From the NCBI GenBank assembly GCA_963851265.1, contig CAWKNZ010000003.1, positions 160,001 to 224,000 on the forward strand: a stretch of 64,000 bases of DNA. Direction: 5' to 3'. Below the pieces are notes generated by a model, which was given only the letters and a program-made list of their open reading frames with translations, was not told where the DNA came from and did no database searches. Shown piece after piece: positions 1 through 64,000 of the stretch. Every line of letters begins with the position of its first letter. Within the stretch, counting starts at the first letter, position 1. Source of the stretch: an uncultured Gemmatimonadales bacterium (GTDB taxonomy: Bacteria > Gemmatimonadota > Gemmatimonadetes > Gemmatimonadales > Gemmatimonadaceae). A program made the translations under genes and the position numbers.

Positions 1-1
1 C

Positions 2-745
2 GCCGCGGGCGCGCTCCGCTACTGGGAGCGCCGCCAGGAAATCGTCGCCAACAACCTCGCCAACACATCGACGGACGGTTTCAAGGGCGACCGCGGCTAC
101 GCGCGCCTCGTCGGCACCGGCACCGCGGGCGAGAGCACGGTCGTCCAGAGCGCGGTCGACCAGAGCGCGGGCACGCTCCGCGAAACGCACAACCCGCTCG
201 ACCTCGCGCTGCAGTCGGGCGGATTCTTCGTCGTCCAGCCTCGTGCGGGCCAGGGCGCCGCGGGCAAGAGCGCCGCGGGTCAGGCCGCCGCGGGCGAGCG
301 CTGGACGCGTGCGGGGTCGTTCCAGCTCGACGCCAACCGGCAACTCGTCGACGCGGACGGCGCGGCCGTGTTAGGCACGACCGGCCCGATCACCGTCCCG
401 CCCGACACCACCGTGTCCGTCGGCCCCGACGGCACCGTGCGCGCGAGCGGCGCCGACGGCGGCAGCCGCGTCGTCGCGCAGCTGCGCGTCGAGCGCGCGC
501 CGGCCGGCGCCTCGCTCGCCCACGACGGCGCGACCCGCTTCGTGCCCGACCCCGCACGCCAGAGCGTGCCGCCCGCCGAGCGCCGCGTGCGCCAGGGATT
601 CGTCGAGGAGAGCAACGTCACCCCCATCGGCGCCCTCGTCGACATGATCGCCGTCCAGCGCGCCTACGCCTCGGTGCAGAAGGCCGTCACGACGATCGAC
701 GCCGTGCGCGGCGTCGCGACGAGCGAACTCGGCAAGCCCGTCTGA
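2..745 (+). CDS. flgF: Flagellar basal-body rod protein FlgF (5' truncated by window edge)
   Basis: Frame 2 reads AAGALRYWERRQEIVANNLANTSTDGFKGD (rod/hook N-terminal ANNLAN motif). C-terminus is EESNV..LVDMIAVQRAY. Lies directly upstream of flgG. Confidence 0.85.
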   Translation, partial: AAGALRYWERRQEIVANNLANTSTDGFKGDRGYARLVGTGTAGESTVVQSAVDQSAGTLRETHNPLDLALQSGGFFVVQPRAGQGAAGKSAAGQAAAGERWTRAGSFQLDANRQLVDADGAAVLGTTGPITVPPDTTVSVGPDGTVRASGADGGSRVVAQLRVERAPAGASLAHDGATRFVPDPARQSVPPAERRVRQGFVEESNVTPIGALVDMIAVQRAYASVQKAVTTIDAVRGVATSELGKPV

Positions 746-770
746 CCGCCCCCTCCCCAGAGCCCCGCCC

Positions 771-1568
771 ATGGATCCCGCGCTCCGCGCCGCCGCGAGC
801 GGCATGATGGCCCAGCAGACCCGCAGCGAGGTCATCGCCAACAACCTCGCCAACGTCAACACGACCGGCTTCAAGCGGAGCCGCGCGCAGTTCGAGGACC
901 TGCTCTACCAGACGGTCCAGGGCGCCGCCGTGATCGGCGCGTCGGAGAGCCAGACCACGCCCGCCGTGCAGGTCGGCCGCGGCACCCGCCTCACCGCGGT
1001 CACCCGGCTGCACACGCAGGGCATCCTCGAGACCACCAACCGCCCGCTCGACGTCGCGATCGAGGGGGAGGGCTTCTTCCAGGTCCAGACCGGCAGCGGC
1101 AGCGGCTCGCTCGCCTACACGCGCGACGGCTCGTTCCAGATCAGCGACCAGGGCGTGCTCGTGACGAGCGAGGGCTACACGGTCCAGCCGTCCATCCGCA
1201 TCCCCTCCGACGCGACCACCGTGTCGGTGTCGCGCACCGGCGTCGTCACCGCGACCCGCGGCAACGACACGTCCAAGCCCCAGGAGCTCGGCCGCATCGA
1301 ACTCGCGCGCTTCGTCAACCCCGCCGGGCTGCAGACCAACGGGCAGAACCTCTACTCGCCCACGCCGGCGAGCGGCGAGGCGCAGGCCGGCTTTCCCGGC
1401 GACGACGGCATCGGCTCGCTCGTCCAGGGTTCGCTCGAGGGGAGCAACGTCGAGATCGTGCAGGAGATGGTCGACATGATCACCGCCATGCGCGCCTACG
1501 AGATCAACTCGAAGGCGATCAAGAACAGCGAGGACATGTCCGACATCGCCGGGAACCTGGTGAAGTGA
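771..1568 (+). CDS. flgG: Flagellar basal-body rod protein FlgG
   Basis: SGMMAQQ..IANNLANVNTTGFKRSRAQFEDLLYQ, YTRDGSF and LEGSNVEIVQEMVDMITAMRAYEINSK motifs. Confidence 0.95.
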   Translation: MDPALRAAASGMMAQQTRSEVIANNLANVNTTGFKRSRAQFEDLLYQTVQGAAVIGASESQTTPAVQVGRGTRLTAVTRLHTQGILETTNRPLDVAIEGEGFFQVQTGSGSGSLAYTRDGSFQISDQGVLVTSEGYTVQPSIRIPSDATTVSVSRTGVVTATRGNDTSKPQELGRIELARFVNPAGLQTNGQNLYSPTPASGEAQAGFPGDDGIGSLVQGSLEGSNVEIVQEMVDMITAMRAYEINSKAIKNSEDMSDIAGNLVK

Positions 1569-2032
1569 TGCGGCCGCAATCGCCACGCCTCCGCCGCGCC
1601 CTGCGTTGGGCGCCCCTCCCGCTCCTCGGCGCCGGCCTCGCCGACGCGCGCGCGCTCGCGGCGCAGCCGACGCCCGCCGCCGTCGCACAGGGCCCGCGCG
1701 CCGCGCGCGCCCTCGCCCGCGGCGAGTCGCTCGCCGCGGGCGACATCGTCGCCGCACCGGGCGACACGCTCGCCCCGCGGCTCGTCGGCTGGACCACGCG
1801 ACGCGTGATCGCCGCGGGCGAGGTGCTCCACGCGCCCGCCGTCGCGCCGCCCGCCGCCGTGCGCGCGGGCGACCACGTCGCCGTCGTCTACCAGCAGTCC
1901 GGCGTCGCGCTCCGGCTCGCGGGCACCGCGGCCGCCGACGCCGCGTTAGGCGCCCGCGTGGCCGTGCGCGTCGACACGCGCCGCCGCTTCGAGGGCACCG
2001 TCACGGCGCCCGGCGTGGTGACGCTGCCGTGA
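1565..2032 (+). CDS. flgA: Flagellar P-ring formation chaperone FlgA (short, SAF-type)
   Basis: Signal-like N-terminus, ARALARGESL..RRVIAAGEVL..VRAGDHV..GTAAADAALG pattern, position between flgG and flgH. Confidence 0.8.
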   Translation: MMRPQSPRLRRALRWAPLPLLGAGLADARALAAQPTPAAVAQGPRAARALARGESLAAGDIVAAPGDTLAPRLVGWTTRRVIAAGEVLHAPAVAPPAAVRAGDHVAVVYQQSGVALRLAGTAAADAALGARVAVRVDTRRRFEGTVTAPGVVTLP

Positions 2033-2727
2033 GCCCGGCCGCCCGCCTCACCGCCGTCGCGATCGTGCTCACGCTCGAGCCAGGGATCGCGCGCTCACAA
2101 CCGCCCGCGGGCCGGGCGCCCGCGGGCGGGCCGGCCGCGGCTGCGGCCGCCCCCGCCGCGACGACCGCCGCGTCCGCCGAGCCCGCACCGACGTTCGCCC
2201 CCACGGCGGCCCCCCTCCGCCCGGGCCTCCGCGCCTGGACGCAGGACCGCCGCGACTTCGGGGTCGGCGACATCCTCACCGTGCTCGTCGACGATTACAC
2301 GATCTCGACGGCCATCAAGGACGACATCGACTCGCAGCGCCGTACGCGCGACCTCGGCCTCACGATCAGCAAGCCCGGCGGCGGCCTGTCCACGTCGGCC
2401 GGCCTCAGCTCCAACAACAACGCCGACGCCGAGAACCGCGGCGAGGCGCGCCGCGAAAACCGCTTCCAGAGCGAGATGAGCGTGCGCATCGTTGGTGTAT
2501 CGCCCAACGGCACGCTACAGGTACGGGGGCTGCGCCGCATCAACGTGGACAAGGGCATGCAGGACGTCACCCTCGCGGGCTACGTTCGCCCGCAAGACGT
2601 CTCGGCCGCCAACACGGTCGAAAGCTCCCGCCTCGCCGACGTCCAGCTCACGTACCAGTCGCCCGGCCCGCTCGGCAAGCCGAAGCAGGGCATGCTCACC
2701 CGCATCATCAGCATCTTCTGGCCCTGA
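2029..2727 (+). CDS. flgH: Flagellar L-ring protein FlgH
   Basis: DRRDFGVGDILTVLV, PNGTLQVRG, GYVRPQDV..NTVESSRLAD and terminal IFWP. GTG start overlaps the flgA stop. Confidence 0.9.
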   Translation: MSPAARLTAVAIVLTLEPGIARSQPPAGRAPAGGPAAAAAAPAATTAASAEPAPTFAPTAAPLRPGLRAWTQDRRDFGVGDILTVLVDDYTISTAIKDDIDSQRRTRDLGLTISKPGGGLSTSAGLSSNNNADAENRGEARRENRFQSEMSVRIVGVSPNGTLQVRGLRRINVDKGMQDVTLAGYVRPQDVSAANTVESSRLADVQLTYQSPGPLGKPKQGMLTRIISIFWP

Positions 2728-2735
2728 CCGCGCCG

Positions 2736-4169
2736 ATGCTCCGCGCCCTCGCCTACCGCATCCTCGCCGTGTTTCGGCGCCCGCGCGCCGCCGCTCCGGC
2801 CGCGCGCCCCGACTACGCCGCGATCGGCCGCGCCCTCGCCGCCGAGGACGCGCGCCGGCTCGCCGCACGCCGCGCCACCGACGCCGCCACGCGCGCCGCC
2901 CTGCTCCGACTCGCCCCCGACGGTGCGCAGGCCCGCGCCGATGCCGCGCGCCAGAGCGCGGCCGGTGCCGCCGGCGCCGCCGCGGGCACCGCGCCCGGCG
3001 ACCGCCCCGTCGCCTTCCGCGTTCCGGGGGTTGCCGACCGCGAGCGGCTCACGCCTCCCATCGGCGTCGACGTCGTGCGCGACGCGACCACGCGCGGCCG
3101 CCGCTACACCCTCGCCTTCCTCTCGGCCGTGACCGCCCTCGCCGCGGCCCTCGGCGGCGCCCGCCCGGCCGCCGCGCAGGACGCGACCGGCGTGCGCATC
3201 CGCGACCTCACCCTCGCCGACGGGGCCGCCCCGATTCGGCTCATGGGTTACGGGCTCGCCGTCGGGCTCGACGGCTCCGGCGACCGCTCGGTCGGCGGTG
3301 GGGGCGGCGGGATGACGGTGCAGAGCGTCGTCAACCTGCTCCGCAACTTCAACGTCGAGGTGCCCGCGGGGCTCGTGCGGACGCGCAACGCCGCCGCGGT
3401 GCTCGTGACGGCCGAGGTGTCGCCGTACCTGCGCGCGGGCGGCCGGTTCGAGGTACAGGTCGCCTCGCTCGGCGATGCGCGCTCGCTACGCGGCGGTCTG
3501 CTCTACATGACGCCCCTGCTCGCCGAGGCCGGCGGCCGGCCCGTCGCCGCCGCCCAGGGCGCGCTGATGATCTCGGACGGCTCCGACCCGCGCAACCGCT
3601 TCGGGCCGCCCACGGTCGAGACGACCGTGCGCCTTCCCGGCGGCGGTCAGCTCGAAGCCGACCTGCCGCGCCCGACGCTCGCCCAGAGCAACCGCCTCCT
3701 CCTGCGCGAACCCGACATCGGCACCGCGACGAAGATCGCCGCGGCCGTGAACGCGGCGATGGGGCCAACCGCCGCCGCCGTCGAGGATCCGGGCTCCATC
3801 ACGCTCAACCTGCCGGCAGCCGGGCGTGCGGCGGCCCTCGCCCGGCTCGGCGATCTGCGCGTCACCCCGGACCGTGCTGCCCGCGTCGTCATCGACGCGC
3901 GCGACGGAACGGTCGTCGCCGGCGGCGACCTCGCGGTCGGCGCCGCAGTGGTGAGCCACGGCGCGATCACGCTCTCGATCGCCGCCGGCGGCGCCGCGCC
4001 CAGCGCGCCGAACGCCCCGTCGGGCGACGTGCGGGTCGCGCCGGGCACGTCCGTGCAGCAGATCGCGGCCGCGCTCCACGCGGTGCAGACTCCTGCCAGC
4101 GACATCGCCGCCATCTTTGCCGCGCTCCGCGAAGTCGGCGCGCTGGCGGCAGAGGTCGTGGTGCGGTGA
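2736..4169 (+). CDS. flgI: Flagellar P-ring protein FlgI (start uncertain; alternative GTG at 3075)
   Basis: RIRDL..LMGYGLAVGLDGSGD, RNAAAVLVTA, SLGDARSLRGGLLYMTPL, ARVVIDARDGTVV. Confidence 0.92.
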   Translation: MLRALAYRILAVFRRPRAAAPAARPDYAAIGRALAAEDARRLAARRATDAATRAALLRLAPDGAQARADAARQSAAGAAGAAAGTAPGDRPVAFRVPGVADRERLTPPIGVDVVRDATTRGRRYTLAFLSAVTALAAALGGARPAAAQDATGVRIRDLTLADGAAPIRLMGYGLAVGLDGSGDRSVGGGGGGMTVQSVVNLLRNFNVEVPAGLVRTRNAAAVLVTAEVSPYLRAGGRFEVQVASLGDARSLRGGLLYMTPLLAEAGGRPVAAAQGALMISDGSDPRNRFGPPTVETTVRLPGGGQLEADLPRPTLAQSNRLLLREPDIGTATKIAAAVNAAMGPTAAAVEDPGSITLNLPAAGRAAALARLGDLRVTPDRAARVVIDARDGTVVAGGDLAVGAAVVSHGAITLSIAAGGAAPSAPNAPSGDVRVAPGTSVQQIAAALHAVQTPASDIAAIFAALREVGALAAEVVVR

Positions 4170-4591
4170 CCGCGCCCATCTCGGGGCCGACCGGCGGTTC
4201 GGCGGCGGGGGCGACGGCCGCCCGCGCGGACGCCGAGGACGCCAAGCTGCGCAACGCCGCGCGCCAGCTCGAAGGCGTGTTCACGCAGCAACTGTTCAAG
4301 GCCATGCGCGCCACCGTGCCCGAGGGCCAGGGCGAGATCGGCGACAGCGGCGGCGCGCAGGACATGTTCACCGGCCTGCTCGACGAACGCCTCGCCAACG
4401 ACCCGCGCGCGTCGAGCACGCACGGCATCGGCGACGCGATCTACCACCACCTGCTCCGCGTGCGCGGCGGCCAGCACTCGGCGACGCAGCCCGACTCCGC
4501 CCAGCCCACCGCGGCACCCAACGCCGCCCCGCCGTCGCCCGCCGGCGTGACCATGCCGGCCGGCGGGGCGTCGTTGCGTGCGACGCGGTAG
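4166..4591 (+). CDS. flgJ: FlgJ-like rod-binding protein (no muramidase domain)
   Basis: KLRNAARQLEGVFTQQLFKAMRATVP..MFTGLLDERLA..GIGDAIY. GTG overlaps the flgI stop. Confidence 0.8.
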   Translation: MTAPISGPTGGSAAGATAARADAEDAKLRNAARQLEGVFTQQLFKAMRATVPEGQGEIGDSGGAQDMFTGLLDERLANDPRASSTHGIGDAIYHHLLRVRGGQHSATQPDSAQPTAAPNAAPPSPAGVTMPAGGASLRATR

Positions 4592-4627
4592 CACGAGCCC
4601 GTCGCGCACTCTCCCGCCCCGCCGGTC

Positions 4628-5158
4628 ATGGTCACGCTGCCCCTTCCCACCACCGCCCCGCCGTCCGCCGCTCCGGCCACCGGGGCGGCACCGGCCGTCG
4701 TCGCCGCCCTGCTCGAGGCGCTCCGCACCGAGCAGCGCCTCGTCGACGACCTGGCGGCGACGATGCGGCAGCAGCGCTCCGCGGTCGGCGGCGACGACCT
4801 CGAAACGGTCGACGACACGGTCTTCGCGACGCACCGCCTGCTCGCGACCCTCGGCCAGGCGCGGCTGCGACGTCGGCAGCTCGGGCGGCTGGTCGCCGGC
4901 AGTGACGACATGCCGATCCGCCACCTACGCGAGCGCGCCGCGGCCGCGGCCGGGAGCGAGCCCACCGCCGACGCGCTCTGCGGCGCGTGCGACGCCCTCC
5001 TCGCCAGCGCGGCCGTGCTCGCCCGCGAGGTCGACATGAACCGCCGCGTGCTCCGCGAGGCGCTCGCCGGCGGCGACGCACACGCGCGCGCGCTCCGCGG
5101 GCTCCCCGCCGCGATGCCCGCCGGCGGCGCCGCGGCGATGGTCGACCGGCGCGCCTGA
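4628..5158 (+). CDS. flgN: Flagellar export chaperone FlgN-like protein
   Basis: Helical protein ending ..EVDMNRRVLREAL..MVDRRA, immediately upstream of flgK. Confidence 0.7.
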   Translation: MVTLPLPTTAPPSAAPATGAAPAVVAALLEALRTEQRLVDDLAATMRQQRSAVGGDDLETVDDTVFATHRLLATLGQARLRRRQLGRLVAGSDDMPIRHLRERAAAAAGSEPTADALCGACDALLASAAVLAREVDMNRRVLREALAGGDAHARALRGLPAAMPAGGAAAMVDRRA

Positions 5159-5168
5159 GACGCCGCCC

Positions 5169-6716
5169 ATGTCGCTCACCTCCGTCCTCGGCACCGCCCG
5201 CTCCGCGCTCACCGCGCAGCAGGTCGTCATCGACACCGCGGGCCACAACATCGCCAACGCGCAGACCGCCGGGTACGCGCGCCAGACGGTCGACCTCTCG
5301 GCCTCCGTCGCGCAGCAGTTGACGTACGGCACCATCGGCTCCGGGGTGCAGGTCGCCACCATCACGAGCGCGCGCGACGCGCTGCTCGACGGGACGGTGC
5401 GCCAGGAGCAGGGGAACGCGAGCGCGTCCACGCAACGGCAGTCGTTGCTGAATTCCGTGCAGGACATCCTCGGCGAACCGTCGGACACGGGACTCGCGTC
5501 GGCGATGGACGCGTTCTGGTCCGGCTGGTCCGACCTCGCTGCGCAGCCGACGAGCGGGGCGGCGAAGGCCGTGGTCGTGCAGCGCGGCGCGGCCGCGGCG
5601 ACGATCCTCAACCAGTTCGACGGCCGTCTGAGCGACCTGCGCGCGCAGACCACGCAGTCGCTCGACAGCAACCTCACGCAGGTCAACACGCTCGCCAAGC
5701 AGATCGCCGACCTCAACGGCCGCATCGCCTCGGCGGAAGTGGGCGGCCACGAGGCCAACGATCTGCGCGACGCGCGAGGCACGGCGATCGACCAGCTCTC
5801 GGCGTTCGGCACCGTGCGGACCACCGCGAAGCCCAACGGCTCCACCGAGGTGACGTTCGGCAACTACGCGCTCGTCACCGACATCGGTGCCCGTCAGCTG
5901 CAGCGCACGACCGACGTCGAAGGCAAGGTCGCACTCGCGTTCACCGACCAGCCGTCCCAGCCGTTGCAGGCGGCCGGCGGGTCGACGCAGGCGATGACCG
6001 ACTTCCTCAACGGCGGCGCGCAGCGGGTGCAGGACCAGCTCGACGCGCTGGCCAACCAGCTCGCGACGTCGGTCAACCGGGTCGCGGCGCAGGGGAAGGA
6101 CGCGTCCGGCGCGGGCGCGCAGTCGTTCTTCGTGAGCACGCTCGGCGGCACGTTCGTGCCCGGTGCCAACCCGTACACGGTGCCGCCCACGGACGGCACC
6201 GTCACCGCGCGCACGATCACCGTCAACGCCGCGCTGGTCGCCGACGCGTCGGGCGTTCCCACGTCGTCGTCCGCGCAGCAGCCGAACGGCAACGACGTGG
6301 CCCTCGCGCTCGCGGGGCTGCGGACGTCCGCCACCGCGGCGGTCGGCGGCGTGTCGGTCGCCTTCACGCTGCCTGACCGTTCGGCGCCGCCGACGGTCGC
6401 GACGACCACGATGGGCGGCACGACCGTCACCACCACCACGCCCGCGATGGGCGCCGCGTCGGCCCCGACCTCGTTCGCCGACTTCTACAACGGCACGGTC
6501 ACCTCGCTCGGCGTCGACGTCAAGGCGGCGACCGACGACGCGTCGGTGCACACCGCCCTCGCCGACCAGGCCAGCGCGCGCCGGCAGAGCACCGAGGGCG
6601 TGAACACCGACGAGGAGCTGACGAACCTCATGCAGGCACAGCAGGCGTACGCCGCCGCCGCCAAGATCGTCACCACCGTCAGCGACATGATGAAGACGCT
6701 CGTGGAGATGATCTGA
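5169..6716 (+). CDS. flgK: Flagellar hook-associated protein FlgK
   Basis: TARSALTAQQ..GHNIANAQTAGYARQ, ANDLRDAR, GVNTDEELTNLMQAQQAYAAAAK. Confidence 0.95.
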   Translation: MSLTSVLGTARSALTAQQVVIDTAGHNIANAQTAGYARQTVDLSASVAQQLTYGTIGSGVQVATITSARDALLDGTVRQEQGNASASTQRQSLLNSVQDILGEPSDTGLASAMDAFWSGWSDLAAQPTSGAAKAVVVQRGAAAATILNQFDGRLSDLRAQTTQSLDSNLTQVNTLAKQIADLNGRIASAEVGGHEANDLRDARGTAIDQLSAFGTVRTTAKPNGSTEVTFGNYALVTDIGARQLQRTTDVEGKVALAFTDQPSQPLQAAGGSTQAMTDFLNGGAQRVQDQLDALANQLATSVNRVAAQGKDASGAGAQSFFVSTLGGTFVPGANPYTVPPTDGTVTARTITVNAALVADASGVPTSSSAQQPNGNDVALALAGLRTSATAAVGGVSVAFTLPDRSAPPTVATTTMGGTTVTTTTPAMGAASAPTSFADFYNGTVTSLGVDVKAATDDASVHTALADQASARRQSTEGVNTDEELTNLMQAQQAYAAAAKIVTTVSDMMKTLVEMI

Positions 6717-6949
6717 TGCTGATTCTCGGACGGAAACCCGGCGACACCGTCGTCATCGACGGCGGCATCACGATCGTCGTGCTCGCCTGCGAGAAGGGGG
6801 GCGTGCGCCTCGGCTTCTCCGCGCCCAGCGACGTCACGATCCTGCGCGGCGAGATCCTGCGTCAGGTCGCCGACGAGAACCGCCGCGCGGTCGCCGCGCC
6901 GACCGGCGCCGCGCGCGCGCTCGCCGCGCTCCTCCCCGCGACCGCCTGA
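6716..6949 (+). CDS. csrA: Carbon storage regulator CsrA
   Basis: MLILGRKPGD..VRLGFSAPSDVTILRGEI with a C-terminal helix (ENRRA). Translationally coupled to flgK. Confidence 0.9.
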   Translation: MLILGRKPGDTVVIDGGITIVVLACEKGGVRLGFSAPSDVTILRGEILRQVADENRRAVAAPTGAARALAALLPATA

Positions 6950-6959
6950 GGGAGTTCCG

Positions 6960-8081
6960 CTACTCGCCGCCGTCGATGCGGAAGAGTTGGGTCGTCAGCG
7001 CCTTCGGGTTCTGCGGCTTGTACCAGTTCATGTCCTGGATGTGCGAGGCGGTCACGTAGACCGCGCCGTCCGGGCCCTGTGAGAACGTGTCGGGCCAGCG
7101 CAGCCGCGCGTCGCTCACGACCGGCGTCAATCGGCCGTCGGCCTCACGCACCTTCACCGCGTTGTCCTCGGGCGCGGAGACGTACAGCCGCCCCGCGGGC
7201 GTCATCCACAGCCCGTCGGCCACGTTCGTCGTCCCCACGCGCTCGACCCGGGCGGCCAGCGCGGCGGGCGCCAGGGAGGCGTCGCGCAGCGCGGCGGTGG
7301 CGATGCGGTAGAGCGTGCGGCCGGTGAGGGCCTGGTAGTACAGGTACTGCCCGTCGGGCGAGAGCGCGATCCCGTCCGACGCGAACTCGACGCCGCGTCC
7401 GTCGGGGCGGCGCAGCTCGCGCCCGTCCGCATGCACCACGACGTCCTTCTCCGCCTGCACACTCGGGTGCGCCGACAGAAGGCGGCGCGCCGTGCCCGCC
7501 TGCAGGTCGACCACGACCAGCGCGCCCTGCCCGCCCGAGTCGGTGATGTAGGCGGTGCCGCCGTCGGGGCTGAAGCGCACGTCGTTCAGGTACGACCCGT
7601 TAGGCGCGACGGTCGTGTCGAAGCGGATCGTCTGCGCGGGGCGGTTGCTCGCGAGGTCGATGCGCACCAGCTTCGGCCCGCCCGGCACGAGTGCGCCGTT
7701 CCCCGGCGCCGCCGGGTCGAGCACCCAGAGGTTCCCGCGCCGGTCGGCCACGACGCTCTGCACGCACACGAAGTGCGCGCCGGCCGCGAGCTGGTTCTTC
7801 TTCGCGTTCCGCCACGCGTTCCACTCGGCGTCGGGGTACGGGCGCACGCTCCCGTCCTTCATCACCTCCGCGACCGACACCGGCGCGTCTTCCGTCCAGC
7901 GCGGGAAGTTGACGAAGATGCGGCCGTCGGGCGCGACCGACACGCCGGTCACCTGGTGGCCGAACGTCGCGACCTGCGTGAGGCGTGCCGGCGCGCCACG
8001 CGCGGCAGCACGGGGCGCGAGGCGGGGGGCGGCTGCGAGGACGGCAGCGGCCGCGAGCGAAGCGACGGTGAACTTGGTCAT
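6960..8081 (-). CDS. Major royal jelly protein / yellow family secreted beta-propeller
   Basis: Signal peptide; GRIFVNFPRW, FVCVQSV, LWVLD, GGPKLV, SYLNDVR, AYITDSG, DGIALSPDG, LRWPDTF. Confidence 0.85.
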   Translation of the reverse strand: MTKFTVASLAAAAVLAAAPRLAPRAAARGAPARLTQVATFGHQVTGVSVAPDGRIFVNFPRWTEDAPVSVAEVMKDGSVRPYPDAEWNAWRNAKKNQLAAGAHFVCVQSVVADRRGNLWVLDPAAPGNGALVPGGPKLVRIDLASNRPAQTIRFDTTVAPNGSYLNDVRFSPDGGTAYITDSGGQGALVVVDLQAGTARRLLSAHPSVQAEKDVVVHADGRELRRPDGRGVEFASDGIALSPDGQYLYYQALTGRTLYRIATAALRDASLAPAALAARVERVGTTNVADGLWMTPAGRLYVSAPEDNAVKVREADGRLTPVVSDARLRWPDTFSQGPDGAVYVTASHIQDMNWYKPQNPKALTTQLFRIDGGE

Positions 8082-8130
8082 GCGCGCTGCCCCGGGCAGA
8101 GCCCATGCCGGCGGTGCCGCGCGTGGTCGA

Positions 8131-8742
8131 TCAGGCGCCCGCGTGTTGCATCACTTCGAACCGCGGCAACAGCACGCCCTGCCCCGCCGCCGCTCCCAGC
8201 AGCCACGCGGCAGCGGCGACCGCGTCCGGCGCGACCGCGGGGTCGGCCCGCACCTCGACGCCACGCTCGTCCACGTGCGCCCGGAGCGTGACCGCATCCC
8301 CCTCGACACCCGCCAGCAACACGACCAGGGCCTGCAGCAGCGCCGCCCGCGACGCCAGCACCGGCGGTGCCTCGCTCACGCCCTCGCACGCCGCACCCGC
8401 GTCCGGCGCGCCTCCGAGGTGTGCCCGCAGCGCGACGGCCTGTGCGACGACTTCGTGCAGCACCACCGGCTCCGGCGCGGCCTCGTCCCCGAACGGGTCC
8501 GCGGCGAGGAGCCGAAACTCTGCGAGCAGCAGCTCGAGCCGCTCCGCCTCGCCCTCCAGCACCCGGCCGGCCACCTCCGCGCTGCCTGCCGCGAGAATGC
8601 CGCCCGCGGCGACGACCGTGCCGATGCGGTTGCTCAAGGTGTGGACGAGGCCACGGAGGACCGCGTCGCGGGCGGCCGCCCACCGGAGCACGACGGCCGG
8701 ACTCACCGGCGCCGCAGGCCGTGCCGCGTCGGCGCTACGCAT
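8131..8742 (-). CDS. Degenerate histidine-kinase-like protein (H-box-like helix, no recognisable ATP-binding boxes)
   Basis: LRGLVHTLSNRIGTV..EAERLELLLAEFRLL..EPVVLHEVVAQAVAL..ALLQALVVLL follows HisKA/HATPase spacing but lacks the N-box Asn and DxGxG. Confidence 0.5.
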   Translation of the reverse strand: MRSADAARPAAPVSPAVVLRWAAARDAVLRGLVHTLSNRIGTVVAAGGILAAGSAEVAGRVLEGEAERLELLLAEFRLLAADPFGDEAAPEPVVLHEVVAQAVALRAHLGGAPDAGAACEGVSEAPPVLASRAALLQALVVLLAGVEGDAVTLRAHVDERGVEVRADPAVAPDAVAAAAWLLGAAAGQGVLLPRFEVMQHAGA

Positions 8743-8843
8743 CGGGTCCAGCGCGGCGCTTCTGTGGCCGATACTCCACACCGTTCGGCCCCCTCTCGTC
8801 CTCTAGCGGGACGTCGCTCCCCCGCACTGCCGCCCCCCGCCCC

Positions 8844-9701
8844 GTGTTCGTCGCCATCGGACTGCTGATCGTTTTCGGAAGCGTTATCGGCGGGTTCGTC
8901 ATGAACCACGGCCAGGTCGGCGTTCTCATCCAGGTCAACGAGTTTATCGTCATCGGCGGCGCCGCGCTCGGCGCGTTCGTGATCGCCAACGGGTTCGGCG
9001 CGCTCAAGGGCGCGCTCATGTCCACGATCGGGCTGCTCAAGCCCAACCCGTACGCCAAGGCCGGCTATTCCGAGCTGCTGCAGGTGCTCTACGAGACGTT
9101 CCAGAAGGCGCGCAAGGACGGTCTCGTCGGCCTCGAGTCGCACATCGAGGAGCCGGAGAAGAGCGACATCTTCTCCAAGTTCCCCGGCTTCGCGCACCAC
9201 CACCACGCGCTCTCGATGCTCGCCGACACCCTCAAGGTGCTGCTCTCGGGCGCGGTCGAGGACCACAACCTCGCCGAGATCCTCGACCTCGACCTCGACC
9301 AGCAGCTCGAGGCGAGCATGCACATCCCGCACGCCATCAACGGCGTGTCCGACGCGATGCCCGGGTTCGGGATCGTCGCCGCGGTGCTCGGCATCATCGT
9401 GACGATGGGCGCGATCGGCGGTGCGGCGAGCGAGATCGGCGAGCACGTGGCCGCGGCGCTCGTCGGCACGTTCGTCGGCATCCTCGTGTCGTACGGAGTG
9501 CTCGGCCCACTCGCCAAGGCCATCGAGGGGCGCGTGAAGGCGGAGCACGCGTACATGTGCTGCATCCGCACGGCGCTGCTCTCGTTCGCCCGGGGCGATG
9601 CGCCGATGACCGCGGTCGAGTTCGCGCGGCGCAACATCGACCCGCACGAGCGCCCGAGCTTCTCGGAGCTCGAGGGGCTCACGCGCAAGAAGGCCGCCTA
9701 A
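8844..9701 (+). CDS. motA: Flagellar motor stator protein MotA
   Basis: IGLLIVFGSVIGGF, EFIVIGGAALGAF, ARKDGLVGLESHIE, DAMPGFGIVAAVLG, AALVGTFVGIL, AVEFARR. Confidence 0.95.
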   Translation: MFVAIGLLIVFGSVIGGFVMNHGQVGVLIQVNEFIVIGGAALGAFVIANGFGALKGALMSTIGLLKPNPYAKAGYSELLQVLYETFQKARKDGLVGLESHIEEPEKSDIFSKFPGFAHHHHALSMLADTLKVLLSGAVEDHNLAEILDLDLDQQLEASMHIPHAINGVSDAMPGFGIVAAVLGIIVTMGAIGGAASEIGEHVAAALVGTFVGILVSYGVLGPLAKAIEGRVKAEHAYMCCIRTALLSFARGDAPMTAVEFARRNIDPHERPSFSELEGLTRKKAA

Positions 9702-9704
9702 CCC

Positions 9705-10559
9705 GTGGCGGCCGACAAGGGTGTGAAGAAGATCGTCATCGTCAAGAAGAAGAAGGGCGGCGGCGGCGGGCACCACGGCGGGTCGTGGAAGGTGGCCTAC
9801 GCCGACTTCGTGACCGCCATGATGGCCTTCTTCATGGTGATGTGGATCCTCGGGATGGACGACAAGGTCAAGCAGGCGGTCGAGGGCTACTTCTCCAACC
9901 CGATCGGCTACAAGAAGGGCTACGGCGCGGGCGCGAGCCCCATCTCGAGCGGGGCGAGTCCGGCGAGGGCGGCCACGCAGCAGGTGCGGATCCTCATGCG
10001 GGGCGCCGAATCGCAGGCGATGGCGAAGACCGCCGCCCAGATCAAGCAGCTCATCGCGGGCGACCCCAGCCTCAAGCAGCTGCACGCGAAGGTCGACGTG
10101 GTCGTGAGCGAGGACGGGCTGCGCATCGAACTCGTGGAGAGCGGCGACGGCGAGACGTTCTTCCCCGTGGGTTCGACGTCGATGAAGCCGGCTACCGTGA
10201 TCGCCCTGCGCCTGATCACCCCGGCCGTCGAGGCGCTCGGCAACCCGGTCGTGATCGAGGGGCACACCGACGCCGCGACGTACGGGGCCGGGGCGCAGTA
10301 CAACAACTGGGACCTCTCGGCCGAGCGCGCCAACGCCGCACGCCGCGTGCTCGAGGCCTCGGGCCTCCCCTCGGAACGGATCGACGAGGTGCGCGGGATG
10401 GCGGACCGCCGGCCGCGCGTGCCGGACGACCCGTACGCGGCGGCCAACCGGCGCATCAGCATCCTGCTCCCGTACCGCAGCCAATCCCCGGGCCCCGACG
10501 GTGCCGGGGCCGGGAAGTTGGCGACGCTGCCCGTGCGGGGCGCGCCGGCGCGCGACTAA
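9705..10559 (+). CDS. motB: Flagellar motor stator protein MotB
   Basis: HHGGSWKVAYADFVTAMMAFF plug motif and OmpA-like EGHTD..NWDLSAERANAARR..NRRISI. Confidence 0.95.
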   Translation: MAADKGVKKIVIVKKKKGGGGGHHGGSWKVAYADFVTAMMAFFMVMWILGMDDKVKQAVEGYFSNPIGYKKGYGAGASPISSGASPARAATQQVRILMRGAESQAMAKTAAQIKQLIAGDPSLKQLHAKVDVVVSEDGLRIELVESGDGETFFPVGSTSMKPATVIALRLITPAVEALGNPVVIEGHTDAATYGAGAQYNNWDLSAERANAARRVLEASGLPSERIDEVRGMADRRPRVPDDPYAAANRRISILLPYRSQSPGPDGAGAGKLATLPVRGAPARD

Positions 10560-10984
10560 CGCTCGGCGGCCTCGCCGTCGGAGTGGTCGAGCGCGTGATC
10601 GGCCGCGGGCTCGGCCGCGCCGCCCGCGGCGGTCCCGCCCCGCGCTTCGGCGAGTAGCGCGTCGGACAGCTGCCGCATGGCGTCGGCGTGCGCCGCGAGG
10701 AAGGTGGCGAGGCGGGCACGCACGGGCGCCGGCATGCGCCGGGTGCCGAGGCGGTACGCCTCGAGCGTCGCGCGGGGGACGCCGAGCACGTCGGCCATGC
10801 GCGTGATCGTGAGGCGAGGGACGTCCAGCGCGGCATGTACCTGCGCGTCGCGGGGGTCGGGGCGGCGGCGTCCCATCTGGGCCACGGGCTCGGCGTACGT
10901 TGGGCGGACCACCGGCATCTCGGTGCGCGCCGGCGCGCCGGCGTGATCGGTGGCGTGGTTCGGGGTGAACACGAAGGGGATCAC
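10556..10984 (-). CDS. Small helix-turn-helix (XRE/Cro-like) protein
   Basis: LTITRMADVLGVPRATLEAYRLGTRRMP is an XRE-like HTH. Start uncertain (GTG 10984 or ATG 10918). Confidence 0.6.
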   Translation of the reverse strand: MIPFVFTPNHATDHAGAPARTEMPVVRPTYAEPVAQMGRRRPDPRDAQVHAALDVPRLTITRMADVLGVPRATLEAYRLGTRRMPAPVRARLATFLAAHADAMRQLSDALLAEARGGTAAGGAAEPAADHALDHSDGEAAER

Positions 10985-11340
10985 GTGGTCACCCCGCGAG
11001 GTCGGTGCGGGACGTACGGCGGGCGGTCGATCGGCGGGCGGGCATCGGGCGGCTCGGGTGCGTGGTGTTAGGCGGTGGACGGCGGGGCGGCTCGCGCCAC
11101 GCCGCCGGCGGGACGGCCTCACACAAGGCAGCGGTCGGGCCGCCCGGCGCGGCGCGCCGGCGCGGCGGGCATTCACGCCGTAAGTACATCGCCAGCAACG
11201 CTTTACGTTGCCGAAGCATAGAACGGCTCGCCGATGCGGGCGCGCGCCGAAGCCCGACCTGTTGCGGCGCTGCTACGCTTCTCGCAACACCGACGCTACT
11301 GGCGTCCTACGACACCCGCGGCGGGCGGAGGCGTCGGGCG

Positions 11341-11375
11341 AAACGCGAAACGGACGGCGGGAATCCGCCGTCCGT
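11341..11375 (-). terminator. Intrinsic terminator of the minus-strand pilin operon
   Basis: 11-bp stem ACGGACGGCGG/CCGCCGTCCGT with GAAT loop, followed on the minus strand by a T-rich tract, 60 bp downstream of the PilX-like gene. Confidence 0.75.
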
Positions 11376-11435
11376 CCTGCGTTAGTCTTGCCCTTCGACG
11401 CGCCGTCGATACGCCTGCGGACGGCACGCCGGCGG

Positions 11436-13418
11436 TCAGTACGCCTGCAGCGAGTTGAACAGCTGCACCGGGTTGAACCGCGATGGGTCGCTCTCGTAGT
11501 AGCGGTTGAGCAGGTAGCGGCCCGTCGTCGGGAAGTACGGCGGCGAAGACACGAGCATGCACTGGTCGACCTCGCGGTTCTCCGCGAAGCCGGTCGCGTT
11601 GCCGGTCCACGTGGCGGAAATCGACTGCTCGATCACGCCGCCGACTTGCGCGATGCAGCCGCCCGACGTCGGCTGCCCCATGCAGTCGCCGGCCGCCACG
11701 CGCGGCCCGGTCAGCGGGTTCACCACGCCCACCGTGCCCGTGAGCGACATCAGCACGCCGTTGAGCCGGAAGTTCGGCCCGGTGCCCGACATGAAGCGGA
11801 CCTGGTTGGTGTCGTACGCCGCCGGGGGCTGGTTGTAGAGGATTTTCTGCGGCCGGTTCAGCGCGTTGTCCTCGATCATGATGTCGTTGACGGCGATCAT
11901 GCCGAGCATGTTCAGCGCGTCCGCGTTGCAATCGGTGCCTGGGGTGTTGGGCGGGACGACGTACACGAGGTCGTCGAGGAAGGTGAGATACCCGGAGGAG
12001 TAGAGGGTCACGCGCGAGCGGAGCAGCCCCGACACGTAGGCGTTGCCGTTCACGTAGACGATCCCCTTCCAACCGGAGTTCATCTGCTTGCCGAGCGGGA
12101 AGAGCCACTTCGCCTGGCCGTTGCGCTTGCTCGCGGTGAGGGCCGGGTTCACCGCGCCGGGCCAGGCGAGCCAGGTCCCCCACCGGCCGTTCGGCGTGAA
12201 CGTGGTGTCCGATCCGCCCTTGTAGCCGTCCTGCGCCGTCCAGTTGTTGCCCGACGGGCTGCGCTTGGTCACGTCGCGCTCGACGGCGGCCAGCTGCGGC
12301 GAGCCCGCCGGGAAGCAGCGGGCGCTCGGGTTCCGCATCACGGCGTCGTGCTCGGATTGCGACGGCGACCCCGGCGTGTTGTTGCTCGGCGTCGTGATCA
12401 TGTCGCTCGTCGTGCCGATGGAGTCCTTCATCCACTTCATCTTGTGGACGATGACCGGGTAGAACTTGCCGCCGTGGAAGTCGCCGCACAGGCTGTCGCT
12501 CCAGGCCGGCGGCGCGCTGGTCCCGCCCCAGCTCGGGAGCACGAGGCGGTCCCGGTAGGTGCTCCCCGCGTAAGTCTGAAACGCGCGCACGAAGCCCTCG
12601 TTCAGGCCCACGGAGTCGCCGTTGGCGTCGATGTCGGCGGCGACGAACTCGAGCCGGAGCGTCGTGTTGGGCGCCGGCGTGAAGCTCAGGCTGGCCGCGG
12701 CCGCGTAGCCCGGCATGAACGCGAGGCGCGACACCGTCGGCATCGGGATCGCGGCCTGGTTGGGCTTCACGGCGCCGACGCCCTTCACGTACGTCGGCGT
12801 GCCGCCCTGCGTGGTGATCGCGCCGACGGCTCCGACGGTGTCGTAGTACGTCGGCGTGCCCACGGAGGCCCAGGTCTGATTACTCCACGCCAGCCCGCGG
12901 ATGAACTCGCCCGTGCCGTAGGCGAGGCCGTTCGGCCACGTGTTGGTGAACATCGCGAAGCGCGCGAAGTTCTCCGCGGCGAGTTCGAGGCGCCGGACGT
13001 AGCGCGTGTTGTTGCCGTCGTCCGCGCGCGCGACCACGGTCACGAACTGCCCGTACTGCCCGGTCGTGATGCCCGACTTGCCGATGTAGAGCGTCACTCC
13101 GGTGCGCGGGAGCGCGACGCCGCTCGCGTTGTAGATGGGCGCGCGCGCCACGGTGACGAAGCCGCTGTCGGGGAGCCGCAGCGTGGTGTCGCGCTGAACG
13201 CGGCTCCGGCCGATCGCGAGCCCGGCCTCGGCGGCGTACCGGAAATCGCGCTCGCGCTCGTAGTACTTACCGACCAACGTCGTCGTGCGCGTGAGCGCGA
13301 CCGCCGACGCCGCGATCGCCCCGAGCGCGACGGTGACGAACAACACGAGGAGCAGGGCGCCGCCGCGGCGGCACGTGGCGAACGACGAACGACGGGCGAC
13401 GGGCGACGGCGGGCGCAT
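11436..13418 (-). CDS. PilX-like type IV pilus assembly protein with large C-terminal domain
   Basis: RRGGALLLVLFVTVALG..FRYAAEAGL N-terminus (no Glu5, as in PilX/GspK) and several paired cysteines. Last gene of the prepilin operon. Confidence 0.7.
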   Translation of the reverse strand: MRPPSPVARRSSFATCRRGGALLLVLFVTVALGAIAASAVALTRTTTLVGKYYERERDFRYAAEAGLAIGRSRVQRDTTLRLPDSGFVTVARAPIYNASGVALPRTGVTLYIGKSGITTGQYGQFVTVVARADDGNNTRYVRRLELAAENFARFAMFTNTWPNGLAYGTGEFIRGLAWSNQTWASVGTPTYYDTVGAVGAITTQGGTPTYVKGVGAVKPNQAAIPMPTVSRLAFMPGYAAAASLSFTPAPNTTLRLEFVAADIDANGDSVGLNEGFVRAFQTYAGSTYRDRLVLPSWGGTSAPPAWSDSLCGDFHGGKFYPVIVHKMKWMKDSIGTTSDMITTPSNNTPGSPSQSEHDAVMRNPSARCFPAGSPQLAAVERDVTKRSPSGNNWTAQDGYKGGSDTTFTPNGRWGTWLAWPGAVNPALTASKRNGQAKWLFPLGKQMNSGWKGIVYVNGNAYVSGLLRSRVTLYSSGYLTFLDDLVYVVPPNTPGTDCNADALNMLGMIAVNDIMIEDNALNRPQKILYNQPPAAYDTNQVRFMSGTGPNFRLNGVLMSLTGTVGVVNPLTGPRVAAGDCMGQPTSGGCIAQVGGVIEQSISATWTGNATGFAENREVDQCMLVSSPPYFPTTGRYLLNRYYESDPSRFNPVQLFNSLQAY

Positions 13419-13441
13419 GGCGGCGGGCGGCGGGGCGGCAG

Positions 13442-14671
13442 TCAGGGGACGACGGGGATCTGCAGCGGCATCGTCGGCCACATCGTCGCGACCTGTGGCT
13501 GGCAGTCCTGCGCGACGACGGCGTAGATGAACGTGTTGGTGCTCGACGACGTCTGGGTGGCGAGCGGGGCGCGCTTCACGTCGTAGTCGACGTACGTGTA
13601 GACCTGCCCCGCGCGCCCGGCTGCGGGCACGTCGGCGATCGGGTTCGTGTACGGGGCGCCGTTGATCGACCGGTAGATGAGGTAGCGGTCGACGTCGCGC
13701 TCGCCCGCGCCGTCGTCGGTGACGGCAGTCCAGATCACCGTCACGTGGTCGGGGTTCCCGCTGTTCGACGCGAGGGCGGCGGCCGCCGGCGACGGGTCGG
13801 GCGCGGTGCCGCACGAGTTGCGGCGGAGCGCCGTCACGTTGATGAGCGCCGTACTCGCGCTGGCCGTGCGTTGGCCGAGCGCGCCGCCCCGCCGCGGGTC
13901 ACGGTACTGCCCCGCCGCGTTCACCACCACGACGCGCACCCGGTCCACCTGGGACGCGATGCGCCCGGTTTCGCCGGTGTCGGCCGGGGACCCGTGGGTG
14001 GCGGCGAGGTGCCGCAGGGGGAACGCGCTCGCGGGGACGGTGTCGAGTGCCGCCGTCGTGTCCTTGACCCAGACGTACTTGAAAAAGGGGTCGCCCGGCC
14101 TGATGTAGAGGCCGGTCGTGACGACGACCGGCGCGAGGCGGTTGACCTGGCGGAACAGCACGTATTCGTTAGGCCGCGGGCTGGACGAGTCCCGGCTCAC
14201 CCAGTACGACACGGTTTCGGCGAACGCGGGGCTGCCGTCGGAGAGGACGAAGGGCACCTGCGGGTAGCTCCCGAGCGCGCGCGGGAGCGTCACCGCCGGC
14301 GGCTGCAGCGCGACGGCCGCCGTGCTGTCGACGCTCGGGTCGTAGGTGATGGCCCAGATGTCGAGCGAGTCCTTCGCGTTGACGAGGTCGGCGTTGAAGG
14401 TGATCGCGTACGGGTCGGCCGCGACGAGCATCGGCTGCGTCGACAACGTGCCGGTGCCGATCATGCGGAGCTCGCGTTCGAGCGTCGTGATCGCGAATCG
14501 CGCGTTCTGCCCGGCGTCGCCCCGCGCCGCCGCGGCCGCGATCACCTTGGGCTGCCCGGTGACGAACGGCAGTGCGGCGCCGACGACGACCGCCGTGAGC
14601 ACGGCGGCGACGAGCAGTTCGGCGAGCGTGAAGCCGGGGCGCGCGCGCCGCGGGTGCGTGGGTGAGCGCAT
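13442..14671 (-). CDS. PilW-like minor pilin with C-terminal FN3-like region
   Basis: Class III signal RPG|FTLAELLVAAVL, QNARFAITTLERELRMIG, and C-terminal VTVIW..YLIYRS..YTYVD..YAVVAQD. Confidence 0.8.
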   Translation of the reverse strand: MRSPTHPRRARPGFTLAELLVAAVLTAVVVGAALPFVTGQPKVIAAAAARGDAGQNARFAITTLERELRMIGTGTLSTQPMLVAADPYAITFNADLVNAKDSLDIWAITYDPSVDSTAAVALQPPAVTLPRALGSYPQVPFVLSDGSPAFAETVSYWVSRDSSSPRPNEYVLFRQVNRLAPVVVTTGLYIRPGDPFFKYVWVKDTTAALDTVPASAFPLRHLAATHGSPADTGETGRIASQVDRVRVVVVNAAGQYRDPRRGGALGQRTASASTALINVTALRRNSCGTAPDPSPAAAALASNSGNPDHVTVIWTAVTDDGAGERDVDRYLIYRSINGAPYTNPIADVPAAGRAGQVYTYVDYDVKRAPLATQTSSSTNTFIYAVVAQDCQPQVATMWPTMPLQIPVVP

Positions 14672-14673
14672 GG

Positions 14674-15090
14674 TCAAAAGGCGGCGATTGCGGTCGTCTT
14701 GCTCACGGACGTCGCGAGCGCCGAGTTCGTGACGGTGACGGTCACGGTCTTGTAGTCGACCGTCGAGGTGCTGGTGTGCAGGACGACGGTGCGACGCGTG
14801 AAGTGCGGCGCGTTGGCGATGGTGGGCTCGGTTCCGGCGAGCGCGTCGATGGCCGCGTAGCTCGTCGCCGACTTGGCCGACTCGACGCGCTGCACGGCGA
14901 GATCGCTGGCCGACGCGCGGAGCGCGGCGCTATTGGACGCGCGCACGAAGTTGCGCGTGAAGACGGCGAACCCGAGGAGCACCGCGCCGATCATCGCGAT
15001 GGCGAAGATCACCTCGACGAGGGTGAACCCGGCGCGCCCGCGGCCGCGCCCGCGGATCCGGCCCGCACGCGGCGACCCGGGCGACGTCAC
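14674..15090 (-). CDS. PilV-like minor pilin
   Basis: RAG|FTLVEVIFAIAMIG..LAVQRVE..KTVTVTV. Confidence 0.8.
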   Translation of the reverse strand: MTSPGSPRAGRIRGRGRGRAGFTLVEVIFAIAMIGAVLLGFAVFTRNFVRASNSAALRASASDLAVQRVESAKSATSYAAIDALAGTEPTIANAPHFTRRTVVLHTSTSTVDYKTVTVTVTNSALATSVSKTTAIAAF

Positions 15091-15779
15091 AGGCTCCTCC
15101 GCACCCACGCCGCGGCCGCCGCGTTGCGCGCCCACCACGTGACGCGCCCGGTGCCGCGCGCGACGGTGATCGCGCGCCACTGGGTCGTCGCGCCGCGGAC
15201 GACGCGCACGTAGATCTCGACGTTGTCGCTCGCCGCGCCGTCGCGCCGGAACGCCACGCTCGGCAGCCCGTCGGTGAGCGCCGGGGAGGTGTTGAAGCTG
15301 ACGAGTGAGGAGACGACGGCGCCGTTCACCCCGGTGGGCGGCCTGCCGAACTTGGCCGCGGGGGTGTCGACCGGCCTCCAGGTGACGCGCTCCGAATCGG
15401 CGACGCCGGCGTCGTACCGCAGGTTGCCGTTACGGTCCTCGAGGACGCGCATCCGGGCCCGCGTCGTGTCGAAGCCGACGACGACGGTCGACTGTTCGGT
15501 CACCGCGAGGCGCTCGGCGGTCTGCAGCGCGCCCGCGATCACGCGGGCGGCGGCGTCGGCGTCGTAGGCGGCCCGGTTCACGCGCGGCGTGACGGCGGCG
15601 AGCGCGACGGCCATGATCACGAGCGTGACGAACAGCTCAATGATCGAGTAGCCCGCACGCGCCCTGGGGCGCGGCGGGAGGGGTGCCGCCGCGGGCGCGG
15701 CAGCGAGGGCGGAGTCTGGCACGACGGCAGGGGGCGGACGGGTCCGCACCCGGGACGAGCGACGCGGCCGCCGCGTCAC
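15087..15779 (-). CDS. FimT/FimU/GspH-like minor pilin
   Basis: RAG|YSIIELFVTLVIMAVALAAVTP..LQTAERLAV..AFRRDG..ITVARGTGRV. Start uncertain. Confidence 0.8.
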   Translation of the reverse strand: MTRRPRRSSRVRTRPPPAVVPDSALAAAPAAAPLPPRPRARAGYSIIELFVTLVIMAVALAAVTPRVNRAAYDADAAARVIAGALQTAERLAVTEQSTVVVGFDTTRARMRVLEDRNGNLRYDAGVADSERVTWRPVDTPAAKFGRPPTGVNGAVVSSLVSFNTSPALTDGLPSVAFRRDGAASDNVEIYVRVVRGATTQWRAITVARGTGRVTWWARNAAAAAWVRRSL

Positions 15780-15800
15780 GCGCCTGCGACGGCGCCCGCG

Positions 15801-16949
15801 CTACTCTCGCAGAAACGCCCCCAGCGGCGCGAGCGACGGCACGTGCTCGGCCAACACGTTGAGCGCCGCGGCCGCCGGCACGGCGAGGAAGACGCCGGCG
15901 ACCCCCCAGAGCGCGTATCCCGCGAGCACGGCCACGAGGATCGCGAACGGGTTCAGGCTCAGGCGCCGCCCGTACGCAATGGGGCTGACGAAGCTGTTCT
16001 GGAGGGTGCTGACGAGCAGGTACGTCGCGGGCGGCGCGAGCGCCGCGGCAACCGAGCCGGTCGACGCGAGGCCGACGACCGTGAGGCCGGCGACCATCAC
16101 CGCCGCGCCGAGGTACGGCAGCGTCTCGAGGAACACGGTCGCGAGGCCCCACAGGATCGGGCTCGGCACGTGCAGCGCCCAGAGGGCGAGCGCGACGACC
16201 GTTCCCTGCGCGGAGCTGATGAGCAGGAGCGTACCGAGGTAGCGCGCGACGTGCGCCTCGGAGGCGCGGACGACCTCGACGGCCGTACGCTTGGCGTTCG
16301 GGTCGTTCAGGCCGCCGACGAGGCGCCGCAAGAAACGGTCGTCGCCTGCCAGCAAGAAGTAGAGCAGGAGCAGCACCTCCGCCGCGCTCGCCAGCAGGCC
16401 GGCCGTCGTCCCGAACAGGTGCTGGATGGCCGTGCCGAGCGCGTTGGGTGGGACGCCGGGGATGGCGCCGGCCGCGGACCCGGTGCCCGCAGCGCCGCCG
16501 GCCGCCTGCGCCTCAGTCGCGCGGCGGCCCCGCGTGCGCGGGCCGGACCCGTCCACGGCCTGGGTCATGCGCTGCAGCGGGCGCCGGAGGTCGTCGAGGC
16601 GCGTGCGCGCCTTCGTCAGCAGCTGCGGCATCTCGGTGACGAGGTCGCGCGCGGGCTGCTCGAGCGCGATGCCGGCAGCGCCTAACGTCCCCAGGAGGGC
16701 GAGCATGACGACGGCCGCGCCGACGGGCACCGGGAGGCGGAGGTGGTCGCGCAGCCAGCGCACCACGGGGCGGAGCACGGACGCGAACGCGGCCGCGAGG
16801 CCGAGCGGGACGAACACGTCGCGCCCGGCCCAGAGCGCCCCTACGGCGGCCACCGCCGCGATGACCCCGACGCTGACAGTTCGGACGGCGTCGGGGGACC
16901 ACGCGCGGGAGAGTACGTGCGTCGGGGACTGCGGTTCGTCAGAGGTCAT
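15801..16949 (-). CDS. AI-2E family (PerM) transporter
   Basis: VFVPLGLA..LRPVVRWL, LLYFLL, LPYLGA, LQNSFVSPIAYGRRLSLNP, WGVAGVFLAVP. Confidence 0.88.
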   Translation of the reverse strand: MTSDEPQSPTHVLSRAWSPDAVRTVSVGVIAAVAAVGALWAGRDVFVPLGLAAAFASVLRPVVRWLRDHLRLPVPVGAAVVMLALLGTLGAAGIALEQPARDLVTEMPQLLTKARTRLDDLRRPLQRMTQAVDGSGPRTRGRRATEAQAAGGAAGTGSAAGAIPGVPPNALGTAIQHLFGTTAGLLASAAEVLLLLYFLLAGDDRFLRRLVGGLNDPNAKRTAVEVVRASEAHVARYLGTLLLISSAQGTVVALALWALHVPSPILWGLATVFLETLPYLGAAVMVAGLTVVGLASTGSVAAALAPPATYLLVSTLQNSFVSPIAYGRRLSLNPFAILVAVLAGYALWGVAGVFLAVPAAAALNVLAEHVPSLAPLGAFLRE

Positions 16950-17000
16950 GGGTGCGCCGACGGCATGGTGCGTACCGCGTCGGTGCCCGCCGTGCACACC

Positions 17001-18365
17001 TCAGGCAGCGGTGGCGAGCCGGTCGCGCGCCCACCCGAGCGCTTCGGTGTAGTCGGCGCTGACCGCCTGGGCGGCGATGCCGATCGCGGCGGACGCGTCG
17101 GCGACCGCGTCCCAATCGCCGCGCTCCTGCGCCTCGACGAGGGCGAGGGTGGCCGCGTACGGGCCGGAGCGGGTGAGCAGGGCCGCCTTGACGTCGCTGG
17201 CGATCGACATGCGCGAGAGTACGCCGTCCATGGGCATGCGGAGCAGCACGTCGAGCAGCGAAAAGAGACCGGTGAGGAAGAGCGGTCCGGTGGCGACCAT
17301 GCCCGGACGCAGCCCGCGCGCCTGCGCCCCGCGTTCGCCGATGAGCTCGGACAGCCGCCCGCGCGCGAGTGCGGCGAGCACGAGCTCGCGCGAGATGCCG
17401 CTGCGCGCGGCCATGCTCGACACGAAGAGCAGGGTGAGCCAACGGTGCAGCGGCTTGCGCCCGACCATGCGCAGCGCGAACCCGATCGACGACACCTCGC
17501 GCCCGGAGAACGCCGCCGAGTTGGCGATGCGGAGCAGCTTGTACGAGAGCGACGGGTCGCCCTTGAACGCCTGCTCGATGTCGGCGTCGGCGGTGGCGGG
17601 CTCGTCGACGAGGTTCATGAGCCGCACCAGCGTGGAATGCTCGACGCCGAGCTCGCGGTGCGAGACGATCTGCGGGCGGCTGTAGAAGTAGCCCTGGAAC
17701 AGCGTGTAGCCCAGGCGGCGGCAGACGTCGCGGACCTCCGACGTCTCGACGCGCTCGGCGAGGAGGCGGACGCCGTACGGGCGCAGCTCGTCGGCGGCGC
17801 GTTTGAGCTCCGCCTCGCTCTGGCCGAGCACGTCGATCTTGACGACGCTGGCGAGCTTCAGCAGCGGCTCGTAGCCGGGACGGTTGACGAAGTCGTCGAG
17901 GGCAAGCGAGTAGCCCTGCGAGACGAGGCGCTCGCACGCGCGCACCACCTCCTCGTCCGGCTCGACGGTTTCGAGCAGCTCGATCATGACCGTGCTCGGC
18001 TCGAACAGTTCGTACAGGCGGCCGAGGAGGAAGTCGCGCGTCAGGTTCACGAACGCGAGCGTCCCGCCGGTGAGCGGCCCGATGCCGATCGTCATCAGGG
18101 TGTGCAGCACCGTGTCGGTGCACATCTGGTCGATCGACGCACCGTACGCGGCGGTCGCCGTCGCGCCGCTCCGGTACAGGAGTTCGTACGCGAAGAGGCG
18201 ATCGCTCTCGTCGAAGATCGGCTGGCGTCCCACGAACACGTCGTGGATGCCGCCCACGCCCGCCGCGGCCGCAGCCGGGTCGAACGACGGCGGCGGAGGC
18301 GTTGGCGTCGTTGGAACCGGAGACGGGAGTGCGACGGGCGCGGCGCGGCGGAACAGGGTGCGCAT
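17001..18365 (-). CDS. EAL-HDOD domain protein (YuxH/PdeH-like c-di-GMP phosphodiesterase)
   Basis: FVGRQPIF..AYELLYR, IELLE, LALDDF, VKID, LLAERVET, FQGYFYSRP, then HDOD DPSLSYKLLRIANS..FLTGLFSLLD. Confidence 0.9.
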   Translation of the reverse strand: MRTLFRRAAPVALPSPVPTTPTPPPPSFDPAAAAAGVGGIHDVFVGRQPIFDESDRLFAYELLYRSGATATAAYGASIDQMCTDTVLHTLMTIGIGPLTGGTLAFVNLTRDFLLGRLYELFEPSTVMIELLETVEPDEEVVRACERLVSQGYSLALDDFVNRPGYEPLLKLASVVKIDVLGQSEAELKRAADELRPYGVRLLAERVETSEVRDVCRRLGYTLFQGYFYSRPQIVSHRELGVEHSTLVRLMNLVDEPATADADIEQAFKGDPSLSYKLLRIANSAAFSGREVSSIGFALRMVGRKPLHRWLTLLFVSSMAARSGISRELVLAALARGRLSELIGERGAQARGLRPGMVATGPLFLTGLFSLLDVLLRMPMDGVLSRMSIASDVKAALLTRSGPYAATLALVEAQERGDWDAVADASAAIGIAAQAVSADYTEALGWARDRLATAA

Positions 18366-18564
18366 GGGCGCGGGGTGCGGGCGGGAGGGGGAAGCAACGG
18401 GGGGACGACCGAGGGAGGGCAAGGGCACGGCGGGTGGCGCGTGAGATCGGCCGCGGTCCGAATGCCCGCGGTGGGCCGCCGTGCCCTCGGCGGTCGCCGC
18501 CGCACTCCGCGCGGCGGCCATCGCGGGCGTGGGCCGTTACGTTTTCGGGGTGACGCCCGACCTC

Positions 18565-19311
18565 ATGCTCGAGCTCCGCGACGTGCGGAAGCGTTACGAC
18601 GGCCAACTCGCCCTCCGGGGGGTCTCGTTCGCCGTCGCGGCCGGAGAGATCGTCGGACTCGTTGGGCCGAACGGCGCGGGGAAGACGACGACGCTGCGCT
18701 GCACGGCGGGGATCCTCACGCCGAGCGCGGGGAGCGTGCGCGTCGCCGGCGTGGACGTGGCGCGCGACCCCGTCGCGGCCAAGCGCGCGCTCGCCTTCGT
18801 GCCCGACGAGCCGCACCTGTTCGACTATCTGACGGTGGAGGAGCACCTGCGGTTCGTGGCGCGGCTGTACGGCGTGCGCGACGCGGCGGTCCGCGGGCCC
18901 GCGCTGCTCGGCGAGTTGGAGCTGGCGGACAAACGGCGCGCGCTGCCGAGCGAACTGTCGCGGGGGATGCGGCAGAAGCTGGCGATCGCGTGCGCCCTCC
19001 TGCACGACCCGCGGCTGCTGCTGCTGGACGAGCCGTTGACGGGGCTGGACCCGTCGGGGATGCGGCGGATGAAGGCGACGATCGCGGCGCGCGCGGGCGC
19101 GGGCGCGGCGGTGGTGCTCTCGTCGCACCTGCTGCACCTGGTCGAGGAGCTGTGCACGCGCGTGGTCGTGCTGCACCGCGGGGCGGTGGCCGCGCAGGGC
19201 GCGATCACCGACATCGTCGCGCAACGCCCGGAGTTCGCGGGGCAGTCGCTCGAGGAGATCTTCGAGGCGCTGACGGCCGGACGCGAGCCGGACGAGGCCG
19301 GGGTGGTGTGA
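18565..19311 (+). CDS. ABC transporter ATP-binding protein
   Basis: Walker A GPNGAGKTT, signature LSRGMRQK, Walker B LLLLDEP, SSH. Confidence 0.95.
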   Translation: MLELRDVRKRYDGQLALRGVSFAVAAGEIVGLVGPNGAGKTTTLRCTAGILTPSAGSVRVAGVDVARDPVAAKRALAFVPDEPHLFDYLTVEEHLRFVARLYGVRDAAVRGPALLGELELADKRRALPSELSRGMRQKLAIACALLHDPRLLLLDEPLTGLDPSGMRRMKATIAARAGAGAAVVLSSHLLHLVEELCTRVVVLHRGAVAAQGAITDIVAQRPEFAGQSLEEIFEALTAGREPDEAGVV

Positions 19312-21158
19312 GCGGCGGCGGGCCAGACGGCGCCGCCGCGTCGCCGATCCGCGCGGTCGCGTACCTCACGGCCGTGTCGCTGAAGAACCGGGTGCTCGTG
19401 CAACTGCGTCGCCTGCGCTCGCCCCGGGCGCTGGTCGCGGCGGCCGCGGGCGCGGCGTACATGTGGTATTTCCTGTTCCGGCAGGACGCGCGTTCGGCGG
19501 CCGGCTCGCTGCTGACCGGGGCGTCGTGGCCGTTGCGGGTCGCGGCGCTGGTCGCGTTAGGCTTCCCCGCGTTCTGGTGGCTCGCGCGCGGGGGCAAGGA
19601 GGCGTCGGGCGCGCTCGCGTTCACGCCGGCGGAAGAGTACCTCTTGTTCGCCGCGCCGGTGTCGCGTCGCGGACTCGTCCACTGGAAGCTGTGGCGGGCG
19701 CAGCTCGCCGTGCTGTTCAACACCGTGCTGTTCACGGTGCTGTTGCGCGGGGGCGCCGGGCACGCGGGGGCCTGGGCGCGCGCGCTCTCGCTGTGGCTGG
19801 TGTTCTCGACCCTGCAGCTGCACCGGCTCGCCGCGGCGCTCGTCACGGGGCCGGCCGACGGGCGGGGTGCGGCGGGTGGACGCGGGACGGCCGAGCGCGG
19901 CGGGCGCTCGGTCGTGGCGCGGTGGGCGCCGGCGGCGGTTCTCGCCGCGTTGGTCGGGGCCGTGGCGGTCACGCTCGCGCCGCGGGCGGGCGCGCTCGCG
20001 GCGGCGTGGGACGCCGGGTTCGGCGCGTTCGGAACGATGCTCGGCGCGGCGCTCGACCAGACGCCGGCGCGGTGGGCGCTCTGGCCCACGCGCGCGCTGC
20101 TCGCGCCGCTGTTCGCGCTCGGGGCCCAGGCCGCGTCGTATCAGGGCGTCGGCGGCGCGTTCGGCGACGTCACGGCACGACAGCGCTGGGCGGCGACGCT
20201 GCTCCCGGCGGTGCTCCTCGTCGCGGCGCATTACTTCTGGGTGATCCGCATCGACGCGCGCCTCACGGAGCTCGCCCTCGACGCGGGCGAGGCCAAGCGC
20301 CGCGCGCGCGCGAAGGCCCGCACGCGGGCGCCGGGCGCGGGGGCGCGACGGACGCTGCGGCTGGCGCCCGTCGGTCCACCCGCGGTCGCCCTGGTGTGGA
20401 AGAACTGGCTCGCGTTCACGCGGGCGACGGCGCTGGTGCGCGTGCTCACGCTCCTCGGGGTCGCTGCCGCCGGGACGCTCGCCGCGACGATGCGCAGTCC
20501 GCGGTTCGCGGAGCTGGCCACCGTCGTCGCGGCGACGTGGGGGGCGCTCCTCGTCGCCGCGGGACCGCTCTGGGTGCGCTACGACATCCGCCACGATCTA
20601 CCGCACCTGCCGTTCCTCAAGGCTGTGCCGATCGCTGGGCGGACGCTCGTCGCCGCGGAGATCACCGCGTCGGTGCTGGCCCTGACCGGAGTGCAGCTTG
20701 CGGCGCTCGCCTTTCTCCTGATCGCGGCGGCCGGCGCGCGGGACGAGTTCGGACTCCGGCCGGCGGAGCGCGCCGTGTATGCGCTCGCGCTCGCCATTGC
20801 GTTGCCGGGGTTGAACGCGGCGACGCTCACCGTCCAGAACGGGATCGCCCTGCTCTTCCCGGCCTGGGTGCGCCAGCCGGGGGGGAGCGCGCGCGGGATC
20901 GAGGCGACCGGACAGAACCTCGTCGGAACCGCACTCACACTCGCCGCGTCGGCCGTGCTGCTGGCGATCCCCGCGGGACTCGCCCTCGCCCTCGTGTGGG
21001 CGCTTCGACGCTCGGCCGCCGCCGCGCTCGGCCCGTGGCTCGCGGTGCCGGCCGCCGCGCTCTTCACACTCGGCGCGGCCGGCGTGTTGTGGCCCGTGGT
21101 CGGCTGGCTCGGCCGGGTGTTCGATCGCACCGATCCGATCGAGACGACGCCCGCGTGA
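19308..21158 (+). CDS. Putative ABC exporter permease
   Basis: Multi-TM protein overlapping the ATPase stop; FTPAEEYLLFAAPVSRR, ALVWKN, DLPHLPFLKAVPI. Confidence 0.8.
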   Translation: MSGGGPDGAAASPIRAVAYLTAVSLKNRVLVQLRRLRSPRALVAAAAGAAYMWYFLFRQDARSAAGSLLTGASWPLRVAALVALGFPAFWWLARGGKEASGALAFTPAEEYLLFAAPVSRRGLVHWKLWRAQLAVLFNTVLFTVLLRGGAGHAGAWARALSLWLVFSTLQLHRLAAALVTGPADGRGAAGGRGTAERGGRSVVARWAPAAVLAALVGAVAVTLAPRAGALAAAWDAGFGAFGTMLGAALDQTPARWALWPTRALLAPLFALGAQAASYQGVGGAFGDVTARQRWAATLLPAVLLVAAHYFWVIRIDARLTELALDAGEAKRRARAKARTRAPGAGARRTLRLAPVGPPAVALVWKNWLAFTRATALVRVLTLLGVAAAGTLAATMRSPRFAELATVVAATWGALLVAAGPLWVRYDIRHDLPHLPFLKAVPIAGRTLVAAEITASVLALTGVQLAALAFLLIAAAGARDEFGLRPAERAVYALALAIALPGLNAATLTVQNGIALLFPAWVRQPGGSARGIEATGQNLVGTALTLAASAVLLAIPAGLALALVWALRRSAAAALGPWLAVPAAALFTLGAAGVLWPVVGWLGRVFDRTDPIETTPA

Positions 21159-21288
21159 ACGTCGCCCGGTCGCTCGACGACGGCCGCTTGCCGGCGCCCG
21201 GCGACGTGATCGCGACGCGTCAAGCCGATACTTTGGTGCGAATGATTGTGGCGTGACCGCAGGGGCACGCTCGCGTCTCTGACGTACC

Positions 21289-21720
21289 ATGACCATCGAA
21301 TTCCTCACCGCACGTGGCGTCGACCACGTGGTCTACGCCGCCGACGCGCTCAGCTCAATGGAGCTCGACGCGCTTCCGTACGGGATGATCCAGCTCGACT
21401 CGCGGGGCGTGGTGCTGCGCTACAGCAGCGCCGAAGCCCGGCTGAGCGGGCTCGACGCGGGGGACACGGTGGGGCGCGACTTCTTCCGAGAGGTCGCACC
21501 CTGCACGCAGGTCGCGGAGTTCTACGGGCGGTTTCAGGACGGGGTGCGGGCGCGCCAGCTCGACGTCGTGTTCAACTTCCGTTTCGAGTTCCGGCCGCCG
21601 AAAGACGTGCGCATCCACCTGTTCTATTCCAAGGCGACGCGTTCGGTGTGGGTGAAGGTCGTCGACCTCACCGAAGTGACCGAGGCGGAAGAACCGGCTC
21701 GCGCCGGCCGCTCCGACTGA
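21289..21720 (+). CDS. pyp: Photoactive yellow protein (PYP) homolog
   Basis: LDALPYGMIQLD..LRYSSAE..VGRDFFREVAPCT..EFYGRF aligns without gaps to H. halophila PYP residues 40-70, keeping Tyr42, Glu46 and Cys69. Confidence 0.9.
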   Translation: MTIEFLTARGVDHVVYAADALSSMELDALPYGMIQLDSRGVVLRYSSAEARLSGLDAGDTVGRDFFREVAPCTQVAEFYGRFQDGVRARQLDVVFNFRFEFRPPKDVRIHLFYSKATRSVWVKVVDLTEVTEAEEPARAGRSD

Positions 21721-21728
21721 AGCCTGCC

Positions 21729-23471
21729 GTGGCGTATCGCACTCTCGAGGCATCACCGAACGCTCCCGACCCGGCGCTGCTGTACCGCGCCCTGCTCGAC
21801 TCGCACCCGGAGCCGACGTTCACGCTCGACCGTTCGGGCGCGATCCGGGAGTGCAACCGCGCGTTCGCGCATTTCGTCGGGCGACCGAGTCGTGCCCTCG
21901 TCGGGGAGTCGTTCGCCTCGCTCGTGCTGCCCGGGCACCGGCCCGCGGCGGAACAGGCGTGGGCGGTCGCGTCGATGGGGCGGGCGCAGTCCTGGCAGGC
22001 GGAGTTCGTCGGTCCGGACGACACGGTGAGCATCGCGTACGTCACGCTCGTACCGGTGGTCGTGGACGCGGACGTGGTGGGGCTGCAGGGGATCGCGCGC
22101 GACGTCACCGTCTATCAGGTGATCGAGGAGCAGCTGCAGGCGCGCGTCTTCACCGACCCGCTCACCGGACTGGCGAGCCGCACGCAGCTGTTGGAGGGCG
22201 CGGCGCGCGCGTGCCGGCGGGCCGAGCGGCCGCAGTCGGTGGCGATGCTCTTTCTGGACCTCGACGACTTCAAGCTCGTGAACGACGCGCTCGGGCACGC
22301 GATCGGCGACCAGGTGCTGGCCGCGGTGGGGGCGCGGCTTCGGCGCGCGACACGCGGCGCCGACCTGCCGGCGCGGCTCGGCGGCGACGAGTTCGCGGTG
22401 CTGCTCGATGCGCTCGCGACGCCCGAGGACGCGGCGGTGGTCGTGGAGCGGATCTCCGCGGCGCTGTGTGAGCCGCTCGTCGTGGACGGGCGGTCGATCA
22501 CGACGGTGGCGAGCATCGGGGTGGCGCACTGGGACGGCGCGGCCACGCCTGCGGAGTTGCTGCGGAACGCGGACCTCGCCATGTACCGGGCGAAGTCGTT
22601 AGGCAAGGGGCGGCACGCCGTGTACGACGCGGGCATGCAGGCCGCCGCGCGCGCGCGCCTCGAGCTGGCGAGCGATCTGCGCGCCGCGCTGCGCGGCGAC
22701 GCGGACGGCGGGATGCTGCACGCGGCCTACCAGCCGATCGTGGACGCGGCGAGCGGAGTGCCGGTGAAGGCCGAGGCGCTCGCGCGCTGGACGCACCCGA
22801 CGCGCGGCCCGGTGTCGCCGGGCGAGTTCATCCCGGTGGCGGAGGAGACGGGGCTGATCGAGGAATTGGGCGCGTTCATGCTGCGCGCGGGGTGCCGACA
22901 GTTGCGCGCGTGGGCGGACGCGGCATGCGAGTCGGGCGCCGCGCCGATCGGGGTGACGGTGAACGTGTCGGGGCGGCAGATCGAGCGCGGGACGCTCGTC
23001 GCGACGGTGCGCGAGGTGCTCGCGCAGACCGGCGCCGACCCGGACGGGCTGACGCTCGAACTCACCGAGAGCGTGGCGATGCGCGACCCGCAGCGCGTCC
23101 TCGCGACGCTGACCGCGCTCACGTCGTTGGGCGTGAAGCTCGCGATCGACGATTTCGGCACGGGGTACTCTTCGCTGTCGTACCTGCAGCGGTTTCCGCT
23201 CGACGCGCTGAAGATCGACAAGAGCTTCGTCGACGGGCTCGCGCTCGATGGCGCGGCGGGGGTGCAGGCGGCGGGGCTGGTGCGGGCGGTGGTGCAGATG
23301 GCCGCGGCGCTCGGGCTGCAGACGGTCGCGGAGGGCGTGGAGACCGCGGCGCAGTTCGAGGCGGTGCGCGCACTCGGCTGCGACCTCGCGCAGGGCTACC
23401 ACTTCGGCCGGCCGGGGACGGCCGCGGCGGTGGACGCGCTGGCGGACGCGGCGCCCGCGGCACGCGCCTAA
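21729..23471 (+). CDS. PAS-GGDEF-EAL diguanylate cyclase/phosphodiesterase
   Basis: PAS (ECNRAF..LVG..GIARDVT), DLDDFKLVND..GD, RGAD..RLGGDEF, EALARW, LELTE, DDFGTGYSSLSYL, KIDKSF, AEGVE, QGY. Confidence 0.95.
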   Translation: MAYRTLEASPNAPDPALLYRALLDSHPEPTFTLDRSGAIRECNRAFAHFVGRPSRALVGESFASLVLPGHRPAAEQAWAVASMGRAQSWQAEFVGPDDTVSIAYVTLVPVVVDADVVGLQGIARDVTVYQVIEEQLQARVFTDPLTGLASRTQLLEGAARACRRAERPQSVAMLFLDLDDFKLVNDALGHAIGDQVLAAVGARLRRATRGADLPARLGGDEFAVLLDALATPEDAAVVVERISAALCEPLVVDGRSITTVASIGVAHWDGAATPAELLRNADLAMYRAKSLGKGRHAVYDAGMQAAARARLELASDLRAALRGDADGGMLHAAYQPIVDAASGVPVKAEALARWTHPTRGPVSPGEFIPVAEETGLIEELGAFMLRAGCRQLRAWADAACESGAAPIGVTVNVSGRQIERGTLVATVREVLAQTGADPDGLTLELTESVAMRDPQRVLATLTALTSLGVKLAIDDFGTGYSSLSYLQRFPLDALKIDKSFVDGLALDGAAGVQAAGLVRAVVQMAAALGLQTVAEGVETAAQFEAVRALGCDLAQGYHFGRPGTAAAVDALADAAPAARA

Positions 23472-23569
23472 CCGTACCGCCGTCTGCGGACGGTCGCGCC
23501 GAACGCGCGAGCGGGCGGCGCTCGGTGCGCCGCCCGCTCGTCATTCGGAACGCGGGGTGTACGCCGCGA

Positions 23570-23767
23570 TCACTCCGACAGCTTGCGCTCCACCTTGCCG
23601 AGGGCGTCCTGCGCCTTGCCCTTGAGCTGGTCGAGCTTGCCCTCGCCCTGGAGCTGGCTGTCGCCGGTGAGGCCGCCCGCCGCGTCCTTGAGCTTGCCCT
23701 TGAGGTCGCTGCCCTTGCCGGACACCGAGTCGTTCACGCCCTGGTCGTATGTGCGATCGTCAGCCAT
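23570..23767 (-). CDS. CsbD family stress protein
   Basis: GKGSDLKGKLKDAAGGLTGDSQLQGEGKLDQLKGKAQ, with AAGGAG RBS upstream. Confidence 0.9.
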   Translation of the reverse strand: MADDRTYDQGVNDSVSGKGSDLKGKLKDAAGGLTGDSQLQGEGKLDQLKGKAQDALGKVERKLSE

Positions 23768-23974
23768 GGGAATCTCCTTGGAGGAAGCTACGCGTCGCCT
23801 TCGCGAGTGTCCCCCGGCGGTGGCGGCGCGTGGCGCGCGGGGTGACGGGCACGAGATAAGGCAAACACGGGGCCGCCACGGGGCGACGGGGCGAAGCCGG
23901 GCATGCGACGCGCGAGGCCAAACGCACGGCGTGCACTATCTTGCGTTGGCACGCTTCCCCATCTGCCAGATCGC

Positions 23975-24679
23975 ATGCCCCGAGACCGCGACGACCACTT
24001 CGCCGGCGAGCACGACCCGGACGACCACGAGCCGGACGAGCACGAGCCCGACGAGCCGGACGAGCCCGAGTCGGACGACGAGGACTATGACGCCGCCGAC
24101 GATGACGACGACGATGAGGACGAAGATGACGACGGCGAGCCGCAGCGGCCGGCCGTGTTCATCACGACCGCGCAGCCCGTAGATCTTTCGGTGACGCGGA
24201 TCGAGGACGAGCGTGCGCCGGACGGCGCGGCACTTGGCGCGTTCATCGACGGGCGCCTCGTCGCACGGTCGGCGATGCCGGCGGAGGCGATCGACCGTCT
24301 CCTCGCGCTCGGGCTGTTCGACACCCCGGTGCCGCTCGGGCTGTTCGCCTACGAGGAGGAGCCGGGGCTCCAGTGTCGGCTGTTCGCGCTCGTGCCGAGC
24401 GGGATGCTGGAGGAGGCCGGGCACGCGGACGAGCCGTGGAAGGCGAGCGTGCCGAGCTACGAGGACCGGCTGGCGCGCGGGGGGGACGACGACGACGAGG
24501 ACGACGGGCCGTCGCTGGAGACGATCCTGCTCGGGCACATCGTGCGGTTCGCCGGGGATCGGAAGCACCCGGACGACCTCGCGGCCGAGGCCGTCGACAT
24601 CCTGCACAAGATCCTGACCGGCGGCCCGCTGGCCGACGCGAACAGCAAGGCGATCGACGACCTGCTGGACAGCCTGTAA
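23975..24679 (+). CDS. Hypothetical highly acidic protein
   Basis: Typical codon usage, D/E-rich N-terminal tract followed by a globular region, ends just before a terminator. Confidence 0.75.
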   Translation: MPRDRDDHFAGEHDPDDHEPDEHEPDEPDEPESDDEDYDAADDDDDDEDEDDDGEPQRPAVFITTAQPVDLSVTRIEDERAPDGAALGAFIDGRLVARSAMPAEAIDRLLALGLFDTPVPLGLFAYEEEPGLQCRLFALVPSGMLEEAGHADEPWKASVPSYEDRLARGGDDDDEDDGPSLETILLGHIVRFAGDRKHPDDLAAEAVDILHKILTGGPLADANSKAIDDLLDSL

Positions 24680-24686
24680 TCCCGGA

Positions 24687-24726
24687 ACGCAGAAGACCCC
24701 CGCGACACCGCGGGGGTCTTCTGCGT
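24687..24726. terminator. Bidirectional terminator hairpin
   Basis: Perfect 18-bp stem ACGCAGAAGACCCCCGCG/CGCGGGGGTCTTCTGCGT with 4-nt loop between convergent genes. Confidence 0.8.
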
Positions 24727-24740
24727 GCGTCGCCGGTGCG

Positions 24741-24977
24741 TTAGGCGGCGAGCTGGGTGCCGTGGGCCGGGCGCCAGCCGCGCGAGCGGCGGCCGGTCTT
24801 GATGAGTTCGAAGCGTGCCGGCGGGAAGCCGTGGACTCCGATCTCCAGCGTGTCGCCGAGATGGGCCTCGGCCTGCTCGGCGATCGCGTCGAGCGCCTCG
24901 CGGAACGAATCGCTGGTCACCGCGCCGGCTTCGCGCACGGTGCCTTCGTTGGCGAGGGAGAACTGGAAGCGGGGCAT
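24741..24977 (-). CDS. Small hypothetical protein (78 aa)
   Basis: MPRFQFSLANEGTVREAG..LEIGVHGFPPARFEL, with CAGGAG RBS upstream. Confidence 0.7.
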   Translation of the reverse strand: MPRFQFSLANEGTVREAGAVTSDSFREALDAIAEQAEAHLGDTLEIGVHGFPPARFELIKTGRRSRGWRPAHGTQLAA

Positions 24978-25136
24978 GGTCGTCTCCTGGGGTGGAAAGG
25001 CCGGGGACTGGCGACGCGAGCACACCGAACGCGACGACGTAACGCGAGCGCCGTGCCGAGCCGCCGCCGGCTGCGTTAGAGTACCCCGGCGCGCGTGCGG
25101 CGTTCGCCGCGCGCCCTCCCGACGCCCCCACTTCGC

Positions 25137-26138
25137 ATGGCCGACTTCCGCCCCAGCGCGCCCGCGCACGTCCAGCCGCTCGCGACCTCGTCGGGCAGTG
25201 TCGACACGTGGTGCATCGACCTGAACTTTCAGGGGCACCCGAACGCGGTCGCCGCGTACCTGCTCGCCGACGGCGACGATCTGTTGCTGGTCGAGACGGG
25301 GCCGGGGTCGACGCTCGACGCGCTCGAGGCGGGCGTGCGGGCCGCGGGGTTCGCGCTCGACCAGCTCACGGGCGTGGTGGTCACGCACATCCACCTCGAC
25401 CACGCGGGCGGCGCGGGGGCGGTGCTCGCGCGCGCGCCGCGGGCGCGCTTCTACGTGCACCCGCGCGGCGCGGCGCACATGATCGACCCGTCGAAGCTGG
25501 TCGCGAGCGCGACGCGCATCTACGGCGCGGACATGGATCGGCTGTGGGGGTCGTTCGAGGCGGTGCCGGCGGAGCGCCTCACCCAACTGGCCGACGGCGA
25601 CGCGGTGCGCTGCGGTGGGCGGACGCTCACCGCGCTGCACACGCCGGGGCACGCGGTGCACCACGTGGTGCTGCACGAGGCCGAGCGCGGCGACGTGTAC
25701 GCGGGCGACGTGGCCGGCGTGCGCGTGGGGCCGATGCGCGTCGTGGTGCCGCCCACGCCGCCGCCGGACATCGACCCGCCGGCATGGCGCGAGAGCATCG
25801 CGCGCATCCGGGCGCTCGCACCGCGGCGGTTGCTGCTGACGCACTTCGGCGCGTTCGACGACGCGGCGTGGCACCTGGACGACTGCCTCACGCGCCTGTA
25901 CGCGTGGACGGGTTACGTGGAGGGACGGTTGGACGCGGCGGGCGGCGTGGGTGCCGCGACGCCGGCGGTGCTGGCCGAGGTGGGGGCCGCGCTGGCCGCG
26001 CGGGCGCGCCGGGAGTTCGACGCGGCCGGCGCGGGTGCCGACACGGTGGGAAGCTCCGAGGCGGCGATGCCGATGAACACCGCGCTGCCGGGGATCGTGC
26101 GCTGGCTGCAGGTGCGGGACCGGGCGCCGCGCGCGTGA
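25137..26138 (+). CDS. MBL-fold metallo-hydrolase
   Basis: THIHLDHAGG, TPGHA.HH, YAGD, LTHFG. Confidence 0.92.
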   Translation: MADFRPSAPAHVQPLATSSGSVDTWCIDLNFQGHPNAVAAYLLADGDDLLLVETGPGSTLDALEAGVRAAGFALDQLTGVVVTHIHLDHAGGAGAVLARAPRARFYVHPRGAAHMIDPSKLVASATRIYGADMDRLWGSFEAVPAERLTQLADGDAVRCGGRTLTALHTPGHAVHHVVLHEAERGDVYAGDVAGVRVGPMRVVVPPTPPPDIDPPAWRESIARIRALAPRRLLLTHFGAFDDAAWHLDDCLTRLYAWTGYVEGRLDAAGGVGAATPAVLAEVGAALAARARREFDAAGAGADTVGSSEAAMPMNTALPGIVRWLQVRDRAPRA

Positions 26139-27046
26139 CGACGCCGGTGACGCCGTCGGCGACCGCGCCGGCCGCGGCGCCGGGCGAGGTGCCGGGCGAG
26201 GTGCCCGCCGTCCCCGTGGTGACGGCGCGGCGCTACGTGCAGCCGCTGCGCGAGGGCGGGTCGCTGCCGGCGGTGGTCGAGGGCGACGACGGCGGGCTCT
26301 GGGTGGCGAAATTCCGTGGTGCCGGGCAGGGCGCGCGGGTGCTCATCGCGGAGCTCGTCGTCGGGCTGCTGGCGCAGGCGTTAGGCCTGCCGGTGCCGGC
26401 GCTCGCCGTGGTCGACGTGCCCGCCGAGTTCGGGCGCATCGAGCGCGACCCGGAGATCCAGGACCTGCTGCGGAAGAGCGAGGGGGTGAACGTCGGGCTG
26501 CGGTACCTCGACGGCGCGTTCAACTTCGATCCGCTCGCGGCGGGCTCGCTCATCGAGCCCGCGTTCGCGGCGCGGGTGGTGTGGCTGGACGCGTACACGA
26601 CCAACCCGGACCGGTCGGCGCGCAACCCGAACCTGATGGTGTGGGACCGGCGCCCGTGGCTGATCGATCACGGGGCGGCGCTCTACGTGCAGCACGACTG
26701 GCGCGGGGTGGACGCGTCGCGCGCGCTCGCGCCGTTCCCGCTCGTGCGGCAGCACGTGCTGCTGGCGGCGAGCGCGGACCTGCGCGCGGCGGACGCGGCG
26801 CTGGCGCCGCTCGTGACGGACGCGCTGTTGCACGCCGTGCTGGGGCGCGTGCCGGACGCGCTGTTCGCCGACCCGTCGGGGCCGGTGGGCGCGGGGGAGT
26901 TCGCGGACGCGGGCGCGGCGCGGGCGCGCTACGCGGCGTATCTGGGCGACCGCGTGCGCGGACGCGCGGCGTGGCTCGACGCGGCCGTCGCGGCGCGCGA
27001 GGCCGTGCGGGCGGCGCCGCCGGAACGGCTTCGGGCGAGGCGGTGA
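26135..27046 (+). CDS. HipA-like kinase
   Basis: RYVQPLREGGSLP, KFRGAGQG..LIAEL, DPEIQDLL, NPDRSARNPNL, WLIDHGAALY. Confidence 0.88.
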   Translation: MTTPVTPSATAPAAAPGEVPGEVPAVPVVTARRYVQPLREGGSLPAVVEGDDGGLWVAKFRGAGQGARVLIAELVVGLLAQALGLPVPALAVVDVPAEFGRIERDPEIQDLLRKSEGVNVGLRYLDGAFNFDPLAAGSLIEPAFAARVVWLDAYTTNPDRSARNPNLMVWDRRPWLIDHGAALYVQHDWRGVDASRALAPFPLVRQHVLLAASADLRAADAALAPLVTDALLHAVLGRVPDALFADPSGPVGAGEFADAGAARARYAAYLGDRVRGRAAWLDAAVAAREAVRAAPPERLRARR

Positions 27047-27504
27047 GCGGCGGGGCTGGCGACGCGGGCCCGCTGGTCGCGTACGACTACGCGGTGCTGC
27101 GGGCGGTGCCGCACCCGCAGCTCGGGGGTGCGGTGCGGTCGGTGCCGGTGGGCGTCGTGGTGCACGCGCGGACCGCGGGGTTTCTCGAGCTCGCCGTCGT
27201 GGACGACGAGCGGTGGCTGGCCGCGCAGATGCCGAGCGTGGACGCGGGGCTGCTCGCGCGGTACCTGCGGGCGTGCCGGGCGGTGTGCCGCGGCGAGGCG
27301 GTGGGCGAGGGGGGGTGGGTGCACGCGGTGGCGCTGGCGCCGCCGTCGGAGCGGTTCCACTGGATCACGGCGCCGCGGTCGGACGTGGTGCAGTGCGGGG
27401 CGGTGCACGGGGGGATGGCGCGGGCGTTAGGCCACGAGTTGAGGCGGTTGTTCGAGGGGTACGTCGAAGGGGGTGGCGGACCGGGGCCGCACGCGGGTCC
27501 GTGA
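27043..27504 (+). CDS. DUF3037 domain protein
   Basis: YDYAVLRAVP..VGVVV..ERFHWITAPRSDVVQCGAVHGG..LRRLFEGYV, coupled to the HipA-like kinase. Confidence 0.85.
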   Translation: MSGGAGDAGPLVAYDYAVLRAVPHPQLGGAVRSVPVGVVVHARTAGFLELAVVDDERWLAAQMPSVDAGLLARYLRACRAVCRGEAVGEGGWVHAVALAPPSERFHWITAPRSDVVQCGAVHGGMARALGHELRRLFEGYVEGGGGPGPHAGP

Positions 27505-27536
27505 CCCTCCGTCCCGTCGCGCCAGCGGCCGGACGA

Positions 27537-27908
27537 TCAATCGGCGTATTCCATCGCCCCCTTCGCGTCGCGGAGCATCACGCAGGCCGACGCCTCGGCG
27601 GTGTGAAAGACGAGGGCGACGGCGGGCGAAGCGGCGGGCTGCGGCGGCGTGGCGAGGCCGAGGGTGAGCGTGGTGCCACGTTGCGTGACGTCCTGGACGG
27701 CGAGGCCGGTCGCGCCGTCGGCGCCCGCCGGCGCCGTGCCGTCGGTACGTACCGCGAGTGACGAGCCGTCGCCGAATCGTACGTGCCACGTGGCCGCGGG
27801 GCTCGGCGCGAACGGACTGGCAGGGGCCGACGCAGCCGGCGCGGGCGGCTCGACGGCGGTAATGGTGCGGCCGCGGAGGAGCGGGGCGAGTTTCTGGTTG
27901 CGCGACAT
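27537..27908 (-). CDS. Hypothetical protein
   Basis: MSRNQKLAPLLRGRTI..VRFGDGSSLAVRT..VMLRDAKGAMEYAD; typical codon usage. Confidence 0.65.
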   Translation of the reverse strand: MSRNQKLAPLLRGRTITAVEPPAPAASAPASPFAPSPAATWHVRFGDGSSLAVRTDGTAPAGADGATGLAVQDVTQRGTTLTLGLATPPQPAASPAVALVFHTAEASACVMLRDAKGAMEYAD

Positions 27909-27946
27909 GGGGGGCGCGGGTAGCGGGCGCGGGTAGCGGGGCTAGG

Positions 27947-28579
27947 TCAGTTGCCGTCGGGCGGGCCGCCAAAGTGCTTGCGATACGCGGCGACCCAGTC
28001 GCCCGCGATCTCCTGCTGCGCGGTGGCGAGGTCCTCCTGGCCGGCGCAGACGAGGCGGTGGAGCTCGTTCTCCAGGCGGTCCTTGGTGTGCGCGTTCCAG
28101 GGCTGCGTCCGGAACGACTCCGGCCAGAGATTGCGGATCGAGTTGGAGCCGCCCAGTTCGAGCGAGATCAGGTGGTCGACCTCGTACTCACCGGGCTCGT
28201 GCGACGCGATGCCGTACTCGTCGTAGGCCTGCCGTTTGACGCCGGAGGGGACGTTGCGCACACGGGACGAGTAGCCCGAGACGCAGATGTCCTGTGCGGT
28301 CACGTCGAGCGTGGCACCGGGCGTCATGGTCGGGTCGGGGAGGATCGGCGGCCGCGCGGCGCGCAGGGCCGCCGGATCCTCGCTCGCGAGCGTGGCAGGC
28401 TGACCGGGCTGGGCGCGCGCCGGGCGCGCGCTGCCTCGTGTCGCGGCGGGTGCCCCGGCCGAGGGCGATCCGGGGCGGAGGAGCGCGATCGCGAGCAGGA
28501 GCAGGGTGACGACGCCGAGGACTACGAGGATGCCGCCGCTGCCTGCTCCGCGGCGGTCGGTGGGACGATGATGCCGCAT
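27947..28579 (-). CDS. Membrane-anchored or secreted HNH-type nuclease-like protein
   Basis: N-terminal TM segment; YEVDHLISLELGGSNSIRNLWPE..KDRLENELHRLVC. Confidence 0.75.
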   Translation of the reverse strand: MRHHRPTDRRGAGSGGILVVLGVVTLLLLAIALLRPGSPSAGAPAATRGSARPARAQPGQPATLASEDPAALRAARPPILPDPTMTPGATLDVTAQDICVSGYSSRVRNVPSGVKRQAYDEYGIASHEPGEYEVDHLISLELGGSNSIRNLWPESFRTQPWNAHTKDRLENELHRLVCAGQEDLATAQQEIAGDWVAAYRKHFGGPPDGN

Positions 28580-28666
28580 GCGACGCTCCAGATTGGGGGA
28601 ACGGCCGAGAAGCTACGGGGGGTCGCGGACGTCGTCGTGCGATACCGATGCAGCGCGCGCATGCGG

Positions 28667-29047
28667 TCAGCGTACGACGTATGTCAGTCGCTGGCGTTTG
28701 GGGTGGGCGGAGCAGAAGCCGCCGTACACGCCGGGGGTGGCGATGGTGAAGTCGCGCGACTCGCCGGGGGCAGACGGGAAGATCCCGAGGGTGGCGCGGG
28801 CGGTGTCGTGGTTGACGATGCGAACGGTCGTCTCGCGGCCGCGAGCCTGAAGGAAGATCGTGTCGGGAAGTGGAGCGCGGCGTCCGAAGCGATCAACGAC
28901 CGACCCGATGCCGCCGCGCGCGACGTCGAGTACGAGATCGGGGTGCGGCCACGTCCACCAGGCCGCGAGCCCCGTGAGCGCGATGATCCCGCCGAGGCCG
29001 ACGGCGCGCCGAAACGATCGCGGCTCGGGGGCGGCCAGACGGTTCAT
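28667..29047 (-). CDS. Membrane-anchored cupredoxin-like protein
   Basis: TM helix, then VRIVNHD..PGES..FTIATPGVYGGFCSAHP. ATG overlaps the SCO stop. Confidence 0.6.
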   Translation of the reverse strand: MNRLAAPEPRSFRRAVGLGGIIALTGLAAWWTWPHPDLVLDVARGGIGSVVDRFGRRAPLPDTIFLQARGRETTVRIVNHDTARATLGIFPSAPGESRDFTIATPGVYGGFCSAHPKRQRLTYVVR

Positions 29048-29727
29048 CCGCCGTGCAGCACCTGCTGCAGGTCGGCCGCGACGTCGGCCGGGGGCACGCC
29101 GAGCGGGTAGATCGTGCGAAGGCGGCCGTCCGGGCCGACGAGAAAGACCTGCGCCGGGTGCGAGACGGTGTAGCTCGCGGCGGGAACGCCGGCCGTCGCG
29201 GGCTCGCGGTAGGAGGAGACGTGCCACGCGGCCTGGACGGCGTCGATGGTGGCACGCGGACCGATCAGCCCGATGAAGCCCGGGTCGAACTGGGTGACGT
29301 AGCGGGCCACGACGGCGGAGGAGTCGCGCTCGGGGTCGACGGTGACGAAGACGAAGCGGACGTGCGCGGTGTCAGACGGGGTGTGCGCGGCGAGTATGTG
29401 CTTGGCGCGCGCCCAGTCGGCGAGCGTGGTCGGGCAGACGTCGGGGCAGTGCGTGTAGCCGAAGAAGACGAGCACCGCCCGCCCGGCCGCCGCGCCGTCG
29501 CGCGCGAGGTCGAAGGTGTCGACCCCGGCCGCGGACCCGGCCCGCGCCAGCCGGAGTGGCGGGGCGGGTTCGGCCGTGGTGTACGCGGCGCCGTGGAGCG
29601 GAGGGGCGGCCCCGACGGCGGCCCGCACGCGGTCGCAGGCGGCCGCGAGGAGCGTCGCGGCGGCGAGGGCGGCGCCGTGCGCCACGGACCGTCGGCCCGG
29701 GCGCGAGAAGGCAGGATGGATCGGCAT
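29044..29727 (-). CDS. SCO1/SenC family copper chaperone (lipoprotein)
   Basis: LAAAC lipobox, FFGYTHCPDVCP, VTVDPERD, YTVSHPAQVFLVGPDG. Confidence 0.93.
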   Translation of the reverse strand: MPIHPAFSRPGRRSVAHGAALAAATLLAAACDRVRAAVGAAPPLHGAAYTTAEPAPPLRLARAGSAAGVDTFDLARDGAAAGRAVLVFFGYTHCPDVCPTTLADWARAKHILAAHTPSDTAHVRFVFVTVDPERDSSAVVARYVTQFDPGFIGLIGPRATIDAVQAAWHVSSYREPATAGVPAASYTVSHPAQVFLVGPDGRLRTIYPLGVPPADVAADLQQVLHGG

Positions 29728-29756
29728 CGTCCGAAAGATGCGCGGCGCCACGCGGA

Positions 29757-31820
29757 TCACGTCGCCGGTCCGACCGTAACCCGCCAGGTGGTCTGGTCCT
29801 CGACGCCCCACAGGTACTTGTAGCGTTCGCCCCCGCGGAGGAAGTCGAGCGTACGGCAGCCTTCGGCGATGGCCGCCTCGACGGTCGCACGGACGATCGC
29901 CACGCCGGGGCTGTAGTACTCGAACGCGGGGTCGAGCCCGCTCAGGTAGCAGTACGCGCGGCCGTGGTGCACGAGACCGTAGAGCACGGCCGCGGGGCTG
30001 CCGTCGATGCGCAGCACGCGGAGCCGGAGCCAGCCGCGCGCGAGGAAGCCCGCCGCGGCCTCCGCGTGGAATTCGGCGAGCCGGTCGTCGGCGAGCACGC
30101 CGGCCTCGCCGCGCGAGCGCCAGCGCGCCTCGTGGAGGGCGAAGAGCGCGTCGAGGGCGGCGGGGAGGGTGCGGGCGTCGGCGGTCACGAGCTCGACGTG
30201 CTGGGCGCGGCGCAGTCGGTTGGCGCCGAGGTTGAGCTTGCGGCGGAACGTGCCGCCCAACGTCGCGGCGAAGGCGTCCCACCCGCCCTCCCAGGCGCCG
30301 GGGAGCGGGCGCGCGGGGGCGACGCTCTGCACGGCGCGCGCGGCGGTGAGCCCGGCCGGCCATTCGGCTTCGAGCAGCGCGCCAGGGAGGGGCGACTCGT
30401 CGCGGAGTTCGTCGAAGGCGGCGGCGGTCCACGCGCCGTCCGCGGCCTCGCCCGCGAGGTGGCGCACGGCGGCGCGGAGGGCGCCCTGCCCCGCCGCCGG
30501 ATCGGCGAGCGCGTCGCCGTAGTCGGTGACGCCGGCGCCCAACAGGGCGAACGTTCGCGCACCGCCGCGCGGCGCGTCGGCGAAGGTGAAGCCGGGGAGG
30601 AGGGCGGCGAGCGCGCCGGTCGAGGCGTCGCGCACGGCGATGGTGCGCAGGCCGCCCTCCCCCCCGGACGCGCCGGCCCCGGACGGGTCGGCGGCCCGTG
30701 CGCCGGTCGCGCGTCCACCGCCGAGGTGGCGCCACCAGGCGAGCTGCCATTCGGGGCTCTGAAAGGGCGTGGCCCACGGACATCGATCGTGGAGCGCGCG
30801 CCACTCGGGAACGAGCCGGGCGAGCGCGTCGGCGCACGTGACCGACTCGGCGGCGAAGGCGGCCGCGCGGGGGGCGGCGCGGCGTTCGGCGCGGCGGCGC
30901 AGGTGGAAGACGGCGCCGTCCCAGTGGGCGAAGGGCTGCGCGCCGGCGACGACGAGGTCGAGTCCGTGCCGCGCCGCGAGCGCGGCCGCGTCGCGGCGGT
31001 CGGCGGCGAGGTCGCTCCGGTACGAGAAGTTGACGATCACGACGTCGCCGCCAGGGCGGGCGACGCGCGCCATCTCGGCCACGGTCGCGTCGACGAGTGC
31101 CGGTCCGCCGGCGAAGACGTACGGGAACGCGTCGACGGCGAGGACGAGGTCGAACGCCGCGTCGCGGAACATGGCGAGGTCGCGGCCGCCGGTGCGGACG
31201 AACGCGGCGGCCGCGCGCGCCGCGGCGGGGAGCGCGGCCGCGCGGCGGTGGGCCGCCGCGAGCATGCCGGGCGAGACGTCGACGCCGACGGCGAGCGACA
31301 CGCGCGGCGCGAGCGCCTGCTCGAAGCGGCCGATCCCGCAGCCGATCTCGAGGAGCGCGCCGCCACCCCGCGCGGCGCGCTCCGGCACGAGCCCTTCAGC
31401 GTCGAGCCAGGCGACGACCTCGCGGGTGGCGCGGGCGAGGAGGCCGGGGTCGCCTAACGAGTAGAGGGCGACGCTCGCCTCCTCGCTCGCCGCCACGGCG
31501 TCGTCGAAGAGGCGGCGGACCGCGTCGGGGTCGCCGGCCGTTGGTCCGCGCGCCATCGCGGCGACGCGGGCGGCGCCTTCGGTGAGCGCGGGCATGAGCC
31601 CGGCGAGCGCGTCGAGGCGCGCGCGCTGCTCGGCGTCGGGCGCGCCGGCGCGTCGGGCGCGCGCCACGGCAGCCGCGGCGACGGCCGGCCCGCCGTCGCC
31701 GAGCACGAGGAGCGAGACGGCGACCGGTGGCGGGATCTCGCCGCGCAGGCAGCGGGCGATGACGTCGTCGGCTGCCGTCTGGTCGGGCGAGGGCGGCGTG
31801 GTCGCGGGGGCGGGCGGCAT
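29757..31820 (-). CDS. Class I SAM methyltransferase fused to CelD/BcsL-type GNAT domain
   Basis: LEIGCGIGR, GVDVSPGML, FDLVLAVD, ARPGG; then TPFQSPEW, DYGD, LFALHEARW, YLSGLDP..SPG, DFLRGGERYKYLWG. Confidence 0.85.
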   Translation of the reverse strand: MPPAPATTPPSPDQTAADDVIARCLRGEIPPPVAVSLLVLGDGGPAVAAAAVARARRAGAPDAEQRARLDALAGLMPALTEGAARVAAMARGPTAGDPDAVRRLFDDAVAASEEASVALYSLGDPGLLARATREVVAWLDAEGLVPERAARGGGALLEIGCGIGRFEQALAPRVSLAVGVDVSPGMLAAAHRRAAALPAAARAAAAFVRTGGRDLAMFRDAAFDLVLAVDAFPYVFAGGPALVDATVAEMARVARPGGDVVIVNFSYRSDLAADRRDAAALAARHGLDLVVAGAQPFAHWDGAVFHLRRRAERRAAPRAAAFAAESVTCADALARLVPEWRALHDRCPWATPFQSPEWQLAWWRHLGGGRATGARAADPSGAGASGGEGGLRTIAVRDASTGALAALLPGFTFADAPRGGARTFALLGAGVTDYGDALADPAAGQGALRAAVRHLAGEAADGAWTAAAFDELRDESPLPGALLEAEWPAGLTAARAVQSVAPARPLPGAWEGGWDAFAATLGGTFRRKLNLGANRLRRAQHVELVTADARTLPAALDALFALHEARWRSRGEAGVLADDRLAEFHAEAAAGFLARGWLRLRVLRIDGSPAAVLYGLVHHGRAYCYLSGLDPAFEYYSPGVAIVRATVEAAIAEGCRTLDFLRGGERYKYLWGVEDQTTWRVTVGPAT

Positions 31821-31854
31821 CGCGGGAAGATGGCCGCGCGGAGTAGTTTGGGCC

Positions 31855-33177
31855 ATGCGCCCACCCCTCGTCGTCGCCGTGCTGCTCGCTTCCGCCGTGA
31901 CCGCCGTTCCCGCGTCGTCTGCGCGCGCGCAGGCCGCGGACCCCGCCGCGCTAGCCGACCGCGTGCTGCGCGAGCACCCGCTGGTGGACGGGCACAACGA
32001 CCTGCCGTGGACCATCCGCGAGCACAACGCGCGGCCGATGGACGTCGTCGCCTACGACCTGCGCTCGCGCACGCCCGGAGCGACCGACCTCGCGCGGCTT
32101 CGGGCCGGGCACCTCGGCGCGCAGTTCTGGAGCGTCTACATCCCGGGCGAGCCCGACGACCCCGCGTACGCGCCCAACGGCAAGGTGACCGGCACGCCGG
32201 GGTACGCGCGCGTGCAGCTGGAGCAGATCGACGTCGCGCGGCGCGTGATCGCGCGCTACCCGGACCGCCTCGCGCCGGCGTTGCGCGCGGCCGACGTCGC
32301 GCCCGCGATGGCGGCCGGCAAGGTCGCGTCGTTTCTCGGGATGGAGGGCGGGCACGCGATCGAGAACTCGTTGGGCGCGCTCCGGGCGTACTACGACCTC
32401 GGCGTGCGCTACATGACGCTCACCCACAACGTCACGCTCGACTGGGCCGACGCGGCGCTCGACGTGCCCAAGCACGGCGGGCTCACGCCGTTCGGCGAAG
32501 CGGTGGTGCGCGAAATGAACCGGCTCGGCATGCTCGTCGACCTGTCGCACGTGAGCGACGGGACGATGAGCGCGGCGCTCCGCGTGAGCGAGGCGCCGGT
32601 GATCTTCTCGCACTCGTCGGCGCGGGCGCTCTGCGACCACCGGCGCAACGTGCCGGACTCGATCCTCGCGAAGCTGCCGCGCAACGGCGGCGTGGTGATG
32701 GTCAGCTTCGTGGGGGCGTTCACGTCGCAGGCGGTGAAGAATCATGACGACGCGCGGGCGGCCGAACGCGCGCGGCTGCGCGCGCGCTCGGGCGCGACCG
32801 ACGCGTCGGTGCGCGCCGGGGTGGCCGCGTGGGCGGCGGCGCACCCGACGCCGCGCGCGACGGTGGCCCAGGTGGCCGATCACGTGGACCACGTGCGGCG
32901 CGTGGCCGGGGTGGACCACGTAGGGATCGGGAGCGACTTCGACGGCACCACGGACGTCCCGGCGGGCCTCGAGGACGTGTCGAAGTTCCCGACGCTGTTC
33001 ACCGAACTCGCGCGCCGCGGGTGGACGGAGGACGACCTCGCGAAGCTGGCCGGCGGGAACGTGCTGCGTGCGTTAGGCGAGGCGGAGCGCGTCGCGGCGC
33101 GGCTGCAGCGCGAGCGGCCGGCCGGCACCGCGACGATCGAGGCGCTCGACGGCCCGCGCGGCGCCGGCACGCGGTAG
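31855..33177 (+). CDS. Membrane dipeptidase (peptidase M19)
   Basis: DGHNDLP, GAQFWSVY, GMEGGH, RYMTLTH, VDLSH, FSHS, RNVPD, GIGSDFDG; signal peptide. Confidence 0.95.
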   Translation: MRPPLVVAVLLASAVTAVPASSARAQAADPAALADRVLREHPLVDGHNDLPWTIREHNARPMDVVAYDLRSRTPGATDLARLRAGHLGAQFWSVYIPGEPDDPAYAPNGKVTGTPGYARVQLEQIDVARRVIARYPDRLAPALRAADVAPAMAAGKVASFLGMEGGHAIENSLGALRAYYDLGVRYMTLTHNVTLDWADAALDVPKHGGLTPFGEAVVREMNRLGMLVDLSHVSDGTMSAALRVSEAPVIFSHSSARALCDHRRNVPDSILAKLPRNGGVVMVSFVGAFTSQAVKNHDDARAAERARLRARSGATDASVRAGVAAWAAAHPTPRATVAQVADHVDHVRRVAGVDHVGIGSDFDGTTDVPAGLEDVSKFPTLFTELARRGWTEDDLAKLAGGNVLRALGEAERVAARLQRERPAGTATIEALDGPRGAGTR

Positions 33178-33370
33178 CCGGGGGCGTTCGTGGCGGGCGC
33201 TCGCCGCGGCGATTCGCGGCACGCGCGAACGGGGCGCCGCGCGGACGCCCGAACGGGTCGACGCGGTTCGGCGCGGTTCGGGTAGATCGGCGACGTGCGC
33301 CCGCTCCGCCCTGCGTGAAGTTCTGCTGCATGCAAGCACCACCAGCGGTGTTGCGCCCCGCACATGGATT

Positions 33371-33399
33371 TTCGACGCACGCGACGCGTTCGACATAAT
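33371..33399 (+). promoter_or_regulatory. Candidate sigma70-type promoter for the aldo/keto reductase
   Basis: TTCGAC-N17-CATAAT about 40 bp upstream of the ATG. Confidence 0.4.
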
Positions 33400-33438
33400 C
33401 GCGCGACCGCGGCGTGAGGGTTGCGCGCTACGCGCGTC

Positions 33439-34323
33439 ATGACGATCACCTCGGCCGCCGCGGGCGGCACCTTCCCGATCGGCGGCGACCTGCCGGTCCA
33501 CCGCCTCGGCTTCGGCGCGATGCGCATTACTGGCCGCGGCATCTGGGGCCCACCGCAGGACCGCGACGAAGCGGTCCGCGTGCTGCGCCGCGCGGTCGAC
33601 CTCGGCGTCACCTTCATCGACACGGCGGACTCGTACGGCCCGAACGTGAGCGAGGAGTTGATCGCGGAGGCGCTCCACCCCTACCCCGACGGGCTCGTGA
33701 TCGCGACCAAGGGCGGACTGACGCGCCCCGGGCCCGACCAGTGGGTGCCCAACGGTCGCCCCGAGTACCTGCGGGCGCAGTGCGAGGGATCGCTGCGGCG
33801 GCTCAAGCTCGAGCGCATCGATCTGTGGCAGCTGCACCGTATCGACCCGCAGGTGCCGGCCGACGAGCAGTTCGGGCTGCTGACCGAGCTGGTGCGCGAG
33901 GGCAAGGTGCGGCACGTGGGGCTGAGCGAGGTGTCGGTCGACGAGGTGGAAGCGGCGCGGCGCGTGGTGCCGATCGTGTCGGTCCAGAACCGATACAACC
34001 TCGCCGAGCGCACGGCGGAGCCGCTCCTGGAGTACTGCGAGCGCGAGGAGATCGGGTTCATTCCGTGGTTCCCGCTCGTCGCGGGAAAGCTGGCCGAGCC
34101 GGGGGGCGCGCTGGCGCAGGCGGCCGTGCGGCACGGCGCGACGCCGGGGCAGGTGGCACTCGCGTGGCTGCTCGCGCGTTCGCGTGTGATGCTCCCCATT
34201 CCCGGCACCTCGCGCGTGACGCACCTGGAAGAGAACGTGGCCGCCGCCGGCTTGCAGCTGACGGCCGACGAGGTCGCGCGCATCGGCGGCGAGGCGGCCG
34301 AGGGCGGCCCGGTGGCCGCGTGA
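33439..34323 (+). CDS. Aldo/keto reductase
   Basis: [55 protein letters not shown]. Confidence 0.95.
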
Positions 34324-34802
34324 GCCGCGGCGGCGCGCGCGTCTGGGGGAACGACCACCCCGCCGCGCGACTCACCGATAAGAAGGTGATCCGCTACCGG
34401 AACCTCGTCCGGAGCGGCAAGGCCACGGTGGGGGAGATCGCGGCGAAGGAGGGGTGCTCGCACGGGCGGATCTCGATGGCCGTGCGCGGCGAGACCTGGC
34501 AGCACCTGAACGACCTCGCGCCGCCCGTGCCCACGACGCCACGGCGCACCGCCGCAGAGGTCGCGCAGGCCGCGGCGAAGAAGGCGACCGCACGGCCGGC
34601 GGCGAAGCGGCCCGCCGCCAAGCGAGCGGCGACCAAGCGAACGGCGACCGAGCGGGCGGCGGCCAAGAAGGTGACCGCCAAGCGGGCGGCGCTCAAGACG
34701 GCGGCGACCCGGACCGCCCCGGCCAAGCGCGCGCCGGTCAGGACGACGGCCGCGAAGACGGGGGCGAAGGCGGCCGCCAAGCGCGCGACGGGACGTCGTT
34801 AG
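34320..34802 (+). CDS. HTH domain protein with histone-H1-like Ala/Lys/Arg-rich tail
   Basis: [36 protein letters not shown] followed by [15 protein letters not shown] repeats. GTG overlaps the reductase stop. Confidence 0.7.
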
Positions 34803-35167
34803 GCGAGCTGCTCCTCGACGCTCCGCGTCCGCGCGTCCACGACGTCGCCGGTGTGGCGTGTGGCCGCGGGCTCGAACAGGAGCAGCCAGCACTCCTCGTC
34901 GGCCACGGGGTTGTGCCGGACGCCGCGCGGCACGACGCAGCACTCGCCGGGCCCGAGCGTCACCGTCCCGCCCTCGAACTGGATGGCGAGCGAGCCGCGC
35001 ACGACGAGAAACATCTCGTCCTCGCCCGCGTGGTCGTGCCAGACGAACTCGCCCTTGAGTTTGGCGGCCTTCACGTACTGCCCGTTCAACTCGGCGATCA
35101 CCTTGGGCGACCAGTGCTCGGTGACGCGGTCGAACGCGCGCTCGATGTTGATGGCGGCGGGGAGCAT
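34799..35167 (-). CDS. Cupin domain protein
   Basis: WSPKVIAELNGQYVK..GEFVWHDH..EDEMFLV..VPRGVRHNP..FEP..TRHTG. Confidence 0.9.
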   Translation of the reverse strand: MLPAAINIERAFDRVTEHWSPKVIAELNGQYVKAAKLKGEFVWHDHAGEDEMFLVVRGSLAIQFEGGTVTLGPGECCVVPRGVRHNPVADEECWLLLFEPAATRHTGDVVDARTRSVEEQLA

Positions 35168-35184
35168 GACGGCGGGGCGCTGGG

Positions 35185-35715
35185 TTAGCGGGCGAGCCGC
35201 GCGAGGAGCCGCGTGGCGACGTGTTGAATCAACACGAGCGAGGCGGTGATGCCGAGGGCGAGGGCGAACAGGACCACTGCACGGGTCTGGCCGGCGCCGA
35301 GGGCGAACGAGAGCGCGGTGCTCGCGGCCGGCGGGTGCACGGCGTCGGCCGCGATCATCACGCCGATGGTCACGACCATCGCGCAGGCCGCGGCCGCGTA
35401 GCCGGGGCCGAGCGCGGCGACGAGCGCCCAGCCGCAGACCGCGGCCGCGCCCTGCGCGATGAACAGCGTGCGCACCGAGTTGGCCGGGTGGGTCGGGTCG
35501 AGGTAGATGAGGAAGGCGCTCGATGCGAGCGACGCGAAAAGCAGCCGCTGCCGCGCGAGCACCTCGACGAAGGCGAGCACGAGGAGCACGGTCGCGGTGG
35601 GGAGCGCGGCGAGCGCGAGTTCGCCGCCGATCCCGAGCCGGCGCCGCGCCTCGTGCGGAGCGTCGCCGACCGGGGAAGCCGTGGTCGCGTTAGGCGCAGG
35701 CCGCCGGTCAGCCAC
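35185..35715 (-). CDS. HPP family membrane protein
   Basis: LFASLASSAFLIY..HP..AVHPPAAST; multiple TM segments. Confidence 0.85.
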   Translation of the reverse strand: MADRRPAPNATTASPVGDAPHEARRRLGIGGELALAALPTATVLLVLAFVEVLARQRLLFASLASSAFLIYLDPTHPANSVRTLFIAQGAAAVCGWALVAALGPGYAAAACAMVVTIGVMIAADAVHPPAASTALSFALGAGQTRAVVLFALALGITASLVLIQHVATRLLARLAR

Positions 35716-36157
35716 GGGACTCGGCCGGGCGGGCGCCGGTGGCGCGGCGCGCGGCGGCCTCGGGCGCCTCGCCGGTCGCGGTGAGGCGCGAGGCCTCCTC
35801 GCGCATCTCGCGGCCGAGGAAGTAGTTGAGGCCGGTGCGGATGACCGCGATCGCGGCGAGGTTGCGGATCGTGTTCCAGCTGGGCGCGACGGCGGTCGAG
35901 AGCAGGTCGGCGCCTAACTGGAATTCGAGCGCGACGGCCAGGAAGCGCGAGAGGCGGAGCCGGACGTCGTTGTACCCGTCGGGCTCGCGCGCGAACGACG
36001 CCCGCAGGAACTGCACGACGCCGACGACCACGCCGGCCGCGATCACGAGCGCGCCGACGGTCTCGACGCCGAGGCGGAGCCAGCTGAAGACGACGCGGGT
36101 GGTGTATTCGGCCGCCCGGAAGTGTGCGTCGTCGACGACGTCCGATTGGAGGAGCAT
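35708..36157 (-). CDS. DUF1622 membrane protein
   Basis: RLRLSRFLAVALEFQLGADLLSTAVAPSW..LAAIAVIRTGLNYFL.RE. Confidence 0.9.
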   Translation of the reverse strand: MLLQSDVVDDAHFRAAEYTTRVVFSWLRLGVETVGALVIAAGVVVGVVQFLRASFAREPDGYNDVRLRLSRFLAVALEFQLGADLLSTAVAPSWNTIRNLAAIAVIRTGLNYFLGREMREEASRLTATGEAPEAAARRATGARPAESRG

Positions 36158-36226
36158 GCGCGAACACCGAGCAAACCGGGGGCCGGGCGGTGGGCGGCGT
36201 GTCCGGCGCGCGAATAATGTTCCGCC

Positions 36227-39200
36227 ATGCGCCACCTCCGTTCCCTCGCCGTCCTGCTCGGCACCCTGATTTGCGTGGCCGCGACCGTCGGCCTGTTCGC
36301 CCGCGCGTACCCGATGGTCGACGTGGGCCTCACGCTCGACCGCGCGGGGGCGATCGCACGCGCCCGCGCGCTCGCCGCGCGCGCCGGGTTCGCGCCGACG
36401 CGCGCCGAGGCGGCGGCGCTGTTCGAGAGCGACGATTCGCTCAGCACGTACGTCGACTTCGCCGCGGGCGGCGCCGACTCGGTGCGCGCGCTCGCGCACG
36501 GGCGCGACCTGCCGCTCTACCGGTGGGTGGTGCGCCTGTATCGGCCGGGCGACGTGCACGAGACGCGGGTGGCGTTCGCGCCCGACGGGCGGGTGGTCGG
36601 ACTCGCGCGGCGCATTCCCGAGGCCGAGACGCGGCCGCTCGTCACCGACACGGCGGGTCGCCTGGCGGCCGACCTCGCCCTCGCGCGCTGGGGATCGCAG
36701 GACGTCGCGCGGTGGCGCCTCACCGGGCGCTCGGTGGTGACGCAGCCGCGGAGCGGGCGGGTCGACCGCACGTACCGCTACGAGCGCGTGGGCGCGCGTG
36801 TGGGCGACGCGCCGCTCCGGGCGGACGTGACCGTGACCGGGCCGGCGGGGTTCGACGTGCTGCGCGGCGGGGCGCGCGCGTTCGCGGGCGGCGGGCTCGC
36901 CGCGCCGCAACCCGACGGCCAGCTCGACGCCGCCGCGGGCGCGACGCCGTTCGTCGGCCGGTTCGGCGCAGAACCGCTCACCGTGCACGTGTACGCCGAC
37001 CTGCCCGACGCGTGGACCCGCCGGTACGGCGAGATGCGCGCGTCCAACGACACCTTCGCCCTGCTCGCGTACCCCGGGCTGACGGTGTTCGTGCTCGGCG
37101 CGCTCGCGGCGCTCGTCACGGCCGCGCGCGCCGGGCGCGTGCGCTGGCGCCCGGCGGCGATGGTCGGCGGGACGGTCGGCCTGTTGATGGCGGCCGCGGG
37201 TGTCAACGCGCTGCCGGTGGCGTGGTTCGGGTACGACACCGCGACCGCGCCGGGCACGTTCGTCGGCGGGATCGCGCTCGCGGCGGTCGCCGGCGGGGCG
37301 GCCGCGGGGGCGTGGGTGATGCTCGCCGTGGCGGCGGCGGAGGTGTGCGCGCGCCGTGCGTTCCCCGACCACTACGACTGGTTCTCGTACCTGCGCTTCG
37401 CGGGTGCGCCGCCGATCGCGCGGCGCATCCTGGCGGGGTACGCGCTCGCGGCGTTCGGGTTCGCGTACGTGACCGTGTTCTACGTGACCATGCGCGGCAC
37501 GTTCGGCTGGTGGGTGCCGGCGGGCACGCTCGACGACCCCAACCAGATCGCCACGCCGGCGCCGTGGGTGAGCGCGGCGGGCACCTCGTTGTTCGCGGGC
37601 ACCTGGGAGGAGGCGATCTTCCGCGGCGTGCCGCTCGCCCTGCTCGCGTACTGGGGGCGCGATCGCGGCTCGCGCCGGCTGTGGCTCGCCGCGGGCGTGG
37701 TGGTCACGGCGCTCACCTTCGGGTTCGGGCACGCCAACTACCCGTCGTGGCCCGCGTACTCGCGCGGTGTGGAGCTGTTTCTCGAAGCCGTGCTGTGGGC
37801 GGTGCTCGCGCTGCGGGTCGGGCTTCCGACGACGATCGTCGCGCACACGCTGTACGACCTCACGTGGTTTGGGCTGTTCGCCCTGCACGGGCGCGGCGCG
37901 GCATACCGGGCGACGGCCGGCGCGGTGCTGATCGCGTTCGCCCTGCCGGCGCTCGTCGTCGCGGTGAACTGGTGGCAGCGACGTGGCGCGGTGGCGGCGG
38001 GGATCATGCCGGCCGCGCCGCCGCGGTTCGCGGACGTGACGCGGGCGTTCGACGAGCAGGACGCGGCCGAGGCGACCGGCGTGGCGGAGCGAGGGAGCGG
38101 CGCGCCTGCGCAGGTGGCGCACATCGCGCCCGTGTCCGTGACGCCGGCGGCCTCGCGCGCGGCGATGTCGGGGGGGTCGGTGGCGACGACCGCCGTGGTC
38201 GGCCCGCGCACGCGCGTGGCCGCGGTGGTGGTCACGGCGCTCGCCCTCGTCGTCGCGCTCCTCGCCCCGCGCGCGAGGCCACTCGGCCCCGACTTCACCG
38301 CCTCGCGCGAGCGCGTGGCAGCAGCGGCAGACAGCGTACTCCGCACGCGCGGCGTCGACCCGGCGAACTGGGACCGCGCCGCGGCCGTGGGCGGCAGCGA
38401 GAACACCCGCGTGCTGCGTTTTCTCCGCGAATCGCTCGGCCGCACGCGCGCGGCCGCGGTCTTCGAGAGGTTGGGCGCGACGTACCTGGCGCCGGCGTTG
38501 TGGCAGGTGCGCTACGTCCACCGCCACGCCGGCCGCGACGCACGGCGCGAGACCTGGACGGTCGCGGTCGCGCCGGACGGCCGCGCACGCGCGGTGGTCC
38601 ACGACATCGCGGACGACGCCCCGGGCGCTACGCCGAGCGCGGATTCGGCGCGCGTGCTGGCCGCGGCGGCGGTGCGGACGCGCGGGTATGATCCGGCGAC
38701 GCTGCGCGAGGCGGAGTTCAGCCAGACCACGCGCCCGCACCGCCTCGACACCAACATCGACTACGTCGATCCGGCGGTCGTCCTTCCCGCGGGAGCGACG
38801 GCGCGGGTGGGGGTCACGCTCGCCGGGACGGAAGCCGTGAGCGTCGGGCGGGACCTGCGGCTGCCCGAGGCATGGATGCTTGCCGACCGGAAACGCGAGA
38901 CGTCGCAGACGCTCGTCGCCGGCGTCGCCTCGCTCGCCCTGGTGGCGCTGTTCCTCGGCCTGACGGTGCGGGCGATGCGCAGCGCGGCGCCGATGCTGCC
39001 CTCGCTCGTCGACCGCCGCGCGGGGGTGGCGATCGCGGTCGCCGTCGCGCTGCTCACGCTCGGCCGCACCGTGCTGACGCTCCCCGAGCGGTTTGCTGGG
39101 TGGGACACGGCGGTCCCGTGGAGCAACTTTCTCGCGATGCTCGCGATCGGCGCGCTGCTCGGCGCGGTGCTCGCCGGTGCGGCGAGCGGCGGCGCGTGGG

Positions 39201-39910
39201 CGCTCACCGACGCGCTCCGCCGGCGCGTGGGCGTCCCGGTGCTGCCTGCGTCGGGCGACGTGCGCGGCGCCGCCCTGCCGCCCGACGACGCCACGCGCCG
39301 CGTCCGGGACGGCGTGTTACTCGGCGCCGCGCTCGGCACGGCGCTCCCGGCCCTCGCGGGGCTCGGCGAATTCGTGCGGAGCGCGACGGGAACGCCGGCC
39401 GTGCCGACCACGTCGCTCGAGACGCTGCTGCCGTGGGCGGCCCCGGCGTTCGGGGCCGCGGCGTCGGCGGTGACCGCGCCGCTCGCGGCCATCCCCGCCC
39501 TCGCGATCGCGGGCGGCGCGCGCACGCCGCGCGAGCGCCTGCTCGCGCTCGTCGGCGTCGCGGTGTTGATGGCCGCGATCGCCCAGGCCGCCGCCGACGC
39601 GACCATCAGCGGGACCGCACTCGCCTTCGGTGCCGCGGCGAGCGTGGCGCTGGTAGCGGCGGTGGTGTGGGTGTTCGGGCGCGCGGCGGCTCTGCCCTGG
39701 ATCGTTGCGGGACCGGCGGCGGGCGCGGTCGCGGAGCTTCGCGCCGCCCGTGCGGGCGCCAACGCGACCGACCAGGTCGCGGCGCTGCTGGCCGCGGCGG
39801 TGTCCGGCGTGCTGATCGTGCTCGTCTACCGCGCCGCGCTGCGCTTCGCGCGCCGCGACGCGGGTGCGGCGGCAACGGACATCACACGCCGCGCCGATGC
39901 TGCCGCGTAG
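36227..39910 (+). CDS. Large CPBP (Abi/CAAX-II) intramembrane metalloprotease with duplicated architecture
   Basis: WEEAIFRG, FGFGH, AHTLYD catalytic motifs; two similar extracytoplasmic domains. Confidence 0.85.
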   Translation: MRHLRSLAVLLGTLICVAATVGLFARAYPMVDVGLTLDRAGAIARARALAARAGFAPTRAEAAALFESDDSLSTYVDFAAGGADSVRALAHGRDLPLYRWVVRLYRPGDVHETRVAFAPDGRVVGLARRIPEAETRPLVTDTAGRLAADLALARWGSQDVARWRLTGRSVVTQPRSGRVDRTYRYERVGARVGDAPLRADVTVTGPAGFDVLRGGARAFAGGGLAAPQPDGQLDAAAGATPFVGRFGAEPLTVHVYADLPDAWTRRYGEMRASNDTFALLAYPGLTVFVLGALAALVTAARAGRVRWRPAAMVGGTVGLLMAAAGVNALPVAWFGYDTATAPGTFVGGIALAAVAGGAAAGAWVMLAVAAAEVCARRAFPDHYDWFSYLRFAGAPPIARRILAGYALAAFGFAYVTVFYVTMRGTFGWWVPAGTLDDPNQIATPAPWVSAAGTSLFAGTWEEAIFRGVPLALLAYWGRDRGSRRLWLAAGVVVTALTFGFGHANYPSWPAYSRGVELFLEAVLWAVLALRVGLPTTIVAHTLYDLTWFGLFALHGRGAAYRATAGAVLIAFALPALVVAVNWWQRRGAVAAGIMPAAPPRFADVTRAFDEQDAAEATGVAERGSGAPAQVAHIAPVSVTPAASRAAMSGGSVATTAVVGPRTRVAAVVVTALALVVALLAPRARPLGPDFTASRERVAAAADSVLRTRGVDPANWDRAAAVGGSENTRVLRFLRESLGRTRAAAVFERLGATYLAPALWQVRYVHRHAGRDARRETWTVAVAPDGRARAVVHDIADDAPGATPSADSARVLAAAAVRTRGYDPATLREAEFSQTTRPHRLDTNIDYVDPAVVLPAGATARVGVTLAGTEAVSVGRDLRLPEAWMLADRKRETSQTLVAGVASLALVALFLGLTVRAMRSAAPMLPSLVDRRAGVAIAVAVALLTLGRTVLTLPERFAGWDTAVPWSNFLAMLAIGALLGAVLAGAASGGAWALTDALRRRVGVPVLPASGDVRGAALPPDDATRRVRDGVLLGAALGTALPALAGLGEFVRSATGTPAVPTTSLETLLPWAAPAFGAAASAVTAPLAAIPALAIAGGARTPRERLLALVGVAVLMAAIAQAAADATISGTALAFGAAASVALVAAVVWVFGRAAALPWIVAGPAAGAVAELRAARAGANATDQVAALLAAAVSGVLIVLVYRAALRFARRDAGAAATDITRRADAAA

Positions 39911-41159
39911 CCCGACGGTCCGCGTCCTCATCGCGATCACCGCGGGGGCGCTGCTCGGCATGCTCGCGCCGGCGGCGGGCGTGGCGACCAAGCCGCTCGC
40001 CGACGCGTTCGTCGCGCTCGTGAAGCTCGTCGTGGGGCCCGTGGTGTTCTGCACGATCGTGCTCGGCATCGCCGGGATGCGCGATCTGCGCACGGCCGGG
40101 CGCGTGGGCGGAAAGGCGATCCTCTACTTCGAGGTCACGACGACGTTCGCGCTCGCGTTGGGCCTGCTCGTCGTGAACGTGACGCGGCCCGGCGCGGGTC
40201 TCGACGCGTCGGCGCTGGTGAAGGGCGACGTGACCAAGTACGCCCAGGCCGCGCGCGAGGGGGGTGTGGTCGACCTGCTCGTGCACGCGGTGCCGTCGAG
40301 CGCGGTCGACGCGTTCGCGCGCGGCGACGTGATCCAGATCGTCGTCGTCGCGGTGCTCGCGGGCGTGGCGCTCGCGGGGATGGGGGAGCGCGGGCGCGGG
40401 CTCGCGGCGGGGCTGGGTCGCGTGCAGGAACTCGTCTTCCGCGTGGTCGCGATTGTGATGGCCGTCGCGCCGGTGGGCGCGTTCGCGGCGATGGCCTACA
40501 CGGTCGGGAGCTTCGGCGTGCGGACGCTGCTACCGTTAGGCCGGCTGATGCTCGACGTGTACGCGACGATGGCGCTGTTCGTGTTCGGCGTGCTCGGCCT
40601 CGTCGCGCGGCGCTGGGGGTTCCGGATCACGGCGCTGCTGCGGCACATCCGGGGCGAGATCGCGCTCGTGGTGGGCACGTCGTCGAGCGAGGCGGCGCTG
40701 CCGCGCCTGATCGCGAAGCTCGAGCAGTTCGGGTGCGCGCCGGAGGTGGTGGGGCTCGTGGTGCCGGCGGGCTACTCGTTCAACCTCGACGGGACGAGCA
40801 TCTACCTGTCGATGGCGGTGCTGTTCATCGCGCAGGTGTTCCGGATCGACCTTTCGTTCGGCCGCCAGCTCGAGGTGCTCGGCCTCTTGATGCTGACGAG
40901 CAAGGGCGCGGCCGGGGTGACGGGGAGCGGGTTCGTCGTGCTGGCGAGTACCCTCGCCGCGACGCACGCCGTGCCGGTAGAGGGGCTCGCGCTCGTGCTC
41001 GGCGTCGACCGCTTCATGAGCGAGGCGCGGGCGGTGGTGAACCTGATCGGGAACGCGGTCGCGACGGTGGTGGTCGCAAAAAGCGAGGGCGCGTTCGCCG
41101 AAGCGAACGCGCCCTCCACCGTGACGCGGCCGGCGACCGACGGTCGCGCGGCCGCGTAG
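39897..41159 (+). CDS. dctA: C4-dicarboxylate/cation symporter DctA
   Basis: KAILYFEV, GTSSSEAALP, GYSFNLDGTSIY, LTSKGAAGVTGSGF, GVDRFMSEARA. Confidence 0.92.
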   Translation: MLPRSPTVRVLIAITAGALLGMLAPAAGVATKPLADAFVALVKLVVGPVVFCTIVLGIAGMRDLRTAGRVGGKAILYFEVTTTFALALGLLVVNVTRPGAGLDASALVKGDVTKYAQAAREGGVVDLLVHAVPSSAVDAFARGDVIQIVVVAVLAGVALAGMGERGRGLAAGLGRVQELVFRVVAIVMAVAPVGAFAAMAYTVGSFGVRTLLPLGRLMLDVYATMALFVFGVLGLVARRWGFRITALLRHIRGEIALVVGTSSSEAALPRLIAKLEQFGCAPEVVGLVVPAGYSFNLDGTSIYLSMAVLFIAQVFRIDLSFGRQLEVLGLLMLTSKGAAGVTGSGFVVLASTLAATHAVPVEGLALVLGVDRFMSEARAVVNLIGNAVATVVVAKSEGAFAEANAPSTVTRPATDGRAAA

Positions 41160-41173
41160 CCGTCGGCGAGTTC

Positions 41174-41752
41174 TTAGTGGAACGTGAAGAACGAGAACCC
41201 GGCGAGGATTCCGAGGCGCGCGGCCTTGTTGTTGAAGTCGTAGCCGAGGTTCGCCTCGCCGCGGAGGGCGATGTTGGGGCGGAACGGAAGCTTGAGTCCG
41301 AGACCGCCGCCGGCGGTGACGGCGTGGTCGCTGTTGCCGCCGCCGCTGAGGCCCGTGTAGTTGACGAACGGACGGACGTAGGCGACGGTCGCGCGGGTCG
41401 CGTTGGTCACGTCCTGCGGGGCGCGGAAGTGGTACAGGGCGCCGAGTTCGAGGTTGTAGTTGGTCACGCCCGACTGGCCGGTGACCTTGCCGTACGTGAG
41501 CCCGACGGCCGGCTCGATCTCGATCCGCGAGTTGTTGGGCAGGAAGAAGCCGGCGCGCACGCGCGAGCCCGGGATCTGGATGGTCGTGTACGAGTTATGG
41601 CCGAGACCGAACGTCGCGCCCGCGTCGGCGCCGAGTTCGAGCGTCGCAGGGTTGTTCACGATCGCCGCATTCTGCGCACGGGCGGCAGCGGGGACCACGA
41701 AAGCCGCCGCGACAGCGGCCGGCACGATGCGAAGCAGGAGCGAAGAGCGCAT
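41174..41752 (-). CDS. Outer-membrane beta-barrel protein
   Basis: Signal peptide (ARA|Q), alternating amphipathic strands, RPFV, aromatic C-terminus GFSFFTFH. Confidence 0.8.
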   Translation of the reverse strand: MRSSLLLRIVPAAVAAAFVVPAAARAQNAAIVNNPATLELGADAGATFGLGHNSYTTIQIPGSRVRAGFFLPNNSRIEIEPAVGLTYGKVTGQSGVTNYNLELGALYHFRAPQDVTNATRATVAYVRPFVNYTGLSGGGNSDHAVTAGGGLGLKLPFRPNIALRGEANLGYDFNNKAARLGILAGFSFFTFH

Positions 41753-41905
41753 TTCTCAAAGAACGGTGAAGGGAGTTCTGACCGGTACACCGACCTCAGC
41801 TATGACTGACCCGTCAGTCGGTAGCAAACACATGTAGCAACGTCCGGGCCAAACATTGCTGCTACGTGCGGCGGCCGGCCGGAACTCGGCGTGACGCGGC
41901 CACAC

Positions 41906-41950
41906 ACGACGGCGGGGCGGGCTCCGATTGGGAGCCCGCCCCGCCGTCGT
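41906..41950 (-). terminator. Terminator-like hairpin downstream of the HtrA gene
   Basis: Perfect 20-bp stem ACGACGGCGGGGCGGGCTCC/GGAGCCCGCCCCGCCGTCGT with 5-nt loop. Confidence 0.7.
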
Positions 41951-42014
41951 CTCTCAGGGGTCGCGGAGGACAGACCGCGATCGGGACCGCGTCCCGTCGT
42001 GCATCACCGCCGGG

Positions 42015-43586
42015 TTAGCGCGGGGTGAGCGGGATGTTCACCACGCGCTGGCCGTCGCGGAACTGCACGAGGAGCGAGACGACACCGCTGGACGAGGCGC
42101 TCGACAGGGTGCTCTGCAGATCGCTCGTCGTCCGGATCGGGCGCGAGCCAGACGCGCTGAGGACGGCGCGGATGACGTCCCCCTGCTGGAGGAACGCCGA
42201 CGACGGGCCGGTCGGATCGACGTCGGTGACGACGAGCCCCTGTGCCGGGGCCGTGAGCCGCAGCTCCTGCGCCAGTTCGGGGGTGACGGGGGCGAGCTGA
42301 ATGCCGAGCTTGGGCGCGGCGCTGCCGCGCTCCGGCGCGGTCGTCGGCGTGGCGGCTACCTGCTTGTCGGCCGGCGCCTCGCTGAGAGTGACCGTCGCGT
42401 TGCGCTGCGAACCGTAGCGCTGCGTGGTGAGCGCGACCGTGCTGCCCGGCGTGCGTCCGTAGATCGTGCGCTGGAGCGTGGCGACCGTCGCGATCGGCTC
42501 GCCGTCGACGGCGGTGATGATGTCGCCCGGCTGCAGGCCGGCCTTGGCGGCGCCGCTGCTCGGCTCCACCGAACCCACCAGGGCGCCGCGGATCTGCGTC
42601 AAGCCCGCCACGCGAGCGTCGGCCGGCTTCACGTCCGAGATGGTCACGCCGAGGAGCGCGCGGCGCACGTGGCCGTACTTGAGGAACTGGTCCATCGCGA
42701 TGCGCGCGATGCCGACCGGGACGGCGAACCCGTAGCCGGCGTAGACGCCCGTCGGGCTCTCGATGGCGGAGTTGATGCCGACCACGCGCCCGGCGAGGTC
42801 CACGAGCGGACCGCCGGAGTTGCCCGGGTTGATGACCGCGTCGGTCTGCAGGAAGTCGGCGACGGCGGCGCGCTGCCCTTCGAACAGGCCGGCCAGGTCG
42901 CCACCACGCTCCTTGGCCGAGATGATCCCGGTGGTGACCGTGGAGCGAAGGCCGAGCGGGTTGCCGATGGCGACGACCGGCTGACCGACCTGCACCTGGC
43001 GGTCGTCCCCGAGCGTCACCGTGGGCAGGTTCTGCCCGTCGATCTTGATGAGGGCGACGTCGGTGCTCGGGTCGCGGCCGATCACGCGGGCCGTGAACAG
43101 GCGACCGTCGGTGAGCGACACCTCGATCTTGTCCGCGTCGGCGACGACGTGGTTGTTGGTCAGGATGTAGCCGTCGGGCGCGACGATGAAGCCCGAGCCC
43201 GAGGCGCGCGCGGGGCCGCGCTGCTGCGGACGCGAAAATGGCGAGCCCGGGCCCTCGAAGCCCGGCGGCAGGAAGCCCGGCGGAAACGGGCTCGACCCAC
43301 CCTGCTCGCGGTTGGCGGTGCGACGCGGGATCTGGACGTCGATGTAGACGACGGCCGGGGTGACGCGGCGTGCGACGCCGACCACTCCACTGTCGGTGCG
43401 GGGCGTGGCCTCGTCGACGCGGACCGCGGCCGTGGGCGTCGTCTGTCCGTCGGCCGGGCGGCAGCCCGAGACGGCGGCACCACCGGCGACGGCGGCGAGG
43501 AGCGCGACCGCCGCGCCGTGGCGGCCGGTCGTGCCGAGGCGGATTTGGCCGGGACGGGGCTGACCGGGGCGGTTGTGGCGTGACAT
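42015..43586 (-). CDS. HtrA/DegP/DegQ-family serine protease with two PDZ domains
   Basis: GSGFIV..ILTNNHVV, DVALIK, QTDAVINPGNSGGPL and two PDZ repeats. Confidence 0.95.
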   Translation of the reverse strand: MSRHNRPGQPRPGQIRLGTTGRHGAAVALLAAVAGGAAVSGCRPADGQTTPTAAVRVDEATPRTDSGVVGVARRVTPAVVYIDVQIPRRTANREQGGSSPFPPGFLPPGFEGPGSPFSRPQQRGPARASGSGFIVAPDGYILTNNHVVADADKIEVSLTDGRLFTARVIGRDPSTDVALIKIDGQNLPTVTLGDDRQVQVGQPVVAIGNPLGLRSTVTTGIISAKERGGDLAGLFEGQRAAVADFLQTDAVINPGNSGGPLVDLAGRVVGINSAIESPTGVYAGYGFAVPVGIARIAMDQFLKYGHVRRALLGVTISDVKPADARVAGLTQIRGALVGSVEPSSGAAKAGLQPGDIITAVDGEPIATVATLQRTIYGRTPGSTVALTTQRYGSQRNATVTLSEAPADKQVAATPTTAPERGSAAPKLGIQLAPVTPELAQELRLTAPAQGLVVTDVDPTGPSSAFLQQGDVIRAVLSASGSRPIRTTSDLQSTLSSASSSGVVSLLVQFRDGQRVVNIPLTPR

Positions 43587-43805
43587 TGGGACAGGCGACG
43601 GGTCGGGTGGCGCGCGGAAGGTGGCGCGCGGGTGGTGGCCAAGCGTACGAACGGCAGGGCGCGTTCCATGAAACCTTCCATGACCACGCGCGGCGGGCCG
43701 TCACCGCTTACTCGCCACCCTCAACGTTCGGGAGCGAGAGTTGTACCCGCGACGCGAGCGGCCGTTCTCACCGTCAATCGGCTCGGGGCGCCTCGATGCC
43801 TGACG

Positions 43806-44522
43806 TCACGCGAGGCCGGGGAGCGCGAACACGGCCCACACGTGGCACGCGCTGCCGGCTGCGACGAAGAGGTGCCACACGGCGTGCCCGTACCGCACGC
43901 GCCAGTCGGTCGCATAGAACGCGACCCCCGCCGTGTAGCACACGCCGCCCGCGACCAGCCACAGCACGCCTTCGAGCGAGACCCGCTCGAGCAGCGGCTT
44001 GAGGGCGACGAGCGCGAGCCAGCCCATGCCGATGTACATCCACGTGGAGAGGCGCGGCCAGCGAAAGCCGTAGCGCAGCTTGACGACGATCCCGGCAGCC
44101 GCGAGCCCCCACTCCGCGGCCAGCAAGCTCCACCCCCACGCCCCGCGCAGCGCGCCCACGAGGATGGGCGTGTACGACCCCGCGATGAGCAGGTAGATGG
44201 CCGCGTGGTCGAGCGTGCGGAGTCGCTCCTTGCGTCGCACCCGCCGGTCGTCGGCCGCGTCGGCGGTCGCGTCGGCGGCCGCAGCGCCCGTCGCAGCGCC
44301 GCCTGTCGGGCAGGCGTGATAAAGCGTGGACGTCAGGTACATCAGCACGAGCGACGCGGCGAACACGGCCGCCCCGCCCACCCGCCACGCGTCGCCGCCA
44401 CGGCGGACGGTGGCCGCGACGACGAGTGGGCCAACGATCACCGCGGCGGCCAGCCCGAGCCCGTGCGTGATGCTGTTGGCGATCTCTTCGGGCGCGGACT
44501 GCGGCCGGCCGGGAACGAGCAT
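43806..44522 (-). CDS. Hemolysin III / TrhA (PAQR) family protein
   Basis: EEIANSITHG, STLYH, LDHAAIYLLIAGSYTP, YIGMGW, HAVWHLFV..GSACH. Confidence 0.93.
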   Translation of the reverse strand: MLVPGRPQSAPEEIANSITHGLGLAAAVIVGPLVVAATVRRGGDAWRVGGAAVFAASLVLMYLTSTLYHACPTGGAATGAAAADATADAADDRRVRRKERLRTLDHAAIYLLIAGSYTPILVGALRGAWGWSLLAAEWGLAAAGIVVKLRYGFRWPRLSTWMYIGMGWLALVALKPLLERVSLEGVLWLVAGGVCYTAGVAFYATDWRVRYGHAVWHLFVAAGSACHVWAVFALPGLA

Positions 44523-44595
44523 GATGGAGAGGAGCCTGATGACCTGGACGGACGCACGAGATACCGGCGAAACGACGCCGGCGCGTCATGGCGCG

Positions 44596-45060
44596 TTATG
44601 CGGCGGACTTACCCGGATCCTGCCGCAGCCAGTCCGCGATCTGGTTGTGATGTCGCGCGATGGTCGCCCAGTTCCGCTCGACGATCGCGCGCGTCTCGGC
44701 ACCGAGCGGTTGGCGCGACGCGAGCGCATAATTTCGCTCGGCCTGGTCAAGTCCGCTCTCGACCTCGCTGAGTGTCGCGCTGTCGTCGTGGCCGCTCACG
44801 GCCGCCTTCACGTTCTGCAACGCGCGCCGTGCCTTGGCCTCGAACTTCCCACCCGCCTCGGGAGCGCCGCCCAGGCGCCGGATTTCGGCCTCGAACTCGA
44901 CCGCGTGGGTCGCGGTCTCGACCGCGAACTCGCCGAGTGCGGCCTTGATGTCGGGACGCTGTACCGATTCGGCCGCGTCTCGATAGTTCTCCGCACCGTC
45001 ACGCGACCCCGTGAGCAGAGAGTTGAGAGCGTCGATCGCTCCGGAGTCAGGCGTGGTCAT
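44596..45060 (-). CDS. PA2169/DUF2383 four-helix-bundle protein
   Basis: LNSLLTGSRDGAENYRDAAE..EIRRLGG.P..VKAAVSGHDD..LSEVESG.D. Confidence 0.85.
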   Translation of the reverse strand: MTTPDSGAIDALNSLLTGSRDGAENYRDAAESVQRPDIKAALGEFAVETATHAVEFEAEIRRLGGAPEAGGKFEAKARRALQNVKAAVSGHDDSATLSEVESGLDQAERNYALASRQPLGAETRAIVERNWATIARHHNQIADWLRQDPGKSAA

Positions 45061-45139
45061 GCGGTGCCCTGTGAGGCGTGAAGTGGTGTGCGGCGACGTG
45101 AACCGCGCGCCGGTCCGCGCTCCCGAGCGAGTCGCGTGC

Positions 45140-46384
45140 CTACGCCGCCCGACGCGCGGCCGGCCGCGCCTCGCCTACGGCGAGTCCTGCCGCCGGCGCC
45201 GCGCGCAGCGTCACCGCCGCCACCTCGGGATACGCCCCAATCCGGAACGGCACGCCCCAGAAGCCCGTCCCGGGGTGCACGTAGAGCAGCGCGTCGCCGC
45301 GCTGATAGCCCCCCATCGCGTGCTCGAGGAACGGGGACGCGAGGCTCCAGCCGCGGCGCGGGAGGGCGAACTGACCCCAGTGCGTGTGCCCGCTCAGCGT
45401 GAGTGCGGCGCCGCGGTCGGCGAGCGCGGGCCAGAGCGCAGGATTGTGGGCGAAGGCGACCACCGGGACGCCGGCGGGGACGCGGGCGAAGGCGCGGCCG
45501 AGGTCGACCGCGGCCGATTCGCCCACGCCGGGCACGTCGGCGACGATGCGCCGCTGCGCGCCGGCGCCGCCCGCGGCGGGGTCGCCCGTGCCCAGCAGCG
45601 CGAGCGAGGCGCCACCGCGGCGAATGACGTGGACGTCGTTGACGAGGACGTGGGCCGCGGTGAGGCGGCGCAGGCCCTGCGCGACGGCCGGCCACCCGGC
45701 GTAGACGTCGTGGTTGCCGGGGATCAGCACCGTGCCGAGCTGTGGCGTGGCGACGCCCTGAAGCTCCGCCACCCACGCCGCGAACCCCGCCACGTCTTCG
45801 GCCCGATCGTCGACGAGGTCGCCGGTGAGCACGATGAGGTCGGGGCGGAGCGCGGCCGCGGCGCGCGCCGCACGCGCGAGGAAGTGTCGCGACGTCTGCG
45901 GCCCCACGTGGAGGTCGGAGAGCTGCACGACGCGCAGTCCGTCGAACGCGGCCGGCAGCCCGGGCACGCGCGCCTCGACCTCGCGCACGACGAGGCGGCG
46001 CGAGCCGATCCAGCCGAGGAAGAGGATGAGCGAGCCGACGATGAACGCGCTCGCGGCCGCCCACCGGCCCGCGACGAGCGTCCGCCCAAACGCCGCGCCC
46101 ACCAGCATCCCGAGGAGCGCCACGGAGGCGACGATCGGCAGCAGGAGCTGGGCGTACAGCGCGGGCCGGACGACGAACAGGCGGAACGCCGCCGTCGGGT
46201 AGCGGCGCCACGCGCCGCGCCGGGCGAGGAACGCGACGAGCGGTGCGGTGGTGTAGATCGCGGCCGCCGCGGCCGCGACACCCAGCGCCGCGTGCGCGGT
46301 CGCGGCGAGGGCGATGAGGACGCCCCACGACGCGACGAGATAAGCGGCGAGACGCGGGACGGCGGACGGGGGGCGGGTGGCCAT
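45140..46384 (-). CDS. Membrane-anchored metallophosphoesterase (YkuE/YaeI-like)
   Basis: QLSDLH, LTGDLVD, GNHD, AHNP, LSGHTHWGQ. Confidence 0.92.
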   Translation of the reverse strand: MATRPPSAVPRLAAYLVASWGVLIALAATAHAALGVAAAAAAIYTTAPLVAFLARRGAWRRYPTAAFRLFVVRPALYAQLLLPIVASVALLGMLVGAAFGRTLVAGRWAAASAFIVGSLILFLGWIGSRRLVVREVEARVPGLPAAFDGLRVVQLSDLHVGPQTSRHFLARAARAAAALRPDLIVLTGDLVDDRAEDVAGFAAWVAELQGVATPQLGTVLIPGNHDVYAGWPAVAQGLRRLTAAHVLVNDVHVIRRGGASLALLGTGDPAAGGAGAQRRIVADVPGVGESAAVDLGRAFARVPAGVPVVAFAHNPALWPALADRGAALTLSGHTHWGQFALPRRGWSLASPFLEHAMGGYQRGDALLYVHPGTGFWGVPFRIGAYPEVAAVTLRAAPAAGLAVGEARPAARRAA

Positions 46385-46453
46385 GGGCCTGCTACCCCGC
46401 ACGCGGCGCGCCGTGCGCCCGAGGTCGCGCGTCGCGAGGCGCCGTGCGGGCCG

Positions 46454-47200
46454 TCACGCGTCGCGCCGCACGGCGCCGCCGGCGTCGAGCACGTAGCGCG
46501 TGAGCCCCGCGACCGTGCGGATGCCGAGCTTGCGCATCAGGCTCTCGCGGTGGGTCTCGACGGTGCGGTGGCTGATGCCGAGCTCCGCGGCGATCTCCTT
46601 GTTGGTCGCGCCTCGGGCGATGCCGTCGAGCACGTCGCGCTCGCGCGCGGTGAGCACGTCCAGGGGGGGCGCGCCGCCCACCGCCGCGCCGGCCGCGCCC
46701 GCGTTCGGGAGATCGCCGTCGGCACCGGATGCGGCGCTCGCGCCGTCGTCCGGTGTCACGGGCGGCAGCGTCACGCCGGTGAGGCCGAGCGCGGCGGGGG
46801 TGCTGAAGTAGGTGCCCCCCGCATGCACGGCGCGCACGGCGAGGCGGAGTTCGGCGGCGGCGGAATCCTTGAGCAGGTAGCCACTCGCCCCCGCCCGAAC
46901 GCCCTCGCGCACGTACTCGGCGTTGTCGTGCATCGACAGGATGAGCACGCGCGTTTCGGGCACCGCGGCGCGAAGCCTGGGCGCGACGCGCAGGCCGCTC
47001 TCCCCCGGCATGGTCACGTCGAGGACGACGACGTCGGGCCGGTGTTCGGCGGCGAGCGCCAGGGCCTGCTCGCCGTTGGCGGCTTCGGCGACGACCTCGA
47101 ACCCGGGCTCGCCGGCGAGGACGTGACGGATGCCCTCGCGCACGACCGCGTGGTCGTCGCAGACGAGCACGCGGATGGACGGGGGGACGACCGCGCTCAC
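46454..47200 (-). CDS. NarL/LuxR-family response regulator
   Basis: VLVCDDHAVVREG, VVLDVTMP, GYLLK, LTARERDVL..NKEIAAELGISHRTVETHR. Confidence 0.95.
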   Translation of the reverse strand: MSAVVPPSIRVLVCDDHAVVREGIRHVLAGEPGFEVVAEAANGEQALALAAEHRPDVVVLDVTMPGESGLRVAPRLRAAVPETRVLILSMHDNAEYVREGVRAGASGYLLKDSAAAELRLAVRAVHAGGTYFSTPAALGLTGVTLPPVTPDDGASAASGADGDLPNAGAAGAAVGGAPPLDVLTARERDVLDGIARGATNKEIAAELGISHRTVETHRESLMRKLGIRTVAGLTRYVLDAGGAVRRDA

Positions 47201-47814
47201 TCGGTATCCCGTCCGCGACGCGGCGTCGGAGGCGGCGGTGCCTCGCCGCCCTCGTAGATCTCGTCGAAGGTCATCGTCACCGGCGCGCCGTCCGCGCCGG
47301 GCGGACAGGGGAACGTGATCGCCCCGTCCCCGACGACGTCCGTGACGAGCCACGTGCCGTCCGCCGGCCGCGTGTACCACTCCGCCCTGCGGCGCGGCTG
47401 GTGGACGACGACGTAGGCCCGGAGGGACGGAAGCGAACGGTACGCGGGCCCCTTCTCCCGCCGGTCGGTGCGCCGGGTGCTCGGCGAGAGCACCTCGACG
47501 AGCACGCAGGGCGCCGTCTCGATGTGCCGGTCGTCGGGGGGCGGGCCGCAGGCGACCATCACGTCGGGGTAGTACTCGGCGTTCGCGTTCACGACGAGCC
47601 GCACCGTCTCGAACGAGACCCGGCGTGGGCCGCCGCGCGCCGCCGCGAACAGTCGGGTGACGACGTTCAGTGCGACTCTGTTGTGGTCCCGGCTCTCGCC
47701 GGCCGTCGCGTGGACCTGCCCGGTCACGTACTCGTGCCGAACGTCCGCGCGCAGTTCGCGCGCGCGGTATTGCGCGACCGTGCGGAGCGGGCGGGGGGTG
47801 ACGGACGTCGTCAT
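47197..47814 (-). CDS. Uma2 family (PD-(D/E)XK) endonuclease
   Basis: RHEYVTG..H, YYPDVMVAC, PCVLVEVLSPST..DRREK..Y. Confidence 0.92.
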   Translation of the reverse strand: MTTSVTPRPLRTVAQYRARELRADVRHEYVTGQVHATAGESRDHNRVALNVVTRLFAAARGGPRRVSFETVRLVVNANAEYYPDVMVACGPPPDDRHIETAPCVLVEVLSPSTRRTDRREKGPAYRSLPSLRAYVVVHQPRRRAEWYTRPADGTWLVTDVVGDGAITFPCPPGADGAPVTMTFDEIYEGGEAPPPPTPRRGRDTE

Positions 47815-47909
47815 GCGGGCAAATTACCGTCACGCGCGAGGTGGGGAAGCCGAAACGGCGGCGTCCGCCACGCGTGCGGTCACAGCATCAATGTCGGGAG
47901 TCTGCACGC

Positions 47910-49244
47910 ATGTTGGCACGCCTTGGTTTCGCACGCCTTGGTTCGTTTCGGCCGCGCGGCGCGGCCCTGGTCGCCCTCGCCGCCGCATGCGGGGCGGCAG
48001 GGTGCGGCAGTTCGGACGCGATCACCGGCACCACGGGCGGGGGCTCGACCGGATCGGCGACGTTCACCTTCACACGACCGCCCGATCCCTCGCCGTCGCT
48101 CGCGGGGCGGGGCGCGCTCACGGCGTCGCAGGCGGGCACGCGCCTGCCGCGCCTCGCCATCGCCGCGCTCATCGCGACGAAAGGGGCCGGGAACGCGTTC
48201 AGCGCGCGCTACGACGCGCAGCCGTACCGCGTCACGTACCAGACGGTCGGCGTCGGCGGCACTCTCGCCACCGCGACGGGCGCCGTGTACTTCCCGGCGG
48301 GCGTCGCCGCGGGCGCCGCGATCCCGGTCGTGGTCTACCAGCACGGCACGGTCACCAACCGCACGGCGGTGCCGTCGACACTCGACCCGACGGACGAGGG
48401 CGCGCTGTTCGGCAGCGCGTACGCGGCGGACGGTTTCGCCGTGGTCCTGCCCGACTACCTCGGCTACGGCGGCAGCGCGGCGCCGTACCACCCGTACGTG
48501 CACGCGGCCACGGAGGCGTCGGCGGCCGCCGACCTGCTGCGCGCGGCGTTCGCGCTGGCCTCCCAGCAGGGGGTCACGCTCGACCGGTCGCAGCTGTTCA
48601 TCACCGGCTACTCCGAGGGCGGGCACGCGGCGGCGGCGCTGCAGCGCGCGCTCGAGCGCGATTACGCGACGGAGTTTCCGGTGCGCGCGTCGGCGCCGAT
48701 GTCAGGGCCGTACGACCTGAGCGGGACGGCGTCGCGGCTGCTCGCGGCCAACCCGTCGTACGCCTCGAGCGTCGTCTACAGCCTGCTGCTGGGGGCGGCG
48801 ATGACGCGCACGTACGGCCTCACGGCGAACCTGGGCAACGTGTTCGTGCCGCCGTCCGACGCCACGGCCGCGGCGCTCGTCGCGGGTTCGGTGAGCACCG
48901 CGCAGCTCACGGCGTTGCCGACGCAGGTGCGCGCGGTGTTCCAGCCGGCGCTACTCACGGCGCTCGCGGCCGACCAGAACCATCCCTTCTGGCAGGCGCT
49001 GCGGGACAACGACCTGCTGGACTGGGCGCCGAAAGCGCCGACACGGCTGTACTTCGGCGGGGCGGACCGCGACGTGGATCCGACCAACGCGCCGACGGCG
49101 GCGACGCGGATGCGGGCGGCGGGGGCGACGAACGTGGCCGCGGTGAACGTGGGGGCCACGTTAGACCACGGCGGGGCGGTGGTGCCGGCCACCGTCGCGG
49201 GGCGGCTGTTCTTCGATAGCGTGCGGGCGGGGCTGGTGCGGTAG
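47910..49244 (+). CDS. Secretory lipase-like alpha/beta hydrolase (lipoprotein)
   Basis: VVYQHGT, PDYLGYG, nucleophile motif GYSEGG, SGPYDL, D..V and H in LDHG. Confidence 0.88.
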   Translation: MLARLGFARLGSFRPRGAALVALAAACGAAGCGSSDAITGTTGGGSTGSATFTFTRPPDPSPSLAGRGALTASQAGTRLPRLAIAALIATKGAGNAFSARYDAQPYRVTYQTVGVGGTLATATGAVYFPAGVAAGAAIPVVVYQHGTVTNRTAVPSTLDPTDEGALFGSAYAADGFAVVLPDYLGYGGSAAPYHPYVHAATEASAAADLLRAAFALASQQGVTLDRSQLFITGYSEGGHAAAALQRALERDYATEFPVRASAPMSGPYDLSGTASRLLAANPSYASSVVYSLLLGAAMTRTYGLTANLGNVFVPPSDATAAALVAGSVSTAQLTALPTQVRAVFQPALLTALAADQNHPFWQALRDNDLLDWAPKAPTRLYFGGADRDVDPTNAPTAATRMRAAGATNVAAVNVGATLDHGGAVVPATVAGRLFFDSVRAGLVR

Positions 49245-49259
49245 CAGAGACGCGCGTCG

Positions 49260-49409
49260 ATCGACGTCCGCGCGACCAACGAAGGCCCTGTGCTTTCCGC
49301 CGGCGGGAGCCATCGTGTGCAGCGCTCCGTCGATCAGTTCGTACAACACGTCGCGCTCGGGGAGCGCGAGCAGCTCGTCAGCCGCCGTCAGCCGCGTCGC
49401 GGTCGTCAT
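49260..49409 (-). pseudogene. Truncated Uma2-family gene (N-terminal ~45 codons only)
   Basis: MTTATRLTAADELLALP..YELIDGALHTMAPAGGKH is a Uma2 N-terminus. The frame then loses similarity and runs into the antisense lipase 3' end. Left boundary approximate. Confidence 0.7.
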
Positions 49410-51319
49410 GTCACCCTCCCGGAGGGCGTCCCAGCCCCGACCAAGCTAGCCGAGTCGCCGCCCACGGCCGAGCCCGGGCGCCCGGGCGCCGAGGGCACCC
49501 GCACGCGGACCTCCGCCCCGCCCCGCGCCGCATCGCCCACCACCACGCTCCCGCCTAACGCCCCGATCCGCTCGCGCATGCCGACGAGCCCCATGTGCCC
49601 GTCGCGCTCGTAGCGCGCGAGGTCGGCCGGCGCGCCGAGGCCGGCGCCGTCGTCGCGCACGGTGAGGGCAAGGCCGCCCGATTCGCGCGCGAGGGCGACG
49701 GCCACGCGCGTCGCCCCCGCCGCGTGCCGCGCGACGTTGGACAGCGCCTCCTGGACGGCGCGGAAGAGGGCGAGGTCGGCGTCTTCGGGGAGGGCCGGGA
49801 GGGTGTCGGGCACGTCGAGCGCGACGGCGATGCCGGTGCGCTCCTCGAAGTCGGCGGCGAGCGAGCGGAGCGCCGGGAGCAGGCCGAGGTCGTCGAGCAG
49901 CGACGGGCGCAGGGCGTTCGTCACGCCGCGGATGCTGCGGATGCCCGTGTCGATGAGGCCGAGCACGCGGTCGAAGCGCGCGCGCTGCGCCTCGCGCTCG
50001 CCGTCGTGCGCGGGGTCGCGCGGCGCGTCGCCGCCGGGGTCGCGGCCGGCGAGGTCGCGCAGGACGCCGAGCTGCATCTTCACCGCCGAAAACACCTGCG
50101 CCGTCTCGTCGTGCAGCTCGCGCGACAGTCGGCGCCGCTCGTTCTCGTGCGCGCGGAGCATGCGCGACGAGAGGCGCTCGAGTTCCGCCGTGCGCGCCTC
50201 GAGCGCGTGGTAGAGGGCGGCCGAGTGGAGCGCCGCGCCGACCTGCTGGCCTAACGCGCGGAGGAAGCTCTCGTCGAGGGCCGTGAACGGGTCGCGCGCC
50301 TCGCCGGCGAGGACGAGCGCGGCCTCGGGCGCCCCCTCGGGCGCCCCCTCGGCCGGCACGGGGAGCGCGGCGACCGAGGCGTGGCCGGCGATCCCCTGCG
50401 CGACTTCGGGGCGCCCCGTCGCCCGGAGCCTGCCTAACAATGCGGCGAGCGCCCCGCCGGGCTCGGTGCCGCTCCACCCGGCGCACGTGCCCGCCCCCGC
50501 CGCGCAGACGAAGTGCGCCGCGCCGTTCGCCGCCGCGCCGTTCGCCGCCGGGGAGACGACGTAGTACGCGGTCCCGCGCACCGCCGGCAGGGACAGCGGG
50601 CGCGCGAGGAGGGCCGCGAGCGGGTCGGCGAGCTGCGGGGCGCGCTGCAGGTCGCCCGACAGCGCCGAAAGCGCGCCGAGTCCGCGGCGCAGGTCGTCCA
50701 TCACGAGGAGCATGATCCCGCCGCCCACGGCGAGCTCGAACGCGATGTCGAGGTAGTAGCCCCACGGGCTCCACGCCCCGCGCGCGCGGAGGAACGGGTA
50801 GTCGAGGTGGTGCAGCGCCCAGAGGCCGAACGCCACGCCCAACACGAGCGCGCCGGCCGAGCCGACCTGGCGGTGGTAGCGCCAGAAGGCCGCGCCCGCC
50901 CACGCCGTCGCGAGGGCGAGGAAGACGACCATCGGCGCGGCCGCGAGCGCGAAGTTGTCGAGCCGGTAGATGGCGACGAGCGACCACGCGGTCGGGAAGA
51001 GCGCGGCCGCGAGGTACCGCCAGCGCCACGCGAGCTGCCGCGAGAAGACGAGCGCGGCCCAGAGCAGGGTGAGCGCCGTGAGGCCCGTGACCACCTGGTG
51101 CAGGTACAGCCACTCGCGCTCGCCGCGGACGAGGAAGCTGCCGATCGCGACGAGGCGCACGACGTAGAGCGTCCAGGCCGCCGCGAACCACGCGAAGTAG
51201 GGCTTGCCGTGCCGCCGGTACAGGAACAGGCAGAGCAGGCCGAGTCCGGCCGTGATCGCGGTCTGGAGCGCGGCGGCGGCGAACTCGGTGCGCGCGAGGT
51301 CGGGCAGGTGCCAGGGCAT
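49406..51319 (-). CDS. Membrane sensor histidine kinase (HisKA_3)
   Basis: Multi-TM N-terminus and GAF-like linker; ENERRRLSRELHDE, LRPSLLDDLGL, QEALSNVARH, DDGAG, GLVGMRER. Confidence 0.93.
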   Translation of the reverse strand: MPWHLPDLARTEFAAAALQTAITAGLGLLCLFLYRRHGKPYFAWFAAAWTLYVVRLVAIGSFLVRGEREWLYLHQVVTGLTALTLLWAALVFSRQLAWRWRYLAAALFPTAWSLVAIYRLDNFALAAAPMVVFLALATAWAGAAFWRYHRQVGSAGALVLGVAFGLWALHHLDYPFLRARGAWSPWGYYLDIAFELAVGGGIMLLVMDDLRRGLGALSALSGDLQRAPQLADPLAALLARPLSLPAVRGTAYYVVSPAANGAAANGAAHFVCAAGAGTCAGWSGTEPGGALAALLGRLRATGRPEVAQGIAGHASVAALPVPAEGAPEGAPEAALVLAGEARDPFTALDESFLRALGQQVGAALHSAALYHALEARTAELERLSSRMLRAHENERRRLSRELHDETAQVFSAVKMQLGVLRDLAGRDPGGDAPRDPAHDGEREAQRARFDRVLGLIDTGIRSIRGVTNALRPSLLDDLGLLPALRSLAADFEERTGIAVALDVPDTLPALPEDADLALFRAVQEALSNVARHAAGATRVAVALARESGGLALTVRDDGAGLGAPADLARYERDGHMGLVGMRERIGALGGSVVVGDAARGGAEVRVRVPSAPGRPGSAVGGDSASLVGAGTPSGRVT

Positions 51320-51446
51320 GGGGCAAGCTACCCCGTGCGGGTCTCGCGGCTCCGGCGCGCGGCGCCGCGCCGCCGCGCCGCAAAGATCGACACCGCCGGC
51401 GGCGCGGCGGTGCCGGCGCCGTGACCGGCGCGTGTATCGTGCAGGC

Positions 51447-52847
51447 ATGTTGCGTCATGGTCGCGCGCGCCTCGGAATCCTCCTGGGGGCGGCGCTCGGC
51501 GCGTGCCGGTCGGCGCCTCCAGCGCCGCCGGCCGCGCCGACGCCGGCGACGGTCGTGCTCGTGTCGCTGGACGGCTTTCGCGCCGACTACCTCGACCGCC
51601 GACTGCCGCTGCCCGCGTTCGCGCGGCTCGAGGCGGCGGGCGTGCGGGCGCGGGCGCTCGTGCCGAGCTTTCCGAGCAAGACGTTCCCGAACCACTGGAC
51701 GCTCGTCACCGGGCTGCGGCCGGGACGCCACGGCATCGTCGCCAACGCGTTCTGGGACCCGGTCACCCGGCGCGAGTACCGCATCCGCGACACGGCCGCG
51801 GTGCGCGACGCGTCGTGGTATGGCGGCGTGCCGCTGTGGGCGCTCGCGGAGCGCGCCGGCATCCGCACCGGGACGGTGTTCTGGCCGGGGTCGGAGGCGC
51901 CGGTGGGGGGCGTGCGCCCGTCGCGGTGGCTGCGCTACGATGGCGCGATGCCCGACTCCGCGCGCGTCGACACGGTGGTCGCGTGGCTGGCGCTGCCGGC
52001 GGCCGAGCGGCCGCGGTTCGTGGCGCTGTACGTGAGCGTGGCGGACGACTCGGGGCACGCCGCGGGCCCCGACGCGCCCGCGACCGACAGCGCGGTCGTC
52101 GAGGCCGACCGTACGTTAGGCCGCCTGCTCGACCGGCTCGACGCGATGCCCGGAGGCAACGCGGTCGACGTGGTGGTCGTGAGCGACCACGGCATGGACG
52201 CGGTCGCACCCGAACGCACCGTCGATCTGTCGCGGTGCGACCGGCGCGACGCGTTCGCCGACGCGCGCACGGGCGACGCGGGGCCGGTGCTCTCGATGTG
52301 GTTCGACGAACCGGGTGGCGGAGTGGCGGGGGGCGACGCCGCGGGGACCGACGCGGCGTCGCGGGCGGCCAACGCGGAGGCGGTACTGCGGAGCTGCCTC
52401 GCCCCCGCCGCCGCGGGCGCGCCCTTCAATCCGCTGGCCCACGCGCGCGTCTACGCGCGGGCGGAAACGCCCGCGCGCTGGGCGCTGCGCGCGCAGCCGC
52501 GGGCGGGCGACCTGCTCATCGTCGCCGACTCGGGGTGGACCGTGGTGCCCGCGCCGCCCGCCCGGCCGCTGCACGGCGGCGGCCACGGCTGGGACCCGGC
52601 CGCAGACCGCGCGATGCGCGCCATCTTCCTTGCGGCGGGTCCTCACGTGCGCGCCCGCGGCGAGATTGCGGCCGTCGAGAACGTCCACGTCGCCCCCTTC
52701 CTCGGCGCGCTCCTCGGCGTCGCCTGGCCGGCCGGGGCGACCGACGGCGACGTGCGCGTGCTCGCGCCGCTCCTCGACGTCCGACGGCTGCGGGCGCGCC
52801 GCGGCGGCACGCGCGGCCGCGCCGTGCCGACCGCCGGACCGTCCTGA
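51447..52847 (+). CDS. Alkaline phosphatase superfamily nucleotide pyrophosphatase/phosphodiesterase
   Basis: VSLDGFRADY, FPSKTFPNHWTLVTG, D..GH..GP, VSDHGM, HGWDP. Confidence 0.93.
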   Translation: MLRHGRARLGILLGAALGACRSAPPAPPAAPTPATVVLVSLDGFRADYLDRRLPLPAFARLEAAGVRARALVPSFPSKTFPNHWTLVTGLRPGRHGIVANAFWDPVTRREYRIRDTAAVRDASWYGGVPLWALAERAGIRTGTVFWPGSEAPVGGVRPSRWLRYDGAMPDSARVDTVVAWLALPAAERPRFVALYVSVADDSGHAAGPDAPATDSAVVEADRTLGRLLDRLDAMPGGNAVDVVVVSDHGMDAVAPERTVDLSRCDRRDAFADARTGDAGPVLSMWFDEPGGGVAGGDAAGTDAASRAANAEAVLRSCLAPAAAGAPFNPLAHARVYARAETPARWALRAQPRAGDLLIVADSGWTVVPAPPARPLHGGGHGWDPAADRAMRAIFLAAGPHVRARGEIAAVENVHVAPFLGALLGVAWPAGATDGDVRVLAPLLDVRRLRARRGGTRGRAVPTAGPS

Positions 52848-52909
52848 CGGCCGCCCGCCGCCGGCCGCCGGCCGCCGGCCGCTCCACCCTCGCCTCCCCG
52901 CACCGCTCC

Positions 52910-54355
52910 GTGCCCCGCCCGATCTTCCGCTCCGTCGCCGCCGCCCTGCTCACCGCCGCGTCGGCGCACGCGGCCGCCGCCCAGGCGCCCGCGGCGCGGG
53001 TGCCCGGCGCCGACTCCGGCCGCTACGCCGGCTACCAGCCCGCGGCCGACCGCATCGTCACCGCGGCGATGGCCGACAGCACGGCCTGGCGGCGCGTGGC
53101 CGAAATCACCGACGCCTACGGGCCGCGCCTGTCGGGGTCCGACGCGCTCGAGCGGGCCATCGACCGGATGCTCGCGATGCTCCGCGCCGACGGCCTCGCC
53201 AACGTGCGCGGCGAGCCGGTGATGGTGCCGCACTGGGTGCGCGGCGAGGAGCGCGCGGAGCTCGTCGTGCGGGACGCGCGCGGGGCGGTCACGCGACGCA
53301 AACCGCTCCACGTGCTCGCGTTAGGCGGGAGCGTCGGCACGCCCGGCGCCGGGGTCGAGGCGCCGGTGCTCGTCGTGACGAGCTTCGACGACCTCGCGCG
53401 GCGGGCGGGCGAGGCGCGCGGGCGGGCCGTGCTCTTCGACGTGCCGTTCACCACGTACGACCAGACGGTGCGCTACCGCGCGCTGGGCCCGAGCGCGGCC
53501 GCGCGCGCCGGGGCCGTGGCCGCGCTCGTCCGCTCGGTGACGCCCAATTCGATGGACTCGCCGCACACGGGCGCGCTGCGCTACGACACCGCCGCGGCGC
53601 GCATCCCCGCCGCGGCGGTCACGGTCGAGGACGCGGAGCTGATGCACCGCCTGCAGGACCGCGGGCTCACGCCGACCGTCAGTCTGCGGCTCGGCGCGCA
53701 GACGCTGCCCGACGCGCCGTCGCGCAACGTCGTGGCCGAGCTGGTCGGGCGCGAGCGGCCCCAGGAGTTCGTCGTCCTCGGCGGCCACATCGACTCGTGG
53801 GACGTGGGCCAGGGCGCGATGGACGACCTCGGCGGCTTCGTCGCGGCGTGGGAGGCGGTGCGCCTGCTCAAGCGGCTCGGCCTCACCCCGCGGCGCACGG
53901 TGCGCGTGGTGGGGTGGACGAACGAGGAGAACGGGGGCCGCGGCGGCCGCGGCTACCTCGCCGCGCACCGCGCCGAGCTGGCCGACCACGTGTTCGCGAT
54001 GGAGAGCGACAACGGGGTGTTCCGGCCGAGCGGGATGCGGCTGGTGGGCACCCCCGCTGCGGTGGCGCAGGTCGCGCCGCTCGGCCGGCTGCTGCGCGCG
54101 TTAGGCGCCGCGGCGGCCACCGCGGGCGAGGGGGAAGCGGACATCGAGCCGCTGCTCGCGGCGGGCGTGCCGGGGGCCGCGCTCGACGTCGACGGTTCGC
54201 GCTACTTCTGGTATCACCACACGAACGCCGACACGCCCGACAAGCTCGACCCGGCCGACGTGGCGCGGTGCGTGGCGACGTTCGCGGTGTGGGCGTACGT
54301 GCTCGCCGACGCGCCCGACCGGCCGCCGCACGGGGCGCCGGCGCCCGGTCGGTGA
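52910..54355 (+). CDS. M28 family metallopeptidase (carboxypeptidase Q-like)
   Basis: GPRLSGS, SPHTG, GGHIDSWDVGQGAMDD, NEENG, ESDNG, YFWYHHT.AD. Confidence 0.93.
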   Translation: MPRPIFRSVAAALLTAASAHAAAAQAPAARVPGADSGRYAGYQPAADRIVTAAMADSTAWRRVAEITDAYGPRLSGSDALERAIDRMLAMLRADGLANVRGEPVMVPHWVRGEERAELVVRDARGAVTRRKPLHVLALGGSVGTPGAGVEAPVLVVTSFDDLARRAGEARGRAVLFDVPFTTYDQTVRYRALGPSAAARAGAVAALVRSVTPNSMDSPHTGALRYDTAAARIPAAAVTVEDAELMHRLQDRGLTPTVSLRLGAQTLPDAPSRNVVAELVGRERPQEFVVLGGHIDSWDVGQGAMDDLGGFVAAWEAVRLLKRLGLTPRRTVRVVGWTNEENGGRGGRGYLAAHRAELADHVFAMESDNGVFRPSGMRLVGTPAAVAQVAPLGRLLRALGAAAATAGEGEADIEPLLAAGVPGAALDVDGSRYFWYHHTNADTPDKLDPADVARCVATFAVWAYVLADAPDRPPHGAPAPGR

Positions 54356-54388
54356 CGGGCGCCGGGGCCGAGCGCGGTGCGGCTCGGC

Positions 54389-56185
54389 CTAGGGCATCCA
54401 GACCGGCGTCGGGAAGCCGCGGTCGGTGCCCGCGCCGCCGGTGCCGTCGCCAATCTGGCCGAAGTCGTTGGAGCCCCAGCAGTACGCGGTGCCGGTGTTC
54501 GCGATGGCGCAGCTGTGGTAGGCCCCCGCCGCGAGTTGGACGATGGTCGACCCCGGCGCGAGTGACGCCAGCACGGCCGTCGGCGCGAAGTGGTTCGAGA
54601 ACAGGTTGTCGCCCAGGCGGCCGTACGTCCCCTCGCCCCAGCAGTAGGCGTTCCCGTCGTTGCCCATCGCGCAGGCGTGGGTGGCGCCCACGACGAGCTG
54701 TGTGAAGGCCACGCCCGCCGGCAACTGCACGGCGGCCGGCGTGACGTGCGGCGTCTGCGTCCCGTCGCCGAGCTGGCCGTACGTGTTGTCGCCCCAACAG
54801 TAGGCGGCGCCCGAGCCCGAGAGTCCACAGGTGAAGGCCACGCCGGCCGCGATGCGCGTGAGCGTCACTCCCCCGGGGAGCTGCACGGGCACGGGGGCCG
54901 CCGTGTCCGCCCCGGCGCCCGAAGCCCCGTTCCCGAGTTCACCGTCGGCGTTGAGCCCCCAGCAGTAGGCGGCGCCGGTGGTCGTGATCGCACAGCTGTG
55001 AAGCTGGCCGGCCGCGATCTGGGCGAAGTGGATACCCGCGGGCGTCTGCACGGCGACGGGTGTGGCGCTCGAGTTACGCGTGCCGTCGCCGAGCTGGCCG
55101 AGGCCGTCGTAGCCCCAGCAGTATGCGGCGCCCGCGCCGGACAGGGCGCAGCTGTGCTGGCCGCCGGTGGCGAGCCCGGCGAACGAGGCGATGCCCGGCA
55201 TCTGGACCGCGCGGGCCGTCAGGGTCGGCGTCGCGGGGGTTGCGCCGTCGCCAAGCTGGCCGAACTCGTCGTGCCCGACGCACGCGGCGCCGCCGGCGGC
55301 GGTGAGCCAGCACGCGTGGTTGGCGCTGCTCCCGGCCGCGAGCGCGACCGCACCGGCGCTGCCCGGAATGAGCAGCGGGACGGCCGAGGTCGAGTCGGTC
55401 ATCGATCCGCCCGCGCCCGCGATGCCGGTCCCACCCCAGCAGTACACGCCCGCCCCGGGGCGCACGGCGCAGCTGTGATACAGGCCGCCGACGATGCCCG
55501 CGTTGGCGGAGCCGGCGAAGGCGTGCGCCGGCTGGGCGGCGAGCGGCGTCGCCTCGTCGGGCATCTGCGCGCGCACGAAGGCGGTGAACTGGAACGCGGT
55601 CACGCCGCTCGGCACCGAGAACAGCCACGTCTTCACCGCGGACGTCTGGTTCCCGGCGAGGAGCTGCGGGTAGACGAACGCCTGCTGCCCCGACGCGGTG
55701 AAGGTGCCCGTCGTGTCGGCGTTGAGAATCGTGACCGTGCCCGCGCCGCCCGACGTGGTCGGCGCCTGCGGGAAGAACACCATCACGCCCTGCCCGTCGT
55801 ACGTGGTGCCGTCGGTGGTGCCGAGCGGTTGCGCGAGGAGATTCTGGACGGTGACCGGGACGGCGAGGGTGTCGCCCGAGGGCGGCGCGGTGGCCGTTGC
55901 GTTGAGGCGCACGTAGACGCCCTGCTGACCGAAGACGAGCGTGCGCGAGAGCCCGGCCGGGGCGGATGCGCCTGCCCCCTTGGTGGCCGGGGACGTCGCG
56001 GCCGGGGTGCAGCCGAGCGTGTGAGCGCGGACGTCGACCGTGCAGGCGAGCGCCTGCATGCCGGCCACGCTGCCGGCCGGGGCGGTGAGCGTGCGGGTCG
56101 GGGCGGTGGGCGCATCCTGACACGCGCTCGCGATGAGGGCGAGGGCGAGCGCGGGGAGCGGACCGGCGGAACGGCGAACGGGCAT
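54389..56185 (-). CDS. RCC1-repeat lipoprotein with uncharacterised N-terminal domain
   Basis: IASAC lipobox; about six repeats of (A)G..HSCA....G.AYCWG.N..GQLGDG. Confidence 0.9.
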   Translation of the reverse strand: MPVRRSAGPLPALALALIASACQDAPTAPTRTLTAPAGSVAGMQALACTVDVRAHTLGCTPAATSPATKGAGASAPAGLSRTLVFGQQGVYVRLNATATAPPSGDTLAVPVTVQNLLAQPLGTTDGTTYDGQGVMVFFPQAPTTSGGAGTVTILNADTTGTFTASGQQAFVYPQLLAGNQTSAVKTWLFSVPSGVTAFQFTAFVRAQMPDEATPLAAQPAHAFAGSANAGIVGGLYHSCAVRPGAGVYCWGGTGIAGAGGSMTDSTSAVPLLIPGSAGAVALAAGSSANHACWLTAAGGAACVGHDEFGQLGDGATPATPTLTARAVQMPGIASFAGLATGGQHSCALSGAGAAYCWGYDGLGQLGDGTRNSSATPVAVQTPAGIHFAQIAAGQLHSCAITTTGAAYCWGLNADGELGNGASGAGADTAAPVPVQLPGGVTLTRIAAGVAFTCGLSGSGAAYCWGDNTYGQLGDGTQTPHVTPAAVQLPAGVAFTQLVVGATHACAMGNDGNAYCWGEGTYGRLGDNLFSNHFAPTAVLASLAPGSTIVQLAAGAYHSCAIANTGTAYCWGSNDFGQIGDGTGGAGTDRGFPTPVWMP

Positions 56186-56369
56186 GAGAGCGAACACGCG
56201 ACGGGGTGCGCGGAAGCCGGCATACGGCCGGCGGTGAACTGCGGCACAGACGCCACAGTCCAGCCGGGGTCACGGCGGCCCCACGCGGCCGCCGCCGTGC
56301 GCGCCTCGCACGCTCGCCCGGTCACGGCGGTGTTGCGCGCGCGCCACACCGCGCGTCTCCGCCCCTGTC

Positions 56370-57611
56370 ATGCGCCACGTCGTACTGTTCCCGCCCTGCC
56401 GGGCCGTCGCGCTCCGCCGCGCGCGGCGGGCCCGCGCGCTCACCCCCGTCGTGCTCACGACGGCCGCGTTCGGCTGTACGGGCGGCGACCGGGGCGTGGT
56501 CGACCCCGGCGTTCCGACGCGGAGCGATCCCGCCCCGGCGGTCGCGTTGCTGTACACCCTGTCGAGCACGGGCCGCGTCGAGCGCGGCGATTCGGTGCGC
56601 GTGGTGGCCGTTCGCGGAGCCGACACGCTCGCCGTCGACAGCGTCACCGTCGCGCCCGCGGGCGCGGCCGCCGTCGCGCCGGGCGGGTGGCTGCGCCTGC
56701 GCACGGAAGGCAGCCTGGCCGTGACGGCGGCCGTGCGCGACACCGTACACGGCCGCGCCGGCGCCGTGACGCTCGTCGCGGGCACCGTTGCGGTGGCCGA
56801 ACCGCCGACGATCGTGTTCGACCTCCTGCAGAACGGCAACCGCGACATCTGGCGCGTGGCGCTCGACGGCGGCGGGCTGCTGCGGCTGACCACGGCGACG
56901 GCCGACGATCAGCACCCGACGGCCGCCGGCGGAACGGTCGTGTTCACGAGCTACCGCACGGGACGGGCGCAGCTGTTCGCCGTCGCGCTCGACGGGTCCG
57001 GGGAGCGCCGCCTCACGACGACCGCCGACAACCTCGTCGAGCCCGCGCTCTCGCCCGATGGGCGGCGCCTGGCGTACGTACGCGACACCTCGGGCGCCCG
57101 CCGCCTCTGGTGGTCGGCGGCCGACGGCACCGCGCCGGCGGCGGCCGCGACCGCGCCGTGGGCGGGCGCAATCGACGGCGCACCGGCGTGGGCGCCGGAC
57201 GGCAGCCGGCTGGCGTACATGTCGACGCGCAGCGGACCGGTCACCGTGTTCGTGCTCGATGCGGGCGCTGGCGCGGGGCCGACCGCGGCGTCCGGCGCCA
57301 CACCCGATCCGCAGTCGGTCACGGTGGAGCCTGCGTGGAGTCCGGACGGCCGCCAGATGGCCGTGACGTCGACGCGCAGCGGCGGGAGCGAGCTGTTCGT
57401 GATCGATGTGGCAAGCGGCATCGCGACACAGCTGACCCGTTCGGGCGGCACCGTCGGACAGCCCGCGTGGCTTCCGGACGGCCGCATCGTGTTCACGGCG
57501 TTCGCGGCGGCCGGATCGCGACTGCGCTGGCTCGACCCCCGCGCGCCCGGCGTGCTGCACGACGTGCCGACCGGCGCGGGCAGCGCCGCGCACGCGGCTC
57601 CCGCGCGCTGA
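56370..57611 (+). CDS. TolB-like (PD40 repeat) beta-propeller lipoprotein
   Basis: AFGC lipobox; repeated P(A)(L/W)SPDG..LAY, PAWAPDG, PAWSPDG, PAWLPDG. Confidence 0.85.
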   Translation: MRHVVLFPPCRAVALRRARRARALTPVVLTTAAFGCTGGDRGVVDPGVPTRSDPAPAVALLYTLSSTGRVERGDSVRVVAVRGADTLAVDSVTVAPAGAAAVAPGGWLRLRTEGSLAVTAAVRDTVHGRAGAVTLVAGTVAVAEPPTIVFDLLQNGNRDIWRVALDGGGLLRLTTATADDQHPTAAGGTVVFTSYRTGRAQLFAVALDGSGERRLTTTADNLVEPALSPDGRRLAYVRDTSGARRLWWSAADGTAPAAAATAPWAGAIDGAPAWAPDGSRLAYMSTRSGPVTVFVLDAGAGAGPTAASGATPDPQSVTVEPAWSPDGRQMAVTSTRSGGSELFVIDVASGIATQLTRSGGTVGQPAWLPDGRIVFTAFAAAGSRLRWLDPRAPGVLHDVPTGAGSAAHAAPAR

Positions 57612-57679
57612 GCGCCGCGCACCCGACCTCCGCCGTAGCCCTCACCGTCCGACCACGCCATTCCCCTCTCCTTCTGCCG

Positions 57680-57946
57680 ATGGCCGCCACTCTCGCGCCC
57701 GCGCCGCACGCTCTCGCCGCCCATCTCGACGACGGGACGGTGCTGCTCGACCTGCACACGCGCTCCTATTTCCAGCTCAACGCGACCGGCGCCGTCGTGT
57801 GGCAGAGCGTCGAAGCGCGCGACGACCGCACGGCGGCGATCGCGCGCCTGGTCGACGCGTTCGACGTGGCGCATGCGGACGCCGCGACCGGCTACGACGC
57901 GCTCGTCGCGGAGCTGCGGGCGCGCGCGCTCGTCGTGCCGGGGTGA
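57680..57946 (+). CDS. PqqD-family RiPP recognition element (lasso B1-like)
   Basis: LDDGTVLLDLHTRSYFQLNATGAVVW..LVDAFDV..LVAEL...LV. Confidence 0.9.
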   Translation: MAATLAPAPHALAAHLDDGTVLLDLHTRSYFQLNATGAVVWQSVEARDDRTAAIARLVDAFDVAHADAATGYDALVAELRARALVVPG

Positions 57947-58404
57947 CGGGCCTGCGGGCGTCCGACGTCGCGTGCGCATGGTCGGCCGTCGCGCACGGCG
58001 TGTTCGCGGCGCTCCTCACCCGGCGCGTCGTGCACGGCCGCGGCCTCGACGCGCTGCTCACCGCGCCTCACGCGCGCGCGGCCCGGGCGCCGTCGGCCGC
58101 CGATGCGGCCCGGGCCCATCAGAGCACGGCGGTCGCGTTCGCCGCGCTTCGGTTGCTCGCCCGCCTGCCAGGCTGGCGAAACACGTGCCTGTACCGTGCG
58201 GTGGCGGAGTGCCTCGTCCTCCGCGGGCGTGGCATGCCGGCCGTGCTCCGAGTGGGCGTCGCGCGGGCGGCGGGGCCGGTCGCGGCCCACGCGTGGACGG
58301 AATGCGCCGGCCACCGTTGCCAGAGCGCGACCGGGAGCGAGGGAAACGCGTACGCGCCGCTGCGGCGCACGGTGGCACACGCGGCCGAAGGGGCGGTCGC
58401 GTGA
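57943..58404 (+). CDS. Lasso peptide B2-like transglutaminase-fold leader peptidase
   Basis: NTCLYRAV..LRGRG..LRVGV..AHAWTE (Cys/His catalytic motifs). GTG overlaps the RRE stop. Confidence 0.85.
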   Translation: MTGLRASDVACAWSAVAHGVFAALLTRRVVHGRGLDALLTAPHARAARAPSAADAARAHQSTAVAFAALRLLARLPGWRNTCLYRAVAECLVLRGRGMPAVLRVGVARAAGPVAAHAWTECAGHRCQSATGSEGNAYAPLRRTVAHAAEGAVA

Positions 58405-59414
58405 GTTCGGCGCCGGACGCGATCGCGGCGCACCAGCACGTGTCGCTCACCGGGGACGGCGCGCTCGCGCTCACCGTGGACGCCGATCTCGCCGACGCGG
58501 TCGCCGCGTGGCTGCCGTCGCACCTGCGCCTGTCCGCACGGGCGAGCGCCGCAGTGCCGGAAGCGCGGATCGTGGCGCGACGTGGAGCCGGGCCCGCGTC
58601 CGCTTCGTCCAACGTCGCGGGCACCGGCGCCCCGCGCGGACCGGACCTCGTGGCGGGCAACGTCGCCCTCTGGCGCGAGGGCGACGCCATGCGGCTTCAG
58701 ACGCTTGGTGCGCGCGGCCCGGCGGGGGTCGTCGAACTCGCGGCCCGGCACGCCGTCCTCACCGTACCCGGTGGGCACGGCGCCGATGCGCCTGAGGTGA
58801 CCGCCGCGCTCCACACGATGTTGTTGCTCGCGAGCGCGTACCTGCTCGGGCGGCTCGGGCGCGCGCTCGTGCACGGCGCGTCACTCGTCGCACCCGACGG
58901 CCGCGCGTGGCTGCTCGTCGGCGACACGCACGCGGGCAAGACGACCACGTGCGCAACGCTCGTCGACGCCGGGTGGCAGTACTGCGCCGACGACCACGCG
59001 ATCCTGCAGCCGACGCCCGCGGGCGTGGTCGTCGAGGGGTGGCCGCGGCTCTTCCACCTCGACGGCGGTTGGGACCACGGCGTACCCGTGGGTGGCGCGC
59101 GGCGGGACGTGGATGCGTTCGTCCGCTGGCCCGGCCGCTGGCGCCCGGCGGCTCCGCTCGCGGGCGTGCTCTGCCCACGCGTGGACGCCGACGCCGCCAC
59201 CGCACTCGCCCCGCTCGAGCCGACCGGGCGCCTCTCCGCGCTCCTGCGTCAGTCGCCGTGGCTCACCGCCGACCCGGGGGCGGCCCCGGCGCTGCTCGCC
59301 CTGTTGCAGCGCGTGGCCGCCCGGCCTGGCGCCGCGCTCCGCCTCGGGCGCGACACCTTTCGCCGGCCGGAGCCGCTCGCCGCCGTGCTCGCCCCCCTCA
59401 CCGCCCCCGCCTGA
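58401..59414 (+). CDS. HPr-kinase-related P-loop kinase
   Basis: LVHGASL..LLVGDTHAGKTT..GWQYCADD. GTG overlaps the B2 stop. Confidence 0.85.
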   Translation: MSSAPDAIAAHQHVSLTGDGALALTVDADLADAVAAWLPSHLRLSARASAAVPEARIVARRGAGPASASSNVAGTGAPRGPDLVAGNVALWREGDAMRLQTLGARGPAGVVELAARHAVLTVPGGHGADAPEVTAALHTMLLLASAYLLGRLGRALVHGASLVAPDGRAWLLVGDTHAGKTTTCATLVDAGWQYCADDHAILQPTPAGVVVEGWPRLFHLDGGWDHGVPVGGARRDVDAFVRWPGRWRPAAPLAGVLCPRVDADAATALAPLEPTGRLSALLRQSPWLTADPGAAPALLALLQRVAARPGAALRLGRDTFRRPEPLAAVLAPLTAPA

Positions 59415-59415
59415 C

Positions 59416-60666
59416 GTGCCGCGTCTGCCCATTCTCTTCCGCCGGGCCGGCCGCGATGCCGCCGTGCGCGGCGCGCTCGCCCTCCGCGCCCCCGCGCTCG
59501 CGCTGCTCGCCGGCCGGGCGCCCGACGCCGCGGGCCGTGCCGCGCTCGGCGCGCCCGCGGCCGCGTGGGAGCTGTTCCTCGCGGCCGAGTGTTGCGCGAT
59601 CCCGGTGGCGCGCGCGCTGCGGATGGTCGGCGCGTGGGACTCGCTCTCGCCCGACGCCCGCGCCGCCGTCGCCGCCGCGGAATCGCGCGAGATGCAGCGC
59701 GTGCTGGCCGCGCGGGGGCAGCTGGCGGAGCTCGACCGCCTGGCTGCGGCGTTTGGCGTGATGCCGATCGTGCTGAAGGGCGGCGCCACCGTCGCCGAGG
59801 GCACCGCGCTGGACCTCGGCGACATCGACCTGCTCGTCACGGGCGACGTGGCGGCCACGCTCGCGGCGGCTCTCGTCGCGCGCGGGTACGCGCCCTCGGG
59901 TGACGCGCTGGTGCGCCCCGGGGCGCTGCCGATCGAGCTGCACGACCACGTGTCGTACGGCCGCGCCGGGGGCGCCGGCGACCGGGCCGCGCGTCCGGCC
60001 GAATCGTGCGCGGCGGGACCGTGGACGGGTGCGTCGTGTGTGTCCCTCGCGTGCGCCGACGAGCCGCCGCTGGTGCCGCTCGCGGGCTGCCGCGCGCTGC
60101 GGCGGCTCGTCGGCGCGCCGGCTGTGCTGCTGCTCCTCCGCCACGGCGTGCTGCACCACCCGTTCCGCCGCGGCCACCTGCGCGACCTCGTCGTGCTCGC
60201 GGAGGCGATCGGGCGCTGCACGCCCGACGCGGTCGACGCCGTGTCGCGGGCGTGCGCGGCGGATCCCGATGCGGCGGACCTCACCGAGACCCTCGCGCTC
60301 GCGCTGGCGATCCGCGCGGGGGCGGACGTCGCCGACCCGCCCGCGGTGCGGCGGATGGCGACCCACAAGTACCTGTTCGCGCTCGGGACGTGGCGGCGCG
60401 CGGTGCGCATCGCGCCGCGGTGGCCGACGCTCCTCTGCGCGGCGATCGACCGTCCCGCGGCCCGCCACGCGCCGCTTCGCGACGCGCTCGCGAGTCGGGA
60501 GCAGACGGACCCGCACTGGGAATTGCGCCGCCTGGCGAGGCACGCGCCGAGGCTCGCGGCGGCCGCGCGTGGCGCGGCGCGCCTTCCGTACCGCGTCGTA
60601 CTCGTGCTCTGCGCGCTCGGCGCGGGCCCGTTCGCGCGCCGCCGGGTCGCGCGCCTCGCCCGCTGA
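59416..60666 (+). CDS. Nucleotidyltransferase-family (NTP_transf_5-like) protein
   Basis: PIVLKGG..GDIDLLV..L..RGY..IELH..H..HH..LRDL. Confidence 0.8.
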   Translation: MPRLPILFRRAGRDAAVRGALALRAPALALLAGRAPDAAGRAALGAPAAAWELFLAAECCAIPVARALRMVGAWDSLSPDARAAVAAAESREMQRVLAARGQLAELDRLAAAFGVMPIVLKGGATVAEGTALDLGDIDLLVTGDVAATLAAALVARGYAPSGDALVRPGALPIELHDHVSYGRAGGAGDRAARPAESCAAGPWTGASCVSLACADEPPLVPLAGCRALRRLVGAPAVLLLLRHGVLHHPFRRGHLRDLVVLAEAIGRCTPDAVDAVSRACAADPDAADLTETLALALAIRAGADVADPPAVRRMATHKYLFALGTWRRAVRIAPRWPTLLCAAIDRPAARHAPLRDALASREQTDPHWELRRLARHAPRLAAAARGAARLPYRVVLVLCALGAGPFARRRVARLAR

Positions 60667-60860
60667 CGCAGCGACGGACCGGGCCGTCGGTTAGAACCTG
60701 GGTGCGCGATTACTCACGATCGCACGCGAAGTTCCACGGCCCGGTACGCCTTTGTGAGATCTTTACGACGGGTTGATGCCACGGGGCCGTGCGCAGGCGG
60801 AGTATACGGGAGCGTCCCCGGTACGCCGGCGCCGCGTCTCCTCACTTCCCGCCCCGTCCC

Positions 60861-61886
60861 ATGCCCGTCCGGTTCACCACCGCTCGTCGCGGCACCCTCC
60901 GCGCGTCCGCCGCCCTCGCCGCCGCCTGCGCATTCGCGGCGTGCACCGACGGCGCCACCGCCCCGTCGGCCAGCAGCAATCTGTCGCCCGACGGCCCCTC
61001 GCTGAGCGCGGCGCCCGAGCTCAACCCCGGTGTGCGCCACGTGCACCACGTGCGCGACTACAGCGCGACCCACAACGCCGGGACCGGGACGGGCATCTCG
61101 TACCACGGCGGCGCGCTGCTGACCGCGCAGACCAACGTCGCGGCCGTGTACTGGGGCGGGAGCCCGATCTATACGAACGGCCCCGCCGCGGGCACGCACG
61201 GCGCCGGATCGACCGACGGGTCGCTCGTCGGCTTCTTCCTGAGCCACATCGGCGGCTCGCCGTACTTCAACATCAACACGACGTACTACAACGCCTCCGG
61301 CACGCACGTGGCGAACGTCGTCAACTACACGCAGTACTGGGCGGCCAACACGAGCGTGCCGGCGTCGGGCGCGAGCGTCACCGACGCGCAGATGGTCGCC
61401 CTGCTGCAGGCCGGCATCAACAGCGGGGCCCTCACGTACGACGCCAGCACGGTCTACGCGATCTTCACGGCCGGCGGGGTGAACCTCGGCGGCGGGTTCG
61501 GGACGCAGTACTGCGCGTACCACACGACCGGCACCGTCACGGTGAACGGCGTGTCGCGTTCGGTGATCTACGCCGCGATGCCCTACAACAACTCGCAGCC
61601 GTCGGCGTGCACCGCCGGCACTGGCGCGCCTAACGGCGACCCCGGCGCGGACTACGAGGTGACCACCCTCGTCCACGAGATCGAGGAGAGCACCACCGAC
61701 TACCTCGGCAACGCCTGGTACGACCGCTCGGGCAACGAGAACGCCGACAAGTGCGCGTGGAACTTCGGCGCCACGGCCAGCGCCACGAACGGCGCGAAGT
61801 ACAACATCACGATCGGCGGGAAGAACTTCCTCGTGCAGCAGAACTGGGTGAACGCGGGGACGGGCGGCTGCGCGCTGAAGTACTGA
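60861..61886 (+). CDS. EXORDIUM/phosphate-induced protein 1 (Phi-1)-like lipoprotein
   Basis: FAAC lipobox; ISYHGGALL..YWG, YCAYH, PNGDPGAD..HEIEE..TD..AWYD..ENADKC..NFLVQQNW. Confidence 0.8.
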   Translation: MPVRFTTARRGTLRASAALAAACAFAACTDGATAPSASSNLSPDGPSLSAAPELNPGVRHVHHVRDYSATHNAGTGTGISYHGGALLTAQTNVAAVYWGGSPIYTNGPAAGTHGAGSTDGSLVGFFLSHIGGSPYFNINTTYYNASGTHVANVVNYTQYWAANTSVPASGASVTDAQMVALLQAGINSGALTYDASTVYAIFTAGGVNLGGGFGTQYCAYHTTGTVTVNGVSRSVIYAAMPYNNSQPSACTAGTGAPNGDPGADYEVTTLVHEIEESTTDYLGNAWYDRSGNENADKCAWNFGATASATNGAKYNITIGGKNFLVQQNWVNAGTGGCALKY

Positions 61887-61887
61887 C

Positions 61888-61935
61888 GGGCTGAAGTTCC
61901 GAAGGGCTGAAGTTCCGAAGGGCCGAAGTTCCGAA
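61888..61935 (+). repeat. Tandem repeat, 3 x 16 bp GGGCTGAAGTTCCGAA
   Basis: Units at 61888, 61904 and 61920 (third has T>C), starting 2 bp after the Phi-1-like stop. Confidence 0.9.
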
Positions 61936-61942
61936 GGGTTGA

Positions 61943-62005
61943 CGAGCCCGACGTCGGGGATGCAGGGGCTGCAGCACGGGCCTCGGCTCCCCGACGTCGG
62001 GCTCG
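61943..62005. repeat. 18-bp inverted repeat whose arms each contain a 12-bp palindrome
   Basis: CGAGCCCGACGTCGGGGA ... TCCCCGACGTCGGGCTCG; internal CCCGACGTCGGG is self-complementary. Confidence 0.85.
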
Positions 62006-62070
62006 AACGCTTTCACGCCCCCGTCCCGGGCGAGCGCATCGGGCCCGCCTCATGCGTGACGCACGACGCC

Positions 62071-62367
62071 ATGAGCGCCTCATCCGTGCACGTCGAACAC
62101 CGCCCCGACGACCACCGCTTCGTTGCCGACGTGGCCGGCGGCGAGGCCGTTCTCGTCTACCAGCGCCTCGCCGACGGCGAGCTCGACCTCCAGCACACGA
62201 TCGTGCCCGAGGAAGCGCGCGGCGGTGGAGTGGGCGACGCGCTCGTCCGCGCCGCGGTCGACTACGCACGACGCGACGGGGTGACGCTCATCCCGACCTG
62301 CCCGTACGTGGCCGCCTGGCTGGCGCGTCATCCGAAGGAGCGGGCGGTCTTTTCCGACGACGAGTAG
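62071..62367 (+). CDS. Small GNAT acetyltransferase (YjdJ-like)
   Basis: HTIVPEEARGGGVGDALVRAAVDYAR..PTCPYV. Confidence 0.9.
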   Translation: MSASSVHVEHRPDDHRFVADVAGGEAVLVYQRLADGELDLQHTIVPEEARGGGVGDALVRAAVDYARRDGVTLIPTCPYVAAWLARHPKERAVFSDDE

Positions 62368-62477
62368 GCCGCGTTGCAGGCGGCGGCCGGCGGACCCCGC
62401 CGGCCGGCCGCAACTTCCGCCGAAGCGGCGCCGTACGGCTGGTCGCCGTCCTCCTCGCCCCGCTACCCCGCCGACCG

Positions 62478-62729
62478 ATGACCGCGCCGCGCTCCGTCTT
62501 CGAAGAGATTCCAGTCGCCGGGCACAAGCTGCTCGAAACGGTCCGCGAACTCGTGCGGGCGGGCAAGGTGCGCCGCATCGTGGTGCGCAACGCGAACGAC
62601 CGGGTGGTGCTGGACGTGCCGCTCACGGCCGGGGTGGTCGGCGCCGCGCTCCTGCCGATGTGGGCGGCGCTCGGCGGACTGGCCGCGCTGTCGGCGCGGT
62701 ACACGGTGGGCGTCGAGCGCGACGCCTGA
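62478..62729 (+). CDS. DUF4342 domain protein
   Basis: EEIPVAG..LLETVRELVRAGKVRRIVV..LDVPLTAGVVG..VER. Confidence 0.85.
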   Translation: MTAPRSVFEEIPVAGHKLLETVRELVRAGKVRRIVVRNANDRVVLDVPLTAGVVGAALLPMWAALGGLAALSARYTVGVERDA

Positions 62730-62766
62730 TCCCGTCGGCCCGACGCGGTCCCGCCTGGCCCGTGGC

Positions 62767-63219
62767 CTAGCCGGGGCCGGCCGCTCGACCGGCCGCCGCG
62801 CGCCGTCGGCTCGCCCGCCACTCGCCGATTCCTCCCGCGGCCACCCCGCCCGCGTACGCGAGCAGGTCTCGCCAATCGAAGTCCGCGCCCAACACCAGGT
62901 GCCCGAGCGTCGTGGCCCGTACGGCGTCGATGCCAGGCGCGTGATAGCACTGGCTGAACTCGATCGCGAACGAGAACGCCAGCGCCGTCCCGATCCGGGT
63001 CGTCAGCCCCGCCGTCGGCCATCCGGCTCCGATCCACCAGTAGACCATCGCCGCCCAGAGCGCGTCGCCGAGCACGTCGCGGACGGCTGGCGGCAGTGCC
63101 GCACCGCGGAAGTGGACCGCGAGCCCGACCGCCATCGTCCCGAGCGCCGCGGCCGTATACGCGAGGCGCGCCGGGAGCGTCTCGCGCAGAGTGCGCGCGG
63201 CACGCACGTTTCCGCTCAT
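62767..63219 (-). CDS. DUF2809 membrane protein (start uncertain)
   Basis: GDALWAAMVY..IEFSQCYHAP..RATTLGHLVLG..FDWRDLLAY..G. Confidence 0.85.
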   Translation of the reverse strand: MSGNVRAARTLRETLPARLAYTAAALGTMAVGLAVHFRGAALPPAVRDVLGDALWAAMVYWWIGAGWPTAGLTTRIGTALAFSFAIEFSQCYHAPGIDAVRATTLGHLVLGADFDWRDLLAYAGGVAAGGIGEWRASRRRAAAGRAAGPG

Positions 63220-63541
63220 GCCCTACGATAGCGGACTCGTCGAGCGCGTCGCCGACGCCCTCGCCCCGATCGGCGTGCGCGGCGCGCGCCAGCGCAGCAT
63301 GTTCGGCGGGCGCGGCTTCATGCTCGGCAAGCAGACGTTCGTGATCGTCTGGGGCGAGGGGCTCATCGTCAAGGTCCCGCGCGCCGAATACGACGCGGCG
63401 CTCGCCGAACCTGGCGCCTCGCCGTTCGCCCCCGGCGGGGGGCGGCCGATGGGGACGTGGGTGGTGGTCACGGCGGAGGCCGTCGCCGACGACCCGGAGT
63501 TGCAGGCGTGGGTCGCACGCGGGGTGCGCGCGGTGGCCTGA
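63218..63541 (+). CDS. TfoX/Sxy N-terminal domain protein
   Basis: YDSGLVERV..MFGGRGFML..GLIVKV..ALAEPGA.PF..GRPM..WV.V. Confidence 0.85.
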   Translation: MPYDSGLVERVADALAPIGVRGARQRSMFGGRGFMLGKQTFVIVWGEGLIVKVPRAEYDAALAEPGASPFAPGGGRPMGTWVVVTAEAVADDPELQAWVARGVRAVA

Positions 63542-63753
63542 GCCGACCCGCGCGGGTGCCCGCGCGCGTGAGTGGTCGACCGATTGCGCGACCCGCTGCT
63601 CACGCGTCACTCTCGGGCGAGCAGGCGGCCCCGCTCGCGGTGCCCCGCTCGCGGTGTCGTTGCGCCCCGGCCGATCCGACGCCACGCGGAGGCATCGACG
63701 GAGCGCGCGCCGTACCCGAGCGTGCACCCTCTGCCACCCTGTCGGACCCCGTC

Positions 63754-64000
63754 GTGCCGTACCCAACTCCCGCGTACCCGCTCGAGCTGTCGCCGGCCGA
63801 CGCGTTCCGCCGCGCCGCAGCCCATCTGACGCCGCACGCGTCCCGCCCGGCCGTCCCGCCCCCCGTCGTGCTCGGCGGCGTGCTGCGCAGCGACTCGCCG
63901 TTCCTCGACGTGACGCCGTCCCAGGCGGCGCTCCCCCCCGAGGACGGGATGGTGTTCCTGCCCTACGAACCGGTCGCCCCCGAACCACTGGGTCAGACCC
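63754..64000 (+). CDS. Hypothetical protein, truncated by window end
   Basis: Open frame VPYPTPAYPLELSP..VVLGGVLRSDSPFLDV..PYEPVAPEPLGQT with typical codon usage and no stop before the edge. Confidence 0.4.
   Translation, partial: MPYPTPAYPLELSPADAFRRAAAHLTPHASRPAVPPPVVLGGVLRSDSPFLDVTPSQAALPPEDGMVFLPYEPVAPEPLGQT

Follow-up and report, generated by a model that had tools for sequence, protein, structure and literature searches.

The closest described systems are the uptake sequences USS of the Pasteurellaceae and DUS of the Neisseriaceae, which are family-wide, come in dialects and have cores of 9-12 bp. In cyanobacteria, a single short word, HIP1, is hyper-abundant in part of the clade and almost missing from its other lineages; it is a palindrome, is embedded in coding DNA and is linked to methyltransferases. 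USS and DUS are reported to have no orientation bias and a majority of intragenic copies (PMC1939737). The account of USS in PMC7811141 regards an even distribution as expected under molecular drive, finds no rise in uptake when two USS lie at most 100 bp apart, reports that new segments under-represent USS and, for H. influenzae, gives 23% of USS a neighbour closer than 100 bp. Integrons have the core consensus GTTRRRY, and recombination by the integrase at off-target sites of this kind is considered likely to be deleterious (PMC10127599).

The window analysed here, a stretch of 64,000 nucleotides from the genome, here labelled G000, of a soil bacterium in the Gemmatimonadaceae, contains 26 exact copies of GTTAGGC (17 on the plus strand and 9 on the minus strand; Table 1). 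Our recount returned the number, strands and coordinates given in an earlier note on this DNA, and also its 20 copies extending to CGTTAGGC. Dinucleotide-preserving shuffles of the window set the chance level at 1.91 copies (maximum 7), and 0 of 100 shuffles had 26 or more. The rarity of related sequences was likewise as first described: TTAG/CTAA occurs 34 times in the window, 26 times inside the word and 8 times outside it, and, apart from the word, called genes contain an in-frame TTA at just two places, 39317 and 49161. When frames were assigned by a GC-phase caller, 16 copies read as nnG-TTA-GGC, 2 as nnG-CCT-AAC and 3 as GCC-TAA stops, and 5 were ambiguous. Inspection of the five ambiguous copies against ORFs is compatible with the earlier tally (17, 4 and 4, plus one intergenic copy); some frames are left unfixed because 12 of the 26 sites fall outside called genes.

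Table 1. Copies of the word in the window, with strand and reading context.
Position	Strand	Form	Context
370..376	+	GTTAGGC	nnG-TTA-GGC (Leu-Gly), + strand
1945..1951	+	CGTTAGGC	Leu-Gly in ORF 1565-2032 or Val-Arg in ORF 1606-2727
7599..7605	+	CGTTAGGC	nnG-CCT-AAC (Pro-Asn), antisense to gene 6960-8081 (-)
9696..9702	-	GTTAGGC	GCC-TAA stop of ORF 8367-9701 (+)
11067..11073	+	GTTAGGC	Antisense to ORF 10556-11176 (-); frame ambiguous
14168..14174	+	CGTTAGGC	nnG-CCT-AAC on - strand, GC phase
16680..16686	-	CGTTAGGC	Leu-Gly, AI-2E-type transporter gene 15801-16997 (-)
19556..19562	+	CGTTAGGC	Leu-Gly frame, + strand
22598..22604	+	CGTTAGGC	Leu-Gly, gene 21246-23471 (+)
23466..23472	-	GTTAGGC	GCC-TAA stop of gene 21246-23471 (+)
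24740..24746	+	CGTTAGGC	Overlaps the TAA stop of ORF 24741-25874 (-), which reads TTA on + strand
26380..26386	+	CGTTAGGC	Leu-Gly frame, + strand
27426..27432	+	CGTTAGGC	Leu-Gly frame, + strand, GC phase
31452..31458	-	CGTTAGGC	Leu-Gly, gene 29757-32027 (-)
33072..33078	+	CGTTAGGC	Leu-Gly frame, + strand
34798..34804	+	CGTTAGGC	Gene end; includes stop of ORF 33414-34802 (+); stop context by phase caller
35689..35695	+	CGTTAGGC	Pro-Asn by ORF call, antisense to ORF 35185-35715 (-)
35912..35918	-	GTTAGGC	Leu-Gly frame, - strand
40535..40541	+	CGTTAGGC	Leu-Gly, gene 39864-41159 (+)
49553..49559	-	CGTTAGGC	Leu-Gly, gene 49406-51448 (-)
50249..50255	-	CGTTAGGC	Leu-Gly, gene 49406-51448 (-)
50432..50438	-	GTTAGGC	Leu-Gly, gene 49406-51448 (-)
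52115..52121	+	CGTTAGGC	Leu-Gly frame, + strand
53320..53326	+	CGTTAGGC	Leu-Gly frame, + strand
54100..54106	+	CGTTAGGC	Leu-Gly frame, + strand
61628..61634	-	CGTTAGGC	Leu-Gly on - strand (GC phase) or GCC-TAA stop of ORF 60773-61633 (+)

The over-representation is confirmed at the scale of the genome. G000 carries 1,762 copies (885 plus, 877 minus), 18-fold more than the 96 expected under an order-2 Markov model; GTTAGGC ranks first among all 7-mers by both z-score and ratio, and it accounts for 1,762 of the 2,470 occurrences of TTAG. The earlier note had proposed comparisons with codon-preserving shuffles and with Markov models. In the called coding sequences (n = 2,657) there are 1,057 copies against 60.5 +/- 7.2 (maximum 73) in 20 synonymous-codon shuffles, i.e., an excess of about 17-fold. 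The Markov comparison gave the excess at order 2 and lost it at the highest order, where 861 copies are expected and the 7-mer is "explained" only because the 6-mers within it are enriched to the same degree. The word is sharply bounded: its one-base neighbours are near or under expectation, apart from GTTGGGC, a single transition away and 2.2-fold enriched, and the sequence logo around the genome-wide copies is flat past +/-1.

Codon use indicates that the word acts on DNA and not through protein or tRNA effects. The codon TTA fills 771 of the 4,495 G-Leu-GGC sites (17%) vs 321 of the 101,624 other leucines (0.32%), the contrast that the earlier note had anticipated, so that G-TTA-GGC holds 771 of the 1,092 in-frame TTA codons of the genome. 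Given this and the excess over the shuffles, the enrichment does not vanish under a codon-preserving null, and TTA is not equally common outside G_GGC. Other frames behave similarly, with CCT at 182 of 946 G-Pro-AAC sites (19%, vs 3.3% at other prolines), CTA at 64 of 728 nGC-Leu-ACn sites (8.8%, vs 1.1% at other leucines) and GCC-TAA-C at 95 of the 321 TAA stops. Occupancy of synonymous sites is similar on the sense (17%) and antisense (19%) strands. The chromosomal sites used are mostly Leu-Gly G-TTA-GGC, together with CCT-AAC, CTA, TAA/TAG stops and spacers, and density is lower in low-GC, atypical DNA, although composition alone would predict the opposite.

The signal is also specific to lineages, as first interpreted. 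The word is present in all five genomes of the genus, and most of the family lacks it: among 151 family genomes, 29 are rich (at least 1,000 CGTTAGGC) and 122 are not. The spread is patchy, with the identical word wherever a genome is rich; g9 (G012, G090, G136) is the richest genus, and within genus g53 two genomes have 3,896 and 4,141 copies vs 66 in another. A search for a substitute word in four sampled poor genomes found none. We then compared G000 with G004 and G001, three species of one genus, over 119 aligned kb. Sites were common to all three in 22 cases, to two in 32 and lineage-specific in 68, vs 15.5 lineage-specific sites predicted by a loss-only star tree. Where a site is lineage-specific, the two genomes without the word often have the same non-word codon, and many gains originate from CTC, which requires two changes. 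Each of the three species is therefore still gaining copies. Turnover is fast, with congeners differing at about half of the word sites, and conservation exceeds neutrality (44 of 89 and 34 of 63 sites shared vs a neutral expectation of ~22%). (C)GTTAGGC is best explained as a "self word" of double-stranded DNA that is particular to the lineage.

Copies are locally saturating. In G000, a Poisson model gives 191 intervals below 300 bp and 78 are observed; 26 of 1,750 (1.5%) are shorter than 100 bp. An opportunity-site null predicts 19.5 pairs within 100 bp and 52.7 within 300 bp, and the genome has 0 and 13. Occupancy of G-Leu-GGC sites is 1.0% when another copy lies within 100 bp and climbs with distance, to 4.3% between 100 and 200 bp, 11% between 200 and 300 bp and 23-25% for separations of 0.75-2.5 kb. 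Exclusion does not have the fixed reach of a footprint: its range varies with density, from ~500-750 bp in G000 to ~200 bp in the denser relative G012 (1.44 copies/kb). Long gaps are tolerated, since the interval hazard drops past 4 kb and a G000-specific block of 45 kb of core genes has no copy. A few perfect hairpins in G000 have the word in both stems.

Our best reading, to which we give a probability of roughly 40%, is a molecular drive similar to that of uptake sequences, in which both the transfer bias and the reader are inferred. An active process, blind to strand and locally saturating, would create and keep exact copies where coding permits. Some step of DNA transfer between relatives would favour fragments bearing the word, most likely uptake through the encoded type IV pilus, ComEA, ComEC and DprA machinery (packaging into a transfer particle could have the same effect), and homologous recombination would then swap word-less alleles for word-bearing ones. 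A second copy nearby would bring no gain because a single word per fragment suffices. G000 does encode ComEC, DprA, PilT and a PilQ-like secretin, and a comEA-like gene adjoins pilB-pilT-pilC. These genes fail to discriminate rich from poor genomes: ComEC exceeds the cut-off in 27 of the 29 rich and 100 of the 122 other genomes, and PilT, PilQ-like, ComEA-like and DprA proteins are found in word-poor genomes too. Also weighing against this reading are the shortness of the word, its patchy spread without dialects, the rarity of close pairs and the empty 45-kb block in G000, for which it gives no account. Competence is thought to be common among abundant soil bacteria (PMC7305173); our literature search found no description of it for the phylum.

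Selection on sites of an abundant intracellular DNA-binding protein, e.g., a nucleoid-organising factor or a self-marker for defence or repair, would also predict most of the statistics given above, if the returns to the cell diminished nearby. Such selection could account for the sharp word with its depleted or unremarkable neighbours, the symmetric strands, the local saturation, the retention of shared sites above the neutral rate and the depletion in atypical DNA, and the gain or loss of one protein would fit a patchy, identical word. We nonetheless find this reading unlikely, given an exclusion range unlike a fixed footprint, the tolerance of long gaps and of the empty core block, and the fast turnover between congeners; no candidate protein was found.

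It is improbable that the word is an integrase core or secondary site, read or spread by a recombinase of the IntI type or by a factor linked to integrons. The fit to GTTRRRY that the earlier note had pointed out is real. In G000, CGTTAGGC forms both cores of at least six attC-like hairpins (C10:188,936-212,085), and in two poor relatives, G021 and G023, the majority of copies are paired, minus then plus, ~83 nt apart, resembling cassette arrays. IntI (TIGR02249) exceeds the cut-off in 90 of the 151 family genomes, but its presence does not track the word (19 of the 29 rich vs 71 of the 122 other genomes), and g9, whose assemblies are fragmented, lacks a full IntI. The genome-wide copies have no attC-like flanks. 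Moreover, since off-target recombination is likely deleterious, depletion rather than enrichment would be predicted.

Biased repair or gene conversion linked to a DNA methyltransferase (HIP1-like or very-short-patch repair), with the word as a by-product of mismatches being repaired towards it, would act on DNA, symmetrically on both strands, and would suit a single, identical, patchily spread word whose transition neighbour GTTGGGC is enriched. We consider it very improbable. The methyltransferase-maintained motif that had been suggested finds few enzymes in rich genomes: C5 methylase (PF00145) and Vsr (PF03852) were not found in the rich G000, G061 and G151 (94-97% complete), whereas the two poor genomes searched, G114 and G063, each have C5 methylase and only G063 has Vsr. 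Of the other methylase families examined, PF01555 gave no match in G000 or G061, and PF02384 occurs in G000 only as fragments and not in G061 or G151. Biased repair also leaves unexplained the suppression of new copies within 300 bp, and the two-change gains from CTC speak against it.

A polar chromosome signal such as Chi (RecBCD/AddAB) or KOPS (FtsK) is close to refuted: the word is an 8-bp non-palindrome found once per few kb, and the cumulative strand count of contig C2 does turn at ~0.8 and ~1.35 Mb, confirming the skew that was to be checked but no polarity beyond gene orientation, since the turns fall where the share of genes on the plus strand changes (48%, 79% and 25% in the three segments), sense copies per kb (0.20-0.21 in plus and 0.17-0.30 in minus genes) show no consistent strand preference, genome totals are balanced, and searches found no RecC in G000, G061 or G151 and no alpha-type AddB in any of 5 genomes. 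As readers of the word, C5 methylase with Vsr, the integron integrase, RecBCD-Chi and KOPS-like polarity are thus not supported; among the functions first listed, an uptake-type tag or a nucleoid-protein site is more probable.

Compared with the known systems, GTTAGGC resembles Chi and KOPS/SRS in being a non-palindromic word of ~8 bp at kb-scale density, but it is far more strongly enriched and shows no polarity when gene strand is allowed for, in genomes where RecC was not found. With HIP1 it shares a single identical word, rich and poor lineages and a location in coding DNA, but it is asymmetric, and its rich genomes are without the methylase families examined. Its letters are those of an integron core, and the attC-like hairpins of G000 use CGTTAGGC at both ends, but the chromosomal copies are bare, lie inside conserved genes without a hairpin partner and have an abundance that does not track the integrase. 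It differs from USS and DUS in its length (7-8 bp), in being one word spread patchily within the family and even the genus, in the rarity of close pairs relative to H. influenzae, and in belonging to a phylum for which our search found no described competence. Like USS and DUS, it is a short exact word that recurs thousands of times, on either strand and with no replichore polarity, mostly intragenic and in several frames; copies are fairly evenly spaced, a second one nearby would add nothing, and a few form inverted pairs as hairpins. Like them, it is scarcer in atypical DNA and common to related species with turnover, and G000 has the pilus, ComEA, ComEC and DprA genes.

The window holds 26 exact copies of the heptamer GTTAGGC (17 on the plus strand, 9 on the minus strand), against 1.9 in dinucleotide-preserving shuffles, and 20 of them extend to the 8-mer CGTTAGGC. 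These counts, with the coordinates of the copies, agree with an earlier note on this DNA, which was also right that only eight TTAG or CTAA lie outside the word and that, apart from the word, called genes use TTA in frame at positions 39317 and 49161 alone. Its tally of contexts (17 Leu-Gly, four Pro-Asn, four stops and one intergenic copy) is compatible with a GC-phase frame caller combined with the ORF list (the caller alone gave 16 Leu-Gly, 2 Pro-Asn and 3 stop contexts, and made no call at 5 sites).

The same word pervades the source genome, a member of the Gemmatimonadaceae (4.60 Mb in 12 contigs, 73-74% G+C) in which the window is C3:160001-224000. The ParB of this genome has its best named relatives in MAGs labelled Gemmatimonadaceae, with 55-67% identity. 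GTTAGGC occurs 885 times on the plus strand and 877 times on the minus strand, i.e., 1,762 copies where an order-2 Markov model expects 96 (18-fold), and no other 7-mer has a higher z-score or ratio. There are about 2,470 TTAG in this genome, and 71% of them lie within the word; around TTAG contexts, 70% have C at position -1 and 50% have G at position +1, with flat flanks beyond. One-base variants of GTTAGGC are at or below expectation, the sole exception being GTTGGGC (2.2-fold). The excess survives a codon-preserving null: within crude gene calls (2,657 ORFs selected for their GC3 periodicity, which span 75% of the genome), 1,057 copies were observed against 60.5 +/- 7.2 in 20 synonymous-codon shuffles.

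The force behind GTTAGGC acts on DNA. At sites of the form G|Leu|GGC, where a TTA codon completes the word (hereafter opportunity sites), TTA is used in 771 of 4,495 cases (17%) against 0.32% elsewhere. The odds ratio of about 64 would correspond to a scaled advantage near 4 under mutation-selection-drift. Antisense contexts show the same preference: of 946 Pro codons before AAC, 182 are CCT (19%, compared with 3.3% elsewhere), Leu between nGC and ACn is encoded by CTA in 64 of 728 (8.8%, against 1.1%), and GCC-TAA-C makes up 95 of the 321 TAA stops. These antisense contexts, together with the mutual exclusion of sense and antisense copies, rule out a codon or tRNA effect. Sense copies outnumber antisense ones 3.5-to-1 because Leu-Gly is common, i.e., by opportunity and with no strand preference.

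Copies also show local saturation. Only 78 intervals are shorter than 300 bp, against 191 under a Poisson process, and when the 771 TTA sites were reshuffled among the 4,495 opportunity sites, the expected numbers of pairs within 100 bp and 300 bp were 19.5 and 52.7, against 0 and 13 observed. The occupancy of opportunity sites rises with the distance to the nearest copy, from 1.0% (below 100 bp) to 4.3% (100-200 bp), 11% (200-300 bp), 17-18% (300-750 bp) and 23-25% (0.75-2.5 kb), and is 5% beyond 5 kb; the depletion of close pairs is the same for direct and inverted pairs, and there is no avoidance of long gaps. For another word-rich genome of the family, G012 (62.6% G+C, 1.44 copies per kb), a sample of 296 kb shows a hazard that levels off from about 200 bp onward. 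The range of exclusion thus varies with copy density and does not represent a fixed footprint. Local density in the source genome goes from 2.0-2.5 copies per 10 kb in regions below 70% G+C to 5.5 above 76%, which is opposite to what composition predicts.

All five genomes of the genus are rich in the word (977 to 3,304 copies). Across the family, CGTTAGGC reaches at least 1,000 copies in 29 of 151 genomes (the rich ones in the integrase count below), with a maximum of 6,360, while many others have fewer than 30, under the reversed-word control. Three of the genomes counted (G011, G047 and G093) are unpublished, and the family searches covered a sample of genomes, many incomplete, so that a negative stands for no match to the query used. 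The contrast can arise within a genus (3,896 and 4,141 copies in two species against 66 in a third, in genus g53), and some rich genomes have 63-64% G+C. We found no substitute hyper-abundant word, and hence no dialect, in 100-kb samples of four poor genomes, where the highest z-score is 7-11, against 30-65 for the word in rich genomes. A second, A/T-containing group of 7-mers exceeds the order-2 Markov expectation 7- to 11-fold, with TTGTAGA, TAGTAGA and ACTACTA in the source genome and CTACTAC in samples of three poor genomes (G006, G043, G152); the group probably derives from Tyr-rich peptide contexts.

Comparisons between congeners show that the word turns over. Congeners are 87%, 90% and 71% identical at first, second and third codon positions; of the aligned copies of the source genome, 44 of 89 are shared with G004 and 34 of 63 with G001, and the neutral expectation for sharing a 7-mer in the same phase is about 22%. 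In a 119-kb three-way alignment of these genomes, 22 sites are common to all, 9, 10 and 13 are common to two, and 19, 27 and 22 are specific to one lineage. The 68 lineage-specific sites, of which a star tree with losses but no gains would give 15.5, and the agreement of the other two genomes at these sites (often both GCTCGGC or GTTGGGC) imply that copies are still being gained: each lineage is still creating them, often via two substitutions.

In excerpts of PMC1939737, uptake sequences have no orientation bias and lie mostly inside genes; in excerpts of PMC7811141, molecular drive is expected to distribute them evenly, a second copy within 100 bp brings no extra uptake, and new segments are depleted in them. 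Since the statistics of GTTAGGC match these published features, we rank first, by analogy, a transfer-biased drive of the uptake type, to which we give a probability of roughly 0.4. If DNA fragments in soil are short, this would account for a high density and a short range of exclusion. The source genome encodes ComEC, three PilT-family genes, DprA, a PilM/O/Q locus with a PilA-like gene, and a comEA-like gene next to pilB, pilT and pilC (see table). This gene order is the same in two poor genomes (G114 and G063), and the uptake genes are found in word-poor relatives too, which allows an uptake reading without singling it out. Downstream in the comEA-pilC region are a GmrSD-type nuclease and what is left of a type I restriction system, with HsdR-type and N6_Mtase fragments spread over several frames.

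Features of the source genome discussed in the text (C, contig; window positions are those of the 64,000-nt stretch)
Feature	Location	Strand	Remark
Pilin-like ORF	window 14674-15180	-	N_methyl motif
Pilin-like ORF	window 15087-15779	-	prepilin-like N-terminus
792-aa protein	window 11436-13814	-	without Pfam match; adjoins the two pilin-like ORFs
Region of the comEA-like gene (HHH_3)	C7:759600-772500		the gene lies directly upstream of pilB (MshEN+T2SSE), pilT, pilC
attC-like hairpins, 73-121 nt	C10:188936-212085, C6:34252, C9:56165		both cores are the genome-wide 8-mer
IntI match, partial	C6:5244-6044		TIGR02249 profile, model positions 2-265
Largest GTTAGGC-free stretch, 45 kb	C1:182,876-227,962		outside the window

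The reading ranked second, which we consider unlikely, is that GTTAGGC is the binding site of an intracellular protein under ordinary selection. For all readings together, candidates for a protein that reads the word were sought among about a dozen families or proteins. The receptor for uptake sequences in Neisseria is a ComP-type minor pilin. A pilin-like pattern matched eight ORFs in the source genome, of which seven are plausible pilins. The 792-aa protein beside two such ORFs in the window was rejected as a receptor: a search with a more stringent first step found homologues in 77 of the 151 genomes, rich and poor alike. Genes specific to rich genomes beside comEA-pilB-pilT were also discarded, the extras being MlaD, MlaE and LptF/G, a difference of synteny only.

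A tie between GTTAGGC and integrons is improbable, even if the earlier note was correct that the word fits the integron core GTTRRRY (consensus as given in an excerpt of PMC10127599). The core letters are identical and the local attC-like hairpins use the same 8-mer; the genome thus carries at least one cassette array. Pairs of a minus followed by a plus copy that fold are only a handful, 66-121 nt apart. Among the few very close pairs are several attC-like sites and five perfect hairpins in which each stem carries the word. Against the tie, no imperfect inverted repeat or accessory sites of the attC type were found around chromosomal copies, where the logo is flat beyond +/-1. IntI does not follow the word either: the TIGR02249 profile is over its cut-off in 90 of 151 family genomes, 19 of the 29 rich ones and 71 of the 122 others; all three genomes of genus g9 fall below it, so that we rejected the integrase as the reader. 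The share of carriers is high by comparison with the 10-20% given for proteobacterial classes in an excerpt of PMC8618304, which also notes integrons in the phylum Gemmatimonadota. We regard the identity of the word with the core as a striking coincidence.

A bias of methylation or repair, e.g., deamination hotspots of m5C with Vsr-type repair, is very improbable as the origin of the word. Neither Vsr (PF03852) nor C5 methylase (PF00145) was found in the rich genomes G000 (the source genome), G061 and G151, and the PF01555 and PF02384 methylases (N6/N4) are absent or fragmentary there, with no family common to rich genomes; these four families are the ones on which the argument bears. As a separate observation, C5 methylase, Vsr and RecC are missing from these three genomes, whose N6 methylases are few or broken, and the poor G114 and G063 have intact ones, which with five genomes may be chance.

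It is harder still to credit a combined scheme in which the word is an uptake or transfer signal deliberately lettered as an integron core, such that a competence receptor tuned to attC cores would preferentially import gene cassettes. Molecular drive would then spread the core-like word through the chromosome, and hairpins at gene ends, formed by two inverted words, could serve at once as proto-attC sites. If true, this would suggest how new integron cassettes are born, which is an unsolved problem; a word identical to the integron core in an integron-rich family may link transformation to cassette capture.

A polar chromosome signal of the Chi or KOPS type has almost nothing to recommend it, as there is no orientation bias with replication direction and neither of the RecBCD-type components searched for was found (RecC, PF04257, in G000, G061 and G151 by profile search; alpha-type AddB in five genomes). 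The skew tracks gene strand only, and occupancy is equal in sense and antisense. The two turning points of the cumulative strand count on contig C2, near 0.8 and 1.35 Mb, are explained by gene-strand bias, which shifts at the same points (48%, 79% and 25% of genes on the plus strand in the successive segments). The density of sense copies there (0.20-0.21 per kb in plus-strand genes, 0.17-0.30 in minus-strand genes) gives no consistent strand preference. The change of gene strand from 79% to 25% plus at about 1.35 Mb resembles a replication terminus, and GC skew is weak throughout. An apparent extreme polarity in relatives (plus-only runs of 25-26 matches in genomes of genus g52 and of 11 in G004) was an artefact of listing order; the fetched DNA gave 50 plus and 33 minus, 28 and 28, and 24 and 39 copies.

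The largest word-free stretch of the source genome has a chance of about 5e-5 (Poisson, our estimate from copy spacing). It encodes gidA/mnmG, parA, parB, mnmE, an ABC transporter, a GGDEF-EAL protein and Ada. The core genes GidA, ParA, ParB and MnmE, among others, argue against a mobile element, and the normal density of the orthologous regions in the congeners G004, G001 and G052 argues against a conserved desert at the origin. An import is not detectable as incongruence, since the identity of the block to congeners (about 74-81%) is that of G004 to G001 (78.0%). It is possible that the block was imported from an unsampled word-poor congener.

We found no published description of GTTAGGC or its 8-mer, nor of uptake sequences in Gemmatimon*, and nothing relevant to natural competence of Gemmatimon* among the literature matches listed. 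To our knowledge, very few clades have sequence-specific self words that mould an entire genome (Neisseriaceae, Pasteurellaceae and, with HIP1, cyanobacteria). Adding a third or fourth clade, from a soil phylum that is abundant and for the most part uncultured, would show that these drives are commoner than thought. The word would provide a direct handle on gene flow among soil bacteria and a simple marker of native versus imported DNA in these genomes, and natural contrasts, such as two rich species (G061 and G151) and a poor one (G114) in the same genus, may help to find the reader protein.

The comparison with the uptake sequences of known systems (DUS and USS) reveals both likenesses and differences. 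GTTAGGC resembles them in its genome-wide excess (1,762 against 96; 1,057 against 60.5), in the equality of its orientations with no replication polarity, in its fairly even spacing with close second copies depleted, and in the presence of the uptake machinery (ComEC, PilT, PilM/O/Q, comEA-like, DprA); its lower density at low local G+C recalls the rarity of uptake sequences in new segments. It differs in that DUS and USS are family-wide and have dialects, whereas GTTAGGC is patchy in the family and is a single word, and in the rarity of close pairs. On both counts, the patchy spread of one word and the scarcity of near neighbours, GTTAGGC does not fit simply into the DUS/USS class.
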